DNA from: Klebsormidium nitens
Lineage: Eukaryota > Plantae > Klebsormidiophyceae
Reading direction: 5' to 3'
Assembly: GCA_000708835.1 (NCBI GenBank)
Contig: DF237023.1
Coordinates: 173,654 to 237,653, forward strand
DNA length: 64,000 nucleotides
Positions 1 to 64,000 of this stretch are shown piece by piece. The position numbers were made by a program, and so were the translations under genes. How positions within the stretch are numbered: position 1 is the stretch's first letter; every line of letters begins with the position of its first letter. Under the pieces are notes generated by a model. The model was not told the DNA's origin. It was given only the letters and a program-made list of their open reading frames with translations, and searched no databases.

Positions 1-695
1 AGTGAAAAGGCACTATTCTGCAACTTATATGTGATCAATTTCGATATGATGCCCTTGCTGGCGTAAATCGCCCCACCAGTGTGGCGCCTCATGACACCTT
101 TGAGGCAAAAAGCTACCATACCAAATTAAGGTCGAATCGTCCATACGATGCAAGAATGATGCAACAGAAACTAGACACGACAACAATTTTTCAGCTCATG
201 AAAGGACTCCTTCGGAAACCTTGGCCTCCACCCAACTGCTTCACCCCAGAACACGTCACTACGTTGCTGAGATCCAAGCGCTGCGAACCAGCTTTTCAGA
301 TCTGAAAGGCAGCTTTGCTCTGAAAAACATGTTATGCCCTAACGGGGCAAGAGCAAATGATATGATGTCATTGTTCCGCACATCCTCCAAGATACTACCA
401 CCCTTGAATCCAGAGTTCCTTTATGCTTGGTCCCAAACTTGTCCAACAAGCAATTGACCCATCAAGAACCCAGGCGTTAGAGGGGACCCCTCAAGCAAGA
501 TGTTCAGGCTTGATGGATCCAATCAATTCTAGAATGAAGAAGGGGGTCCCTCCCCACGACGTTGATTCTGCAAAGAAAGAACCTTTTACAGTGGTGCGCT
601 TTCTGCCCTCTGTCAAGAAGGGAAGCTTAGAACATCAGAAATGGGGCAAGTTTCCTCAGAGTTGACAAGATGGTTGTACATCACTGATGACATAC

Positions 696-857
696 CTTGC
701 TGGCCCCCAAATTGTCAGCATTCTGAATGAGCTCCTTGAGGATCATGGTGCCCTCTGGGTAGTTCTGCAGCACCTCCATGATCCTCTGTGTCAGGTCCCC
801 TTTCTGGCCAAAATCCTCCCAGTCCTCCTGCAAACCCTGAACACCGTCACTTGCCAT
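696..857 (-). CDS. Sacsin-like protein, N-terminal exon only (start of the HSP90-like ATPase/SRR region); remainder not found in the window
   Basis: ATG at 857 gives MASDGVQGLQEDWEDFGQKGDLTQRIMEVLQNYPEGTMILKELIQNADNLGASK, matching the sacsin motif FGQxExLTxRIxxVLxxYPxGxxILKELIQNADDAGA. It ends at a donor AAG|GTATGT at 696/695. No convincing next exon was found in 1-690. Confidence 0.6.
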
Positions 858-3546
858 TGTTGACCATACAATTGTGCCACCCACCGCTTCTCAGCAAAGC
901 GTTATAGGAATCCTTGATGACAGCAAGGCGCCCAATCGTACATCACTTGGACGGCGCCGAAGAGTTTCTTTGATCTGGAAACTTCCTGATGCTCCCTGCT
1001 CCCCTCATCACTTGGCAGGAAACCCCGCCGCCATCAAGCAGCCAAAACTTGAAGTTGGCACGTACACTGTACAGTTCTAAATGGATTGTCACCCCTTCAA
1101 ACAGTTGAACTGCAGGCTGCAGCTAGTAGTAGCGTTGTGGCTCAGGCTGGTATGTTTGAAGGGTTTGCGCTGATCCATATGGTCTGCGGGACAAACGCAA
1201 CATGGACCATAATCCGTGTTCTAAACAATTTGAAACGGTGGCGCAGCTGCCTTTGTGTAGAACCAGCTCACAAACCCAGCCTCTGGAGTTGACCGAAGCC
1301 GTGCCAGGGTTATGGTTTTAGGGTTTTCTGGAGATGACCGCCTGAGTACTGAAAGTTACTGCTTGCAAGTTGCAACCCCAGCCAGGGGGCGCTCTGGGCG
1401 CACATTCAAAGTGTGGTGGCACCAAAAATTGCCACCTACCCGTCTTGACTTCTCCATTGCATTCTAGGAGCAGGCAGAAGTGGCTTCAATCAGCGGAATC
1501 TGAAGAAGGGCCCATAACATTTGCCCACCGGGCGCTTACGGGACAGCTGTTTCAAGAAGAGAGGACAGCGGACAGACAACAGCTATCATAGGTATTTTCA
1601 AAGAAGAAGCACGTTTGCTTGCTGTGTAACGAACAGATGGCCTCCCAAATGCTGCGCAGATTGACTGCTGGGCTGACAAGAGCTCTGCGGTGAGCGGAAA
1701 TGTTCAGACAGTGGCCACCATTTCTTTTGAGATGGTCAATTGTGCTTCCTATTGATTCACAAGTCAGGTCCTTCTGTGAGCTTTTCCCAACTCTTTGATG
1801 CGGAATGTCTTCATCTCTAATTCCTGTTGGCATACTGCTCCCCACATGTGATCAGAGCTCGCACTAAGACTTTGGCCCTCTCACTCTTATTGGAAAGAAG
1901 CATGCGTGTTTTGTTTGATTGTACAGGCAGGCAGAGGGTGAAGCCCAACTAGTGGTGGAAGTGCTCCAACCAGGGCCCTTTGGAATTGTGACCAACACAT
2001 TTTCAGCCGCTGAAAGAGCTCAGGCCAAAGCAACCATCAAGCGGGCACTTGCACAGTGGCAAGAAAGACATTGCAGACGCTAGGCGTGTCTGCATACCTG
2101 TAGCCCAAGGATTCTCAGGACTGCACCTGTTCTGAAAGAGCTTGGTGAGTTGGATGTTTCTGTGTGTCTGACCTTGTAGAAATTGATAGTGACTATCAAA
2201 GCGTGCTTTGAATTGATGGCCTTGTCTTTGAGGTCGATTGTTTGCATGAACAAGAACGAATAGCCAGGCTGGGGCCAGAATGAATCCATGTTCTCAGATG
2301 CATCTGCAATTTGCAACATGGAACAGCACAAGGTGCCTCTTGTCCATAGTGTTTATATTCCCGGCCCAATCTCAGGACTCGATTCACACATGTGAGATTC
2401 CATTGTCATAACTCGTGAGAATTTGACTTTGCTTTGCTCTTATCAAGATAGATAACTTTGGACCCTGATTGAAACAAGAGTTCTTATTCTTCGTCTCACC
2501 AAAAGTTCCTTGCTGCAGGACAACTCTTCTTATCTGACATCCATGAATTGCTACATCCGCTCTCTTCACTCAAGAGTGGGGCGTAAACCAGCTTCTAATC
2601 AAGGAGCTGTGGATCTTGCTCCTACTTTTAGCACGTCGGTTTTCTTGACGAACTCTTTCAGAGATAGATGCGCTCGGCGGGGGCCACTCGGCATCCAGCT
2701 TACATTCCCACTTTGTTGAAAACGGCTCGCGGCTGAGGTCCAAGAAATTGTGCAGCGGGATTGAAGTTTGGATTTGCCTCATAAGTGCGCATGTTGTATG
2801 TGACTTTTACCCGTTTAGCTTGTGCCCAGCTGACAGCTAGGCACCTTAGAATGATGCATATTATGGCTGCTCACATTAAGTTTGCGTCCTCGCCTTAGGC
2901 CGCGCGATGCCTAAGACTTTGATAATGATACAGGCATGATTCGAATCTGGCCTACTATAGGCGGGCCCGTCGACCTTTGTGATGATGCACGCGGTTTGCA
3001 TGGACTGCATGCCATGAAGCCGGTCACGGCTGCAGGCTCGAGCTTGAAAGCTTAACAAGATTCCTATATGGTATCTGCGCCGGCCGGACGGCCCGCGAAA
3101 TGCATAGGTACCAGCTAGCTGCCAGGCATGCATGTGGATCATGAATTGCATGACGAGCCTGCATGCTCCTAAAATTTGAGCGCGCTAGCTCTCTAGGTGC
3201 CGTTTGTGTAGCGCTGCGGGCCCTTTCAAGCTTGCGACTCGAGGTGGCAAACGTGTCGATTTTTACACCGTTGAAGCTCTACTATATGAGCCTGCGGCGG
3301 CCTTACCGGATTTGCGGCCCGTAACATCAAGATACAGTGTTGATGAATGTCGATATTAAAACGACGAACTTCTAGCCACCTTGAAAATAAAGTAGACTCC
3401 ATCGTCCATATGACCATCAACGATTAAGATCGAAAGAGGTAATAAGTCAAAGCATCGAACATAAGCGGCACACATGTGGTTTAGTACGCTATCAACGCAA
3501 CAGACATACAGCCTTTATTACAACGTTAGAAACTCGGCCCACAAAC

Positions 3547-6500
3547 TCACGTGGTCCTTCGAGACGCTGCTTCAACGCAACCTGTTCGTAGACTGGATAC
3601 AAGCTCGACATAACCTTTCTGGTCTGGGTGGATATACCTGCAAGAAGGGTCCAACGACTGAGCAATCACACCTCCTGCGTTCAGTGCTGATTTCACCGAG
3701 TATCTTGCTCTTTCAGGTAGAAGTCAAGACACCTTTCGGGCTGCATCATCCTATAGACACTCATACGCGAAAGGCGCCAACCCTCTTTAAAGAACAGCCA
3801 CCAGAAGCAGAATAGGAACCTCAAAACAAGGGAAGCTTCGGAAAAGGAAAAGAAGAAGGTCTGTCAAAACTAGGAAGGCGCGTAACATTTGCGTAAAGCC
3901 ACTAAGATACTGTACATGAAAGTTTCTCATTCCCCCTGGAAACGCTGCCAGACTTCGGAACCGTTTGATGGCGCGATCCGCACTGTATTTCTTTCCCCAG
4001 TCGCTGAAAAGGCGCTGTCCAACGTGGATTGCAAATCTTTTCAGCGCAGGCATGAAATACGTACCCGTGTCTAACGAGGAAGTCGATGATAACCAACGCG
4101 ACGTTCGGCTTGTACTCATTGGACTTCCGTATCGTCTCCGCAACACGGGCTAGCGGCCAAAGCTCGAAAGACTCCACCTCGCCATCTGCGATTGACATCG
4201 TGGGAGCGGATGAAGAGTCGAAGACCAAGGTCGAAAGCGGCGGCGGATTTGATAGAGCTACCGTAGTGCCTTGAATCAGCATGAATTCTTGATTCACTAT
4301 GCACTGGAACCAGCTGTGGTTTGGCCTTTGCTTTTTCCTACGATCGGAGCAATCTGGATTTCTCCCTCAGGTCTTGAGGAGATGAGAACAATGAAACAGG
4401 TCCTCTACGCGGGGCGGAGAGTGTAGGCAGCCTTTCCGCGCAAATACCTCTGCATCCTGAACACTCCTCTTGGTAAGCGACCGGAACTGGAGTGTCAAAA
4501 TTCAGCGCCACAGGCGGAAATACTGTTACGACTCTCTCTGTGACGACGCGGTTCGAACTCGTACCTTGATTTTTCGGTTGAAAGTCGCTGGGCAGTTTCA
4601 GGTCGTAGACAAAGAGAACATCTCGCTTCGCTCGATTCTCGTCGGTGACCATCTCGTATGATACCGTGCCCGCCGCCGTCGCTCTGCGAACCACTGAACA
4701 TGTTGAGTCCCTCAAAGACCGGTGTATTGAAAACGATGCTCAAGCGACAAGTTGAGTTAGCTAGAAGTTTAAGCCGGGTGCGGCTGCGGAGCGAGTATTC
4801 TAGCTTTGCATCCGTCTTTCCGCCACTGCTCTGAAGCTCGAGATGCGCTTCGAATCCCGACATGCGGTGTCTGCTTGGAGGAACGCGACTCGTCATTTTC
4901 TGTGCAGGTGTCACGAACGAGAAGCATGTTCAATGACGGCTGGATAAAACGAACGATCATGATTTTCCTTGCGGTTTGTGCAAAAGGAATCTGGCACCAA
5001 AAATATGAACTCCGTTCTTCTCATCATTTGCCAGCATCATTCTTCCGTCACTCTCTAGAGTGAGTTGAGCATCATAGAGACCGTTCGAGTATTTGCCTGG
5101 TTGGATAACAGCTGCAACAGGTTCACGCAAGGACTACTATCTGAAACGAGTGACGTGCCAGAAAGGAAGCGGGTTCATCACGCCTCACCTCCGCGCCAAG
5201 TCCGGCGGAATTCCGGCCTCTTCTTGACACTCCTTCACCAGATTGTCTGCGCAGCTAAGCCCGAGCGGTTGTCCTCCCGCCACCAGGTGATCCAACCGGA
5301 GCGGCCAAGTCTGCTTCGTGGCGCTGCGTCGGGCCACCCAAAGGTATTTGTTTCCGTCGGCGTCTTCAGTGTAGCCGTTCATATGAACGCCATACGCCTG
5401 AGCGAAGGAAACGGTTGGGAAGACAGCCAAGTGGCCGCCGAAGCATTTTCTATGGGCCGTGATTATTGGGTGGAAGGTGTGGGAACGCCTGCGAGAAGTA
5501 TATCAGGATCGGTCTGGAAGGACGATAGACCTTTGCGATCAGGCAACGGGGCAAATAAGACCCGGGTGGCAAAGTCTTAGTAGCAGTATCCCCCAAAATT
5601 CACACATTTAGTTGAATCTTCGTCGCCCTTCTTTACCGGACTCGAACAGCATTTGACGTCAATTCGAATCCTAGTCCCAGTGTCTGCTCGTTGGACCTTT
5701 CTGCTGACTCACACCTCACATCTTAAAGTATCCTTCGCGGGCTGACGTCAATAATCGGAACAACGCATGTGGTCCATGTTCCTAATTCATGAGAGTCGAC
5801 TCCCACCTCGACGTCAGCTACTATTCATTGCTCGTACTTGGGTGTGAACCGATACAAAGCCCGATGCCTCCGGTCTCAATCTAGACGCAACGGAGGACTT
5901 CGAAAGAACGACTCACGATGATGCCAAAGTGGGGTGCAGCCGCCCTCTCAAGCCCAAAGTACGGTTTATTGTGGAAGCCTGTGGAAACGGGGTACAGCTC
6001 GTCTCGCCAGCCTGTGATGACACCCTTTTCTCTTAGCTCTGAGCAGACAGCGGCCACTGCTTTCGTACGCGCCTTTGGGGTCTTCAGGCTCTGATCAAGC
6101 CCGATGTAATGTCCAAGCGGGGACCCGTCTTTGGACCGTACAAAGTATACCTTGAAAGTATCGTCGAGGAGGAGCAGGTGCTCTGCAAAGCTGCAACAAG
6201 ACGTACTGTTGTTGGGAGTCGGTAAGATTGTCCGCATGTTTGTGCAGGTTGTATGTCCACGATACTTTTGGAGTTGCGTCTGAGCTCGCCCTACGCTTGA
6301 GTCACGCCTTGATAAAAGCAAAGTGGTTTCTCGTTATCTGATACTTATGATGGGGTATGGGGGGTGCATGGAGTGAGAAGTCTTGTGTCGAATGACTGCT
6401 ACGAATCAGTGCACGCGCTAAGAAGGAAGACATACTGAAGATAGTTTTCTTGACCTCTTTTGCGGCTAGTTCTCAGCTCCTAAAGAGGAATTAGAGTAAC

Positions 6501-7757
6501 GCCTTGGGGGCCCTTCCTGTAGGGTGGACAATTCGCATTCGCCTTCTCAACCGGCAAAAGGACCACTGCAATGACTTCAACAGACGATGGACAAGAATCG
6601 CTCCTTCCCGGTTCTTCCCTCTCATCAGTCAAACATTCATATAAGTCCAGTCGGTCTTCTATACAAACCCCAGATCAGACATACAACAACAAGAGCACAC
6701 CAGGATAGGAATTGACGTTTACCTCGAGGCAATTCTCAGAAACTCAAAAAGATGGAAAGCCTTACCTTTCATGTACGTAGCCGAACAACAATCCATTCCC
6801 CCGCAGCTCCAGGAATTCTGGTCCTCTGATACTCTCCTACATTCAGAAAGGCGAATAGAGGTCCTCTCTCTGGCAACGTCGAACACTTTTGATCCTACGA
6901 ACGCCAATGTTTGAAGCAGGTAGAGTGAACAAGTAAGACATACATAACTTTCTGCGACCTGAATCTGAGCTTGTTTGAGACATCAAAAAAGTTTCATAAA
7001 GCTGATTCTAGTCCACTTATATCACCTGTGCAAGGCACCTCCTGCGATGGAAGCCAGCTTGGAAGAACCATCGAATCAAGCAGGGTTTGCCAGACCTTTT
7101 CTTTTGGAGGTACAGCCCGCTTACAATTCTCCTTATTTCAAATACCTTCCTTCTTTAGGTGGATCAGCTTAGTGGAGTTAAACACTTATAAAGCGGTGGC
7201 CAGTGCCCCTGCTGAAGGGGCTACTGCCGCAGCACATGCAAATCATCTACGAGATCTTACCCCCTTCTCTCGTTGCGCCAAGCAGATGCAACAACGCTGT
7301 TCTTCTACTGAAGACTTACCCGGCCCACGTTGCACTCTGCCACTCGCTGGAGATATCCCCTAAGATCATCGCTAATTGCTCGTTTCCGAGTGCCAGTGGA
7401 CGGCTTTGATGCTGCTGCTGCTGCTGCTGCTGCTATTATGCGACTACTTTTGTAACGTCGACTCTGATGTGGTTGGTGAATGGAGAAACTGCTTGACGCA
7501 CCTGTTTGTGTTGATCCAACAAGTCCAACAACATGATGCAAGAGGTGGTGTGCTCTCGGGTCCCCAAATTGCCCTTGATGACAGCTAGAAGGCTGGAGAT
7601 GGGGCGTTTGGCTGTGATTGCCAATAGAGTGCAAAGGAAACCGACTAACAGGCGCTAGTGATTGAACAGAGCAAGCTGCAGGACTGGGTAAAAGCACCTG
7701 TACAGCGGGATGCAAGGACGGAGGGATTGTCCTCATGGCCGTAATGCATTGCGCCAT
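3547..7757 (-). CDS. Nudix hydrolase, NUDX20/NUDX24-like (DUF4743 + Nudix), probable plastid transit peptide
   Basis: Seven exons, all phase-consistent with GT-AG introns: 7757-7320, 6836-6766, 6190-5917, 5397-5189, 4683-4565, 4185-4065, 3637-3547. Motifs: DDLRGYLQRVAECN, GWRDELYPV, LERAAAPHFGI, AYGVHMNGY, LDHLVAGG..KECQEEAGI (Nudix box), RDVLFVYDL, NQDGEVESF, LVIIDFLVRHG, GYVELVSSLR. Confidence 0.93.
7411..7434. repeat. (GCT)8 microsatellite encoding poly-Ala in the Nudix N-terminal extension
   Basis: gctgctgctgctgctgctgctgct; the minus strand reads IIAAAAAAAAS. Confidence 0.9.
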
Positions 7758-8060
7758 CGTTCAAAAATACCACCTGAATTCGTGGATCACTGAATGACTC
7801 AAGATCCTGGAATCTTCGGTTCTCCCTGAGGCTGCAGTATTATTAACCGCTCTGTTGTTGGATCCCAGTCAGAGCTTCAGAGCTCTTGAGATTAACCCCA
7901 ATCCTTAGGCTTAAGAATCTTGCTCGGCATTACGTATTTGCCCAGCCGCATTCGTTTGAGCTGGAGCCTGGTGGAGCCAGAGGAATGAAGCGCTTGATCG
8001 TCCCAAGCTGAGCCTGATGTGAGGCAGGATTGCAGATGACAGAGCTTTGCATGATCAATT

Positions 8061-11000
8061 ATGGGTGGAGCACGGATAAAGCAGCTGGGTCCTACAAACT
8101 CATTGGCGCCAATCGTGGAAGCGGCGGGCATCTGTTCTCAGGTCCCTTCAGCTCGCCTGCCTTCTCAATACGTTCCCCACTACCACCGCATGTCTCACAT
8201 TGCAACCTTCCACGAACTTCGCAGCATTGCGAAGTCCAATATCAATTCCTGCAACAGAAGTAGTAACCTGCACTCTAATGGCGTCGCACGACATTGGTTC
8301 AAACAACAGGCTTGGCGTGGCGCTCCTTCATTTACATGTCCAGATAGGGTACACCCGCCAAAACACGTCCACCGCTTAATGGCACGAGAAGCATATTCAG
8401 AGGGGAGGAAAGAGGAGCCAGGGCACCTGTTCTGCTTTGGCTTTGGTTACACCACCTTGGGCCTGGCAAACACACTCAAAAAGGAGGGCTGGTGAGCTCC
8501 CCTCCCAAATGGTACAAGGTGGGATAAGTGGTTGCTGATTGTGGTCAGCTGATGACTGCCCTGAGTTTGCCAAACATGTAGGAAGGCTGTGGCCAGTACG
8601 CTGGGGCTTTGGAATCAAAGAAAAGATGATTGCTCTCTTTGCTGCAACACTAATCGTCTGGCGGAGCCGCTTCGAGTATGGTATGATGTGCCATTAGTAA
8701 GGTGTTTTGGTTGTATTGACCTGACTTGATTCCTCTCTCCTACTTGCTCCAGGAATGTGACAGGGACCTGCAGATCAGAGGAGAAAAAGGAGGCGCTCAT
8801 TGCGAAAAGCCTCCCAGCAGTTATTTTTGACACTGATGGGGAGATCGGACTTGAGTAAGAACTGCCTCTAACCGAAAGGCCTCCTGGAAAGCGGGAAGCA
8901 TGTTGTAGCCTGGGGCCACCTGAGTAGAGATAGTCAGGGCGTCAGTCAACTCTGAACACAGCTAGGACATTGATCGAGCCTCGCCTGAGGGGAAGAGCTT
9001 TTACGGATTGTATATTCATGCCAGAACAATCGTCAGAAAAGAGTATCAATCAGTGGGAACTGAGGAGTGGCGTGAAATTGAGGGTTCCACTTTTCCCCCT
9101 GGTTGCCTCGTCAACCAGATCAATCAACTGTGGCAAAGTAAATGTCTGTGCTCAAGATGCGAAGGATTCCCTTTCAGCAGGCTCTATGATTACTGGTCTT
9201 AGAATCGACGTCGTGTTGCTGTGTCAGGTCCGATGGGCTGGCTGCTCTCCGAAGCGCCACACACCTGATTGCCAGCATCCCTCCTGTTGGTGACTTCGAC
9301 CAAGATCCGGTGAGTCGTCTCTTCCTTCTCCTTCTCGATCCTTGAATTAAGTATTGAGGCTCTGATCACAAAACTATCCCCCTTAATGAAAGAAGAATGA
9401 CGAGCGAACATGATGCCCGTGGATAAGCAGGTTGCTGTGTCAGCCCTGAAACGTTCTCTCTGTTATGCCCCTGCCTCATCGCTTCGTTTTAGAAGAGTTA
9501 GTAGGTTGTTCTCGAAGTGCAGTCCATCCTTCTGGTATCAGTGCATGTCAGTGCTTTGAATGAGTTGATAGCAATTCTGAAATACGACCTCTTTGAGTTG
9601 TTTGGCATCATACGGATGGTTCAAGTTACCATTATCCACAATGGATACGATGTATGTTGGACATGGAATCTTCCCGCTAAAAAACGGGAAGAAAATTGCA
9701 TAGTCGCCTCGAAGGGCAGCTGCTGCATTGAAAAACCCAAGTCCATTTCCTGAAAGCTTTTCTTTGTTGTTTCTGAAGGGCAGGCCCTAGCTTTGCATGC
9801 CCAACAGATCCACGAAGCAGCACGCAATGGGCTCAGCTGGATTGGTTACCTCAGCACGACAGGTGAGACGCAAACACCGCCACCCTCGTCATACCCGATT
9901 CTGGTTGCATGCCTTTCTGCTGCGGCCAGTGTAGTGATATCTTGCCCCTGAAGATAGATTATGATGCGAGATCATGTCTAAAAGCCGTCCTTCAATTGGG
10001 ATCAACGATCTGGTCATCCACAATCTCTCGACACTATGTCGAGGTCGACCTTCCGGCAGTTTGCGTTCAGTTCCCTCCTCGTCGCAAACGCTGCAGCAGA
10101 CCGCTATTCCAGCCCAGGCTTCATTCTGCGTTTCAGCAGACTCCAGTGTCAAAGTATCGAATTTCACAAAGACACACGGGCATTATTTTTGCACAGGTGT
10201 TTATGGGGACTGGGACGGCGCTTGGGTGGACGAGAGGTGAGCTAACTCGGCATATCATTGTAGCAACTCCCGGCCCCGTTCAAACCGCTAGGCACGACTC
10301 AAAGCATGCAGAGAAACGATTTCCTGCTGACATGAGGACCCCTCTAAAGCTCACACATACAAAACTTTCTGTCCCCCTTATTTCCAGCATTTTTCCGCAA
10401 CGAACTGTGGTTCCTCATGTCTCCCCGCAGGTTCTGCTTTTCTGCTCTCATCCCGCTCCTAGACCTCTGACCCTTGATTCCTGGGTTTCACCACTCCATG
10501 TCTGACACCTATCCTTCGAACCGTTTGAATCTTTCTGGTGCGCAACGACTTTTCAAAAGTCCGAAGGGTAAACCAATCATCAAACGGCTGGGTTTAGCGT
10601 CTGCCGAACCCTCGTGTCTTGGTTTGCAGCACCGAACCGCGACCCAGCAACGCCCGCGCCGCAGCGCGACTGCGCGCCGAGGAGGCTTGGCTGAGCATTG
10701 GCAGAGAAGCAAACGTTCCGGTGCACGTCTTCCGGCTGGGCGGAATCTACGGCCCTAGCAGGAGGTGAGCGGAAATGGAGCTCGCACCTTGGACGAATGA
10801 TCGAGCCTTCGAGCAATTTCATGACCACAGAAACAAGGCAGGTATCTGCAGAATTTTCAGACAGAACGATTAAAGGCAGCCACGCTGAAGGTGAACCCCA
10901 ACTGAACTCTCTGTGTTTTCAAGCGTCGAGTGCCCATTTGCCGGCCAAAGCTCTTAATCGAATTTTTCAGAAGTGCTTTGGAGAAGTTCGCAAAATTTGC

Positions 11001-13157
11001 ACAGATCCGATCGCACTTCCCCGTCTTGACGAGGAGATCCTTTCGATGCGCTGAGCAATAGACGCTTCCCATCGTTCCATCTGCAAATCGACAAGGCAAA
11101 AACTCTACTTCACCGTGTTGAAGGAAACAGAGCTTCTTCCAGGCACAAACCTTTAAAGCATTTGGCGTCGGCCCATCTGCGCATCTAGAGAAACTGCTCC
11201 CTTTTCTTCGGCGACTATTTTGTCACTACGTTCAAACGCGTCGCTCACTAAAGCCCCCTCCGATGTTTCGTACAGCGCCATAGACGTCGTCCGCTCCGGA
11301 CGGCCCGCCTCCCAGACGCAGCGCGTGCGGGAGTCGCGGCGCTTCACGTCGAGGTGCCACGTGGCGGACATCGTGCAGGTCGTGACGTCAGCCATGAAGC
11401 AGCCCGCCGCCGGAGGGTGAGGACTGTGACCTAGCTTCAAAGCACTTTCCGCTGGCATCCTCTCTGCATACTCGGAACATTTTGTCATTTTTGGTGTCTA
11501 CTTTCTATGCGATGAGGGTCTCGACCTGCGAACAAAAGCGGTTTCTCAACCCTGGTTCCGGATAAGGTTTGTTTCTGAGAAAGTTCGTTCTGAATCGCTG
11601 CTCGCCCAGTCCTTCTCCCGAATGGGGCAAAGCAGCTTGCGTTTCGAGCGTGCGGGATGCCACTGCGCTCACCTGCCCTTCTTCGGCAACATTCTGCCGG
11701 CACTTGTGAGCTCAAGCCCTACCAACCAGTTTTCTGAGAGTTGTCTCGATATCATGTTGACTAAGGGCCATGTTGACTAAGGAAAGGGCCCGGGGAACGG
11801 GTGGGGTTGGTTTGGGGGTTAGGTTGGGTACGGGTGCGGAGGCGTGTCATTTCTACGGTTTGGGTTTTTAGTTTTGTGTTTCCCCCGAGCACAGTCCTTA
11901 GTCAACATGCCCTTAGTCAACATCAAATCGAGAAGTATTTTTATGAGTACGTCCGATTGTGCACATTCGAGATGGCCGCTGTACACAACCGAGTCTTTCG
12001 GAATCTTCCCCCTAAAAGAGTTCCGGCGTGTGTTGCGTAGCCCAGTGTAATTGAGCAAGCAATGGGTGGCACTCTGAAACAAAAGCGTTCCGAGATATGC
12101 CTAGCTATCACACTCGATTACATGGCGGACCGCCCCCAAGGGGCGCCGGGGCTTGCCTCTTATTTGAGTTATAAGCGATATATTTCTTTTTTGTTTTCGG
12201 CGATCTGTTTCGAGAGTGAACCGTGCTGGTTCAAACACTGTATCTGGAGACATCAATAGTATCGTAGACTAAACTAGTGCCTATACGAGGTACGTTACCA
12301 GTGGGCAATCAATCAATCAAATTTGAGGTAACGTAGCCCTGCAAAAATGCGGGCCCTTTCGAGAAACATTAAATTTGCGTCGCTCTGCGGGGCAGTCCAA
12401 AAGCGGCGCTGTGGCTGGTGTGGCCTAATTTCCCAGAATCGCTGTACGTTTTATTGTCGAACACGGGGCAAATGCCGACAAAATCGTCAGACTGGCCACC
12501 CTAGCAGCTGATCGCCACGTCGTACAGCCCGGATTTTACAGTAAAACTACAACTTGCCGTTTTACTACGTAAGAGGCAAGCCAATATAGATTGTGGTAAA
12601 CATTAGCTCGTTCGAACCTGAGCCTACTAGAGTTGCGGATTCACTTCCTGCCTTCAAGGAATATGTCGAACTTTTACAGTCGAGTATACAACGTGGTGGA
12701 CGGCGACCCGGCGACGAGGCGAGAGGTCGTTACGTATGCCAGGGAGTTGCTTGAGAGGCGAGAAGCTGTCGAAAGGGTACCGGAGAATTCAACGAAGGCG
12801 GCGTGCGTGGAGTCTGATGTAACTGGTGAGGAAAGACCGTCTGGTTCAGGAGAGTTTGCTGAGGTCAGCAGGCAAGCAGGCACACCGCTTGTCCTTGAAA
12901 AAGGAAGCGGAGAGGCGAAAACCGAAGCTCTGGAGCATAGTCGACCTGCTGTGGATCGACAGCCGGAACGAGAAGAATCTTTGAGTCGCTTGGGTGCTGC
13001 GGAAGAGCGGAGAAAGGGCGTTGATGAGAAACGAGTGAAAAATGATCGGATAAAGCGGGAGTTGGTAGTGACGTTGCTGTTTCCTTCCTACAAAGAAGGA
13101 TTGGCAGCAATTGCTGACGGAGACCTCCAACCATTTGATGAACATGTCGGCCTCTGA
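8061..13157 (+). CDS. NAD(P)-dependent epimerase/dehydratase family, atypical SDR (YeeZ-like), with N-terminal targeting extension
   Basis: Eight phase-consistent exons: 8061-8491, 8753-8854, 9228-9309, 9784-9862, 10197-10236, 10630-10764, 11276-11416, 12680-13157. Motifs: HLFCFGFGY, VTGTCRS, THLIASIPP, WIGYLSTTGVYGDWDGAWVDE, RLRAEEAW, VFRLGGIYGPSRS, SRCHVADI, VYNVVDGDP, EKRVKNDRIK, LLFPSYKEGL. The start ATG choice is uncertain. Confidence 0.9.
11744..11933. mobile_element. MITE-like element (~190 bp) with ~40-bp imperfect terminal inverted repeats, in SDR intron 7
   Basis: Left arm 11744-11783 (tctcgatatcatgttgactaagggccatgttgactaagga) is the near reverse complement of right arm 11895-11933 (tccttagtcaacatgcccttagtcaacatcaaatcgaga). 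Each arm contains two copies of ATGTTGACTAAGG. No TSD identified. Confidence 0.75.
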
Positions 13158-14497
13158 TCTGCAAAATTTGCTGACATTCTGCACATGGGCCTGCATATTC
13201 CATAATCTGACCGCATGCAAGATTACGTGTGCGATGAAGCCCGAAAGGTGCATCCTGCCGGAGGGTTCACACCCATGCATGCGTGCATGTGATGACCGTC
13301 ACGTCAAACCCGGCCCGGTATGGATGCGCTTGTGCCTAGCTTTGGCCATCTGTATGGCACCAGCTCATCATCCTAGACCGACTAGCTAATCTGTGCATGC
13401 ATCGGACTACACTGCTCTGCGTTCAAGACTGACTCAGTGATCACGTGCACCAGACAAATCAAGTGCGATCTTAGAGGAATTGGATGGTCTATTTTTATTG
13501 GAGCCTACGAAGTTCAAACTGACGAGACGGTCAGGGCAGCCACAGCGCCGCGCCATCTGGCACGCAGATCCAACTCAGGCTGCCTACTTATGCACAACCC
13601 GCGGCCGCGGTTTAATGGCGCGGTTGCCAATTTTGCTCTTAGTAGAGCCCATGGGCTGCAAACGGTCTGACATGTTTCAATAGCTGCATCATACTAAATC
13701 CTGAATCTAAGTTAACTTCCGTTGAACAGTCGTGATCATTTGATCGTTCCGATGGTATACATGATCGAGCATTGTGTAGGGCGCGAACCATGCACTTGTG
13801 TGCCTAGCCTAGGCGCCCAAGGCTTAAGTTCATGCATGCCAGGTTAGTAGCTAACTTACAAGACAGGTCCACAGAGTCCGACCTAGTCCGATCGATTCAG
13901 TGTACGCACTTTGATTTGGTAAGGTAGCTAGACGTTCAAAACCCAAACAATTCCCATGTATGCCATGGAAGCCTATGGCCCATGTGGCTACGGCGTTTGA
14001 AAAGAGAACATCATTCAGACCGGCCTACTCCCTGCCTGATACGGATCATTGGAGGCGTACGAGATGCATTTAAGTGCAAGGGCTCCTTGCCACAAGATAA
14101 ACTTGCCAGAAGCGCCTGAGCCTCCAATGACTGGGCTAGATGTACACAGATTAACGACAATCAAGTTGACGTGGCTGCATAAGCAAACGTTGAGTAGCCG
14201 CCAACTAAGTTCAGAAGTCCTGTCCGTGTTGGGTGTGCCACTGCCGGTGCAGCAAATCCTGTACAACCTGCGATTATCCGTTGTGCATTTACTCCAAGTC
14301 TGCAACAAGCTTCAACGTCAACGTACTCAAACCCACTCTCTGACCGAGAACTACCATGTTTCAGTCGAGTGATTCACACGCCTATATCAATACTACGGCC
14401 CGTCTTGTGTCTGGAAAACCTGTTTACAAAGGCAACACATCCTGCGCACTAGCCCCTGCCGTGCACCTTTCGCAACATCCAACGAACAATCGGAAAA

Positions 14498-17400
14498 CTA
14501 GTCGTCGTCAGGTGCTGCCGGCCGGCACTCCAAGGTGCCCGAGAGGGGCGTTCTGCAGGTCGGGCAGGTGTTGCGCCGCTTCCTGTGCTCCGCTATGCAC
14601 TGCATGCAGTAGTCCGCGTGCACTGCGAAAGCGACAGAAAAGAAACGCGACTGGCTCAGAGATGCCTTCGTTGGGCAAAAGTGAGCAGAGGGCAGACACT
14701 GAAAGCTTTAACCAACAGTCCCAACTGTGAGTACTAAAACATAAGAGAGCGAAGGGACAGGACCGAACGAACGCGTAAACGCATGTTTCTCGGATTGCGA
14801 CACAGGCTGAATTTGTTATGCACAATTGGCGGCAACGAACGCTGGACTCATAGTCGTGCAGATCCGAAGCGCGATTCGGAGCAGACTTCAAGTTTCCCCC
14901 CTCTCAGTTTGTCAGCGGAAAGAACCCGCACAAGGTTCTGCGATTGCAAACTTGCGGAAATTGTAGAAGACTAAGGCCCATTTGCTGGTTAGGAGAGATA
15001 CTCACGACATGGTAAGAGGACAGCGTTCTTGGTCCTCGAGAAGCAGATCTTGCAGTTGTTGCGGTCTTTCTCCTTCTCCTGTGCGGCCGATGGGCATCAA
15101 GGGCGTCAGCAAGGTGTTAAGCCTGGACCCAGAGTCCTTCCTTTTTCGCCGACTTGCTTCCAATGGTCTCCGCGGCCGAACGACGGAGTGCCGACCAAAT
15201 GACAACAAGAAGAGCAACTCTTATCGAGTACTTCGCAGAAGCAGGGAGTCACTCCCGTCCATTAGAGAAGGAAGGCGCGTGGGCGTCCAATCGCTGCCGA
15301 ATCCTAGCTTGCTGAAATAGCGTGACAGCGTTGGATTTCCAAAGCACAGTCCAGACAGTACTCGTAGCGCCAAGACCGAAGGCTTCGTAGAAATATGACA
15401 CCCAAAAGCGGTTGGGGGCTTGACGACCTCATGTTTCTCGATATACAGTCAAGTGGTGTACAAGCTTTCGACCGTCTCTACTTCGGCGCCACTCCTTACC
15501 AGAGCCTCCTGCAGTCGCGTCATCTGCGCCTTGCACTGGTTCGCCTGGGTCTTCACAGCCGCCATCTGCATGCGGTGCGTCTCGGCAGCGATGGCCGCCT
15601 CCGTGCGGGCCCGCACCGCCTCCTCGAGATTTGCCGCCCTGAATGCGCGCAACAGCACACACGTGTCAAAGAGACTCTTGCAAGATCACGAGTCCAATCT
15701 TTGGGGTAAAGAGCTTCTTTGAAGCGGAAGAGAAGTCTACGGACTGCGGTTGTAGCCGGTAAACCCGTCGATCTTCAGACAGGCCAATCGCACGTGAGAA
15801 GCCAAATTGCAGACCATATTGCGAGGCCTCCAGTGTTGAAATGCGACTTGGAAGCTCGCAACTCGACAGGTTTTACCTGCTCGGTTTTACGTTTTACCAA
15901 GAGGCACAACCGGGTGCGGCGATGGCATTTAAAAAGCCAGGTTCATTGAACGAGATTGGACGAAGGCACGGGTCCAGATTGACTGGCCGTCGTGATGTCT
16001 ATCCAGCTTTGAGAGACAGACCACACTACTATCTCAGCGTAACATTGGCTCAGGGTAAAAGGCAGAGAAGATCTCTGTATCGTGGATTAGTCGTTGGACG
16101 CGGACCACACAAGATTGAATGGTTGGTCACTTTCGGAAGTAAAAATGTCGAAGATGCTCAGAAGTCTCAACCAGGGGCAAGAATCAAATGGAACACGGAT
16201 GGATGCAACGGCCAGTTGGGACTCGTCAACCTTAAGTGGTCCCCTATTGAATCTGGGTCCAGATGGCAATTGTGATTTGCAAAAGTGAAGACCAAAGGTG
16301 GGTTGGAACCACGGGTTCGAAAAAGAATTGCAGAGACCTCGCCTTTCTTCAGCTCAGCTGATGCCCTTTTTGTCCAAGATACAATCCCACGTTCTGGACA
16401 TAATACAAGACGCCAAAAACCCAACTCCGTCGAAGGACGACTCAGCCTCTTCTTCCAAGCGAGAAGCCTCATTTCAATCGTGCTTCTTCCACAGTAACCT
16501 TCGAAGCAGCGGGTTCGGGTCCTCATGACAGGCCGAACATATGGAATTTCTAAAACTTCCATTTCGACCAGAACGTCCAGATGACCAGTATGACTCAACT
16601 TTGTATGACAACACTTCACCGACGCTTTCGAACTCCGATTTGCTCACCTTTCAATCTCCATTGCCATCTGCATGCCTTGATGGACATTCTCGAGTAGCTG
16701 CTGCGTCGCGTACTGCACCTGCGCCATCTGCGCGTAGGTCGCTTGGAAGAACGCCTGGTCGTCCACGAGCCACTGTGCACTGCATAAGAACCATGGTCGG
16801 CGTCACATGCACTTCAGAAAAGTTGGTAAGTCCCTATGGGCCTGCATATGGCTTGTCGTTGAAGGAACAGGTCACTGGTTGACCATCCTTGGTTAAGCCT
16901 TGGTTACGCATTGGGTAAGCATCCAAGAAAACAGCACAACCAAACTTGAGCCCACCCAGCGCATGTCAGGTGCAAGCCCAGGATGCTTGCAATTTTTTGA
17001 GCTTTTGCAAAGCAAGCACATGACTGTTTTTAAGCCTTGACGCTTCTGAGCAGCCCCGGCAAAAGTGCGATGACTTTATTTTGAAAAATTGCAACTAAAT
17101 ATACATCCTTCACAAATCGAAGTGGTGCAGAACGGGGCAAGGATTGGCGAGAGCTCTCCCGACGAACCTTTCCATGCTGACAAGAACTCCCTGCACAGTT
17201 CCACTTCCTGGCACGAGTGCGCTCATTCCAACAGCCATCATTTGTATGACTCTGCTTACCCTTCTCTCACAATCTGGGCCAGACGGTGGCGGTCAGTGTC
17301 TATCCCCACATCTTGCATGTCCTGCTGCAGCGCAAAGTTCTCCGCGCGCTCAGCTTCAGCGGCCAACTCTGCATCTCGCTGCGCGGTCTCCCAGTCCTGT

Positions 17401-18190
17401 AGCTCTTTCTCCTGGTCGAACTCCTGTGAGCAGACAGGGGGCGTGTCTGGGGGATACTCGCTGAGAGTCATAAGGAAAGCAGCAATTGGCCACTGAGAAT
17501 GTGCCACATGCGCGAAGCTAGATGACCTAAAAAGAACTCAATCTGCAAGTACCGCAGATGGGTGATCAGATAGGTGTAGTCATTGACTGAAAGCTGCTTT
17601 TGGGGTCGTGAAGTTGGCGTAGTACCGTACCATGAGAAAGATTGTCCTTTGGAGCCAATAGCTTAGACCTCCTTATGGAATTGTGTCTGTATCTAATAGC
17701 TGGGGAGAGAGCCACTAGTCCAGAAAGGGCTTCCTGCACAGTTGAAGGGCACCACAACTGGACCACACGGAGATACATACCTCAGCTTCTGGATCAATAA
17801 AGTCCATCATGTCGATCTCGTCCGGTTCCACAAGACCCAGGAACAGCGCTTCTTCCTCTTCCTGCGTTGCCAGTTCCGCTTCCTCTTCCTCAGTTGCTTG
17901 CCTCCTCAAAGCATTCTGAACTGCACCTGCTGGCTGGGGAATCATAGGCCCTTCCCCATTGTGCACATTCACACCATGCCCGTTCGCACCGTGCGCATTC
18001 GCCCCAGCAGAGCCCCCAGCTGCAGCAGAGCTTGTACCTGCGTCAAGCCCTGCTCTATGCCTCTGTGTGAAAGCCAGCCTCGCGTGGGCCAATTCAGCTA
18101 ATGCTGTTAGTGCCGCGTGCCCTGCAGGAAACTGGCCTGCCATCGCCCTCAGCTCATCAACTTCGGAATTCTTCACCTGAGTCTTTTCAC
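14498..18190 (-). CDS. Coiled-coil protein with C-terminal RING-HC finger (putative E3 ubiquitin ligase); 5' end not resolved
   Basis: Exons ~18190/18176-17781, 17423-17260, 16779-16648, 15638-15500, 15078-15006, 14622-14498; junction phases are consistent. The C-terminus reads CKICFSRTKNAVLLPCLHADYCMQCIAEHRKRRNTCPTC, preceded by A/E/Q-rich helical exons. The start exon was not found. Confidence 0.8.
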
Positions 18191-18855
18191 CTGATTTATG
18201 TTGCAGCCATAGCACGTTCAGAACCTTGCAGGAGCTTGGTGGCCGTCAACGTGGAGCTAGAACAACAAGGAAGGTCTGCCTGAGTGCTGAAGGGTCAGCT
18301 TGCTGCCAATTGGGCGCTCAGGTTTGCAGAAGCAACCACATACATACTAGAAGTCGGAGCCAGTGTCTTCCCAGCGCCCGGATAATGATACCTAGGAAAG
18401 GAGGGGCACCTAGCAGGGGCGCCTGTGACCTTTCCTGTGCTTCTTGCATGGTGAAATCAGCTGAGGTGCATTTTGGCAATTTTTGCTTTGTAATAGGTTC
18501 GCTCCCGTGCACGCCCTCGTTCCAATAAGACGACAGTACCGGTAAGATAAGATCTTATTGCTAGTCGACAGAATTTTGACTGATTTTCAAGAGGGCCCTG
18601 ACAGATATTTCCGTCTGTCCATGAAGGGTGTGGATGGCAAAAAAGAGGACTTCTTATCTGCTTATAGATTCTGTTGGGTCAAATATATTGAGCCAAGTTT
18701 GTCATAGACTGTCTCTCCATTCCTGCCCACTTTCTCTCGATTTCACGGTGCTCTTTGATGCATGTGCTTGCCATTGGTCAGACCAGGGCGTCCTTTCGGA
18801 GACAGATCCGTGCTCTGTGCAGGGCGTTGGGAGGACAAAAGTAAAGCAGGCAATC

Positions 18856-21800
18856 ATGGCAAAGCCGGAAGACTCTGTGGTTGCTACCTTGTCCAAATCG
18901 GCGGACGAGGCACGTGCGTGGTTCAATGATAATGTGCGGGGACAGAACGATCAAGTGGATCAGGTCCTGAAACAAGTGGATAGTGGGAGAGCAGCAGTAA
19001 TGGAGCAGGCTGCAATTGCTACAAAAGTAGCTTCAGAGCAGGTGGAAGAAGCAAAGGTAAGGTTGATTCGCAAATCCACGCAAACCTTGGATTGTGCTTT
19101 TATTGGCTGTCTGATAAAAGAGTGCTTCAATTGCAGCAAGAGTTATGAAATAGCACACGCTTTGTGTCTGGCTGCGTACGCATGTGTTGGGGAAATATCA
19201 GGGCCACAACGAATCGGAAAGAGATAGGACACTTTCTTAACCGTACGCCGAATGCCGCAGTTGGCTTGTTCGTTTTGGGTCAGGATCTCGAGTTGAGGCC
19301 ATGCATGAAGCCAGACTGCCAGAAGCAAATACTTGCTGATTGGATTGGTGGTCGAGCACCTATCGGGAAGGCCAACTATGAGACGATTACAGTATCTTGA
19401 GCAGTTGCTGTAGTAGGGAGGCCAACTCTGAAACAGTCACAGTTTCTTGAGCAGTTGCTGTAGGTCCCACTTTCCTACAGGGCTGTCTGCAAAAGCTGTG
19501 AAGGTTTGCAAGGGTGGCGCTTTGAAGTAACTAAGCCCGTCGATTACGCCGGACACGTGTGCTTATCGAGAGGTTCATGATGGTCGTGTTCTGCCCTTCA
19601 CAGACCTTCGTGAACAAGTCCGCGGAAGTGTACAAGCAGTATGAGAACCTTGTGTTCGACCACCTGCAAAGTAAGGTCCCATCAATCTGCCCGTCCAATT
19701 GTCATGCCCCGATCGCTGTTTAATTGAGATCTTGCTCAGCTGTTGTTCTGATGAGGGGCTAAGTACATGGACTGATATCCCCCTCATAGCCGTGCTTGTT
19801 GTTGTACTATTGTACTTCTCCGTTTCTTCGTGCGTCAATCTCTGTTGTGCCCCTGATAACTGGGGCTCCGCATGAGCAATCTTCCACGGCCACTCCCTGC
19901 AATTGAGACACCACTGACCGAGTCTTTGGGACGGCTAACTTGAAAAGTACAGGATTGTAAACAGCGCCCAATTTGCCTGCACCTCATTTGTATGTCTCAT
20001 GAGTCAAGATTCACCATTCTTGATGACTGTGGAAGCAACTGCTTGGAGTAAAAAGGCGACATTGGTATGCAGACTGATGTCCCCCTTCCGCTCCTTGACA
20101 GAGGGTGTGTACTGGTCTTTTTCCCACCCTTTTGCGGCTGGTGCCTCCAGTCTCCTGCTCCTATCAGTGGTGGCGAAAGGTCAGTCCCTGATGTGCTTGA
20201 CATTCGGATCCCTGCTGACACACTTTCAAGGGACCATACAGAGCACGGGTACTTGTATCCTTGGCCTTTTGCCGTTTTCAATACGAAGTGGTGTCGCTTC
20301 TTCCTTGGATGTTAGCATGAGTATAGTGTGCCCGTTTTTTTGCTTCTGGTTGCCTTCTCGTGGCTTCCCATGGCTCGGTTGACGGCTTGTTTGAGCAGGT
20401 GACCATGACAATCCGTCGGGCTGTCCTTTGCTTCACTTGCTTCATGCCCCAGTCGTTCGGACGTCCTACCAGAGCATCAGACAAGAAGGATCGGCCAGTC
20501 ACTCAAGTCCTTTCTCTACAGGTCCCAGGCGCTTCCTGGTTCGGAACACAGTTGGACGATTCTGGAATGAAGAAGTAAGCAAATTCATGTCAACTGCAAG
20601 GTTTGGACTTTGAGTGGGCCTCTGAACGCTCAGAGCGGGCAAGTTCGGATTCAGAATTCAGAAAAGTTGCATCTGTTTCAAAGCCTTGCAATTGTGTTCT
20701 GGACAGTGACTTTGTCGACTTATGGTTTGCAGAATATCTCGTCCAGCCATCCGAAACTCCACACGTTATGTGTACTCCTTCCGTTTGGCAACTGGACTGT
20801 TTTTGGTGTTCTTGTTCTGTTCCTTATGCTTGCTTGCGGATATGCATGACCGACTTTTCTTAAAGCTTCACAAGCAGTCTAGGCATGGTCCAACCTTGTG
20901 GAAACAAGCTTTTCTGATTATCTGAGGCAACTCTCTGTCACAAAATCCTGGTTCTCCACAACATGAAACGAGAAGGCACATGGAACACCAACGTTCGTAC
21001 CAGGCTCGACATTTGCTGCTGCATAGAGGCTTGAGTCTCAAGTCATTAGTTGATCGTCCCTTCTCTGAAAGCTACATGCCTTTGCTTTTGCAGGCGCTTC
21101 TCAGCAGTGCGGAGCGAAGAGTGGAAGCGCTGCGGCAGGACGTGGGGCTGCTGAAGCAAGAGCGAGAAAAGCTGGATGTGAGCTGCAGACATTTCTTCTC
21201 GTATTCCGGGTGAATCGCCCCTGTTATTGTTTGGTTGTACCTAGTGAAAGCAGATGGAATTGTGTCCGCTCGGCTGTTATTGTTGTTGGACCAACTCACG
21301 TGGCGGCCGAGTGACGCACTCTCAGATTTGGCGTGGTCCAAGTGGTGTTTTATTCGACAGGTCGTTTTGCGTTTTCAAATACCTAGGCAGGTACGTACCT
21401 CCACCTTGAGGTACATCCTGCAGGCGTCGCGTCAACTCAGATCGTCTGCGTCTACAGATGAACCCCTTGCAACCCGTATCTTCTTGTCTACTCCTCATCA
21501 CTGGGATCGATCAGGGCTTCTGTCAATATGCTACGAAGACTCAATGGTGATCAAAGTCTTCAATGCAAGACCTTTTTCTTGGAAACGAGGCCGACTGCCG
21601 TGACAACCTGTTCTCTGGTCATAACGCGTCCTGACGCAAACAACTGTCGTTCGTCGCAGGAACGAGTAAATCTCGGGTTGGTGGAGTTCCAGTCGGGGTA
21701 CCAAAAGTTGAGGTGAGAGACGGTGTCCGGTACTCGCTTTGTTGCTTTTATTGCTTCTATCACGAGACCGCCGTGCTCAGCAATGGACGCACCGTTTTCC

Positions 21801-23407
21801 GCTTTCTACTTCAGAGTGGTTGACGATATTTTACCTTCACTTTCGGGGGCCCGGGGTCCTGGGACTCGAGATGTCAAAAGGCACCTGTTTTCGCCTGCCA
21901 CCCTGGATTGGAATGGAAGTACTCGTGTCGAACTGAACGACGACGCGGGACTGATCAGGAGATTGAAAGTCGTTACGGCGATTCTAATGGGCTGATTGGT
22001 GCTCATTATGTAGCTGTTGTGCGTCATCTTATTGGAGATCTCGTGGAATCGGACTTCGGGCACCAAAGTTTTGCGAACCAGTCCACCATGTGACGCCACG
22101 TGATCACAGGGCTTCCCTTCTGCGTTCGGGCATGAAGCAAGTTTACCCGACGCTTGCGTGGCATCCTGATTCCTTGTCTGGGCTTCCTTCGTCCTTCGGC
22201 ACTTTCGTCGACCGACATTCTCGAACACCGCAGCTTGGCATAGTACAATGTTAGTATGGCTAGAGTCACCTCGCTTGCTTTGCTCGAAGAATAACTATCC
22301 GAAACTGTGTTCCAACTGAGAAAACGAACCAGAAGGGGTTCCTCAGGCAGTGGACAAAAGATTTTTACCCGCCTTCTTTTGCTGTCGTGTCGGCTCTCAT
22401 CTTACCTGTTTTAAGTCGCATGAAACAAGTCTTTCCTGATGCTGTGCTCTTAGCGCGTGAGACTTGAAGGAACTGTTCACTTTCGCCTTTCACACTGATC
22501 TTTCTTTGTGCAGAGACGCTGGGGCGCGGGTGTCAAGCTTATCGAGGACGGTCATGAAGACTGAGAACAGGGCGGCCGGTAAGCCAGACCCGACCTGGTC
22601 TTTGGCCGCAGTTTCGTCTCGATCAAAAGTCGTTTTGTGTGCAGTCTGTTCAGTTTGATCGGGCGTACGAGCCTCAACCACTCAACTGACAAATAACGGA
22701 ACAGCAGTCCTTCACGCAATTCAGCGGTGTTTGATGTTCTGAATTGGGCACAAAGCGAACCAACGCCTTGGCAGCGTTAGTGGGCGCGCCGCCAGCTTCT
22801 TTTTCGAGACGAAGTTCGAAGCCTCTCTGAGATTTGCCGTACTCGGACTGTTCCTTGTAGAGCTTGATTTGCGTTGGCCTTGTGCAGGTCTCAAAGACGA
22901 TCTGAGGGAACTTCCTGCAAGGCAGGCCATCAAGTTACGAGCAGATGTAAGCGCAGCACGCACGCACTCACTTACAGGCGTTTGTGGGACCCGTTGTAGG
23001 GTCCGCGCAGTTGCTCCAAGCTTTCCGGATCTCTATAAAGGAGTGAAGACTCAACTCCAAGGAACTCGGTTGATCCAAAACGCCCTTGTGCGTTCTGCTT
23101 GCATGTCTCTACGATTGCTGTTTTGTTGTATCGTTGTATATGACCAGGGCCGGGCCCCTTCATGGGGGCAGCAGCATCTTGAATCTCACACGTCCGAAAT
23201 GGTTTCTTGCAAGTAAGCTCGCCGTTTGCGGTAGTCATGCTGAGCTTGTGCTGAACGGAGTGTCCGAGTACTTTTTGGGCAGCGAAGGCATTTGATAGCT
23301 TTTGCTGATTGGCGCAGGTGGCAACATTGGAAGCGGAAGCACACGCTTACCGGAAAGCTTTGGAGAAACGGTTAGCAAGCTTAGCTCGGCTACAGGTTCC
23401 AATATGA
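18856..23407 (+). CDS. RGS1-HXK1-interacting protein 1 (RHIP1)-like coiled-coil protein
   Basis: Nine phase-consistent exons: 18856-19056, 19604-19670, 20102-20179, 20522-20574, 21094-21177, 21660-21712, 22514-22578, 22888-22946, 23318-23407. Motifs: YKQYENLVFDHL, SHP plus hydrophobic stretch, GPRRFLVRNTVGRFWNEE, GLKDDLRELPARQAIKLRADVA, C-terminal LQVPI. Confidence 0.82.
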
Positions 23408-23788
23408 GCAGAAAGACTCCAGGAGCTTCGATTAATGCATAGATTTCGCCTTATCTAATTCTGGTTTTCATGAGTTTGTCCAACCTGCCACGATTATGAT
23501 CGGAAGCACTAGCCAAAGAAGACTGACAAAACCATAGCGACACCTTGGCCAATGTTGAGACCGCTGGGGAACTTTGAAGCCGTTCAATTGATTGGCTATG
23601 GGTGCCTCGTTTCGGAGACCCGTATTTAGAGACCCGTATCCCGAAAGTGCATGAAGTATACTACAATCGTGGCACAAGTCAATATCACAATTCTGTCAGC
23701 TCTATCCTTCGATCACGACTAGACTAAGAGGTTAGCTTGTGATTGACAATCTAATAATGTGAACTTAGTGCATGGGCTGTTGAGACAT

Positions 23789-23846
23789 GTTGAGTTGATC
23801 AGATTCACTTGAGAAACGTTGAGTTGATCAGATTCACTTGAGAAAC
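23789..23846. repeat. Perfect 29-bp tandem duplication
   Basis: gttgagttgatcagattcacttgagaaac occurs at 23789-23817 and 23818-23846. Confidence 0.9.
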
Positions 23847-24588
23847 AAACAAAACGAGTCCATCGACTAGCAATTGAGAAGATTCATGTGCATTGAGATT
23901 TTCCTTCAGTTACTCAAATGACAGTTGGGTGCCACAGCCCGACTTTCGATTGCAGTGACAAGGGCCGGAGTACGCGGGACGCGCGTTTCGACGCAGCCGC
24001 CTTGATCTGGAAAGAGAAAGCAGCTGGATCTGGAGAGAGAAACACCGATATAGCATCCAATCCTATGACCGACTGCATGCATGATGTGCTTGTTACGATA
24101 TACATCGTTTTTGCATCGAAGGCCCGGAGCGGACTCATACCAACGAAGCATCATGTGAGATTCGAGAGCATGTCCATCAGCTCCACTCAAGTGCGCTTAT
24201 GTCTTCATATGGACGTAGAAGAGCAGTGCAGATTTGCATTGATTGAACAATTTCATTTGAAGTCAAGTGCCGCGAAACAATCAATGATACCTTCACCTTC
24301 ATGAAGGTATTCAACCTTTTCTAGCCGTATGCAATGAAAGGCTCTTGCAGGGCACATGCCTGATATACCTAGATAATAGATTTACCTAGGTATTTCCGCC
24401 TCGTTTCCAACGATCAGTGACAATACTTATCACTATCCCGTGTTGACCTGTGCATGGCAGGCCGGGCACTGGCGTGACTGGGGCGTCACTGGGCATGCTA
24501 CCGTAGAATTATCCGTCGGAAGCAGTGGCCGTGCAGGGGCCCGGCCGCACTGGTGACTGCACATACGGTACCTACTACCTATGCACAT

Positions 24589-24623
24589 TGCACAGTGCAC
24601 AGTGCACAGTGCACGGTACACAG
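24589..24623. repeat. 7-mer tandem repeat (TGCACAG)n
   Basis: tgcacag x3, followed by tgcacgg and tacacag. Confidence 0.8.
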
Positions 24624-24786
24624 TGCGCACGCCGCAGTGAGGTCCGCATGTTGTCACAGACGGTCCACTGGAGTCGGCCCCGGCGCCGGGGCGGTCAGCC
24701 GGACTCGAAGATTTTGCCAGGACTTGAGTGCCCCCGGAGAACCCGGCACGGGTCGTCCGCCTCCAGCTTGTACACTGTCCAGTGTC

Positions 24787-25189
24787 CACCCGGGAGGGCG
24801 GGTATGGAGAATAGGGACCAACATTCCTGATCTCCGGTAAACTTCCCGATCTGGGGACCGGTGACCTTGTACGGCCGAGTCACACCGGGCCCGAAATAGA
24901 ATCTGAGCCTTCCGTTTGCATCGGACGGCACTTGCCGACCAAAGTCAGACTCTGTTCGAGCCTCGGGGGGCATGTCATAGGCAGTCTTGAACCCCCTGTC
25001 GCAGCTTCCTGAGATCAAGTTGACATTTCGATCACCGGGTGCTTGGACTTTTACGTGGCTGTCAAGAGGGGGTACGGCACAGACCGAATACCACCCCCTA
25101 CAGTGGCTTCCTGAGATCAGGAACGTCCCGAGATCCGGAACCTGAGATCAAGTTCTGGTCCCTATTCTCCATACCCGCCCTCCCCGGTG
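24787..25189. mobile_element. Non-autonomous TIR element (403 bp) with ~34-bp TIRs and subterminal GAGATC(A/C)GGAA-type repeats
   Basis: 24792-24820 (gggagggcgggtatggagaatagggacca) is the exact reverse complement of 25156-25184, extendable to CACC...GGTG ends. Repeated ctgagatca/gagatccggaa units lie near the right end and inverted copies near the left end. No TSD seen. Confidence 0.7.
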
Positions 25190-26515
25190 AGTCGTGACCG
25201 CACTGCGCAGTAGCCGGTAGGTACCTACCTAGTCATGCTTTACGACTCCCTGGGTACCGCAGTACCGTACCTTAGGTACCACTCGTGACTCGGGAGTCAT
25301 GGGAGTCGTATCCGACCGACCGCCCCATGCATCTGTTTGTACGGTAGTATGTACGGTCCGATAACGCAGGCTGGTTCCAGCCCACGACGTACCTACTAGG
25401 TAAACTACCAAGGTACCTACTTACTACTTGGTACCTGCCGTACCTAGATAATAAGCTCGCCACCTTTCATCCGGGGCCCAGGTGGGCCCATTTAGAAACT
25501 CTGATATTAATTCTGAGAGGTTTGGCTAACCAGAACATCGCCGCTACTAGAAAATTCACGGGTTCAAGGTCGGCAAAGATTGGAATCATATTAATCATAT
25601 TCGCGTCGCCCACTGGTAAATTCTTTCTGATACGCCGGTACCACGGTACTCACGAGTCACAGCTCACGAGTCACGAATCACAACTCGAGTCAGTTTGGTT
25701 TGGTCGAATGGTGTGCGCGAAACCGTCATCCACCGTGTTGCGCTCACGCTAAACTTTCTCTCTAATTAGCCGTTCGATGTTCCATCTGGACGATCTAGCG
25801 GCGTATTATCGCGCTGGTTGGAGCGTAATACAACTATAACAAGGTTGGTTGCCCTTCCGACCGCGTTAAAACGTAAGTTGACACCCGCTCCGAGTAATCC
25901 GGAGGCATGTACGCACAGGCACACACCATGCATGCACACGTACTTCACGCAACTGGACAGGCAGATTCTACGAGTGTTGTACAGAAAGTCCGCCCAAGCA
26001 AGGCCCAAGCACGCGGTCATGCACTACACCTCACGAGCAATGTTCACTTGCTATCAATCAATCATGACTTGTTGACCTTGGAGTGCCCCACTCTCTTGAG
26101 CACAGAGGCCCCATGGAGCTGGAACTAAGCTTCCCAGCCTCCAGGGTGTGTTCAAGACATCATTGACGGATTAAGAAACGCAGCAAGCATGGCGCGTGTG
26201 TGCGATCCCGCAGCTTCCGCACACAGTGTGGCGGCCAGTGTAGGCCGCAGTCAGCAAAGCCTGAAAGGGTGCTGGATGGCATCCTGCAACGTGACAGCTT
26301 TCGTCTCCCGAAAGGTGGATACTCTGCGTTGGAGTAACCAAGCTTGCACTCCCACCATATAAGACCCACCTTCTCCCCCTGTCTCATATAAAACCCTCCA
26401 GCTTTTTTACCTCCCCCTCATTTCCAAAAGAAGTGTTGCACACCTTCAACTAGAGCAGGTCCTTCCAGCTGATCCCCAGCTGCAACCTGCGCCCCCCCAT
26501 TCCTCACCCGTGAAA

Positions 26516-29500
26516 ATGGCCCCCCGGACCGCCGCGCTCCTGCTGGCCCTCTTCGCAGGGCTGGCCGTCGCCTCCGCGCTCAAAGTCGTCGAGATCGCGC
26601 CCGAAGTCTATGTCGAGCAGGTCGACGGCCCCGCGTTTAGGGCTTTCGCTGCAACTCCTGCCACTAGCTGCCAGCTGTGCGACCAGTCCAACAACTGCTA
26701 CCCCAACGCCTTCACGCCTCAGGTGACGAGCCTCACCTGCGGCGGCGCCTGCGGCGCGACATGCACGTCCACGTGCGCGTTCAGCACCCCGCAACAGGCC
26801 ACCTTGCCCAATGGGCAAGTGGTCTTCGTCGTTTACTGCGGCTGCCAAGGGGGTAAGCCTGACATGAACGGGTTGCGTTCGAGTGCCTCTTCCCTGCATG
26901 TATGTCGTGTGAGGTTGTGAAAGAGCGCTGTGGTTTGTTGTTGGCGGAGGCCTAGCGCAGACCCCTCAGCTGAGAGCCGACTCGTAGCGCTGCAGTCTTC
27001 ATGGGGGGTTGTAGGGGGATGTGGTAGAGCTGTGAGCATCATCAGAGCTGAAACGCGGTAGAGCAAAGGGGATTCACAGGGAGGTGCCCCCTCCCCTATG
27101 ATAGTCACCTCTTAAGAGCTGCAAATGAGCTGGGGCTCGCTGATTCGAGCGCTGAGCTGGCACTTTGGTGGGGGCTGGAATGCAAGGGAACAAAGCAATG
27201 CGAGACTGCTTAGCTTCGGCTACAACACTCTCTTGGTGTTCAAGTGGAAGCGCTAGCAGGCTAGTGCTAAGTGGCCTGGGCCTCCATGACTTGTGAGCGC
27301 AAGGGGCAGTTCTATTCTTGGGAACATGAGAGCCAGGGGCCGGATGACGACCTCTAAGGGCACTTATCTTTTCTCCCATCTTGAAAGCTGTCTTTGTATG
27401 CGTATGGTTCTAATTCTCCCCCCAATGGCTGACAGCACAGCCCCCTGGTAGCTTTCAAATCATGTCGACATCTCAAGCGGATGGAGCGCTGACACGTGTC
27501 TCCTTCTTCCCTGCTGCAGCCGATGACTTTGGCGGCTGCGGCGACCCTCACTTTGTGGGAAACAACGGCGTGGAGTACGACTTCCACGGTGTTGGAGGTG
27601 TGTTGCCCCTTCCACCATTCTTTCAGCAGATGCAACCCAGGTCCAGGTTCTGGGTTTCTCGGCAGGTGGTGTCAGGTGGCAAACTGAATAGGCACTCTAA
27701 AGTGGGCCTTCAAGAGAAAAGTTGAGCAATTGGAGGGGGTTCATTCCATTGCTGCAAATTCGAGAGATACCACTATTGTCCACATTTCCGTCACGAGCAT
27801 TCCTTGGGATAAGTATTGGAGACTTTTGCCCGGAGACTTTTGCCCTTTTCACTTATACGTGCACTTCTCCCAGAGACACGCAATGAGGCACTTCTCGAGA
27901 TGTGTACATAAGTTTCAGATGTCGTCATAAGACTGAAGTTGCCTGACCACTGCCCTTTTTTGGCTAAGTTACTGAGCATATATACTCCTCCTTCCCATCC
28001 TGGACGTGTATCACAACACTGCCCAGAGGGCTCTACTCGTCGCACAGACCCAATAATACTTTTGTACAGACAAGGTCACAGGCCCACTGTAAAGCACAGG
28101 GCACTGGATTTCCTCTTCAAGAGTAGTTTGCCCCCTTATGTACTGTGCCCCTTCCCAGTTTTATCGAGCTCGAGTGAGCCTGAACGTTTACTGACGAGTC
28201 TCGATTGCCCTGATTGCCCTGATTCGAAATCCTGATTGCCCTGTTCATTTAGAATCTCAGTGCAGCATTAACCATCTCCAACTTGTGCTAACCCGCTCTC
28301 TGACCCAATCCGTGCTGCAGGCCGTGAGTATTTCTGAGTCCTCCTTGCCCTGAATCATCAGATCCCCAATGCTAAGCTCTTTCTAAGCAGCATAAGCGAT
28401 CTCCAGCTAAAGCTAACCCGCTCCCTAACCCGTGCTGCAGGCAAGGAGTACTCTATCATCTCCGACCTGGACTTCGCTTTGACCGCCCACATGATTGGCC
28501 AGGAAAGCGAGAACACCGGCTTCGAAGGCACCTGGATGTCCCAGCTCGGCTTCATGTACAACCACGAGGGGGCTACCCACAACGTGTCCATTGCTCTTCA
28601 AGAGGTGAGATCCGCGACTGCCCCCTGCATTGCCCGCGCTCAGCAAACTTTGCTGACCTTTTTGTGTCGTGTTCATCAGGTGCGATGCGAGGTGTGCTTC
28701 TCATGGTCCCGTGCTCCATAGCGGCTGCTGCCCTTCTTTCTTTCATTCTCATCAGGGTGTTTTGCGAGATGTCAGAATGCAAAGGCTTGTTCGTTGTGTC
28801 CTGCGTGCAGTCCGTCTGGTCCAAACCCCCTGTTCCTGCATTCATTTTTGCGTCCAGATTGTCTTCGCTCGCCGGCCTTCCTTATTCCTCTCTTCGATCT
28901 CACGTTCTCATGTCTGCATTGCCGAGCTGAAGCTCGGTTTCGTGACCCCGACCTTCTTTTCTCATGTCTGCATTGCTGAGCTAATGTTTCTCGGTCTCCT
29001 ATTCCGTTCTTTTTCTTGTTCGCTTACTCATCCTTTAGTCCCCCATCTCTGGAGTTCATGCTTGATATCGTTTCTCAGTCTCTGCCTCAGGCTCCTTGTC
29101 CGTCTTCCTTTCGTTCGTCGACCCTTCCCCAATTCTTCCCCCCGTCTTCTCGTCGTGCTTCCTTCCCATTGGCTGACCCTTTTCCCCAACTCTCTTCTCC
29201 ACCGTTCCCTTTGGCTGACCCTTTTCCCCAACTCTCTCCTTCACCAGACTGAGGACCGTGCTACCACCTCGGACGTCGCCGTTGCGTCCTTCGACGGCGA
29301 GATTGTCGACCTCTCATCCCCCCTCGACAAGTCCGGCCTTACCCTCTCCCTCGAGAACGGCGCTTTCCACGTCAGCATCGACGGCCACGTGGAGGCACGT
29401 GTCACCATCGCCGACCACAAGTTCCCCGACGGCTTCCACCTGGACTTCACCATCAAGTCACTACACGTAACTCGTAAGTGCCCGCCCTGTTTTTCTGCTT

Positions 29501-30296
29501 TCGGATCCGGTTCATAGGCTCAGAGCTCGTTTGAGCAGAAGTTGGCACATCTGAACACCTTGTTTGTTTTCTCAAAGTTGTGCATTTTTAGAGCTTCGAC
29601 TTTGATCCATTTGAAGATCGTGTTCTGTTGATTATAATCAGAACGCGTGCACATTCAGGACTCCCGACTTTCTTCAATCTGAAGATCGTGTTCTGTTTCA
29701 GAGCATGAAGTCAAAGCTGCTTCAGGCCCACAATCTTCAGCAGCTCTCCCTGCTTCACAGACCAGCACTTTTTTGAAACCCCCCTTTCCCCTTTGCTACT
29801 GGCCCCAAATCAAACCCGAACTAAACCCGTCAGGAGATATCAAACCCGTCAGGAGATCTCCACTTCGAAGTCCCTTGTCCCACGTAAAACCTCAATTGGC
29901 TGCGGTATCGCTTATCGTCGGGCATAACTTCGACTCGGATTGTTTTCAAACTCGCATTGCTGACGCCGAAACCCGTCTTCTGCAGCCACTGTGCACGGTG
30001 TGTTGGGCCAGACCTTCCAGCTGTCTCGGGCCGAGAGCCTCAAGGCGTTTGCCGATGCCGCCGCCGCGGCCGTTGGCACTACCAAGGCTTACTCCGACAG
30101 CGACATCGTTGACGGTGCCGACGCCGACTACGAAATCTCTAACCTCTTCGCGACCGACTTCAAGTACAACCGGTTCGTTGCCCCGGGCGCGGCCTTTGTG
30201 AGCGCGGGCCGGAAGCTGCTGGCGGTCCCGGTACAGACCGCCGAGGTACCGTTCGTGGTTAACTGGGCTGGCAGCTCCATGCGGATCCAGTTCTAG
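26516..30296 (+). CDS. Secreted Cys-rich Root_cap (VWD-like) domain protein, copy 1
   Basis: Five phase-consistent exons: 26516-26852, 27520-27597, 28441-28604, 29248-29473, 29986-30296. Signal peptide MAPRTAALLLALFAGLAVASA, a 9-Cys region, then CGDPHFVGNNGVEYDFHG, IISD..LTAHMIG, GTWMSQLG, VHGVLGQTF, YEISNLFATDFKYNRF (Root_cap signature). Confidence 0.88.
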
Positions 30297-31433
30297 ATAG
30301 TTAACCTAACCTAGGAGGTTTTCTATTCTTGTAGCAGAGTCACTCTCACTCGGGAGATACCCCCGGTGCTTAAAATCGCGCCCAAGCCTCTGATTCGGTT
30401 TCTTCGGGTCCTGCCTTGGATCTTTGGGTTAGGACATTGTAGTTAGGAGCATAAACCAGTCAAAAGACTGGGGCTGACGACATCCTGTTCGGTGCTGGAC
30501 GGATATCGTGGTCGGTAATAGACACAGTAGATTGCAAAGGACAACGTAGGAACGTTCATCCACTCGGATCGTTAATCAATCTCAGCATCTGTACTGTTGT
30601 AAACAGCCGCGCGACTTGTAAACAAGCAACAATGTGAGTACTGCCTTCAAATGAGGGATTTAACGACAGGAACTCAATCCTCTCGTTATATCCCTATTCT
30701 TTAAAAGGGGTACATCGTGTGGTAAAAATCACTGCGTGCGCGACATATGATCAGCCCTTCAATCGTCCTGTGCATAAATCTAGGACTTTTTCCCGCGTAT
30801 TTGTTCTGGAGTATGCACACACTTCGTTTGCCCATCTCGCCGGCATATCATGATCAACATAGTTGCGTGCACAAAAGCAATCGAGTACTCGAATGAAAAG
30901 CCACATGAAAAGCTTCGACGGCCGCCGTCGCCGCCGGTATGTGCGTGCCCGGACGATATCTGGCAATGAAAGTAATAACCGCAAGTGTGCTTGAGCAATG
31001 TTTGTGTGCATGGAGAAACACCGTCAACTCGCGAAGGAAAGCGGTCTTCCATGCGAGAGGCATTTGGAGATTCAAGGCCGTGACGGCTCCCTTCAGTCAA
31101 TCTGGCGACAATCCGTCACGCCACATTCCGGCGACAATCCGTCACGCCACATGCACTGCGCACAGCCCAAGTGATCCTGACCTTCATAATAGCGGCGAAG
31201 CTCTTGGCCATTAATTTTTCCGGGAGCATGCACATCAACCACTTTCCAGACGCGTTCACATCCAAGCGCTCACGGAAAAGCCAGCCCGCGCTTGCTGCAT
31301 CTCATAGTAGGGCTGGCTTGCTGCATCTCATAGTAGAGGTAAAGAACCACAATTCGGTAATATAGCATCTGCGTCTTCACATCGCCCTACCTTGATGAGG
31401 TAAGTAAAAGCTGCGCAATGCTGCTGCTGGTGG

Positions 31434-31661
31434 CTTTCGCGTTTTGCTCACCTCGCACACTGACATTTCGATAAGGAACAATTGCTCCATCGAAGAACGC
31501 CTTTTCGAAAGGAGCAGCCGGACCATGAGAAGCCTGAGAATGTTTCATTGCCTTTCGCGTTTTGCTCACATCGCACATTCTGATAAGAAACAATTGCTCC
31601 ATCGAAAATCGCACTATCGAGAGGAGCAGCCGGACCATGAGAAGCCTGAGAATGTTTCATT
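31434..31661. repeat. Diverged ~115-bp tandem duplication
   Basis: Copies at 31434-31549 and 31552-31661 share ctttcgcgttttgctcac, acaattgctccatcgaa and an identical ggagcagccggaccatgagaagcctgagaatgtttcatt. Confidence 0.85.
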
Positions 31662-34600
31662 CCGTCGGAAACCGGCATCTGGGAACGAGCTTGCACTCAG
31701 AATGATGACAATCAACGGTCCGCAGCTGTTTTCTGTGACGCCTTCCGAGTTTGGCGTTGAGGGCTATGATCCTGGAAACGAGACGACGAGATTTATTGGA
31801 GAAGTGCGAAGCGCGCACGGCCTCCAGGCAGACAACGATCCTAAGAGGAGCAATCTGTCGGGCGACTCTCTTGCGTGCCCGGTCGTTTGCCACGCGCTGA
31901 ACGCTAGCCGCCCGTGGCTTCAAGAGCAAAACGGGACTATGAACCAGAGATGTTTACATAGTCGATCTGGCGGAATCTGAGTCTATCGAGAGCGGAAACC
32001 TGACTATGCAGGGACTTTTCGAAACATAAATTTGGCGGAATCCAGATCCATCAAGAACGGAAACGTGACTATGAACCAGGGACGTTGGCAGTACTTGTCA
32101 AGGAACTTCTGTTGGAATCCAAATCCATCTAGCGATGGCCTCATGCATGAGCTGACAACGCATGATCGTGAGAAACTCTGGGGAGAAGCAGAAGGAAAGT
32201 GCAGCTACACATCCCCTGGTGGAAATCGAGCAATTGAGGATGAGACGCGGAATCGGAAAAAAGCCACCGAGCACCCGGGACACTGTACATGGGAAGGACC
32301 TTCCCGCTTGCCGATCTCCGGCCCAACAAACTGACTGTCATCAAAGTAACCACCAGATTGAGATTTCAACGGAGACTTTTCGCATGAAAGGTTAAAAGGT
32401 ACGTCGTAGCCGCTGCTTACCACCGAAACTCGGGCTGAGCGGAGAGCTGGTTGACAGCAAAAGTGACGAACAAAGCTCAATATGCTTCATTGACTAGTAC
32501 AAAAGAGACGGAGTATATAAGAGTTGTGCTCGATCATTGCCGCTTTCGTTAAAAGTGGGGAACGATTCAAGAACGATACAGGTTTGCAAACCCGCAATTG
32601 TCTGTGTTCGTGCTCAATCAGAGGCAGAATCTTCGGAGTCGAGCAAACACACGAGGTGGGATTCGTGGGCGCATTGCGAAGTACGCAAAGCTTTTCAGAT
32701 CATGAGACAATCGGTTGACTCGGACGCAAGAATGATCTATTAAGCCCAGCCCACTGGCAGTAACCTTTCGATCCGTTTAGACGTAGCCGTAATTTGGGCT
32801 CCCATGAAGCAGGCTAAAACCAATTTGCAGAGCTCACGCGGATCGCTCAACACACCTCTGTCAAAGCTGATTGTTTGCTGAGAGGCTGTACCAAGAATCT
32901 CTTCCGGTCTCTTCGTCTCTTCAGCAAGAAGCCTCCAAGGCAGAGAAAGCAACCAAGGATCCAACGGGCAAACCTGGTTGCTGGCCGCTCTATGGCCCCA
33001 TCCCATTCTTCGTCATCGATTTGACAGGTGGAGATTCTGTGCCCGACTGACTGTCCGTAGGTCCGTGTCATCGTCCAAGAAGCTGTGCCCGCGTCTTGAT
33101 TGGTTTCGAAATTGGTCAGTCGCACAATTAAGCAGAGGCCGCTGTGCTGCTTCCAGCTTTAACGGTGACCCTTGGAGAGCTCTACTCGAGCGTCGCCAAC
33201 ACAGATTCTCAGTACGGAGGGTTGCATCTCCCCAAAGCTAGGAAACGGATTGCGCGAGCAAACCTTGGGCGTAGCTGGTTCAGCTTCCTCTCAATCGCCT
33301 CAGTTCCCTTCGTTTGCGGCAGCCATAAAAAAATTGCTCAGGCCCTCGAATGGCGTCAGCACCCGGTCGAGCATAATCCAGATACCTGAGGGATCAAAGG
33401 TGGTCCGAAACGTATGTGCTTTCATACCCCTGAAATCGTGCAGGTCTCGTGCAGAGAACACATCGTGGACGGATTTGCTCAGAACAGCCTGGGTCAAGAC
33501 AAACTGCCTGAAACGGCCGGCTGCGTGCAATCTGTTTGTTCAGAGCTCATGCGGGAGCTCCACCCTCTGGCTCCGTTGTCAAGTCCACCCGGCCTTGCGT
33601 TTTACTATAAACGCACTCTGAAAACCCAACTTCATCAAACATATCTTCGGGGTGCAAGAAAGAGGGTCGGCAGAGAAAAGAAGGCAGTTTTGCGTCAGGG
33701 CTCTGTTAAAGCGTTTCAGACGTCAAAAGCAATTTGTAACTCTTGTCTCCGAGTCGCCCCTTCCGGCAAACCCAGCTAGCTCCGAGGCCCCCGAGCGGAG
33801 GCGATACACGTCCTTGTCCGCCCTGCCAGTAAGTCTGCTTTGATAAGCGGTACAAGTCAAAGTTCTACCGTTGATGTTTGTTTCAGAAGGTCTGACAGTC
33901 TTGAGAAGCGAAGTATTTGCAGAAGTGAGGATATCAAAGCCCAAGAAACCTGCAAACTATGATGGTGGGTGATTGAGAGTGAACCTCAGAGCTTATTGCA
34001 ATCAGCTTCGATTTCAGGGGAAGTCCAGCCCTTCTGATGGACACGTCACTTCTGATGGCCCTTCGACTGCACAATTCAAGTCTCGACTCCTTCAACTGCT
34101 GTCGCAAGAGCGCCCAAAGAGCGCGCTCTTTCAATCGTCGTCGGAACATGTTGCCAGTGAGCCCCGTGCTACGGAAGGACTTGCAAACATTGGCCGAAAG
34201 TTCGAAGCAGAAACAGACGATTGCTTATAGGCGGATACAGAAGGGGCGTGCATTGCTTGACTTTTTCTCGTCTTTCCTCCTCTTCGTTTCTTCCGTTTCC
34301 TTCGAGAATGGAAAATGCTTGCATCCTGGTCGTATCGGTCTAAAGACTAAAAGATGGTTTGCGTTCTCCAATCTGGCATCCTTCCTGATCTCCAATGGCT
34401 TTCGTGCCTCTTCGGATCTTCCCCGAAGAAGCTGGCATTGACACGCTCCTTCCCAGACCCGCTCTAGGAAGGATGGATTTGCTGTAAACGAGTACGTAGT
34501 CTGGTCTTTTACACCCTTGACAAGACAATCCATGTCAATCGGTACTATCGGGCCGCTACATGAGAGCTTCTAGGAGCTGTTCACATCTCGCCCGTTCAAG

Positions 34601-37600
34601 TTGACTCGCCGGGTGCCAAACCAAGAATAGCAGTTCCTTCGATGCTCGATTCAGACTCCTATATTGGACGAGTCGCTGACCAGACGGCCCGTTAAGGTAA
34701 ACTTTTGAACAGAATTTCAAAGATGTGAGTTGCAATCCCCTGTACAGAGTGAACTCTTGCATCGTCCTCATGCCCGATAGGGTTGCGGACTCCTGTGACT
34801 GCGTGGCAGCTTGCGCACATATATCAGAATCACGAACAGCATAACACTAGACGGTACTCGGTCAGCCGCAGCTATTACTTAGACAATGGAGGGGCTCGAG
34901 GGCGTTTGCACCGCGCAGCTCTCCTGCAGAGTCATCAAAATTTGGTTCGAGGCAGTGCATGCAGGCTGACTAGTCACAGCTGAAACCTACTACCGGTAGT
35001 AGACGTAGTACTGGTAGTACCTACTTTTTAGGAGGTTCTTTGGAGACGTTTTGGGCAACTCTGCAGTTTGATTGGCTTATTGGCACCGTCTGCACTCTCT
35101 TACTCCCCTATGTTCTCTCTTGTAACTTGAGTGCCAATAATAACGGAACTTCGCAAGACTGTGCCGCTGCCCGGGTGGTTTCTGCAGTCGACTAACTGGT
35201 GCAGTCTAGTGCAGTATCCAAGAAGCGCCCGGGTCGGTGGGCACCCGGTGCTTGCAGGCCCCAGGGTCTGCGGTTCTCTTTGCCGGACAGCTTTGCCCTG
35301 TTGGTGGTCCGGCTGGTAACACTGCCTGTCACAAGTGGAGATTCCCTGGTGTGAACTCCTCTTTCAGGCTCCTGCGTATTGCAATCAATACCATGTTGCA
35401 TGGTGGACCCGATCAACCGGATCTTGCGGAGGCTATCGGGGCCTTATCGGGCCGGGCATCTTGAGGATAATAATGACCTACGATTGGTCTCAATCCGCCC
35501 GGCGCAAGCTTACCCGGCTCTGCCGCTACAGCCTATAGCCTCCTCGCTTCTAGTTGCGGTAAAACCGGCAGGGACTGGCCGCTTGCGGAAATTAATACGA
35601 GGGTATCAAGAACCTCTACAGAACCCCAAGCGGGCTCCTAGCTAGGGAATTTCTGTGTCCTGACTCCTGACTGCAATAACCCCAGCTTCCAGGAAGCACC
35701 TAGGCCTACAGGCGACGATACGGTGACCACGGACCACTGACATGTACGGGTTAAACAGGACCTACCTAATTCAGAAATTCTATGCAGACCACAGCACGCA
35801 CCGTAGTACAACCCGCTACAGTCTGGACTACCGGTACCTGCCTGAGTTGTCCAGCTGTCGCCGACTTCACACTTCTGGGCTACCCACAACAGGCAGGAAG
35901 TCCGAAGAAGTGCACTAGGACCTACGGTACCTACGGACCGGTAGCCAACTCAGGACTGTGATTGGCTGAGCCTGGAGTATATCAGGCTTGTCAAGACCAA
36001 AACATGCCCGGCATGGGCCTGGCATACACCATCCCGTTTTGAAAGGTCAGGATATCCTTGTACATCTCTGAGAGCATCATAGTCTGTGCGGCAATAGTAT
36101 ATGGGCAATCTGATCAATGTCAATGTTGCCAGAGTAAACACACGAGTATGATTGAACATGAAAGCAAGGATCTGAGAACTTTGCTGACGTTTATGCATGC
36201 TAAGAGATGGGTGGCAGGAACGAAGTGCTTTTAACGCTCTAGCAACAACCCTCAATTCAGTTCACAGCGTGTCATATAAGGGGCATATAAGCAGGTTCGA
36301 AATATCTCTCTCCTAATCTAGAAGTAAACCCTTATGTCTGACCAGAGATAGAAGCGTGTTCTTGGTCACTACAGCTAGAATAGAGTGAATAGGGCTGCTG
36401 AGAACTTCTTAGGGACAGAGGATGAGAGCTGGCTGCTGCTTAAGGCAAGTTTTGAATGATATCATGATCATGATAGAAGCAAAAATGAGCAAGCATTTGA
36501 AATCAGGTAAGATCATAGCTGCCATCTTGCACATAACAAACATAAGAAAGCAAATCTAACCAGCCAGACAGTCAAGCAAGGCGTTGATGCTCTCTAAGGG
36601 CTTTAGCGTTGATCAGTATCACACCTGAAAGAAGGAGGCCGAGAGATGACGTCAATGTCGATGTTGCCGGACCGCTCATGTTGTTGCTTGCAGAACCACC
36701 GACTATTTGGACTTTAGATGGTGCGCTGCTGCCAGCTCTCATCCGTGTTTCTTCACTTCATGGTAGCTGCTAGCAAAACTTTGCTTTGGGGAAAAGAGAA
36801 GGCAAGAATCTTGCCTTCTTCTTTTCTAAATGTCTGTTCCAGCAAAAGGTGATTTTACCACGGATTCTGAAAGCGGGGTAACGTTTTACTACTTCGAACT
36901 CAAAAGCGTAAGTTCGACAGCCTGAAAAGTATATCTATAGCACCTAGAGACGATGCAGAACGTCTCCACCGTTACAATTATCAGATTGCAAGCTTTTGAT
37001 TGGGCGGATTCTATCAACCAAATCAAAGCCAGGCCTTGATCTCGAAGCTGGATGCGAGAGATGAAGAGATGCGGGGGCAGAGTTTAGGCTCGGAGTTTGA
37101 TTGGCAACAATTCGATCATCCCGACCGTCGATTCTGAGTCTGACGGTTCTGTACCGTCATTCAGCCTGACCGGGCTGTGTACGGTTCCGACTCGGACGTC
37201 CGGACGGAGTGAGTGCAGGCGAGTCCGACTTTGTGCCCGATTGGACGCAACTACCGTAGTATGGCCAAGTCGTATCCATGAACCCTATAGCCTATAGGTA
37301 GTCCACCAGTACTACCGTACTTATTCGAATATCCGCAAATTTGCGAATTTTCGACGTTCGTAGTTAGTCGAAAATTACGGTTCTCTGCTAACGAGAACGC
37401 TAACCCGATTCGCGGCTTTTCAAGCCGCGCCTCTTGTGACTTCGTCTTCATTCTGTCGCTCTGCAAGACGAAGTCACAGCGCAAGGAGGACGGCGCCTCC
37501 TCGCTTCCCCTCGAAAGCATCTGTTTGTTCCTCTTTTGCTTGCTTCCCATGCTTTAGCACCATTGAAGCTTAGTGACTTGCTCCAGGTTCCTTCATGCAG

Positions 37601-37760
37601 AACCGTTGGACGTTCTGAAAGACTGGCAATTTGTAGCTTGCTTACAGCTCCAGTTCGTCAGATCATCCTACTTCTTTTGGTGCTTCGAGCTTTCGTATCA
37701 TCTTAGTGCTACTTTTGGTCCGTTCATCAACTACAGCGAGAGTTTCTTGCCCCATGCACG

Positions 37761-38735
37761 ATGGCTGGACCTGGAGATGATCACTCTGCTCAGGAGACCA
37801 CTGGGATGACTCCAGAGGACTTTGCGAAGCAGGCCAGGGAAGCAACCCTCCGCAACGAAGCTCTATTTTCCAAGATCTCCCAGCAGCTGTCTGAGCATGC
37901 AACACAACAAGCCGCACATCTGGCCAAGCAGTCCGAGAAGATTGATCAACTGCAGTCCCAGATCCAAGCCAAGACTGCTCCAAAGAGATCTGATCGCATT
38001 GGGAATCCTGAGGTGAAGAAGCACATGGAGCCGTTGGAACAGGCACAGCATGTCATCTCTCAGGCGAAGTCTGTCTTCGAGGATCATCTGGATGGAACTT
38101 CGCCCCTGTCTCAGCTCTCGGAAGATCAAGTCGCTGCCCTCAAGAATCAGTGCGATGAAGGTGAGAGAGCCATTTCTGACCGCATGCAGTTTCTTGAGGA
38201 CTGGGATTCAGAGGGGCTGGAGATTGCGTCTGAGATGCTGCGTCTGAGGGATGAGGCATCCAAGGACCCCGCAGAACTGAACCTGGTTTCTCGTGCTCGG
38301 AAATCCCTGGCTGAAAAACGCAAGGCTTCAGAGGAAGCATCCAAACCTCCCAAGGAACACAAAACTCAACAGTACCAAAACCCTAGCAGAGGCAACTTCC
38401 AGAACAGAGGCCGCTCTCCCTCTCCGTCTCCGTGGTTCCATCCTCCTCAGCCTATCCTGATGCCTGCTCCCCTGCCAGTTCTCCCACAGCCAAGCCCTGT
38501 CCCATCTCCCATCTACCAGAGCCAGTATTTCCCTTCCAACCGCACCCCCTCTCCTGCTCCTGGCCTCCCCCCTCCTGCTATTCCTGCCCCTGTTCCTCGC
38601 GCCCCAAGCCCCTCCATGACTAGTGGTCGCATAGCAAACCTCCAGTGCTGGTCTTGCCAACAGTATGGACACGTGGCAGCAACTTGCCCTAACTCAGCTA
38701 GCATAGCAGCCAACGCTAGTCGAGGTTACTTCTAG
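37761..38735 (+). CDS. DIRS gag-like ORF1 (324 aa): coiled-coil N-terminus, Pro-rich linker, CCHC zinc knuckle
   Basis: ATG at 37761, TAG at 38735; CWSCQQYGHVAATC fits CX2CX4HX4C. Confidence 0.85.
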   Translation: MAGPGDDHSAQETTGMTPEDFAKQAREATLRNEALFSKISQQLSEHATQQAAHLAKQSEKIDQLQSQIQAKTAPKRSDRIGNPEVKKHMEPLEQAQHVISQAKSVFEDHLDGTSPLSQLSEDQVAALKNQCDEGERAISDRMQFLEDWDSEGLEIASEMLRLRDEASKDPAELNLVSRARKSLAEKRKASEEASKPPKEHKTQQYQNPSRGNFQNRGRSPSPSPWFHPPQPILMPAPLPVLPQPSPVPSPIYQSQYFPSNRTPSPAPGLPPPAIPAPVPRAPSPSMTSGRIANLQCWSCQQYGHVAATCPNSASIAANASRGYF

Positions 38736-40130
38736 ATCTCAGCGCTTCGGTAGTCATGACACAAACCGAGTAATCAGTCGAGTTCTGTTCCTAAGTGCTT
38801 GTGGAGAGTTAGCTGCCAGAACATTGAGGGTTTGAAGTGAGCAGAAGACTTTATAGGGTACCTTTGAACAGATGTACTTGTAATGGTCCAGACCTTCAGT
38901 GTAATACTTAGAGCTGCGGATGAGGCAATGCCTAGAACACCACTGTAACATTTGCATCGTTTCACCCTGATTGTATTAAGCTCTCCACCACATTTCAACT
39001 CTCATTGCTTGCATCGTCTTTTCAATCTCTTCGCCTCGTCATAGCCAATGATTCTTCTGTTCTTATTTCCCCTTCAATGCTTGCATTACTCCCCATTCTA
39101 GTTTTCGTTCTGACTCTATGAGGCTGCTAAAACTTACTATAGGATTCTTTTGGCATGTCCTGAAGGCTGATATCTTTGTTCCTTCTTTTCAATCTCACCT
39201 CCTTCGCTTCTTCAGTGGTTTCCATCCCTTCCGTTCCGTTCACATTCCGCTCAACCGCTCTGGCTTTCCGTTCGCAAGGTGCCTCGAGTCCCTTTAAAAC
39301 CAATTTCCTCCCTTGTTTCATCGCTTTTCGTAATTCGTTCAGTCGAAGTTGATGTTCGTATCCTGCATTTGTTTTATCAATCTTTAAACAATTCTGTTTA
39401 TGTCCGTTCCTGTTTCTCCGTTCCGTTATTTTCTCCGTTCCGTTTACGTTCCGTTGATGTTGACGTTATCGTTCCGTTGCAGATTTTTCTTTGACGATTA
39501 GTATCAATCTTCAGTCCGTTCAATTTCCAAACACTTCCCAGCTTCAGGGGGATACCTCGTTCTTGTTTTCCGGTTACAGTTTCTTTTCTCATCCCTTTCC
39601 GATTTCGAGTTCGTTCCGTTCACGTTGAACGTTTCTTCCGATTTTCACCCCGCTCTAGTTCGTCCGTTTTCTGCCCGATTTTCTTCAGTGTCTTCGTTTC
39701 AGTCGGCGTCAACCTTGTCGCTGTCGTTGCTATAGACAGACTTTCCGGTTTCACCAGTTCTCTCTTCTCTGCTTTTCACGCCCCGGTTTTTGCTCCTCTA
39801 GTTTAAATAAGCGCTGCCACGTGGCAGGCTGTGATTCGTGCTATTTGGGAAGCAACGTTTGCTCCCAATTGTTGTACCCATATCGATCGAACCTGAGCCG
39901 CTTGCGTATCTCGTCTTCTTTGGCAGCGCTTCGTGTCCCTCGTCGTTAGAAGGAGAAATTTTGCTCGGTTTCCATCTTTCATTTGTCCTGCCTCGGAGAG
40001 GATGCTCTCTTGAGAGTTTCATCCCATAGTCTGAATCTATCCTGGCTGATCCGAGGCCCGTTCAAGCTTCTTCTGTGTTTCTATTTTGTGATTCCCGTTC
40101 TCATGTTTCGGTTCTCTTCCTTTCTTTCCG

Positions 40131-42233
40131 TTGTTTGCAGCCACTGAGGAGTCTTTGCACAAACTCGCCGACTTGACTGATGCCGCCGAATTTGAGGGGT
40201 TCCGCGATCCGGCTAAGAACGCGGCTGCGAAGGAGTCCGCCCCCAAGCGCGAGCCCTACCTGCGTCACAGGCTCCGCCGTCATGTCGAGTTCTGGCAGTC
40301 CTTCGTCACCTCTAGCTTTGTGATGGGAATTCTGCTGTCTGGCTATATGCTGCCTTGGTTATCTGGCCCCCCAACTGAGCCTCACCGCTTTCCTAACCAT
40401 CCGTCAGCCTTCGAGCATGCCAGCTTCGTCACGGATGCCGTCAGCAGCCTCGCCGCGACCGGCACAATTCAGCCTGTTTCCGACCCCCCCTTCCTAGTTA
40501 GTCCTCTAGGAGTCGTACCTAAGGCGGAAGACAAGCTGCGCCTCATCTTGGATCTTCGTTTTCTCAATCAATTTCTTCAAATTACGAAATTCAAGGACGA
40601 GTCGATCAGGATGATCTCGGAGCTGTGCCTGCCCAAGGACCTCCTGTTCACCATCGACCTCAAGGCGGGGTACCACCACATCGACATCTTCGAGCCGCAC
40701 TGGAAGTACTTAGGCTTCCAGTGGCGGGGCCAGTATTACGTTTTTACACAACTTCCTTTCGGTCTGGCGCCTGCGTGCTACGTTTTCACGATGGTGATGC
40801 GCCAACTCACCAAGTCCTGGCGCGCTCGCGGGTATTGTCTAGTTCATTACATTGACGACTTCTTTTTTGCCTGCCGAAGCTCGGCCGAGTTTGCCCGCGT
40901 CCAGGCGTGCGTACTTGCAGATCTTGCGGCTGCTGGCTTTGTGGTTTCTAAGGAGAAATGCCAACTCAAGAGCAGCCACGTGGTGAAGTTTCTTGGTTTC
41001 GTAGTGGACACCCTGTTCGGTCATTTTCGCCTGACAGCGCTGCAAAAGAGCAAGCTGCACTCCGCCATCGAGGCGTGCTTCCGCAACCCCCGGTCCGTCC
41101 CTGCGAAAACCGTCGCTCGCGTTACAGGCCTGATTACCTCCCTCTTGCTAGTTACAGGGCCTATCTCGGGTCTCTTCTCGCGCTTCTTGCATCGAGCCTT
41201 AGCTACTCGCTCTTCCTGGTACAGCAAAGTGCAGCTCGATAGCGCAGCTTTAGGCGAGCTTCTTTTCTGGAAGGACCGGCTTCCTCGCTTTGAAAGCCGT
41301 GACATCTGGCGTAAGCACTCCGTGCTTCGCGTTCTGTTTTACGACGCCGGCGGTCAAGGTTGGGGCGGGCATTTGGAGATTGGCTCTGAGCAGCACGAGG
41401 CGCACGGTTCCTGGGAGGCACACGAGGTGCATGGCGTGGCTTCGTCCACGTGGCGGGAGCTGTCTGGTCTTCTCCGGTTGCTTCGCGCTTTTCGACCTCT
41501 CCTAATCGATTGCACAGTCATCGCGCGCGGCGACGCGCTGAACGTCTTCTCTATCCTGTCCAAGGGCGGTTCTGCTAAGGAGCATTTGCAATCAATCTGC
41601 ATCGAGCTTTTTGCGTTCTGTTCCGGGCAGCGGATCGAGCTTCGACCGGAATGGCTGCCGAGAGAGGAGAACGCGCGCGCGGACTACTTGAGCAAAGTTC
41701 GTGATGTTGACGACTTCGGGCTTTTTGCGGAGGCTTTTGCTTTTGTTTCAGCGCGTTTTGGTCCGTTTACGGTCGATCGGTTCGCCAGCGAGCACAATGC
41801 AAAGCTCCCTAGATTCGACGCGTCTTACTGGTGTCCCGGCGCGGCGGCCGCGAACACTTTCATCCAGGATTGGGGTGGCGAAGAGAGAAACTATTGTTTC
41901 CCTCCACCGAATCTCGTCGCTCCGACGCTTCGGCACGCGCGCGCGTGCCGCGCGCGCATGACGCTCATTGTGCTCAGCTGGCGCTCTGCTCCGTGGTGGC
42001 CGCTCCTGTGCGGCAGCGTGGACTCCGGCCGGGGGTTCGCACCGTTCGTTCGGCAGCAGCTCTACTTTCCTGCGGGGCGCGAGGTCCTGGTCCCCGGTCG
42101 TGCGTTGCGTGACCGGTTCTTTGGGAAAGGCGTTCCCATTTCCGACGTGTTCGCACTTGACATCGACTTCCGCGCTCAGGTTAGCGTCCTTTTGTCGTCG
42201 CTCAGTCTTTCCTATTCTTATTCCTTTGCTTAA
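40131..42233 (+). CDS. DIRS pol: reverse transcriptase + RNase H + DAM-methyltransferase-like domain (5' end probably supplied by splicing at 40141)
   Basis: RT: SPLGVVPK..KLRLILDLRFLN, TIDLKAGYHHI, LPFGLAPA, HYIDDFF, KFLGFVVD. RNase H: YDAGGQGWGG, SSTWRELSG, GDALN, WLPREENARADYLSK. MT-like: FTVDRFASEHNAKLPRF..WCPGAAAANTFIQDW..NYCFPP..W..APWWPLL. Confidence 0.93.
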   Translation: MFAATEESLHKLADLTDAAEFEGFRDPAKNAAAKESAPKREPYLRHRLRRHVEFWQSFVTSSFVMGILLSGYMLPWLSGPPTEPHRFPNHPSAFEHASFVTDAVSSLAATGTIQPVSDPPFLVSPLGVVPKAEDKLRLILDLRFLNQFLQITKFKDESIRMISELCLPKDLLFTIDLKAGYHHIDIFEPHWKYLGFQWRGQYYVFTQLPFGLAPACYVFTMVMRQLTKSWRARGYCLVHYIDDFFFACRSSAEFARVQACVLADLAAAGFVVSKEKCQLKSSHVVKFLGFVVDTLFGHFRLTALQKSKLHSAIEACFRNPRSVPAKTVARVTGLITSLLLVTGPISGLFSRFLHRALATRSSWYSKVQLDSAALGELLFWKDRLPRFESRDIWRKHSVLRVLFYDAGGQGWGGHLEIGSEQHEAHGSWEAHEVHGVASSTWRELSGLLRLLRAFRPLLIDCTVIARGDALNVFSILSKGGSAKEHLQSICIELFAFCSGQRIELRPEWLPREENARADYLSKVRDVDDFGLFAEAFAFVSARFGPFTVDRFASEHNAKLPRFDASYWCPGAAAANTFIQDWGGEERNYCFPPPNLVAPTLRHARACRARMTLIVLSWRSAPWWPLLCGSVDSGRGFAPFVRQQLYFPAGREVLVPGRALRDRFFGKGVPISDVFALDIDFRAQVSVLLSSLSLSYSYSFA

Positions 42234-42243
42234 ATTTTTGCAG

Positions 42244-43313
42244 ATTGGTTTAACTTTGAAAGCTGGGACCTCCACGCGGCCGGTCTGCCGTCCGCCGACC
42301 CGGAACTTGCCAGACTGTCTGTCGATCTTCACGATGCCGCCCTGCTTTGCCGCGCTGCCTCCACGTTTCGTACCTACTCTGGGCCCTGGAAACATTACAA
42401 GCAGTGGTGCCAAAAGAAGGGGGTCCCCGCTTTGCCTTCCAGCCCCTTGACAGTCGCGCTCTACATGATGCGGCTTCTCCGCACCGCCAACACTCCTTCT
42501 CCTTTGATGACGTTCTCTGGCGCAGTGTACCTGAATCACTCACTTGCTGGCCTTCCGTCCCCGACGAACCACCCTCTCGTTCAAATGGCACGCGAGACGG
42601 CCCGCCGGATCAAAGTTGCTGGTAAAAACCAGAAAAGGCCGTTTCTCGCTTCACAAATCCGTCGCCTTTTTGAGCTTTGGGGTAGTTTTTCAGCCAACCT
42701 CCACCAACTTATGAAGCTTACTGCCATCACCCTTTGCTACACATCATTCCTGCGTTACGACGACCTGGTTGCAATTCCCTGGCAGTCTATCAAGTTCGTC
42801 GCTCAGTCCCACATGGAGCTCTTCATTCCGGACAGCAAAACCGACCAGTACCGCAGGGGCGAGACGATTTACATCGCTCGCTTGGGTGGTCCATTCTGTC
42901 CCGTCAGCTTAGTCCAACGCTTGCTCGAGGTCGGCCAGTACCGCCTTTTTGGCAACGGTTCCCTGATTCGCTCAACGCTGATTTTCCCTCCTAGCCAGCG
43001 CATCAAGTCTACCGCACCGTGCTATTCTACCGTTCTTGCTTGGTTCAAGGAGGCAGCTTTTGTTTCCGGTCTCGATCCTCAGTACTATGGCACCCACTCG
43101 GGCAGACGCGGCGGCGCAACTGGCGCCGCTGCTAACGACGTCCCTGATCGCCTTTTCAAGGGCCACGGCCGCTGGCGCTCTGAACGTGCAAAGGACATGT
43201 ACGTGAAGGAGAAGCTTCAGGCGAAACTTTCAGTGACCCGGAACCTTGGCCTTCAGGAAGATATTCCCATTGCCCAACTCCGCGAGTTTGAGCGCGAAGC
43301 CTGTTTGATCTGA
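42244..43313 (+). CDS. DIRS tyrosine recombinase (N-terminal SAM-like domain + catalytic domain)
   Basis: The frame is open from 42234. N-domain RAASTFRTYSGPWKHYKQWC..LPSSPLTVALYM; catalytic residues FLRYDD (R), SKTDQYRRG (K), THSGRRGGAT (H..R), GRWRS..KDMY (W, Y). The first ATG, at 42465, is inside the domain. Confidence 0.92.
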
Positions 43314-44058
43314 TACTGTTGTTGTTGCATCTCAGGTACGCCCTAGTCCTCTTCTTTATTTCATTCCTTCTTGTTTTCCTGCTTCCTTCCACCTTCCTCA
43401 TTTCCCATAACCTCCTCTTAACCTCACTCTAAACCCTTTCCGTGCTGCTGTGTTCTGTGACGCCTTGCACGAGCCACTTGCCAAACCTCGTGCTTCATCA
43501 CATCTCACTGTCATTCGCTGCAGTGCACTTGCAGTGCACTGCTGCTCATTCGCAAGTTCTCGTTTATAGCAGAGAACCTGGAATTCGAGTGTGGAGTCGG
43601 AGTCAGTGTGACGGTCCAGGGGTTCTGGCGGGGCGCCAAACGGGGCGCAGAGCGCCCCCGGGCAGATCCTGGCGCCCCAGGGCGGCAGCCCGGGGCGCCA
43701 GAGCGCCCCGGCCCGAAGCCCCGAGGAACTATCTGGCCTGGGCAGGGCGGCCGGCCGCGCCCCAGGGTCGCGGCTGGGCACCCCGGGCCGGAGCCCCGAG
43801 GCGCCAAAGCGCCTCCGGGCAAAATCCTGCTAGAAGAGTAGCCACGGTACGCCGTACGGTACTCCTAGTCGGCTGGCTGGCTGGCCAGCGCCTTGTCGCC
43901 ACTAGCGAACCATATCTGCAGAGTGCATAATGCAGCTGCACCTGCCTGGGAAATTTGCCTGTCTGCGAAATAACCTTCAACCTTCGAAGTTCGCGATTCA
44001 CCGGGCACCTACTCGATCTCAATTTCAGGTTGACTTACCGTATATGAATTGATGGCAA

Positions 44059-44243
44059 ATGTTCACATTTATCATTGACTTGTGGACAGTGCTCGGGGAC
44101 AAGAACAAAACCAGAACCCTCAACCCAGAATTAACAAGCTCCACGGTGAGTCCACACCCGTACCCACCCTAACCCCCAAAGTTCAAACCAACCAGACCTG
44201 TCTCCCGGGCGTCCTCCTTGATAAACAACTTGATTGAACATGG
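44059..44243. mobile_element. Diverged second copy of the 11744-11933 MITE-like element, inverted orientation
   Basis: Its reverse complement contains ggttggtttg..gggggttagggtgggtacgggtgtgga and ttttgttcttgtccccgagcactgtcc. These match ggttggtttgggggttaggttgggtacgggtgcgga and ttttgtgtttcccccgagcacagtcc in copy 1. The TIRs are degraded. Confidence 0.65.
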
Positions 44244-45386
44244 AGCCACGAAGCCTGTTTCTTTGTCTCTCGAATACCTATCACCAGGTTCCTCGGGAGG
44301 GCCTGAAAACAGCTACCGGTCCGTCTAGGCCGACTCATGAGCTAGAGAGCAAGACTTGGTATTCTCTCCCGGAACTTCCGAACACAATCCAGGAGTGAAA
44401 ACCGTGCATGTCAGATTCCTGTTTTAGCTAGCAGGTACCGTGAACCGAAGCGTTCATGACTGCCAGCCTGCATGCCGGGCACAGGCTGGCGGGAGAGCTT
44501 TGAGAGTCGACCCTGCGTTTTAGGACGGCTGGCCAGGGGGCTCGAGCCTGCCTGGGTCTACCTACATAGGCGACTGGCCTGTCTAGGCTCTACCTACCGG
44601 TATTTGCGGATAAGCACAGAACCTACTAGTACTAGGCTATAAAGCAGCAGAAGCTAGCTACGTATAGGTAGTACGACGCCGTTTCTACTACGGTACAAAT
44701 AAAAACAATCTACCGTACCTACCTAGGACCTAACGTAGACTGTAGTACCGGTATTATACGGTTAGGTAGGTACAACAAATTAGGTAGGTACCGTCTTAGT
44801 GCCCACTGCCTTGGTTCTTAGCTCCGCCGCCGTTCGCCTGCATGGGGTATTATGGGGGGCGACTGGGCAGCGCTGAGCGGGCAAGTCAGCGTGGATGTCG
44901 TCAGCGTGCGAACAAAATGTCGCCAGAAAACATATGCATAACGACACGGCATGATGCCTGAGCAGTACGTGAGGATGAGCAGTGCCGAATGCTGAGGCGG
45001 CGGCGTTTTAGCCCTCCGAACAGCTTTCAATATATATGATCAACCACGGCCAACTTGCCGGAGGAGAGCTTTCAGTACGCTTTCAGTAGGGCTGCAGATT
45101 GCTTATGAGCAATGTTCACAAAGCAGCTGGACGCAGCTAGTATGCGCAGCGTTAAGCATTACCAGCCTGTAACTGCGCCTTACATGCCATAGAGTGACTT
45201 GATGACGTAATAGTAAGGCTATAGCTGCAGTCACGGACATTCAAGACGCTCTTGCACAATTGGTACAAAGGAGCTGAGTTCGTCGCACCACCCGTCATTT
45301 CTCACTTCTCAAACTTTCTCAAGTGCTCCTCCAGCTACAGCCCACCATCGCACCAAATCAGCTGAAAGCGCCACTGGCAGCCAGCT

Positions 45387-48300
45387 ATGAAACCCGCCCA
45401 CTCTGTGCTCCTCTTCGGGGCCCTCCTCGCTGTTGCCGCAATTGCGGACGCCACCACCACCTGTAGTTCTGGCCGTTCTGGCAGCGGCACGTGCAAATGT
45501 GATGGCAGCGGTTTCGGCGTCCGGGGCAGCTGCAAGACTGAGAACAACTGCAACACCAACAAGAACTTCATTTTTGGAGCGTCTAACACCTGCCAGTGTA
45601 AGTCCGGCTACTATAAGTACAGTTTGACTACTTGCAAAACGTGCAAAGATGCGGCGCATACCTCCAAGACAACTTCATCATGCACACCGCCAGTAACCTG
45701 CCCCAGTGGCCACAGAGACGGGGGGTCAGGCAAGTGCACGTGCAACTCCAATATCCCCGCCGAATTGAGGACCTCGAAGGACACTTGCAAGTGCAAATTG
45801 GGCCAAGGGAGCACCGGTGTCTGCGGCGACCCGGTAAGCAATCTTACCGCCTTTATTTTGCTGTTGTCTTTGGTCCTGATTGGTGCAAGTCTGCTCAAGC
45901 ATTGCCTTGCCAGTCAACCTCTGATAAGGTGTCCCTTGTCAAGGGGATTTTTGCCAAAATATGGTATGAAGCAACAATAGGTGCACTTGGTGGCTTGGTG
46001 GCCAGAACTGCCAGTAAAAGGAAAAGCTGGGCTGCAGCTAAGCACTCATGCAGGCACACAGCTTTGGAGCACACCCAGCTGATTGAGTAGGTTTCACAAG
46101 TTCTAAAGCGAAAGGCGCTTCCTTTGTTTGGGATGCAGAGCTGTGTCCTTTCGTCTCTAAGTTCTTTCTGCCAGCTTGGTTGTTGACAAATGCACTCGCC
46201 GCTCCTTTGCAGCATTTCATCGGAGGCAATGGCGTCAGGTACGACTTCCACGGTGAGTACTCAGCAGCTCCTTTCTTCTTCAAGGGTTGTTGTCTAGTAG
46301 ACACGCACACGCTTTGACAGTAGGCTGCAGTCAGAGACCGGAAGTCTGTCAGCCAGCTGTCCTCGCGAATACTGGTACAAGGCTTTACATATATCACCTT
46401 GAATGAAATGTTACTCTGCTTGTACACATAATTCGGTCGAATCAACTTTTCTGCTGGGGTGTGAGACCAAGCATCCCTCAGATTCTGTTTGAGAGCCTTT
46501 CAGCAGACCTGTGTTATGTGAACACTTGCCTTCTAATACGGCCTCCTCACGTGTTTGCTCCGTCACAGGATGCGAAGTCCAGGGTTGTCCACACTTTGAC
46601 GAATTATTGACCAGGCAGCTCACAGTCTTCCCCTTCTTCTGCAGGTGTCCCTGAGAAGTCCTTCTGCCTCATTTCCGACAAGGCCTTCCACCTGAACGCT
46701 CACTTCATCGGCCAAAACGGCCTAGAGACTGGCATGGACGGCACCTGGATGGACCAGCTTGGATTTGTCTTCGTGTCTGGCAGCAAGCAGCACTCCCTCT
46801 CCGTGCACCTTGTCTCTGTAAGTTCCCTACCTGCAAATTGCAAACTACATGAAGTGATCTCTATGAGAGGGATACATACTTGGAAATCAAAGCTCTCTTG
46901 GGTTTGTACCCCTCTCCTGCTTGCTTCAAAATGAGGGTCAGGCAAGACGAGATTATATGCTAGTGGATGCCAATCCAAGCATACAACACATGGTGATCTA
47001 CAAATTTTGCTGCTTGCTTCCTCAAAATGTGCTCTCTCAAGTGCATGCCTCTGCATGCTTTTCAAAACACCATCTTTTAGAAGCCTGAATCAGCAGTACT
47101 TTTCTTCCTCTCTTCTTCTGATTGCCTCCGACTGTCTACATATGTGACGGCCCTGCCAATCCTCCCCCAGAACAGAGCGCCTGACTTTGTTCACAAAGCA
47201 ACTGACCTTTACTCCTCCTTTGCTGTCCAGGAGGAGGACTTCGCCAACGAGGTTTCAGACGTCTTCGTGGTGGCTTACGACTCTTCTCCCATCACTGTCA
47301 GCCTCCCCACCAGCGGCAAGAACGTGTGGACGTCCGATGACGGCCTTGTGACCATCTCTCGGACGTCCGAGGTGGCCAGGCTGACCCTGACGCTCAAGGG
47401 CCACTTCCAGACGACTCTTACCGCCAGCGAGCACGAGTTCCCTGACGGTCACCACATCGACTTCGATGTTGACGTCATGAACATCACCAGTACGTTATCT
47501 CACCCAAAAACACACGCCAGAGTATTATTGCCATTCTGGTGACTTCTCTAGGCTTGCAGAATCTTCAGTTCCTTCGTTTGCCGCGCTTCGCTCTTCAGTA
47601 GGTCCGTTAGTCCTTCCGAAACCGGCTAGCCATGAAACGGCTATCTGCAAGGGTTGGGAGTGCTGTAGCAAAAGAAATGTTTGCAAGCAATTTCCAACCT
47701 CTGCTCAAGAGCGCCTGCCTCGATCCTTTTCTCCTTGTTTCGGTGGCTCGCTTTCCTGGCCCCTCACTCGCTTTCCGCTGGCCTCTCTCGCTCACTTCTC
47801 TTATTCCATATACTCAAAGTACTGTTCCCTTTTCTTGCAGACTCTGCTCATGGCATCCTGGGGCAGACCTTCCAGCCGGAGCGCCTCCACGTGGTTGCTG
47901 GCAGCGCCGAGAAGAAGATGGACCAGGCCGACGTTGTCGAGGGCGGCGATCACGGTGAGCCCTCCGTTCCACGTGTGTCGCCAGTTGTTGGAATAACAGA
48001 ACAGATGAAAACAAGGCCTTTATGTCAACTGTGGCTCACAGCCTCGCATGGTGCCGTCTGAATTTGGACAAGACTGGCGCTACATACGTATGCAATCTTT
48101 TCGCCTTTGTGCGCTGGTGAGGAGTTTTCTTACGTTCTCTGGTTGAAGACCTTTTTTAAGAAGCTTTGGACCAGGCATCAGGCTCTGCAAAGCCGATCAG
48201 CGAGCTCTAAGCAAGAACGCCAGGTCGCAAGGGCGTGTCTAGAGCTTAAGGAGGCTCCCTCTCTCTTTGACGCTGGTCGAGAAGCCCTGTCTTGCGTCAC

Positions 48301-48644
48301 CACCTTGAAACAGAAAGCAACGTGATGATGAGCGGACTCTTTCTGACCTTCTGTTGCTCTATTCATGTCCGCACTTTCTGCTATCATCTCTCTTCGCTGA
48401 TTCTAATGTTTGTGCTCCATTGGAATCCCCGAGAGGAAGAAGACTTATACAAGCTCTCGCTTCCTATGCAGACTACATCTCCACCAACCTGATGGCCACT
48501 GACTGCAAGTTTTCCCGGTACTCTGCCCCGAGCCTCATCACCCTCACCCGCCGCCTGATGGGAGGAGCCCGGTTGGAGGAGCCCGTCTACTCCCACTCCC
48601 TCAGCTGCGCCAGCGACGCCGGCTATGTCAGCTGCATGATTTAA
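45387..48644 (+). CDS. Secreted Cys-rich Root_cap (VWD-like) domain protein, copy 2
   Basis: Six phase-consistent exons: 45387-45833, 46213-46252, 46645-46817, 47231-47489, 47841-47954, 48472-48644. Signal peptide, 16-Cys N-terminal region, CGDP|HFIGGNGVRYDFHG, SFCLISDKAFHLNAHFIG, GTWMDQLG, AHGILGQTF, YISTNLMATDCKFSRY. Confidence 0.9.
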
Positions 48645-49663
48645 TGTCGAGCTCGTTCGAAAAGTTGTTGTTGAGTAACGTTGTTGGGTTGCCTTTGAGT
48701 CGTCATTTGTGATGTTTAAGCAGAAAGCTTAGGGGGGGATTCTCAAACCTCACGAGCTTAGGTGGATCAATCTTGGCTTTTCAGGTGGTCACAGAAGCAT
48801 GGAATTAATCAGAAACCGGATGAACTTTCTAAAGTACATCGCAGATCGACTTGTAAGTAGATTACTTGTCATATAGCGTACAGATAGATGGAAACCTTCC
48901 TAGATGTCGTCAAAGAAATCTGCAGAATTTGCCAGATGACGAGGTATCAAGGTACCTCAAAAGGTCCTGTAAACAAAGCGTGTGCCGGTGACTTTAGATT
49001 GGTTAAGATTTGGGTGATTTCTTGTTGAATTAGGCGACCTGATCATTCCGTGTCAGAAAAGTGGGTGCTTAATCATGGCGTGAATACCTTGTGTACATGG
49101 AAAGCATTAGAATTGACTGGTCTTTTAGGATGGTATCATCATGTCGTGCATGCAAATTTCAGGACTCATGGTCACACTGTTGTGTCGTGCAAACGGGCAT
49201 CGGGCATGCAACTTAGCACTGCAGGACAATTTTGACTGCGTGAAATATTAAGGCCGTCTTAAGGACAAGTGATTCCCAATAAGTAGTACTAATGCAGGTG
49301 CAAATCTCATTGTAGATAATGATATGTAGATTCTCGCTGTAGATATGCAGATTCGGCGACTCGCCGGACTCAAGGTGCACATATCTGACGATCAAAGCTT
49401 GCAGCTTCTAACAAAGTTCGGACACGGCTAGCTTCAGGTAGGTAAATTGTCTTCGTGCAGTCAGTAACTCATGTGTCTTATGAGAAAGCGGCCCGCTACA
49501 TTATGGGTCATGCATCCGACTCATGAGCTTCAGGAATGATGTGCTAAGTGCAAACGCAGATCTTACATGCTTCCGATGATTTCACTGCATCTTTGGCTAT
49601 ACTGAAGATGTGTGGCCGCAGGGCAGCGCACGCTTTGTTAAGTGTTTGCCAGGTCAGGGACGA

Positions 49664-51901
49664 CTATATATTCTCTGGCGGGGGCCAACTTTCGGGCCGT
49701 CCTTTTCTTTCGACCGATCTATGAACATGGTACACCAAAGACGTAGCTATGGCGACATCTCGTTGGTCAAGACCTTCGCACACGTCCTGCAGGCTCAGCC
49801 GACCTTTCCAGACCTTCTCCGAGATCGCCTCCCCCAGTCGAGGACTGCTCCTCTTGAAGCTATCCAGCATCTCAAGCACGCCTGCCACTGTGCCCTCGTC
49901 CTGACCACCCCACGCATGCTCTGCGATCAGCTTCAGAGCGGGGTCTAAAGACTGAATGAGCTCTTCGATGGACATCATTCCCGTTTCCGTTTCTCCGGCT
50001 TGCTCTGCTTTCATCGAAAAGATGCTGCCGTGCTCTCCGTACCGGTCCGCTCCTTCAGAAGTACTCTTCTCCTCGGTCTCGTCCGTCTCCGCCGCACTCC
50101 CCAACGTAGGAGCCTCCTTCCCCTCTACCAACCCGCCACTCCCATCCCGCCCGGAGCTTTCCGGCGCTGACGGAGCTTCTCTGATCGACACGTCAGCACC
50201 CTCCCTGTCACCCTCTTGAACGGTGTCCTCCTCACGTTCGACCGAATCGTCGTTAGTGTGGTGCTGGGAGTGAGACCGCTTGATCAGGCGGGCCTTTTCG
50301 CGCAGCTCTTCTTCGCTCTCGCCCCCGTGGATGTGAAGCGCCCCCCAGCTGCCAATGGACCAGCGGAACGACTGCGCCACACCGCACTCTACAGAAAAAC
50401 AAAATGTAAGATTGTTAATGACTGCTGGAAGCGAAACCCAGCAATTAATACCAGTGCGAAGTCGTTTTCTGGACGACGGAGGACGCTAGCGAGTGAGAAC
50501 CTGAAAAGCCGTCTGGTGAAGATTGAAGATGAAGGGCGGAGAGCATTCTTTGTCAAAACGGAACTCAGCATCGAGGTGCCTGAAGCTGACGTAGTTTCTT
50601 CATTCAGAATAGGAACGTTTCCAAAAGAGTTCAAGTCCTGCTCATTGGAGCCAACATCACTCGTTGTGCAAACAAGTAGGCATCAAAACACCACAACAAT
50701 GAGAACTTAGCTGGTTTCGAAAGATGCAGATCAGTTCAAGCAGAAGTGTCTGGAATATGGCATTGGCAAGACCAGACACAATCTGGACTAATCAGCAAGC
50801 GCTGCATCGAACCTCCCACTCAAACAACTGCTTATGTAACCACGTTGAAGGGCATTCAACTCCAAGTTGATTGTAAAGAAGGATGACTCGGATTCTCTCG
50901 GATTGATCTGCAGATAGGAACAGACCACATGCTCTACTTCCACCAACAAGCTCTGACCTTCAGCCAAGGCACCCAAGTTTTTGCATGTGCGCTGACAGAA
51001 GAGAGAACTCACCTCTGAAGAATTGGCTGAAGTCTTCCCGCACCTGCTTCTTGCAGTCCCCGCCCGTTGTCCTGAACTTCAGCTGCACTTCCCGGATGGC
51101 CTCTCCATCTACCACAAAAAAGTTCAGCGCATAGGCCGCCGTTTTCGGGTATCCCTTCGCCTGAGGCTGTATTGAATCTAAAAAGGCAAGAAGCTGCCCT
51201 GCGGATCTTGTGTTGGTCTCCAGCATCTTCTCAAACTCTTCTTCAGACTCTACCAAAACTTTCTTAGCTCCCAGGCTGTCTATCATAGGAGCAAACTGCC
51301 TGAGACACTCCTCGAACGTGGGATCTGTTGACTGCTCAGAAGAAAGACTTGGGGAGGAAGCTGAGCCAGTGCGCACTTTCTTCGGCATGTTCCTTTTCGG
51401 CCCCCTAACTTGCGCTGCCTTTGAAGCAAAAGCACGGTGTCCCAGAAGCTGAATAAGACACTCAGAGTTTGTGGCTGGTCGATGAGCATGATTTTCAGCT
51501 CGGAAAGCGCCTGATGAGAGGTGGTGCGATCTCCCCCCTTTGCCCGCTGAGGACAGCGACCGCAGCGTCTTAGGGAAACCGCTGCTCAGCAGTTTGTCAA
51601 ACGCATCCTTTGTCGACTCAGCTCTAGAACTCCCATCGTGGGCGGAAATGCCTTTTCCTTTTGTGGAGTCTGAGGGGTGAGTGACAATGTAAGTGGGCTC
51701 TGGTTGATAGCTGAGTGGTGGGTTCGCAGTTTGTGCGAAAGAAGCTTTGATAGAACCACCCGAGTCTGCCTCTCCTTGGGTACAAGCTGGTGCTTCGAAA
51801 TGGACATGAAGAGAGCTGATCTGTTTGAAATGCTGATCCCGCTGCTTGGCCCCACCAGAAAGCAGCAGCTTGCCCCCAGCTCGGAGGCCCCTCGACCACA
51901 T
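49664..51901 (-). CDS. TCAIM/DUF4460-like protein, probably mitochondrial (537 aa)
   Basis: Two exons, 51901-51013 and 50388-49664, with a phase-1 junction giving FFRECGVAQSFRW. The N-terminus MWSRGLRAGGKLLL looks like a presequence. The segment NTRSAGQLLAFLDSI..AYALNFFV..EVQLKFRTTGGDCKKQV resembles DUF4460. The family call is from memory. Confidence 0.55.
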
Positions 51902-52340
51902 TCTCGAGATGCTATGCAGCTTTGTTTAAAAGATTGTCGAGCCAATGTGCTCACGACCGCTGAGACTGCCACACCTAAGACTGCATTCGATCAGTCAAAT
52001 TAATGACCAGACGAGGAACAAAATGCTGCCACTAATTGGTCACAACCGGCCGCTATCACCTCATGTATACTTTCTCAGATGAATTGGCAAGCGGCAGAAT
52101 CAAATGTCCACCCACAGAAACGTTTGCTGATGACTCATTGCAGGGAACTTGCTGCACAACGCTGTGCACAGGGTGGTGAAAACACTTTCCTGATTGAAAG
52201 AAAACCATAGCAGCTGATTTCTGGAAATTCAAAACCAGCTTCCACTGATTAGTCGCCGCGAAATTAGCCGTTCCTCCAAGCGGTCAACCGAGTAAATAGG
52301 TTGTAGAAGGTATTACCGAGCGGGGAAGACGCCCGGTAGC

Positions 52341-52535
52341 TGGGCTGTTTTGGGCCATTAGTAAGCCCGGAGTATTCCTCCTGCTCTCGCATGCCTGGAA
52401 ACGATAGAAGCCGGTCAAATAGGCGATGCCGTCAATCCTGACTCCTGAGGCCCAGGCCCAGGCCCAGGGCTGCTCCTCCTCCAGAATCTAGAGACTAGAG
52501 CTAGGTATCCACTTCCTCCACTTCCCAAAAGCCCA
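52341..52535. promoter_or_regulatory. Cluster of site II-like motifs (TGGGCY) in a divergent promoter
   Basis: TGGGCT at 52341, TGGGCC at 52351, GGCCCA x3 in tandem at 52449-52466 and AGCCCA at 52530, lying between the TCAIM-like and TIM8 start codons. Confidence 0.5.
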
Positions 52536-52720
52536 AATACCAGGGCGCCTGTGCAGCTGGATCCACCTAGGTTCGTCACATAGGTATATACCGGTATGAT
52601 AAGGTTTGCAGCGGCCAGTTCTTGAGGCTTGTCTTGCTAGCTCGTTCTCTGAGCTGGTGCTGTCCAAATCCGTTTGCTCCTTCCGAACTCTTTGAGGATC
52701 TTCTAGTATCTCCAGGCTTA

Positions 52721-53780
52721 ATGGACACTAGCGGGCTTGGGGGCGGAGCGCCAAGTTTCGAGCTCCAGCAATTCCTTGAGGTGAGCATCTGCACAGGGTG
52801 CAAACGGCCCTGCCCGTCGGGTTGAAAATTGCTGATTAGATTGTAAAGACTCTTGCTCTCCTTTGCAAAACCCCTCCTGGAGTTATGGTAAGCTGCAAAC
52901 GGCCTTTGATCCTTTGGTGCCAGGAGATATTCAAAGTTTTGTGTTCTCTGGCACCAACTTTGGTGCCACGCTGCTCATGCACCTCAGAAAGCAAGCGGCC
53001 AGGGTACCACCACATAAGAAAAGATTCATTACATCACCTTGTGGGGCGTCTAGAAACTTCTTTCCATCCTTGGTTTTCAAGTCAGAGGCCCCTGATGGGT
53101 AGCAACTTGTTAACGTAAACCACATCAAACGTTGAGCTTGATGCACTAGGTGGTGGCGGGGCTGCTGCTGCGCTGGATCTACTCATGGTTAAAGAATGAT
53201 GACCACTTCTGATGTCAAAGTCGCTACCAAGTTTGCAGTCAACTCATCAAAATGAGTCCTTGGAGAGCAAGGAGCTCTGTATGACGCACTCGGAAGCCCA
53301 ACTTGCTGTGTTCATTTGACTTTTTTCTCCTTCAACAAGTGATTCTTGAGAGCTGCTGAGTTGCAGAATGAAAGCTAGGTGGTGTTTATGATGTTGCCCA
53401 ACTGGACTTGTTTTCTATTGAGGATTTCTCTGATCTTACATATGGGGTTCTTCAATCCTAGCGAAACGTGCTCAAGAGGACATGATATTCGATACATAGC
53501 TGTTCAAAGGCATCGTCCAAGAGGGCTCTCCCTCATCATCTCTCTTTGTGCTGACAGATCTTATCACTATCTTCTTCTCCAATTGCAGCAAGAGAAGCAG
53601 AAAGCGATGGTGAATGAGCTGGTGGCAAAGCTGACGGACTCGTGTTGGGAGAAGTGCATGGGCACACCCGGCAGCAAACTCAGCTCGGGGGAGACGGCTT
53701 GCTTCTCAAACTGCGCACAGCGATTCCTTGAAACGAGTCAGCTAATATTGCAAAAGTTTGAACGGATGCAACAAGGTTGA
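52721..53780 (+). CDS. TIM8: Mitochondrial intermembrane-space small Tim chaperone Tim8
   Basis: Exons 52721-52780 and 53589-53780 give ELQQFLE|QEKQKAMVNELVAKLTDSCWEKCMGTPGSKLSSGETACFSNCAQRFLETS, with a twin CX3C motif; 83 aa. Confidence 0.93.
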
Positions 53781-54968
53781 GGAAACTGCAGTTTTCACGA
53801 CAAAGAAGTACACAGGGAAGTAATCCTGTGGGAATTGGCTGGAAGTAGGGGCAGCATTTTTCGTTTAAGATTCCAGACCTATCCATTCTTCAGCTTTGCA
53901 GAGTGAGAGACAATAACGACAAGGGGTGTCGGTTCGTTAGGAAGCAGCACAAATCCAGTCTTCGATGACAACAGTTGCTAGTACTCGCGTGATCAACCAG
54001 TGGTGTCAACGGATGTGCTAGTTTGGCACATATTCAGTGCAGGCCCATTGGAAGGACAGTCTCGAAGGGTTGCGAAAGGGAAATCGTACACAATTTTTGA
54101 GGATACTCATTATTGGTCGCATGCAGCTGCCCATGCCATCTTAAGTAGCCTGCGGTGAGTCTCACTGAGCAGCCAGCGTGTCGCGAAAACCATAACAACA
54201 ATAGCGCGCAAGCCATGGGAACAAGCGCCGCGCACCGCGGGCGCGGCACCGTGCATGATCTGCAGACATCCATTGCTGGCACTCGAGCAATTTCGGGAGC
54301 GGCCTGATGACCATGTGGTTAAAATGATCGTGTCAAGTTGACAGCTAGCTATAGCGTTTGCTGCCATCATACAAGCCCCCTTAAGTTGGAAACGCATGCT
54401 AGTGCACATGTCATCATATAACGTATACTCAGTCGATATTGCCCTATCATCAATCTTATAAAATGAAGGAGATGTGACCATGTCAATTGCTTGCATGCAT
54501 GCATGTGCACTGCAATCCAGTCCAATCCATATTGATATCATTGGCGTCGGGCAAATCCCTTTCGATGACTGCAAGTCACGGCACATGATTGGGTCTCTTT
54601 CACTAATCCGATTGCGTCAGACTGAGTCAGCCGTGATTGCCACGCAAATCAAAGCGTAATTGGCAATTCAACTGGAAGTCCGACATGTATTGATCCATGC
54701 AAACAATGGTAAGTTCGATCGAGGCTGAAGGACTGTTGGAAATATTATGCGCACGCCCCCCCCACATACATTTCGATTTTAGGGACCGAGATGCCATCGT
54801 CAGATGCCCGCAGGCAATGAAGAATCGCTACACACTTGTTCGGACTGTACACGCTGCCACTTCCACCTCAAATCATTTCACTGAAAAACGCCGCTCTCAA
54901 AGAATGTTCGGAATTGCCCGCCCCTCCCCACCCCTCAACACGCTGTCTCACCCGTTTGAAACTCCCCT

Positions 54969-57931
54969 CTACTTGCCAATCATGAGCATCAACTCCCCTT
55001 CGCACACCACTTCCCCGTTGACATACGCTTTCGCGTCGAGCTTTGCGATTCCGAACCGTTTCTGCAGCTTGGTCAGCGTCACCCGCAGCAGTAGCGTGTC
55101 CCCGGGGACAACCGGCTTCCGCCAGCGCACGTTGTCCACTCCCGCAAAGAAAAAGTTCTCTTTGCTGCCGCCCACCTCCGGCGAGAGAAGGACGATGCCC
55201 CCGACCTGCGCCAGCGCCTGGAGCGAAAAGGTGGGACAAACCATTCAGGGCATGCCGGAAAACAGCTACAAACTTGGAAAAGTTTCCTCACTGCTCATTT
55301 TGACTCGTTAACCTTCCGCGACCACTGCCTTCAGGTTCGTCTCATCACAGAATGAAGAGGAGAAAGATCACCTTCATGAGAAAGATATTCCAGCAACTCC
55401 CCCAGTCCGCTGGGGAGAATCAGGGAATGAGTATTTTAAGAATTAGAGCACCGCAACACGTTCTGAGCGGCCTTCCACAGCGGCACAGCTCGTATCCGAC
55501 GGCCTTGAAGCTTCGCACGCTGAAGCAGAAGGGTCAGCTCAGAGGATTAGCAAGGGAACTCTCTGTGCGAACGATGAACCGGCTTGAGCTGCAAACGCCT
55601 TGCTAGCTCGCTAATAATAATTGTGCCTGTAAAGACCTCATCCGCTCCCGCATTCACTGCGACGAATGCTCAGGAAGCTCTATCGCACAAATCCGTTCCA
55701 AAGGTCCAGCTGCCCATATTTACGACAGAGATGCGAGAGCAAACGAAGGCAGAAGCAAAGAAGTGACAGCCAGACCAGAGAGTTTGATCGATGCTGGCGA
55801 GTGAAGACTTTTGGCCGCCTGCTTTTGATGCTGAGAGAGTAGCCCTCTTGACGCCGGGTCGAACAAGCGCCTTCTGGAGGGATCTTTTAGACCCGGAAAA
55901 GAATTTACGGGCACTGATCGCCAATCAGTATGCCCACACTCGCTGATGCCTGGCTGCTTCACCGCACACTCCATTCTTGCAGACCCCTTTAGGTTCGCCT
56001 GTAGACGTCCTCGTTTGACGGATCGAGAACCAGAACGTCATTGCAATCCAGAATCGTATGAGGACTGCAGACAAACGGTCCCGGTCGCAGCCCGCTTCTT
56101 CATCAACCAGCAGGCACTGAACCGTCTCATGTCACTGAACTTCCTCATGTTCGATGGTCCACTCCATGACTAGTCCACGAGGGACCGTTCAAGTTGATGA
56201 TCTCCAGAGCCTCTTCGAGCGTTGGCTAACTCACCTCGACTTGGAGTACTCCCGGCATAATTGGTCGCTGCGGGAAGTGGCCGTTGAAAAACTGGTCGTT
56301 CACCGTTACGTTCTTCAGTCCAACCGCCGTTTTGCCAGGTTCATACTCGATGATCTTATCGACTAGCAGGAACGGGTACCTGCCAAAGAGAACGCTCGCA
56401 GATGTGAGCCGAACCCCCGAATTTCGAGTACAAACGAGTCATTCGCCTTCAATTACAAATCTTACTGACATATCTCCGAACTTCAAACGGGGACATTCGA
56501 TGATGGACAGAGACTGCGTCGAACCCACTGATTGAAGACTGGACGAGCGCCACAAACATCCATTTGCCATCGTGCGAATCGATTTTTGGATCCACTCAAA
56601 TTGCCGGACCAAGACCATTTTCCAAATGACAAGATAATCATAAGTTGGGGCTTGAAACAGCAACACTGGCACTATGTTCGAAGGTGGTTCTGGGGTCATG
56701 ATACAATCTAAGCACTGCAAAATCCTTGAAAGGGACAGATGGTTTGGGAAAACCCACCTGTGCGGGAGAATCTCCTTGATCTGGTTGATATCCAAGATCG
56801 TCGGATACCGTCCATTCTCTGCAAACAGCCAGCTGTCAGCAAAATGATGTGCACATTGAGAACACGATTCTTTTTGCCCCGCAGACGGGTGCAACTCGGA
56901 TTGAGTTTCGCTTATCTGCAGATTTGATCAGTCCATTCTCCTGAGGAACTGGAACCCAGGCGGATCGAATATGGCCCAAAGCTCATTCTCACATCGTGCA
57001 GATTGGGGCCTGATCATATATGCAAAGCCCTGACATGCTCTTCTGAAACATTTCTCCGGGCACCCTACCATTTTGTCAAGGTGAAGTATGCTTGTCAATG
57101 ACCTGTGTAAAAGCAGAGCTGAAATCTGTTTGCATCCTCGCATATGAACAGCCCTAAGGTAATCAGTAGCTATCAATCCATAGGCTGCATCGTCGCAACA
57201 CATTCGCAGCGACACAATGGCCGTCACTATCAGAGTACTCGTACCACCACCAATAGGAAACTTTCGCTTTGGCACTAGCCGTAGGCCATGGTTGTGAAAG
57301 TCGCAGGAAAATCCCTGATCGAAGCTCAAACTGAATTTAAACTGTATTAAACCACAAATTGAAGTAAAACCAGTATCAGAAGCCTCAGAAAAGAATGGTG
57401 GGGGCCGGATCTACCACCAATTCGAAGAAGAAACCCCTCCAATTCGCCGCATGAGCACGATGTTCCACCTCCAACTCAGCAAGCACTTGCGTAATGCCCC
57501 AGCAACCCGAAGTGTACTCATTGCATTTGCTCATGTTGCAGGAGCACAAACAGGCACAAGTCACAAATGCAAACCATCGAGTATGCATCCACATCCCTTG
57601 CAGACCTTATCGCGGGAGTGAGCCCACGAGAGTCACCTTGTTTCTCAATAGGGACAGCTGCCTCTTCAACATTTGGCTCTTCCGGTTCAGCGGGCGCAAC
57701 AGTTGCCGACATCCGCATTGGGCCCCTTGTGATATCCCGTGTGCAAACCTTCTTTCCCCAGCTTCCACTTCGCAGACCACCAAACCTAGGAGCACCCAAA
57801 GGGCAGCCTGACAAGCACTCTACAGCTGCAAAGTGTTGTCTGGCGCGGCAGTGCTTTTCGGCACTTTGCTGGTGCAGCCCGCTCAAGGCTGGACTGAAGC
57901 ACAGAGATCTAGCACACGCCGTCGAGGCCAT
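54969..57931 (-). CDS. fabZ: Plastid 3-hydroxyacyl-ACP dehydratase (FabZ)
   Basis: Four phase-consistent exons: 57931-57637, 56818-56758, 56379-56235, 55217-54969. Motifs: [77 protein letters not shown]; transit-peptide-like N-terminus. Confidence 0.95.
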
Positions 57932-58697
57932 TGCGTTTGCTATGGCGACGAAGCTACGGTCACTTTCTGATCTAAGAGGAGGGTGTTGCAAAATACTTCT
58001 TTCCTCCTTGCTTGTATCTAAATGACGTCCAGTTCGGTGCGCTCCGGCCGTTTGCAAACTCGTGATTCAACCGTCGAAGTGCACCAGCTACTGGACTTTT
58101 GGAAATCAATGAAGCGACCTATACACTGGCGATGGTGGACTGCTTCCAAACGTGACAAGCGTCGTCTTTGCGCCACTGTTTCTGCGGTGATCTCTGTATC
58201 GAAGTTTTAGAATGTCAAGCTTTGGCACGCAGCAGAGACAGCTCTGCTCTGCTCATGCGGTGCAGCTGCAACAGTAGACTATAATATCGAATATGTGCAA
58301 GTGCGATAATAGTTGTGAATGCTTCGATACAAGACTTTCGAATGCTAGCCAATGCTGTGTGTCCGGTGCCACGTACGCATGTGTGGCTGTGCACCCATCC
58401 AAGGCATGACGTCATATAAAGGTGCCTCTGAGAGGTAGCAGCGACGAGACCGCCTCAAAGTTCTGCATCAAGGTCGCCGCAAAAAGTGAGACCTTGAGGC
58501 TGCCGTAGCGTTCTTGACGCGCGCTCTAGTTGCTAGCGGTAGACCCTGCTGCAGCCTGCTGCCTGCCCACAAGGGCAAATCGCCATTCCTTCGAGATAGC
58601 ATGTAATAAGAAAGCGCCTGGTATTGCTCAGAAAGAAAAGGAAGGCACGGAAGCCTCTCTCCACGAAACGCACCTTGCCTGGAGTGCTTAGGTCATC

Positions 58698-60548
58698 ATG
58701 GCTGCCAGCAACCAGGCTTTGCTGCGACCTGGCGTACGAACGGGAATCTGTAATCACCCTCAGATATCCGCGCATGGCACTTGCAGAATAGGAAAGGATG
58801 AGGCTTTAGCAAGGTGGCACTGCTTCGGGAAAGGGCCATCAATAGCTGCCACTACTATAGGCCGTTTCGTGCAATGGAGAACCGGAACAGATAGAGCAGC
58901 AAATCATAGTTCTGTGTCGAGTTTGAATCTGCCGGACATCAGTAGACAGAGAAGTTGGCTGCAGGGACGGGCCCTCAAGAGTGCAGGAGTGATGCGGCAC
59001 CGGACCGAGGAGACTCGATGGCGTGCGTGTGCTGCTATACCAGGTGACCTAAGAGTTGTCTTTTCATCCAATTTGAAAACTCAGTATTGGCACAAGACTT
59101 GCAGGTCACTGGTCCAGAGTTGGGCAAGGAACGCAGGTCACGGAGTCCACTTTGAGTACCTTCTCGTCTCACCTTGGTAAGCTGATGGCAGAGCTAAATA
59201 TCAGATCACATGTCACCGCCAGTAAGTCAAACAGTGTAGTGACAACTGTGCTTGGGGCATAGTGGGTGTGTCAAAATTTTCTTCGATGCCACCCATCAAA
59301 AGTAGTGTCCTTGTCTAGCAAGGATGTTTGAAAGCAGAGTCACAGTACCTTGAAAGCCAACGGCTGACAATGACACAACCAACCGAACAAAGCTGCACAC
59401 TCCTCAGGACAGGACTTATTGCAAGGACAACAGAAAGCATCCATTAATGAGGCCGGAATAAGACATCAACAGCCTTTTCTCACCTTGTGTCGTTTTCTGA
59501 GAGAAAAGATGAGTGGCCAAAGTCTCCTGAAGCACAGAGTATTGGCAACCTGACAGTACTTGGAATGATTGGAAATAGCCACCAGTCCTCCACTGAGTTT
59601 GCAGTTATCGACGCTCTTGCTGCTCATGAATTCAGCCCTGTTTTAATCCAGTCATCTCTGACTGTCCTGATGGTTCTTCAGGGGAAAGTTTGATGACCAG
59701 CCTTCAATGGTAAAACTTGGTAACTGCAACATTGCGCTTTGAGCTTCTTACGCAATCTGTAGCATGAAGGTTGTTCAGTACAGCAACTAAGCGTGGGTAA
59801 GAAGATGGGGCTCTGATAGTTCTTCTTCTTTGTCAGATATTGACCCGCCACCTCTTCAAGAGGAGGAAGTCACCCTGCCCGACACAGACGAAGTCAGAGA
59901 AACGGTGGCTATAAAGCTGCCTGGCCGGAGGTCACTACAGATACAATTCACGTGCAATGCTTGCGGGACCAGATCAACGAGACTTCTCAATCCGTTCGCT
60001 TTTACGAGGGGTACAGTGTTCGTCCAGGTAGGATCGATTCCGTACAGCTGCTCTGCTCAATTTGTTATTGTATTAGAAGATGACCGGTGATTTGTGGGTC
60101 TTGTTGCTGCCTTCCTCGCTTATGCTTGAACACAACTTCAACCCAGACACAAGGTCTCACTTGCTGGCCACATAATGTCATCACAAGGTGACGTTGTTTG
60201 GAACGATGTAGTGTCAGATGTGAGTAAGGATATTTCCTCTCTGTACGTGACGGATGTTGGAGACTGGTCGGACATGTCCGTTGATTTCCGGATCAACATA
60301 TCCAGCTGCCCATCCGCAAACGAAAAGTCCGCTGCTATCTTTAAGTGAGCTGTTAACGGCTTTGTTTGGAAGGTCCTTGCTCAAACTAACGAAGATGCTT
60401 TTTTATGCAGTGTGCTGGATGCGAAAAGTATCATCAACTAGTCGACAATCTGGGACTTATAAAAGAGTACAATCTTAAAGAGGAGCGGGAAAATGATGCT
60501 TTGGCCGCAAGTGGACAAAACGAGGACACTTCTTCGGAAAGCATGTAA
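58698..60548 (+). CDS. DNL-type zinc finger protein (Hsp70 escort protein HEP/Zim17 family), organelle-targeted
   Basis: Exons 58698-59043, 59837-60027, 60411-60548. RRSLQIQFTCNACGTRSTRLLNPFAFTRGTVFVQ|CAGCEKYHQLVDNLGL is the zf-DNL signature. The first-exon assignment is less certain. Confidence 0.88.
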
Positions 60549-61445
60549 AAAAGCAAGCACGTCAAACCATGCGGACTGGCCCTTGTGTTTACTTCGCGAC
60601 CACACTTGTGACCACAGATCTATCAACTTGCATGATCTGCTTCGCAGTCCGATATTCTACGTTCTGATCATATATAAAGAAAGCATCAATGGCTGTCCAA
60701 ATGAATGATCACCAGCATGTGCGCACTGAGCATGTATGCTTTATGTTGCTTTGCAATCCGGTCATGCCCCACATGGGCGGGCCGGTCACTACCCAGATTG
60801 GATGTGTCTTAGTGCTCGCCCGCATGTTCCGTTAAAGCTATATCAAATTGAAAAATCTTGCAAGCTATAGAGGGAGCTGTCGAATGGCAAGCCCATAATT
60901 TTGGGTCATCACAGTACCGTCAACCAACCAGCCTTACTCACATGTACGGCGTAATGGCTCGAGTCCTATTCTACTAGATAGCTATGACCATATTTGCGGA
61001 GTTCGAAACGCTCGTTCTGCTGCCACCATTTCTGCTGCCACCATATGGCTTGCTTGATTGATGGTGCAAACTGTCCGGTCGTACAGACTCGCTCCAAACC
61101 CGGGCCCAAGCATAGATGCATAAACGTTCGACGCAACGACGAAGGCACAGTCATCTCGATAGCCCGCCAAGATCCAGATTTTCGTACGTGAAACGGTTGC
61201 GTCGCTTAACGGTATACTCGAACAAATAATCGGTAGGCTGGTTATCATGTTTCGGTTTTAGACCCAGGCTTGGGGCAGGTCAATTCCAAAGTTTGAACTT
61301 TTACCAGACCATGGTTCCGGAAAACTATTCAAAGATGTTCGGATGAAGATCAAATTCTCATGTTTCTGTTAAGCAGCTGCCTAATTGCACTCAATTGTTA
61401 TCAGTTGTCACGGAACCAACCCCATGCATTTTGACTGTCTTCGGT

Positions 61446-62984
61446 TCATGTCGGTAAAGCTCCACAAAACCGAGCTTGACTGGTCATCTCGTGGCGCACT
61501 ACTGAGCAGGTTAGCAGCAACAACAGAGAGATGGAGGCTACTTTGAGGACCCTTGGATACTTTCGAAAGCAAGACTGAGCTTGCTGAATCATCTTGAACA
61601 GCAGTTGATGCGTGAGGGCATGCTTCGTCGTTGACGCTTCCATATCATCAAACTTGCTGTTCCCTGAAGTCGCTCGGACGGCAGCGTCGGCTTTCTGTCT
61701 CTGTGCATCTGGAGTGGCGGTCCTGAAAGCTTGTTCTGCTGAAATGGTCCTTGATAGGCGTGAGAGTTTCTCCACAGCTGACTCTTCGTCGAAGTCCTGA
61801 AAAAAAGTTGTAGAGTATAAGGGTTTTATAAACCTGCTGTCACTAGGAAATCACAGGACGTCACTGAAGCGCTTTGCAGCTGAGCCTGCTGTCAACCTCG
61901 CTCGGGGCCTTAATATGCCATTGCTGTGGCTATAAGCTTGCACAACGAAGTACTATCCGGGTCGAAGAAGTTGCGTTGACACTACGTTCATCCACTCCTA
62001 GTTGAGACGTGCATAGCTGATTTATGCTACGTGCTACGTCCTCCTGCAGAGCTTGATGACTCACCTCAATTGTAATGCATTCCGCTGAGTGGTTACTACC
62101 CGCAGAGGACGGCATGCGGACTGACATGGGGCTTGATAGATCCTGATCATGAAAGTTCTCGCAGGTCTCTGAGACTGCTGGTTTTTGGGGTTCCTTCTCA
62201 GCAGAGTTCAGTCTCTTGAATCCATGAACTCTCTTGAATCCATTCCTGGTAGAACTGTCGCTTGAGGTCTCGGAAGTTTCTGGCGAGAGATGGTATATGT
62301 CCTCATCAGCGACTATGCTCCGAATGGTTTGATTGGAGGCAATAGCGGGACTATCTGCCCAGGACTCTTTCTCAGTCTCTTCCGCAGACTCTAAGTGAGA
62401 GCTTGGATTGCTTGATTCTCGGTCCTCAGTTGATTCTTCTGAGAGGCTATCTTGGCTGGTTGATGATCCCTCCGGGCGCTGTAATGTTGCAAATCGTGTA
62501 TTGGCCTCCTCCTTCTGCATTGTCGTCTGCACAACAAGACGTTAAACGGACTCATTTAATTTGATCTTGTGGTATTTGATCGACAATCTTGGCATCTGTT
62601 CAAAGAGCCTAGGACATCCTTGTCAATTTTCAACATTTTCAACCTCAGAAGGACGTATATCTAGTGTCGAGCACAAGCAGACTGAACCTTCTCCACCCGT
62701 TGACAAAAGTTACACAATTCAACAATATGAATGCTATCTTCCAGCGCTACTTCGGCTCATTGAATGGACCTTACCTTCAAAATCTTTTGAGTACCTCGGT
62801 CGATGAGGGACTGCACCAGCATAGCATCCGATGTCTTCCCACTTTTTTGACTCCCGCTTTTTCTCAGCGAACGGCTAGCTATCAGAATCTTGGCACCTGC
62901 TATGCACGTCCCTGGACAGTTTTTCGCTGGCCTTCGCTCAGGAACCACCAGCGTGCTGCTGTTCCAACCCTTCTCTCTCGACAT
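61446..62984 (-). CDS. Hypothetical S/E-rich protein with a C-terminal hydrophobic segment; both ends uncertain
   Basis: In-phase spliced ORF blocks ~62984-62775 (AAG|GTAAGG), 62526-62065 (GAG|GTGAGT) and 61796 onward (TTTTCAG|). Includes a TM-like VLKVASISLLLLLTCSV. No family recognised. Confidence 0.5.
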
Positions 62985-64000
62985 CTTCCTCTTTCTTAGA
63001 GAGGTGCAGGGGCCGCAAGAAGCAACGAATGATGAGCGGAAGTCGAGGGCCGGTTAAAGTCAGGAGTCTATAACTCACAGGCCAAAGCACTTCAAAGTCT
63101 ACTTGGATCAGCAAAATGCGGCTTTTCGAGCTCTGACATGATTGGAACTCAGGACTGGTTCGCTTTCTGGATGAGCAGCTTTGGATGCCGTCCAGTCTTG
63201 CTCACATGTTGAAGACAACGTGTTCAGAATTCTGCATCAGGCTTTTCCTCTACAGATGCTGCCGCAACCGTTCAACCGTTCTACCACCTTAACCAGCAAC
63301 GAGACCTGCACTGCCATTGCGATGCAGAGATTCCCTCAGGAAGGAAAGTACGTCTGCAAAAATGAGCTCCAGCTTCCTGAGAAGAGCGCAAAGCGGACGT
63401 CCACATCAGTTTTTGGCGAAGCCTTTGAAGATCACCGTCTTGAATGTTTGATGCAGAAATGTATGCAGCCGTTGGATGCTGAGTCTCACTTTCAGCGGAC
63501 GGTCTTTGGACGGTTTGCCAAGCGCCACGCGTACTGTATGGACTTAGGTACATGACAAAGTCTACTGGTAGATTAGATGTTGTGTCCAAGGTCTTTCGGA
63601 CACTTTGTCACGTATGCTATACAGTAATTTCTGAAAAAAAAATGTCAGTCTGTATGTCGGATTGCCAGTGAGCCCCGAATCAAAATCGGAACTCTGTCTA
63701 GAAACGGGTCATCACAAGAACTTATGGCCATGCATGGCTTCAAGAATGCGACACAGCTTGGCGACGAATCCTGCTTTTATTTAACGCACCCCTTGCATGG
63801 ATAATTCGAGTATCATCGAGTCTCCCTTTTGGCTTGATAGACGGCTACTGAGCAATTCCAATGTGGACAATACCCCTCGTAAGGTGCAAGAGTGATATGT
63901 TAAAATCAAGCACAGATGCAATGATTCAATGGACGATCCTTAACACAATTACCTCAGTGGCCGGGCACCCTCGTGGCCCCATATTGGCTTGCCTCTTCCC

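Follow-up and report, generated by a model that had tools for sequence, protein, structure and literature searches.

Two genes in the window (the whole 64,000-nucleotide stretch of Klebsormidium nitens DNA analysed here) appear to encode secreted proteins of three parts: a signal peptide, an N-terminal module and a root-cap/'DPH' domain of ~260 residues. Our preferred reading, to which we give a probability of roughly 55 per cent, is that this domain is a von Willebrand D (VWD)-type beta-sandwich whose C-G-D-P-H-F sequence cleaves itself at the Asp-Pro bond during secretion. The cleavage, its place and time and its purpose are what we infer rather than observe.

Streptophytes have ~2,000 Root cap proteins (PF06830), and a grass genome encodes dozens; no biochemical function is known for the family (10.1101/2024.01.29.577848). 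If the domain is a VWD that began with a working GDPH site, the family would gain its first concrete, cheaply testable mechanism. The VWD/GDPH module, usually deemed an invention of animal mucus and signalling, would then extend to bacteria and to the root of the plant lineage. Furthermore, the known replacement of DPH by DPR in land plants might reflect a loss of autoproteolysis, since FCGBP cannot do without this His.

Gene models and predicted products

Gene 1 occupies positions 26516-30296 (+), with five exons and 371 codons (coding length 1116 nt), and gene 2 positions 45387-48644 (+), with six exons and 401 codons (1206 nt). All introns of both genes are GT..AG, the phases are consistent and both frames close. 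The outer limits given by the first-pass annotation are correct: the coding sequence of gene 1 starts with the ATG at 26516, and that of gene 2 stops with the TAA at 48644.

Exon 1 of gene 1 (26516..26852, +), defined from the open reading frame and the DNA, contains the start codon, a signal-type N-terminus (26516-26578) and a Cys-rich N-module with nine Cys, and ends at a phase 1 donor, GTAAGC. It has no match in a Pfam scan and is 44% identical to exon 1 of an orthologue from another alga (L001), which has the same Cys pattern. Exon 2 (27520..27597, +) reads (A)DDFGGCGDPHFVGNNGVEYDFHGVG(G) and holds the motif in one piece, CGDPHFVGNNGVEYDFHG, with the GDPH codons at 27540-27551. The pattern TGYGGNGAYCCNCAYTT (C-G-D-P-H-F) occurs a single time, at 27537-27553 (+) within gene 1, where shuffles predict 0.00 occurrences; the local reading is GGCGDPHFVGNNGVEYDFHG. 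We took GAG|GTGTGT at 27598 as the exon 2 donor because the nine-residue spacing then equals that of gene 2 and of the K. nitens relatives, and because the L001 orthologue has a clear GTGAGC donor there; a shorter exon 2 (donor 27589) is ruled out by the same spacing and by the orthologue's donor. Exons 3 (28441..28604, +; KEYSIISDLDFALTAHMIGQ...GTWMSQLGF) and 4 (29248..29473, +; …HKFPDGFHLDFTIKSLHVT) probably supply the beta-sandwich strands, the latter its second half, and both can be aligned to K. nitens Root cap proteins. Exon 5 (29986..30296, +), identified with Pfam Root_cap and phmmer, begins the root-cap segment with TVHGVLGQTF... and carries the C-terminus and stop codon.

Contigs L010-L012, considered as cDNA support for gene 1, turned out to be unspliced genomic DNA from related algae. 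A word-index protein search with gene 1 exon 4 (open frame 28657-29514, region 198-272) returned no match, self included; the window genes are therefore missing from that protein collection in the 157-500 aa range. Neither gene is among the proteins of the public collections searched.

In gene 2 the motif is split by a phase-0 intron, and the spliced product reads CGDP|HFIGGNGVRYDFHG. Exon 1 (45387..45833, +) encodes, after a signal-type N-terminus (45387-45452), a module of 16 Cys in which [TK]CxC units recur, and closes on ...GVCGDP; its 3' end is ...TGC GGC GAC CCG|gtaagc, with 45833 as last base and the G-D-P codons at 45825-45833. Exon 2 (46213..46252, +; HFIGGNGVRYDFH(G)) starts from 46213 as ttgcag|CAT TTC ATC GGA GGC AAT GGC GTC AGG TAC GAC TTC CAC G, the His codon of GDPH being 46213-46215. 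The GT..AG joint 45833|46213 is present exactly in a spliced contig of public run X6, so the CGDPHF domain start attributed to both paralogs by the first-pass annotation holds for each, contiguous in gene 1 and restored by splicing in gene 2. Joints 46817|47231 (in three runs), 47489|47841 and 47954|48472 were seen in public runs X1, X2, X5 and X6, and read evidence spans all joints of this gene except that of exons 2 and 3. In the same comparison, contigs under one organism label agreed at 99% or more and those under three further labels at 90-99%, in keeping with K. nitens as the source. Exon 3 (46645..46817, +) reads (G)VPEKSFCLISDKAFHLNAHFIGQ...GTWMDQLGF, and exon 4 (47231..47489, +) would form the second half of the beta-sandwich. 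The root-cap segment begins in exon 5 (47841..47954, +; SAHGILGQTF...), and exon 6 (48472..48644, +; (D)YISTNLMATDCKFSRY...) contains a C-terminal Cys pair and the stop codon. The minus-strand DPHF at 46928 falls within intron 3 and is due to chance.

Both N-termini (MAPRTAALLLALFAGLAVASA and MKPAHSVLLFGALLAVAAIADA) consist of a hydrophobic stretch closed by an AxA-type end, as read from the sequence rather than by a signal-peptide predictor. The Cys counts are even on either side of the site in both genes: 10 before the Asp-Pro bond and 0 after it in gene 1, 16 and 4 in gene 2. The signal-type, Cys-rich N-termini proposed earlier were thus recovered. The N-modules appear to be fast-evolving and disulfide-rich; those of both genes have no family match in Pfam, and their ESM Atlas scores, including the feature scores of gene 2 exon 1, are <0.85.

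Membership of the Root cap family

The family is defined by a signal peptide, a variable N-part and then a domain that starts with DP[H/R]F (PMC10796529; 10.1101/2024.01.29.577848). Both window genes fit this layout, with a signal-type N-terminus, a variable N-part and a domain start of the form C-x-D-P-[HR]-F ... Y-D-F-H-G, and share with Root cap/DPH proteins the predicted beta-sandwich from DP[H/R]F and the C-terminal HG.LGQT root-cap segment. Nearest to them among full-length proteins are six from K. nitens that are named 'Root cap family' and have the motif C[A/S]DPHF; every exon aligns to these, in order, across the whole domain (24-60% identity). This whole-domain homology agrees with the earlier assignment to Root_cap, and sequence comparison supports both window proteins as members of the Root_cap/DPH family (PF06830).

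In phmmer, gene 1 exon 5 matched two full-length K. nitens proteins at E 4.3e-6 and 5.2e-6 and K. nitens Root cap fragments at E 6.7e-11 to 1.1e-8; two further entries in the list, P0010 and P0011, were low-complexity or repeat artefacts. Taken alone against Pfam Root_cap (gathering score 27 bits), the same exon gave E 2.8e-5 and 24.6 bits over model positions 11-48 of 57, the model start lying in the preceding exon, and gene 2 exon 5 gave a weak match of 12.6 bits. The six K. nitens proteins, which bear the UniProt name 'Root cap family protein', also score <27 bits on this model (best E 7e-5). The window genes differ from these paralogues in keeping Gly before DPH, where the paralogues have Ala or Ser. 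The lineage of gene 1 departs further from other Root cap/DPH proteins, as its domain is entirely Cys-free and the C-terminal Cys pair is absent.

Queried with P0009 of K. nitens or with alignment A1, the word index gave K. nitens paralogues and one fragment only, and a metagenome scan with A1 gave 205 pattern matches, none of them confirmed. For land-plant DPR we rely on the literature, the word-index searches having given no land-plant or zygnematophyte sequences. The contrast with land plants noted in the first-pass annotation is already in print, as DPH in streptophyte algae versus DPR in land plants (10.1101/2024.01.29.577848). The DPH domain itself was published in 2024 (Prochazkova et al. 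2024, PMC10796529; Raymond 2024, 10.1101/2024.01.29.577848). These publications mention neither VWD nor self-cleavage, and we found no paper tying the root-cap/DPH domain to either VWD or autoproteolysis.

Relationship to the VWD fold

The fold evidence comes from AF2 models of the paralogue P0009 (CADPHF), not of the window proteins. In Foldseek searches of the PDB, the best matches of the P0009 model were MUC2, RGMB, FCGBP, VWF and MUC5AC. An unbiased VIA-align comparison with 48,161 representative chains placed VWD-type structures in all of the top 19 positions (Z 7.9-11.4), followed by 6.7 and 5.0. With the better P0009 model (pLDDT 73.7), the top 32 entries were all VWD-type (Z 8.3-12.1, 120-150 residues aligned) and the next had a Z of 2.9. 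Sequence identity within these structural alignments is 7-18%.

Direct sequence matches to VWD are wanting. Against Pfam VWD, neither the window exons (E cut-off 1) nor the K. nitens proteins (E cut-off 10) gave a match, and HMMER searches of PDB sequences with a family profile (A1), a motif-only profile (A3) and a bacterial profile (A5) gave no significant VWD chain, mouse FCGBP appearing at E 0.22 on the GDPH stretch. The window exons have no C8 or TIL match in Pfam, and the usual VWD cysteine framework is absent, with 0 and 4 Cys after the site in genes 1 and 2.

The distance is bridged by bacterial relatives, which begin the domain with WGDPHF.G.DGG.YD.QG and end it with PHGL[LW]GQT. They come from metagenome-assembled genomes (MAGs) of Methyloligellaceae, Rhodobacterales/Shimia, Planctomycetaceae and Pirellulaceae (loci L004-L009), confirmed by tblastn with P0007 as reference. 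Three of them (L005, L006 and L007) exceed the Pfam VWD gathering score of 22.9 bits, with 24.0, 28.3 and 30.6 bits, and each bacterial Pfam VWD match begins three residues before GDPH. In hhalign, the bacterial relatives match the K. nitens family with a probability of 98.7% (E 1.6e-16, 192 columns), and phmmer with gene 1 exon 5 finds the bacterial P0007, whose MAG also encodes its paralogue L004, at E 1.3e-6. The likeness extends over the whole domain, including ..LSD...NA.F and PHGL[LW]GQT...Y.V..LF. The bacterial genes differ in being intronless and in having Trp, not Cys, before Gly and Gln, not His, at +14; some carry the domain fused to tandem extracellular-type repeats, or twice per protein. 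Of the nine distant bacterial domain copies in the alignment (six proteins, five MAGs), six have a complete GDPH; P0007 has three copies without it. With bacteria too carrying GDPHF, the motif is ancestral in the root-cap/DPH domain.

The VWD likeness claimed in the first-pass annotation is thus supported by the fold of the P0009 model and by the bacterial bridge, though not by a direct Pfam VWD match. Models and sequences together identify the root-cap/DPH domain as a divergent VWD beta-sandwich, which makes plant root cap proteins distant kin of the mucin/VWD domain of animals.

The GDPH site and its proposed chemistry

The structural alignments of P0009 begin at D121/P122, facing P4081 of FCGBP chain 8qci_B and P169 of RGMB, the first residues past the cleaved Asp-Pro bonds of these proteins (numbering PMC10880436). 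The D-P-H of the model overlies the cleaved GDPH of both, an equivalence good only to within one residue because the motif region has a pLDDT of ~44, and no confident beta-1 strand precedes the motif. The earlier proposal that DPH sits at the autocatalytic GDPH position of VWD agrees with this superposition, and the GDPH of the algal domain occupies, within that limit, the place of the autocatalytic GDPH at the beta1-beta2 turn in the VWD domains of FCGBP, RGM and mucins.

The animal GDPH-cleaving domains (FCGBP D10, 8QCI; RGMB, 4BQ6/4BQ8; MUC2 D4; MUC5AC) share with the algal model the same beta-sandwich (Z 9-12), G-D-P-H in the same place followed by [FY]-x-[GT]-x-[DN]-G-x-x-[YF]-D-F-[HQ]-G, and a secreted, extracellular setting. 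In contrast to them, the algal proteins lack C8, TIL and E modules and the VWD cysteine framework, have Cys and not Trp directly before Gly, carry an extra conserved root-cap tail and are missed by the Pfam VWD model. Gene 1 in addition has no disulfide joining the pre-site strand to the domain, and some cleaving VWD domains likewise have none across the site (PMC10880436).

In FCGBP, cleavage is lost in D-to-A/N and H-to-N mutants and is partial in those of Q4094, and the attack is helped by a cis Gly-Asp bond (PMC10880436). By analogy, the algal Gly could take the cis Gly-Asp bond, Asp would be the nucleophile, Pro would make the bond labile and His would play the part for which it is required in FCGBP. 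The polar partner would lie at +14 from Asp, as the His of F-H-G in place of the FCGBP Gln (F-Q-G); algal proteins have His here (Y-D-F-H-G) and their bacterial relatives Gln (YD.QG), and the equivalence to Gln4094 was counted from the residue numbers of PMC10880436. During secretion, the Asp side chain would attack its own backbone carbonyl and the Asp-Pro bond would break, leaving an N-fragment with ...CGD at its end and a VWD/root-cap fragment that begins with PHF.... Since gene 1 has no Cys after the site, its halves, once cleaved, would have no covalent link and would stay together non-covalently only, or separate. FCGBP and others cleave at about the neutral pH of the ER, and an acid trigger is not general even among animals (PMC10880436). 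The mucilage or adhesion role suggested for these proteins in the first-pass annotation is purely conjectural.

Complete G-D-P-H is found in both paralogs and in the L001 orthologue, and is kept although the paralogs are only 35-47% identical elsewhere (the orthologue, 57-72%). With the full motif kept here and its Gly lost in six K. nitens paralogues, the two window genes would be the best natural test objects.

Alternative explanations

The most serious competitor, which we hold to be possible with odds of about one in three, accepts the VWD-type fold and regards GDPH as an inherited structural turn; the products would be secreted single uncleaved chains, for instance carbohydrate-binding or oligomerising beta-sandwich wall proteins. 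Most VWD domains (e.g. VWF) and most root-cap proteins keep the fold without a complete GDPH, and the six K. nitens paralogues without Gly, together with land-plant DPR, indicate that the family works without a complete site. Presence of the motif is no guarantee of cleavage, as recombinant MUC2 C-terminus stayed uncleaved with its GDPH intact (PMC10880436). AnIBP, which combines DUF3494 with a DPH domain and is the only protein of this kind observed by gel, migrated in 2D electrophoresis at ~55 kDa, close to the 54.5 kDa predicted for the entire chain, in a spot that was not MS-identified (PMC10796529), and in gene 1, devoid of a disulfide tether, cleavage would risk loss of the N-module. Against a mere structural turn stand the presence of all four residues needed in FCGBP, their retention between such divergent paralogs and in the orthologue, and their recurrence in the distant bacterial copies. 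Moreover, Gly is dispensable for the fold, being replaced by Ala or Ser in the K. nitens paralogues.

An unlikely extension of self-cleavage is modelled on the inter-alpha-inhibitor heavy chains (ITIH). The DPH domain would cut itself off as a pro-domain and the new C-terminal Asp of the N-module would form an ester with a hydroxyl group on a polysaccharide of the wall or mucilage, so that the cargo is anchored covalently and the VWD/root-cap part released. These chains are joined to chondroitin sulfate by an ester at the C-terminus and thereby shed C-terminal pro-domains of 239-244 residues (PMC7170535), and ITIH3/5/6 have GDPH in a VWD-like sandwich (PMC10880436). This pro-domain (PF06668, ITI_HC_C) resembles the algal domain in being a VWD-like sandwich of ~240 residues that opens with GDPH; in ITIH it is lost as the new C-terminus forms its ester with a glycan. 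In the ESM Atlas, no cluster outside the root-cap family lies nearer to P0009 than those of ITI_HC_C and ITIH2 (features 0.91; shape TM 0.60 by target), rows that serve as leads only. The architecture also matches in its variable N-part, its conserved C-terminal domain of ~260 residues from the scissile bond and, in gene 1, the lack of an inter-fragment disulfide; the ITIH site, which we take to be D|PHFII, is close to the D|PHFIG of gene 2. However, Pfam ITI_HC_C gave no match at E up to 10, the ITIH cargo is a VWA-containing heavy chain and not a small Cys-rich module, and the strong conservation of the root-cap segment past the sandwich would be odd in a discarded pro-domain. To our knowledge, no such protein-polysaccharide ester has been described from plants or algae. 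Were this reading true, the plant lineage would possess a system for anchoring proteins to glycans; its equally improbable extension would have the N-terminal cargo as Cys-rich modules here and as an ice-binding domain in Ancylonema, with land plants (DPR) later losing or changing the system.

Finally, chance or convergence on an unrelated beta-sandwich, which the lack of direct HMMER matches to Pfam VWD or PDB VWD chains and the low identity of the structural alignments might suggest, is close to refuted by the solely VWD-type top 32 structural matches with their drop in Z from 8.3 to 2.9, by the motif at the same structural position and by the bacterial intermediates that pass the Pfam VWD threshold and align to the algal family.

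Gene structure and transcription

The motif was confirmed in both genes. A VWD domain of the GDPH type thus extends to a new lineage, where it has a new architecture. Gene 1 and gene 2 lie on the same strand (+), 15 kb apart. The first-pass annotation was right in reading CGDPHF.G.NGV.YDFHG in both, and its limits fall on gene 1's start codon (26516) and gene 2's stop codon (48644). Gene 1 is predicted to comprise exons 26516-26852, 27520-27597, 28441-28604, 29248-29473 and 29986-30296 (coding length 1116 nt), and gene 2 exons 45387-45833, 46213-46252, 46645-46817, 47231-47489, 47841-47954 and 48472-48644 (1206 nt). Every intron in the two models is GT..AG, with consistent phases. Donor 27589 of gene 1 exon 2 was dropped in favour of 27598, because the latter restores the nine-residue FHG-to-SD spacing common to gene 2 and the K. 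nitens proteins and because L001, a metagenome contig from another alga carrying a gene 1 orthologue, has an unambiguous GTGAGC donor at the same place. Both N-termini are hydrophobic with AxA-type ends, and the N-modules gave no Pfam match. Outside the motif exon, gene 1 is 35-47% identical to gene 2 and 57-72% identical to the L001 orthologue.

A degenerate search of the window for C-G-D-P-H-F found a single site, 27537-27553 (+), against none expected by chance. This site lies within a short exon of gene 1, reading DDFGGCGDPHFVGNNGVEYDFHG; the L001 orthologue likewise reads GCGDPHFIGAHGVDFDFHG. The motif of gene 2 is split by an intron of 379 bases: exon 1 ends TGC GGC GAC CCG, then gtaagc, at 45833, and ttgcag is followed by CAT TTC ATC GGA GGC AAT GGC GTC AGG TAC GAC TTC CAC G, giving CGDP|HFIGGNGVRYDFHG after splicing. 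We placed contigs from four public sequencing runs (four studies, four organism labels) on 45300-48700; they match the window with at least 99% identity for one organism label and 90-99% for the three others. The Pro|His junction is present as an exact GT..AG joint in one run contig, and two or three runs each show the joints 46817|47231, 47489|47841 and 47954|48472. The transcription of gene 2 and the splicing in its model are thereby confirmed, the exon 2-3 joint lying outside contig coverage. One run, X2, contains a fully spliced 904-base contig of gene 2 as well as a contig over intron 2 (46399-46646) that is about 92% identical, with 19 of 248 bases differing, and is either unspliced RNA or related-strain DNA in that run.

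Relationship to the root-cap/DPH family

Exon 5 of gene 1 alone matched Pfam Root_cap with E 2.8e-5, just below the gathering score because the start of the model falls in the preceding exon. An exhaustive phmmer search with this exon yielded a short list, made up of fragments belonging to related algae, two K. nitens proteins of full length that are named 'Root cap family', and one protein of bacterial origin, P0007. Word searches added four further K. nitens paralogues, and all six carry C[A/S]DPHF.GA.G..YDFHG. Each exon of gene 1 and gene 2 aligns, in order, along the K. nitens Root cap proteins. Among the eight K. nitens root-cap paralogues, window genes included, only these two have the full GDPH; both of their proteins are absent from public protein sets. 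A conserved N-glycosylation sequon stands just before VHG.LGQT in the six other paralogues (LNVT in P0008, P0009 and P0014-P0017) and in gene 2 (MNIT, 47480-47488); gene 1 (LHVT) and its orthologue (LHAT) have lost it.

The 'DPH domain', a beta-sandwich plus root-cap segment, was defined by Prochazkova et al. 2024 (PMC10796529) and Raymond 2024 (bioRxiv 10.1101/2024.01.29.577848), who describe a family of about 2,000 members of unknown function, reading DPH in streptophyte algae versus DPR in land plants, and liken the domain to small heat-shock proteins and lectins, not to VWD. Full-text literature searches returned nothing joining GDPH with 'root cap', or 'root cap protein' with 'von Willebrand'.

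Fold and position of the motif

The evidence for the fold comes from models of the paralogue P0009, not of the gene 1 or gene 2 proteins. A first model from 22 rows (mean pLDDT 56.5, core 65-90) had MUC2, RGMB, FCGBP D10, VWF and MUC5AC as its top Foldseek matches in the PDB. When it was compared by VIA-align with all 48,161 representative chains, the top 19 were all VWD-type (Z 7.9-11.4; next 6.7 and 5.0), the VWD-type chains of this unbiased scan being those of VWF, MUC5B, honey-bee vitellogenin, FCGBP, Cypridina luciferase, MUC2, RGMB, MUC5AC and an insect pigment protein. A second model, from 33 rows with bacterial relatives (pLDDT 73.7, pTM 0.77), gave in VIA-align on Foldseek's list a top 32 made up entirely of VWD-type entries, with Z 8.3-12.1 over 120-150 aligned residues, before a drop to Z 2.9 for the next entry. 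The alignments with VWD extend through the HG.LGQT segment, so that what Pfam models as 'Root_cap' seems to comprise the last part of the VWD sandwich and a tail.

The RGMB chains 4bq8_C and 7ne0_D and the FCGBP D10 chain 8qci_B are fragments after GDPH cleavage that start at Pro169 and Pro4081, respectively (FCGBP numbering from PMC10880436). The structural alignments begin at these prolines, opposite residues 121/122 of P0009, which are Asp and Pro. In the model the Asp-Pro of P0009 would thus be equivalent in position to the cleaved GDPH, a claim that we limit to within one residue because model confidence is low at the motif (pLDDT about 44). The pattern after the site is D-P-H-F-x-G-x-x-G-x-x-Y-D-F-H-G in the algal proteins and ...Y-D-x-Q-G in the bacterial ones; by residue count, position +14 would be the counterpart of FCGBP Gln4094, mutation of which partly blocks cleavage (PMC10880436).

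Bacterial relatives and ancestry of GDPH

The algal sequences gave no match to Pfam VWD or to any PDB VWD chain, so that their placement in the VWD superfamily is based on the fold together with a transitive bacterial sequence link. Searching prokaryotic genomes with the aligned P0007 repeats and K. nitens domains as seed identified seven loci, which lie in MAGs of Methyloligellaceae, Rhodobacterales/Shimia, another member of Pseudomonadota, Planctomycetaceae and Pirellulaceae. Six of them (L004-L009) read [IVH][WY]GDPHF.G.DGG.YD[VI]QG...LSD...NA.F and end PHGL[LW]GQT...Y.V..LF; the seventh, L003, is that of P0007 itself, which is without GDPH. Three of the six exceed the Pfam VWD gathering score (24.0, 28.3 and 30.6 bits versus 22.9), with matches that begin at profile position 2, three residues ahead of GDPH. 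In hhalign the bacterial and K. nitens domains align across 192 columns (DPHF to FN.F) at a probability of 98.7%, with E 1.6e-16. Fold, motif position and this sequence bridge support the VWD interpretation of the first-pass annotation.

The ancestral form of the site was most plausibly GDPH, which is kept in gene 1, gene 2 and the orthologue, reduced to [A/S]DPH in the six K. nitens paralogues and altered to DPR in land plants. The full WGDPHF site and the plant-like PHGL[LW]GQT 'root cap' tail occur together in VWD-type domains of bacteria from several phyla (for example at L007:1183-2211 and L009:526-3156). Some of these proteins are small and secreted-looking; L009 has two domain copies with Pro-rich linkers between them, and in L004 and L008 the domain is fused to long tandem repeats of apparently extracellular type. 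P0007 (Methyloligellaceae MAG, CBDCYM010000011.1) has three tandem copies with LSSF or LSGF instead of GDPH. Its paralogue in the same genome, L004, keeps GDPHF, and the two form a natural pair for asking about the role of the site.

Possible self-cleavage

FCGBP is no longer cleaved after D-to-A/N or H-to-N mutation; its cleaved structure has a cis Gly-Asp bond, and in simulations the cis form lets the Asp carboxylate approach the carbonyl of the same residue (PMC10880436). Since the gene 1 and gene 2 proteins both have G, D, P and H and carry a polar residue at +14, we consider self-cleavage during secretion their most likely behaviour, with a probability of about 0.55. A cut between Asp and Pro would yield an N-fragment ending ...GGCGD or ...GVCGD and a C-fragment starting PHFVGNNGVEYDFHGVGGK or PHFIGGNGVR. 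Cysteine counts before and after this bond are even in both genes (10 and 0 in gene 1, 16 and 4 in gene 2). As no cysteine follows the site in gene 1, its predicted fragments could not be linked by a disulfide; after cleavage the halves would be held only via the sheet, or would separate, a point new relative to the first-pass annotation. The tethering disulfide is also missing in some cleaving VWD domains (PMC10880436). The suggestion of acid triggering fits MUC2, cleaved in the mildly acidic Golgi, but not FCGBP and others, cleaved at near-neutral pH in the ER (PMC10880436); it is thus one possibility, not a rule.

The main rival to self-cleavage is that GDPH is an inherited turn that stays uncleaved, which we regard as a serious although less probable reading of the same four residues. 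No DPH-domain protein is known to be cleaved, and the family is clearly functional without the full motif. The Ancylonema protein AnIBP (DUF3494 plus DPH domain) ran at about 55 kDa on a gel versus 54.5 kDa predicted, the spot being without identification (PMC10796529), and GDPH remained intact in recombinant MUC2 (PMC10880436).

Outside its own family, P0009 has ITI_HC_C and ITIH2 clusters as nearest neighbours in the ESM Atlas, with VWD clusters next, alike in language-model features (0.91) and shape. In inter-alpha-inhibitor heavy chains, a C-terminal pro-domain of 239-244 residues is shed on esterification of the new C-terminus to chondroitin sulfate (PMC7170535), and ITIH3/5/6 have GDPH in a VWD-like sandwich (Yeshaya et al., PMC10880436). 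Their layout resembles that of DPH proteins, with a variable N-terminal cargo and a conserved domain of about 260 residues starting at the scissile bond, and by this analogy the DPH domain might tether its cargo to a glycan of the wall or mucilage; this seems improbable. ITI_HC_C gave no supporting profile match, and such transfer chemistry is not known from plants.

Introns and genomic setting

The intron adjoining the motif is in phase 0 between Pro and His in gene 2 (45834-46212), and in phase 1, seven codons upstream, in gene 1 (26853-27519) and the L001 orthologue. The following intron, after DFHG, is shifted by three codons between the paralogues. Both shifts suggest that introns have slid, or have been gained and lost, in the neighbourhood of the motif exon. 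Intron 3 of gene 1 is, at 28700-29245, strongly C/T-rich and of low complexity, with short direct repeats (ttccc.ttggctgacccttttccccaactctc twice); it explains the dip in GC and AT skew at 28001-30000 and produces a long but spurious open frame (28669-29517) that continues into exon 4.

A retroelement occupies 37761-43313, between the two genes. The ORFs 37761-38732 and 42432-43310, on either side of its main ORF, gave no Pfam match. The main ORF (40131-42230, 700 residues) has a reverse-transcriptase domain (RVT_1, E 4.9e-19) together with a DNA methyltransferase domain of the Dam type (E 1.4e-6), a pairing as in DIRS elements.

Follow-up and report, generated by a model that had tools for sequence, protein, structure and literature searches.

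How retrotransposons of the DIRS order set their ratio of Gag to enzymes and express their recombinase is poorly understood, and the textbook picture of these elements is one of overlapping open reading frames (ORFs). An element of Klebsormidium nitens raises the question anew, as its pol and tyrosine recombinase (YR) ORFs lack start codons of their own. The element lies in a stretch of 64,000 nt (hereafter the window; assembly GCA_000708835.1, contig DF237023.1, positions 173,654-237,653, forward strand), and we compared it with 8 close and 4 distant copies, which are related to one another, so that counts of copies given below are not counts of independent events. The features of the element are as follows, with a slash marking the cut at a splice site.

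37341-37513, + strand: 5' terminal repeat A1, matching the 5' and 3' repeats of siblings L007, L001 and L010
37514-37760, + strand: 5' leader between A1 and the gag ATG, the untranslated part of proposed exon 1
37761-38735, + strand: Gag ORF of 324 aa with a helical N-terminal half, a Pro-rich linker and a CCHC knuckle, for which unspliced RNA is the proposed template for translation
37761-38160, + strand: coding part of proposed exon 1, Gag residues 1-133 and the first base of codon 134, ending at the conserved phase-1 donor
38158-38166, + strand: predicted 5' splice site AAG/GTGAGA, cut 38160/38161, phase 1
38736-40140, + strand: non-coding gag-pol spacer, the 3' part of proposed intron 38161-40140
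40100-40140, + strand: predicted pol 3' splice region with branch-like CTCAT (40100-40104), pyrimidine tract and GCAG/
40141-42179, + strand: pol exon encoding reverse transcriptase (RT), RNase H (RH) and methyltransferase (MT), entered in phase 1, from Pfam and relatives
about 40515-41003, + strand: RT
about 41331-41696, + strand: RNase H
about 41730-42008, + strand: Dam-like MT
42177-42185, + strand: predicted second 5' splice site CAG/GTTAGC at the pol 3' end, cut 42179/42180, phase 0
42180-42243, + strand: predicted 64-nt intron between pol and YR with the pol stop TAA (42231-42233), branch-like CTTAT (42217-42221), pyrimidine tract and TGCAG/
42244-43313, + strand: YR exon (Cre-like tyrosine recombinase), entered in phase 1, from a profile search against the PDB
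43314-43576, + strand: 3' UTR including internal repeat B1 (43452-43576), where the element ends without A2 and B2

The element is a YR retrotransposon of the DIRS order. Its pol exon, which matches the annotated K. nitens protein P0001 at 100% identity and siblings at 80-86%, encodes an RT (RVT_1, 4.9e-19) and an RNase H with weak matches (RVT_3, 0.068; RT_RNaseH, 0.085), RNase H families being among the precomputed Pfam matches of several relatives. These are followed by the putative methyltransferase domain expected at this place in the DIRS group (sensu PMC4157794), here PF05869 Dam at residues 534-626 (1.4e-6; 28.5 bits, cut-off 28.1). A profile of the YR hits Cre recombinase over both domains (7.8e-28), and its residues R170, K198, H284, R287 and Y319 vary little or not at all; its Pfam Phage_integrase match is weak (0.11). 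No ORF has a Pfam match to rve (DDE integrase) or RVP (aspartic protease). The C-terminal end of Gag carries a CX2CX4HX4C knuckle that was read in the translation (zf-CCHC, 18.8 bits, under the Pfam cut-off of 20.8); across 13 relatives its C, C, H and C columns show little or no variation. Pat1-like elements, too, have a zinc knuckle in Gag.

The first-pass annotation had labelled the element DIRS and had set it against DIRS1. The assignment to the order stands, but because its relatives carry split direct repeats, the element is PAT-like rather than DIRS1-like, and the contrast drawn with DIRS1 is one with a different branch of the order. The PAT-like elements (Pat1, Toc3, Kangaroo; defined in PMC4157794 and PMC7192593) share with this family the combination of RT/RNase H, Dam-like methyltransferase and tyrosine recombinase, split direct repeats of the form A1...B1-A2...B2 (siblings L007 and L010) and internal repeats downstream of YR. 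The terminal repeats of the siblings are direct, and A1 of the window matches both of them in L007 (3801-3975 and 9468-9645), L001 (5621-5755 and 11632-11766) and L010 (4631-4810 and 10475-10654). L007 also repeats B (9353-9474 and 10122-10243), L010 is arranged likewise, and in both of these siblings B1 is followed by A2 and then, about 480-555 nt later, by B2. The split A1-B1-A2-B2 arrangement is found at the family level, the window copy having A1 and B1 only. Similarity to L007, L008 and L009 extends to 43576, sequence of the A2 or B2 type is absent 3' of B1 within the window, and no second copy of A1 was found anywhere in the 64 kb. Lacking these 3' repeats, the window copy is probably immobile, its ORFs being intact nonetheless. 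No inverted repeats occur between 35000 and 46000, where a DIRS1-like element would have inverted terminal repeats and an internal complementary region. Unlike Kangaroo, the window element has its YR in the orientation of the RT, and unlike PAT-like elements in general it combines a pol and a YR without start codons, conserved 3' splice sites before them and a conserved donor in gag, and as a copy lacks A2 and B2. Scanning the element against Rfam and for tRNAs gave no match, and a metagenome scan found no additional copies.

Pol and YR lack start codons of their own. The first in-frame ATG of pol is at 40323 (residue 61 of the exon) and that of YR at 42465 (residue 74, inside the Cre-like N-terminal domain), both as the first-pass annotation had placed them; the pol ATG is absent from siblings P0002, P0004 and P0005, and the residues 5' of the first ATG are conserved. 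In 9 of 10 copies a search for independent starts turned up no ATG in frame upstream of pol or YR, and own start codons for the two were rejected. The two acceptors proposed earlier, TTTGCAG/ ending at 40140 and at 42243, are likewise correct in position and phase: both are phase 1 (the pol frame lies 2 nt on), with G+CC giving Ala at pol and G+AT giving Asp at YR.

At both acceptors similarity between copies resumes exactly at the AG in every copy, and the cut is preceded by an invariant GCAG or ACAG, a pyrimidine tract (72-90%) and branch-like motifs. Phase 1 is kept in all copies, including a subfamily of 56% identity. At pol, GCAG/ is present in 9/9 close copies and also in L004 and L005, the tract is 78-90% pyrimidine, CTCAT lies 27-40 nt upstream in 8/9 close copies, and pairwise identity is 0.43 upstream versus 0.76 downstream of the AG. 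At YR, CAG/ATTGGTT is found in 9/9 close copies, and the corresponding identities are 0.40 and 0.81. Copies differ in how the frames of gag, pol and YR stand to one another, and all three values occur, which argues against a conserved frameshift, readthrough or overlap; expression by frameshifting or readthrough was rejected on this ground.

A single donor within gag could serve both acceptors. GAAG/GTGAGA at 38160/38161 is in phase 1 of the gag frame, at the coordinates first assigned to it, and its sequence GAAGGTGAG is identical in 7/7 gag copies. Gag contains 33 GT dinucleotides, three of which are kept in all 7 copies; the one at 38161 is the sole phase-1 GT among them, the other two being forced by Trp codons. 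The donor codons E133-G134-E135 (GAA GGT GAG), invariant in 7 copies that are only about 70-77% identical in DNA, are three of the eight fully invariant codons among 92 degenerate codons that specify the same residue (hypergeometric chance for the three named codons, ~5e-4). Distant subfamilies with 30-38% gag identity (L005, L004, L011 and L012) have G/GT at the same Gly codon, followed by a purine (GTATTG, GTATCA, GTATGT, GTAAGC), and GGT is kept in all four while the next residue varies among E, I, M and K. All close copies, and distant subfamilies as well, keep the donor, the two acceptors and the three phases; this comparison argues that selection maintains the predicted splice sites and that they are real. 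Two points count against the splicing reading: the conserved CDEG motif could equally be a motif of the protein, and the donor has its place inside a predicted helix.

An AlphaFold2 model of Gag has long N-terminal helices at residues 18-72, 83-110 and 121-151 and further helices at 153-166 and 175-194, and the donor falls in the middle of the helix 121-151. The model supports a helical N-terminus rather than specifically the coiled coil described previously. Another site, CGAG/GTTACT at the 3' end of gag (38724/38725), was considered as a donor for an Ogre-like removal of the gag stop. It is in phase 1 in the window and L003, has lost its GT in L008 and L009 and is in phase 2 in L001, and was rejected.

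The spacer between gag and pol cannot be aligned between copies, even those with coding parts 75-77% identical, and measures 760-1827 nt in close copies and 603 nt in L005. In the 7 copies measured its sense strand is 63-68% C+T, with 28 occurrences of CGTT where 9.4 would be expected. Being unconserved, variable in length and T-rich, the spacer resembles a plant-type intron. A conserved small exon within it was rejected, as there is no similarity at all between spacers, and a search for poly(A) signals (TGTAA, AATAAA) 3' of gag found three TGTAA in the window, not common to the siblings.

We consider it about an even bet that the element is expressed by splicing, with unspliced Gag, GagN-Pol and GagN-YR all produced from one gag donor. 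The unspliced RNA would yield full-length Gag and would also be the one that is reverse transcribed; in 13 relatives conservation extends along all of Gag, which indicates that it is also produced whole. Joining of donor 38160/38161 to acceptor 40140/40141 would give Gag(1-133)-Ala-RT/RH/MT, and this fusion would terminate at a stop codon 5' of the next donor, within a retained 64-nt intron, or soon after entry into an out-of-frame YR exon. Joining of the same donor to acceptor 42243/42244, with the pol exon skipped, would give Gag(1-133)-Asp-YR. The shared Gag N-terminus might then bring both enzymes to the particle. The making of these junctions, their frequency and the targeting of the enzymes by the Gag N-terminus are inferred. 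The three-product splicing switch proposed in the first-pass annotation is borne out in its sites, phases, conservation and missing starts; besides drawing its contrast with another branch of the order, that annotation missed a donor at the 3' end of pol. On the other side, spliced RNA was not seen: none of the sequencing runs listed contained the window copy, and four runs of the same species yielded only sibling gag contigs, which read through GGTGAG unspliced and held no informative splice joint. Searches with pol, YR, Gag 1-140 and Gag 1-133 as separate queries, the last against 1.84 billion representatives, likewise found no GagN-Pol or GagN-YR fusion proteins, with the single exception of an annotated ab initio model (P0006) that uses the gag donor with a different acceptor.

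This pol 3' donor and its conservation are new. An AG/GT directly follows the last conserved pol codons in 9/9 close copies, with TG/GT in L004 and L005; the donor is in phase 0 in 6 copies without a prior stop and lies after a stop codon in L001, L002 and L010. With a conserved donor at its own 3' end, the pol exon looks like a cassette exon, and inclusion could give GagN-Pol and skipping GagN-YR. The role of this donor is unexplained by the scheme as first drawn. In the window pol and YR share a frame with a single TAA (42231-42233) between them. In-frame removal of the 64-nt intron was rejected for the window, where the donor is in phase 0, the acceptor in phase 1, and no alternative GT or AG is usable. 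In L005 only 37 nt separate this donor from YR, whose phase it shares, and L005 also carries upstream ATGs.

The pol 3' donor also bears on an alternative that we regard as unlikely, in which only the junction from the gag donor to the pol acceptor is used, and YR is translated from a fully spliced exon 1-pol-YR mRNA by readthrough, reinitiation or frameshifting. In its favour, every copy has a conserved donor at the end of the pol exon, and removal of the short intron would put YR in frame behind the pol stop in L001 and L002 and create a direct in-frame Pol-YR fusion in L005. However, in 6/9 close copies, including the window, a phase-0 pol donor meets a phase-1 YR acceptor and would leave YR out of frame, and in L010 the pol donor is in phase 2. 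There is no slippery site and no frame relation is conserved, whereas the phase of the YR acceptor equals that of the gag donor in every copy.

Quite unlikely, in our view, is expression of pol and YR without the gag donor, from an internal promoter in the spacer, with translation beginning at a non-AUG codon or a downstream AUG, or in a short unrecognised 5' exon that the spacer would contain. The length of the spacer (603-1827 nt), its peculiar, strand-asymmetric composition in the 7 copies measured and its excess of CGTT count in favour, and nothing in the RNA data contradicts it, but no block of the spacer is conserved even at 75-77% coding identity, and no AUG is conserved either. The donor-like site at the 3' end of gag is not kept, as described above for L008, L009 and L001, and the synonymous constraint on the gag donor would be left unexplained.

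Very unlikely, too, is that the signals are conserved for other reasons, such as a protein motif with codon bias or relics of exon definition, with pol and YR silent and the copies inactive relics. In its favour, no pol or YR RNA was seen at a likeness of at least 80% in the four sequencing runs, which gave no contig of the window copy. The window copy also lacks A2 and B2, and L004, L007 and L008 contain frameshifts or a stop. Against this, many copies keep long intact pol and YR ORFs at 20-45% divergence in protein, which requires that their translation products be under purifying selection. Of 92 synonymous sites no more than 8 are invariant, and three adjoining ones among these form the donor; GGT is retained in the four distant subfamilies before a variable residue.

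The least probable reading is that Gag-Pol is spliced from a donor nearer the 3' end of gag, which is how annotated models join the C-terminal part of gag to the pol acceptor (P0001, 38622/38623 to 40141; P0003, P0004, P0028, P0048). No two of these models use the same donor, the GTs in question are not kept from copy to copy, and at the joint between pol and YR the models again part ways, as is typical of ab initio prediction. The donors of the public models P0001, P0003, P0004, P0005, P0011 and P0012 were accordingly rejected as candidates. In the public annotation of K. nitens these loci thus carry gene models that are chimeric and inconsistent.

The preferred reading, three products from one gag donor, has a parallel in retroviruses. 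In avian leukosis and sarcoma viruses the major donor lies inside gag and Env begins with the first Gag codons, and foamy viruses make Pol from a spliced mRNA of its own. As with retroviral subgenomic mRNAs, the element has one 5' donor and several alternative acceptors, here as predicted sites, with unspliced RNA as Gag mRNA and genome; as in retroviruses, the donor in gag is proposed to lend an AUG and N-terminal residues to a downstream protein. Unlike in the avian viruses, 133 Gag residues rather than 6 would be shared, and the proteins served would be RT/RH/MT and a recombinase rather than Env; unlike retroviruses, the window element is no LTR element, and its splicing is a prediction from sequence comparison. 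We tentatively suggest, at somewhat less than even odds, a PAT-like lineage in Klebsormidium with at least four gag subfamilies that uses retrovirus-style alternative splicing, in which splice choice would set the ratio of the three products and a Gag tag, the 133-residue helical N-terminus, would deliver the enzymes.

Spliced LTR retrotransposons of plants include Ogre (Ty3/gypsy), copia, BARE1, Bagy2 and CRR (PMC3735527, citing Steinbauerova 2008). As in Ogre, where splicing acts between ORFs, and copia and BARE, which form a Gag-only RNA, splicing of the element's own transcript would decide the protein products. In these plant elements, however, splicing takes out either an intron between ORFs or, in favour of Gag, the pol region, whereas here most of gag would be removed, with two alternative acceptors, and splicing would be the sole route to both enzymes. 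DIRS-1 of Dictyostelium discoideum (PMC7192593) likewise encodes Gag, RT/RH, MT and YR, and neither it nor the window element has a protease or a DDE integrase. The terminal repeats of DIRS-1 are inverted, with a complementary region inside the element, and its ORFs overlap (PMC7192593), in contrast to the window element, which lacks inverted repeats, belongs to a family with direct repeats, and has ORFs split by non-coding spacers with variable frame relations. An overview of DIRS1-like elements makes no mention of introns or splicing (PMC3266345), and we found no earlier description of splicing control over both enzymes in a retrotransposon other than an LTR element.

If the junctions are real, the element would provide a case of splicing-controlled expression of both enzymes in a retrotransposon outside the LTR group, and would have converged on the retroviral arrangement in which a single donor serves more than one acceptor. 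It would rely on the host spliceosome and yet keep its introns through reverse transcription; as the introns must survive that step, only unspliced RNA could be the template. Because the start codons are missing, ORF-based transposon annotation would call such copies defective.

Positions 37341-43576 hold a single copy of a tyrosine-recombinase (YR) retrotransposon. At 100% identity, the pol ORF matches P0001, the public K. nitens protein annotated as 'reverse transcriptase' at this locus, and it has many relatives at 54-90% identity in the same genome and in Klebsormidium-like contigs. Pfam places RVT_1 (4.9e-19) and a Dam-like methyltransferase (MT; 1.4e-6) in pol, and the region between the two matches RNase H weakly. 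The last ORF gave a weak Pfam match (0.11), and a profile of this ORF and its relatives, in which the catalytic R, K, H-x-x-R and Y are conserved, matched both domains of Cre recombinase at 7.8e-28. The first-pass annotation called the element a DIRS retrotransposon, and its place among YR retrotransposons stands; it is, however, PAT-like (Pat1-type) by published criteria (PMC4157794, PMC7192593) and not DIRS1-like, because siblings L007 and L010 carry A1 ... B1-A2 ... B2 split direct repeats and the element has an MT, a zinc knuckle and a co-oriented YR downstream of the MT. The element has no terminal inverted repeats (35000-46000). The window copy retains the 5'-terminal A1 (37341-37513) and internal B1 (43452-43576) but lacks A2 and B2, a state that L009 appears to share, and is therefore probably immobile; deletion by B1 x B2 recombination would yield this layout.

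Re-reading the sequence bore out every coordinate previously assigned, and two features were added:

37761-38735: gag ORF, 324 aa, with a helical N-terminal half, Pro-rich linker and CX2CX4HX4C knuckle
38160|38161: gag donor GAAG|GTGAGA, phase 1
40140: end of pol acceptor TTTGCAG|, phase 1 relative to the conserved downstream frame
40323: first in-frame ATG of pol
42179|42180: added donor-like site CAG|GTTAGC
42231-42233: added lone TAA between pol and YR, which share one frame in the window
42243: end of YR acceptor TTTGCAG|, phase 1 relative to the conserved downstream frame
42465: first in-frame ATG of YR

These sites were compared across eight close copies and four more distant ones (L004, L005, L011 and L012). 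Four of the close copies belong to the K. nitens assembly (L001, L002, L003 and L010), three to JGI contigs (L007-L009) and one to a Logan contig (L006). The coding DNA of the close copies is ~70-77% identical to the window, and their gag-pol spacers, 760-1827 nt long, cannot be aligned with one another. Seven gag copies share the same degenerate residue at 92 codons, only 8 of which are the identical codon throughout, and the adjoining GAA GGT GAG that make up the donor account for three of these 8. The window gag contains 33 GT dinucleotides, three of which every copy retains: two are in phase 2 and dictated by Trp codons, and the third, at 38161, is in phase 1 within the consensus AAG|GTGAG. 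Gag subfamilies of only 30-38% identity hold GGT at the same Gly although the next residue varies, the site reading GAAG|GTATTG, CAAG|GTATCA, GAAG|GTATGT and CAGG|GTAAGC.

Both acceptors are similarly retained, GCAG| before pol and CAG|ATTGGTT before YR each occurring in 9/9 close copies with equivalents in L004 and L005, and all are in phase 1. Pairwise identity in the 30 nt upstream of the AG is 0.43 for pol and 0.40 for YR, versus 0.76 and 0.81 downstream. The final 40 intron bases are 72-90% pyrimidine, and 20-40 nt upstream, where the sequence is otherwise unrelated, branch-like CTCAT (pol) and CTTAY-type (YR) words reappear. The sites are real, phase-matched and selected beyond coding needs.

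The earlier proposal was that the gag donor is spliced alternatively to pol or YR, with unspliced RNA providing full Gag and the genome template. Its premise that the enzymes lack starts of their own held up: when the frame was walked 5', a stop preceded any in-frame ATG in 9/10 copies for pol and YR alike. ATG 40323 is itself unconserved, being Leu in siblings P0002, P0004 and P0005, and the residues upstream of it are conserved. The two enzymes have no other evident translation route. A Pol-YR fusion is a candidate layout for L005, a 56%-identity relative, where joining the pol donor to the YR acceptor across a gap of just 37 nt would fuse the two; at L005:3755-3845 TCTG|GTGAGT and the acceptor are in phase, and the YR frame has an upstream ATG and no stop in the gap, so L005 could instead rely on overlap or fusion. 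In the close family joining these sites never yields such a fusion because the pol 3' donor is in phase 0 (six copies without a preceding stop) or lies after the stop codon (L001, L002, L010), and the YR acceptor is in phase 1. Frameshifting, readthrough or overlap cannot be conserved, since the gag-to-pol and pol-to-YR frame offsets each take all three values among copies, unlike splice-site phase, which is the conserved feature.

The pol 3' donor, AG|GT in every copy (TG|GT in L004 and L005), directly follows the last conserved pol codons, and the simplest reading would make pol an internal exon between real sites. If this exon is included, translation starting at the Gag AUG would end with Pol; if it is skipped, the gag donor would be spliced in phase to the YR acceptor. 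The earlier model is thereby extended and not replaced. Gag is conserved through its final residues in 13 relatives, so the unspliced reading is also used. We consider splicing from the gag donor to pol probable, give direct splicing to YR about an even chance, and regard the complete three-product switch as evenly balanced.

Other candidate junctions fared less well. A donor-like sequence at the 3' end of gag would give an Ogre-like Gag-Pol, but L008 and L009 have lost the GT and the phase in L001 is 2. The donors of public gene models vary by locus and are unconserved. P0006, the model at L010, uses the gag donor with an acceptor inside pol; this junction is a gene prediction and not evidence for donor use. 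P0001 (1120 aa; 37761-43830) is a chimera that joins gag at 38622 to pol, passes from the pol end to mid-YR and finishes in G+C-rich flank, and sibling models have other, mutually inconsistent joints.

None of the sequencing runs listed contained the window copy. Contigs from four runs of the same species (four studies) were aligned to 37341-43340 at 80% likeness. None represented the window copy, and only diverged sibling gag pieces matched; sibling pol and YR are too diverged for this threshold, and their absence is uninformative. One sibling gag contig (1482 nt, depth 48.7) crosses GGTGAG and is thus unspliced at the donor. This well-covered transcript, which comes from run X1, aligns over 38004-38716 and also occurs in X4, a run of a different study. 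Between 38165 and 38685 it has 153 letters versus 519, being 366 nt (122 codons) shorter, and its 3' end matches L002; a deletion in the gag gene or internal splicing could account for this. Protein searches, exon by exon and by reference, found no junction-bearing proteins.

Among retroviruses, env of ALV and pol of foamy viruses have spliced mRNAs. Splicing sets protein output in retroviruses generally and in copia and BARE, where Gag-only RNA is made; it serves env in Bagy2, and Ogre has an intron between ORFs (PMC3735527). An overview of the DIRS order nowhere mentions introns or splicing (PMC3266345), and our full-text literature search found no report of either in that order.

The gag-pol spacers of the window (38736-40140), L001, L003 and L007-L010 show strand asymmetry (T 37-40%, A 15-20%) and share no sequence similarity with one another, and the first 200-250 nt 3' of the gag stop are of ordinary composition. 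The family has no conserved small exon between gag and pol. CGTT occurs 28 times in the window spacer versus 9.4 expected from shuffles, mostly as CCGTT or ACGTT. At the element end, 43576, siblings continue with A2; here 43577-43860 is G+C-rich, composed of GGGGCGCC/GGCGCCCC-like words, and is translated as the P0001 C-terminus; a further insertion or the breakpoint of a rearrangement may lie here. A near-perfect 36-nt palindrome (36791-36826; 92%, 37-column self-match) lies ~500 nt upstream of the element. Just downstream, 44084-44210 pairs with 11788-11897 as a short dispersed inverted repeat (69% over 128 nt), and a related segment follows the element copy in L002, where 4423-4480 matches window 44151-44213.
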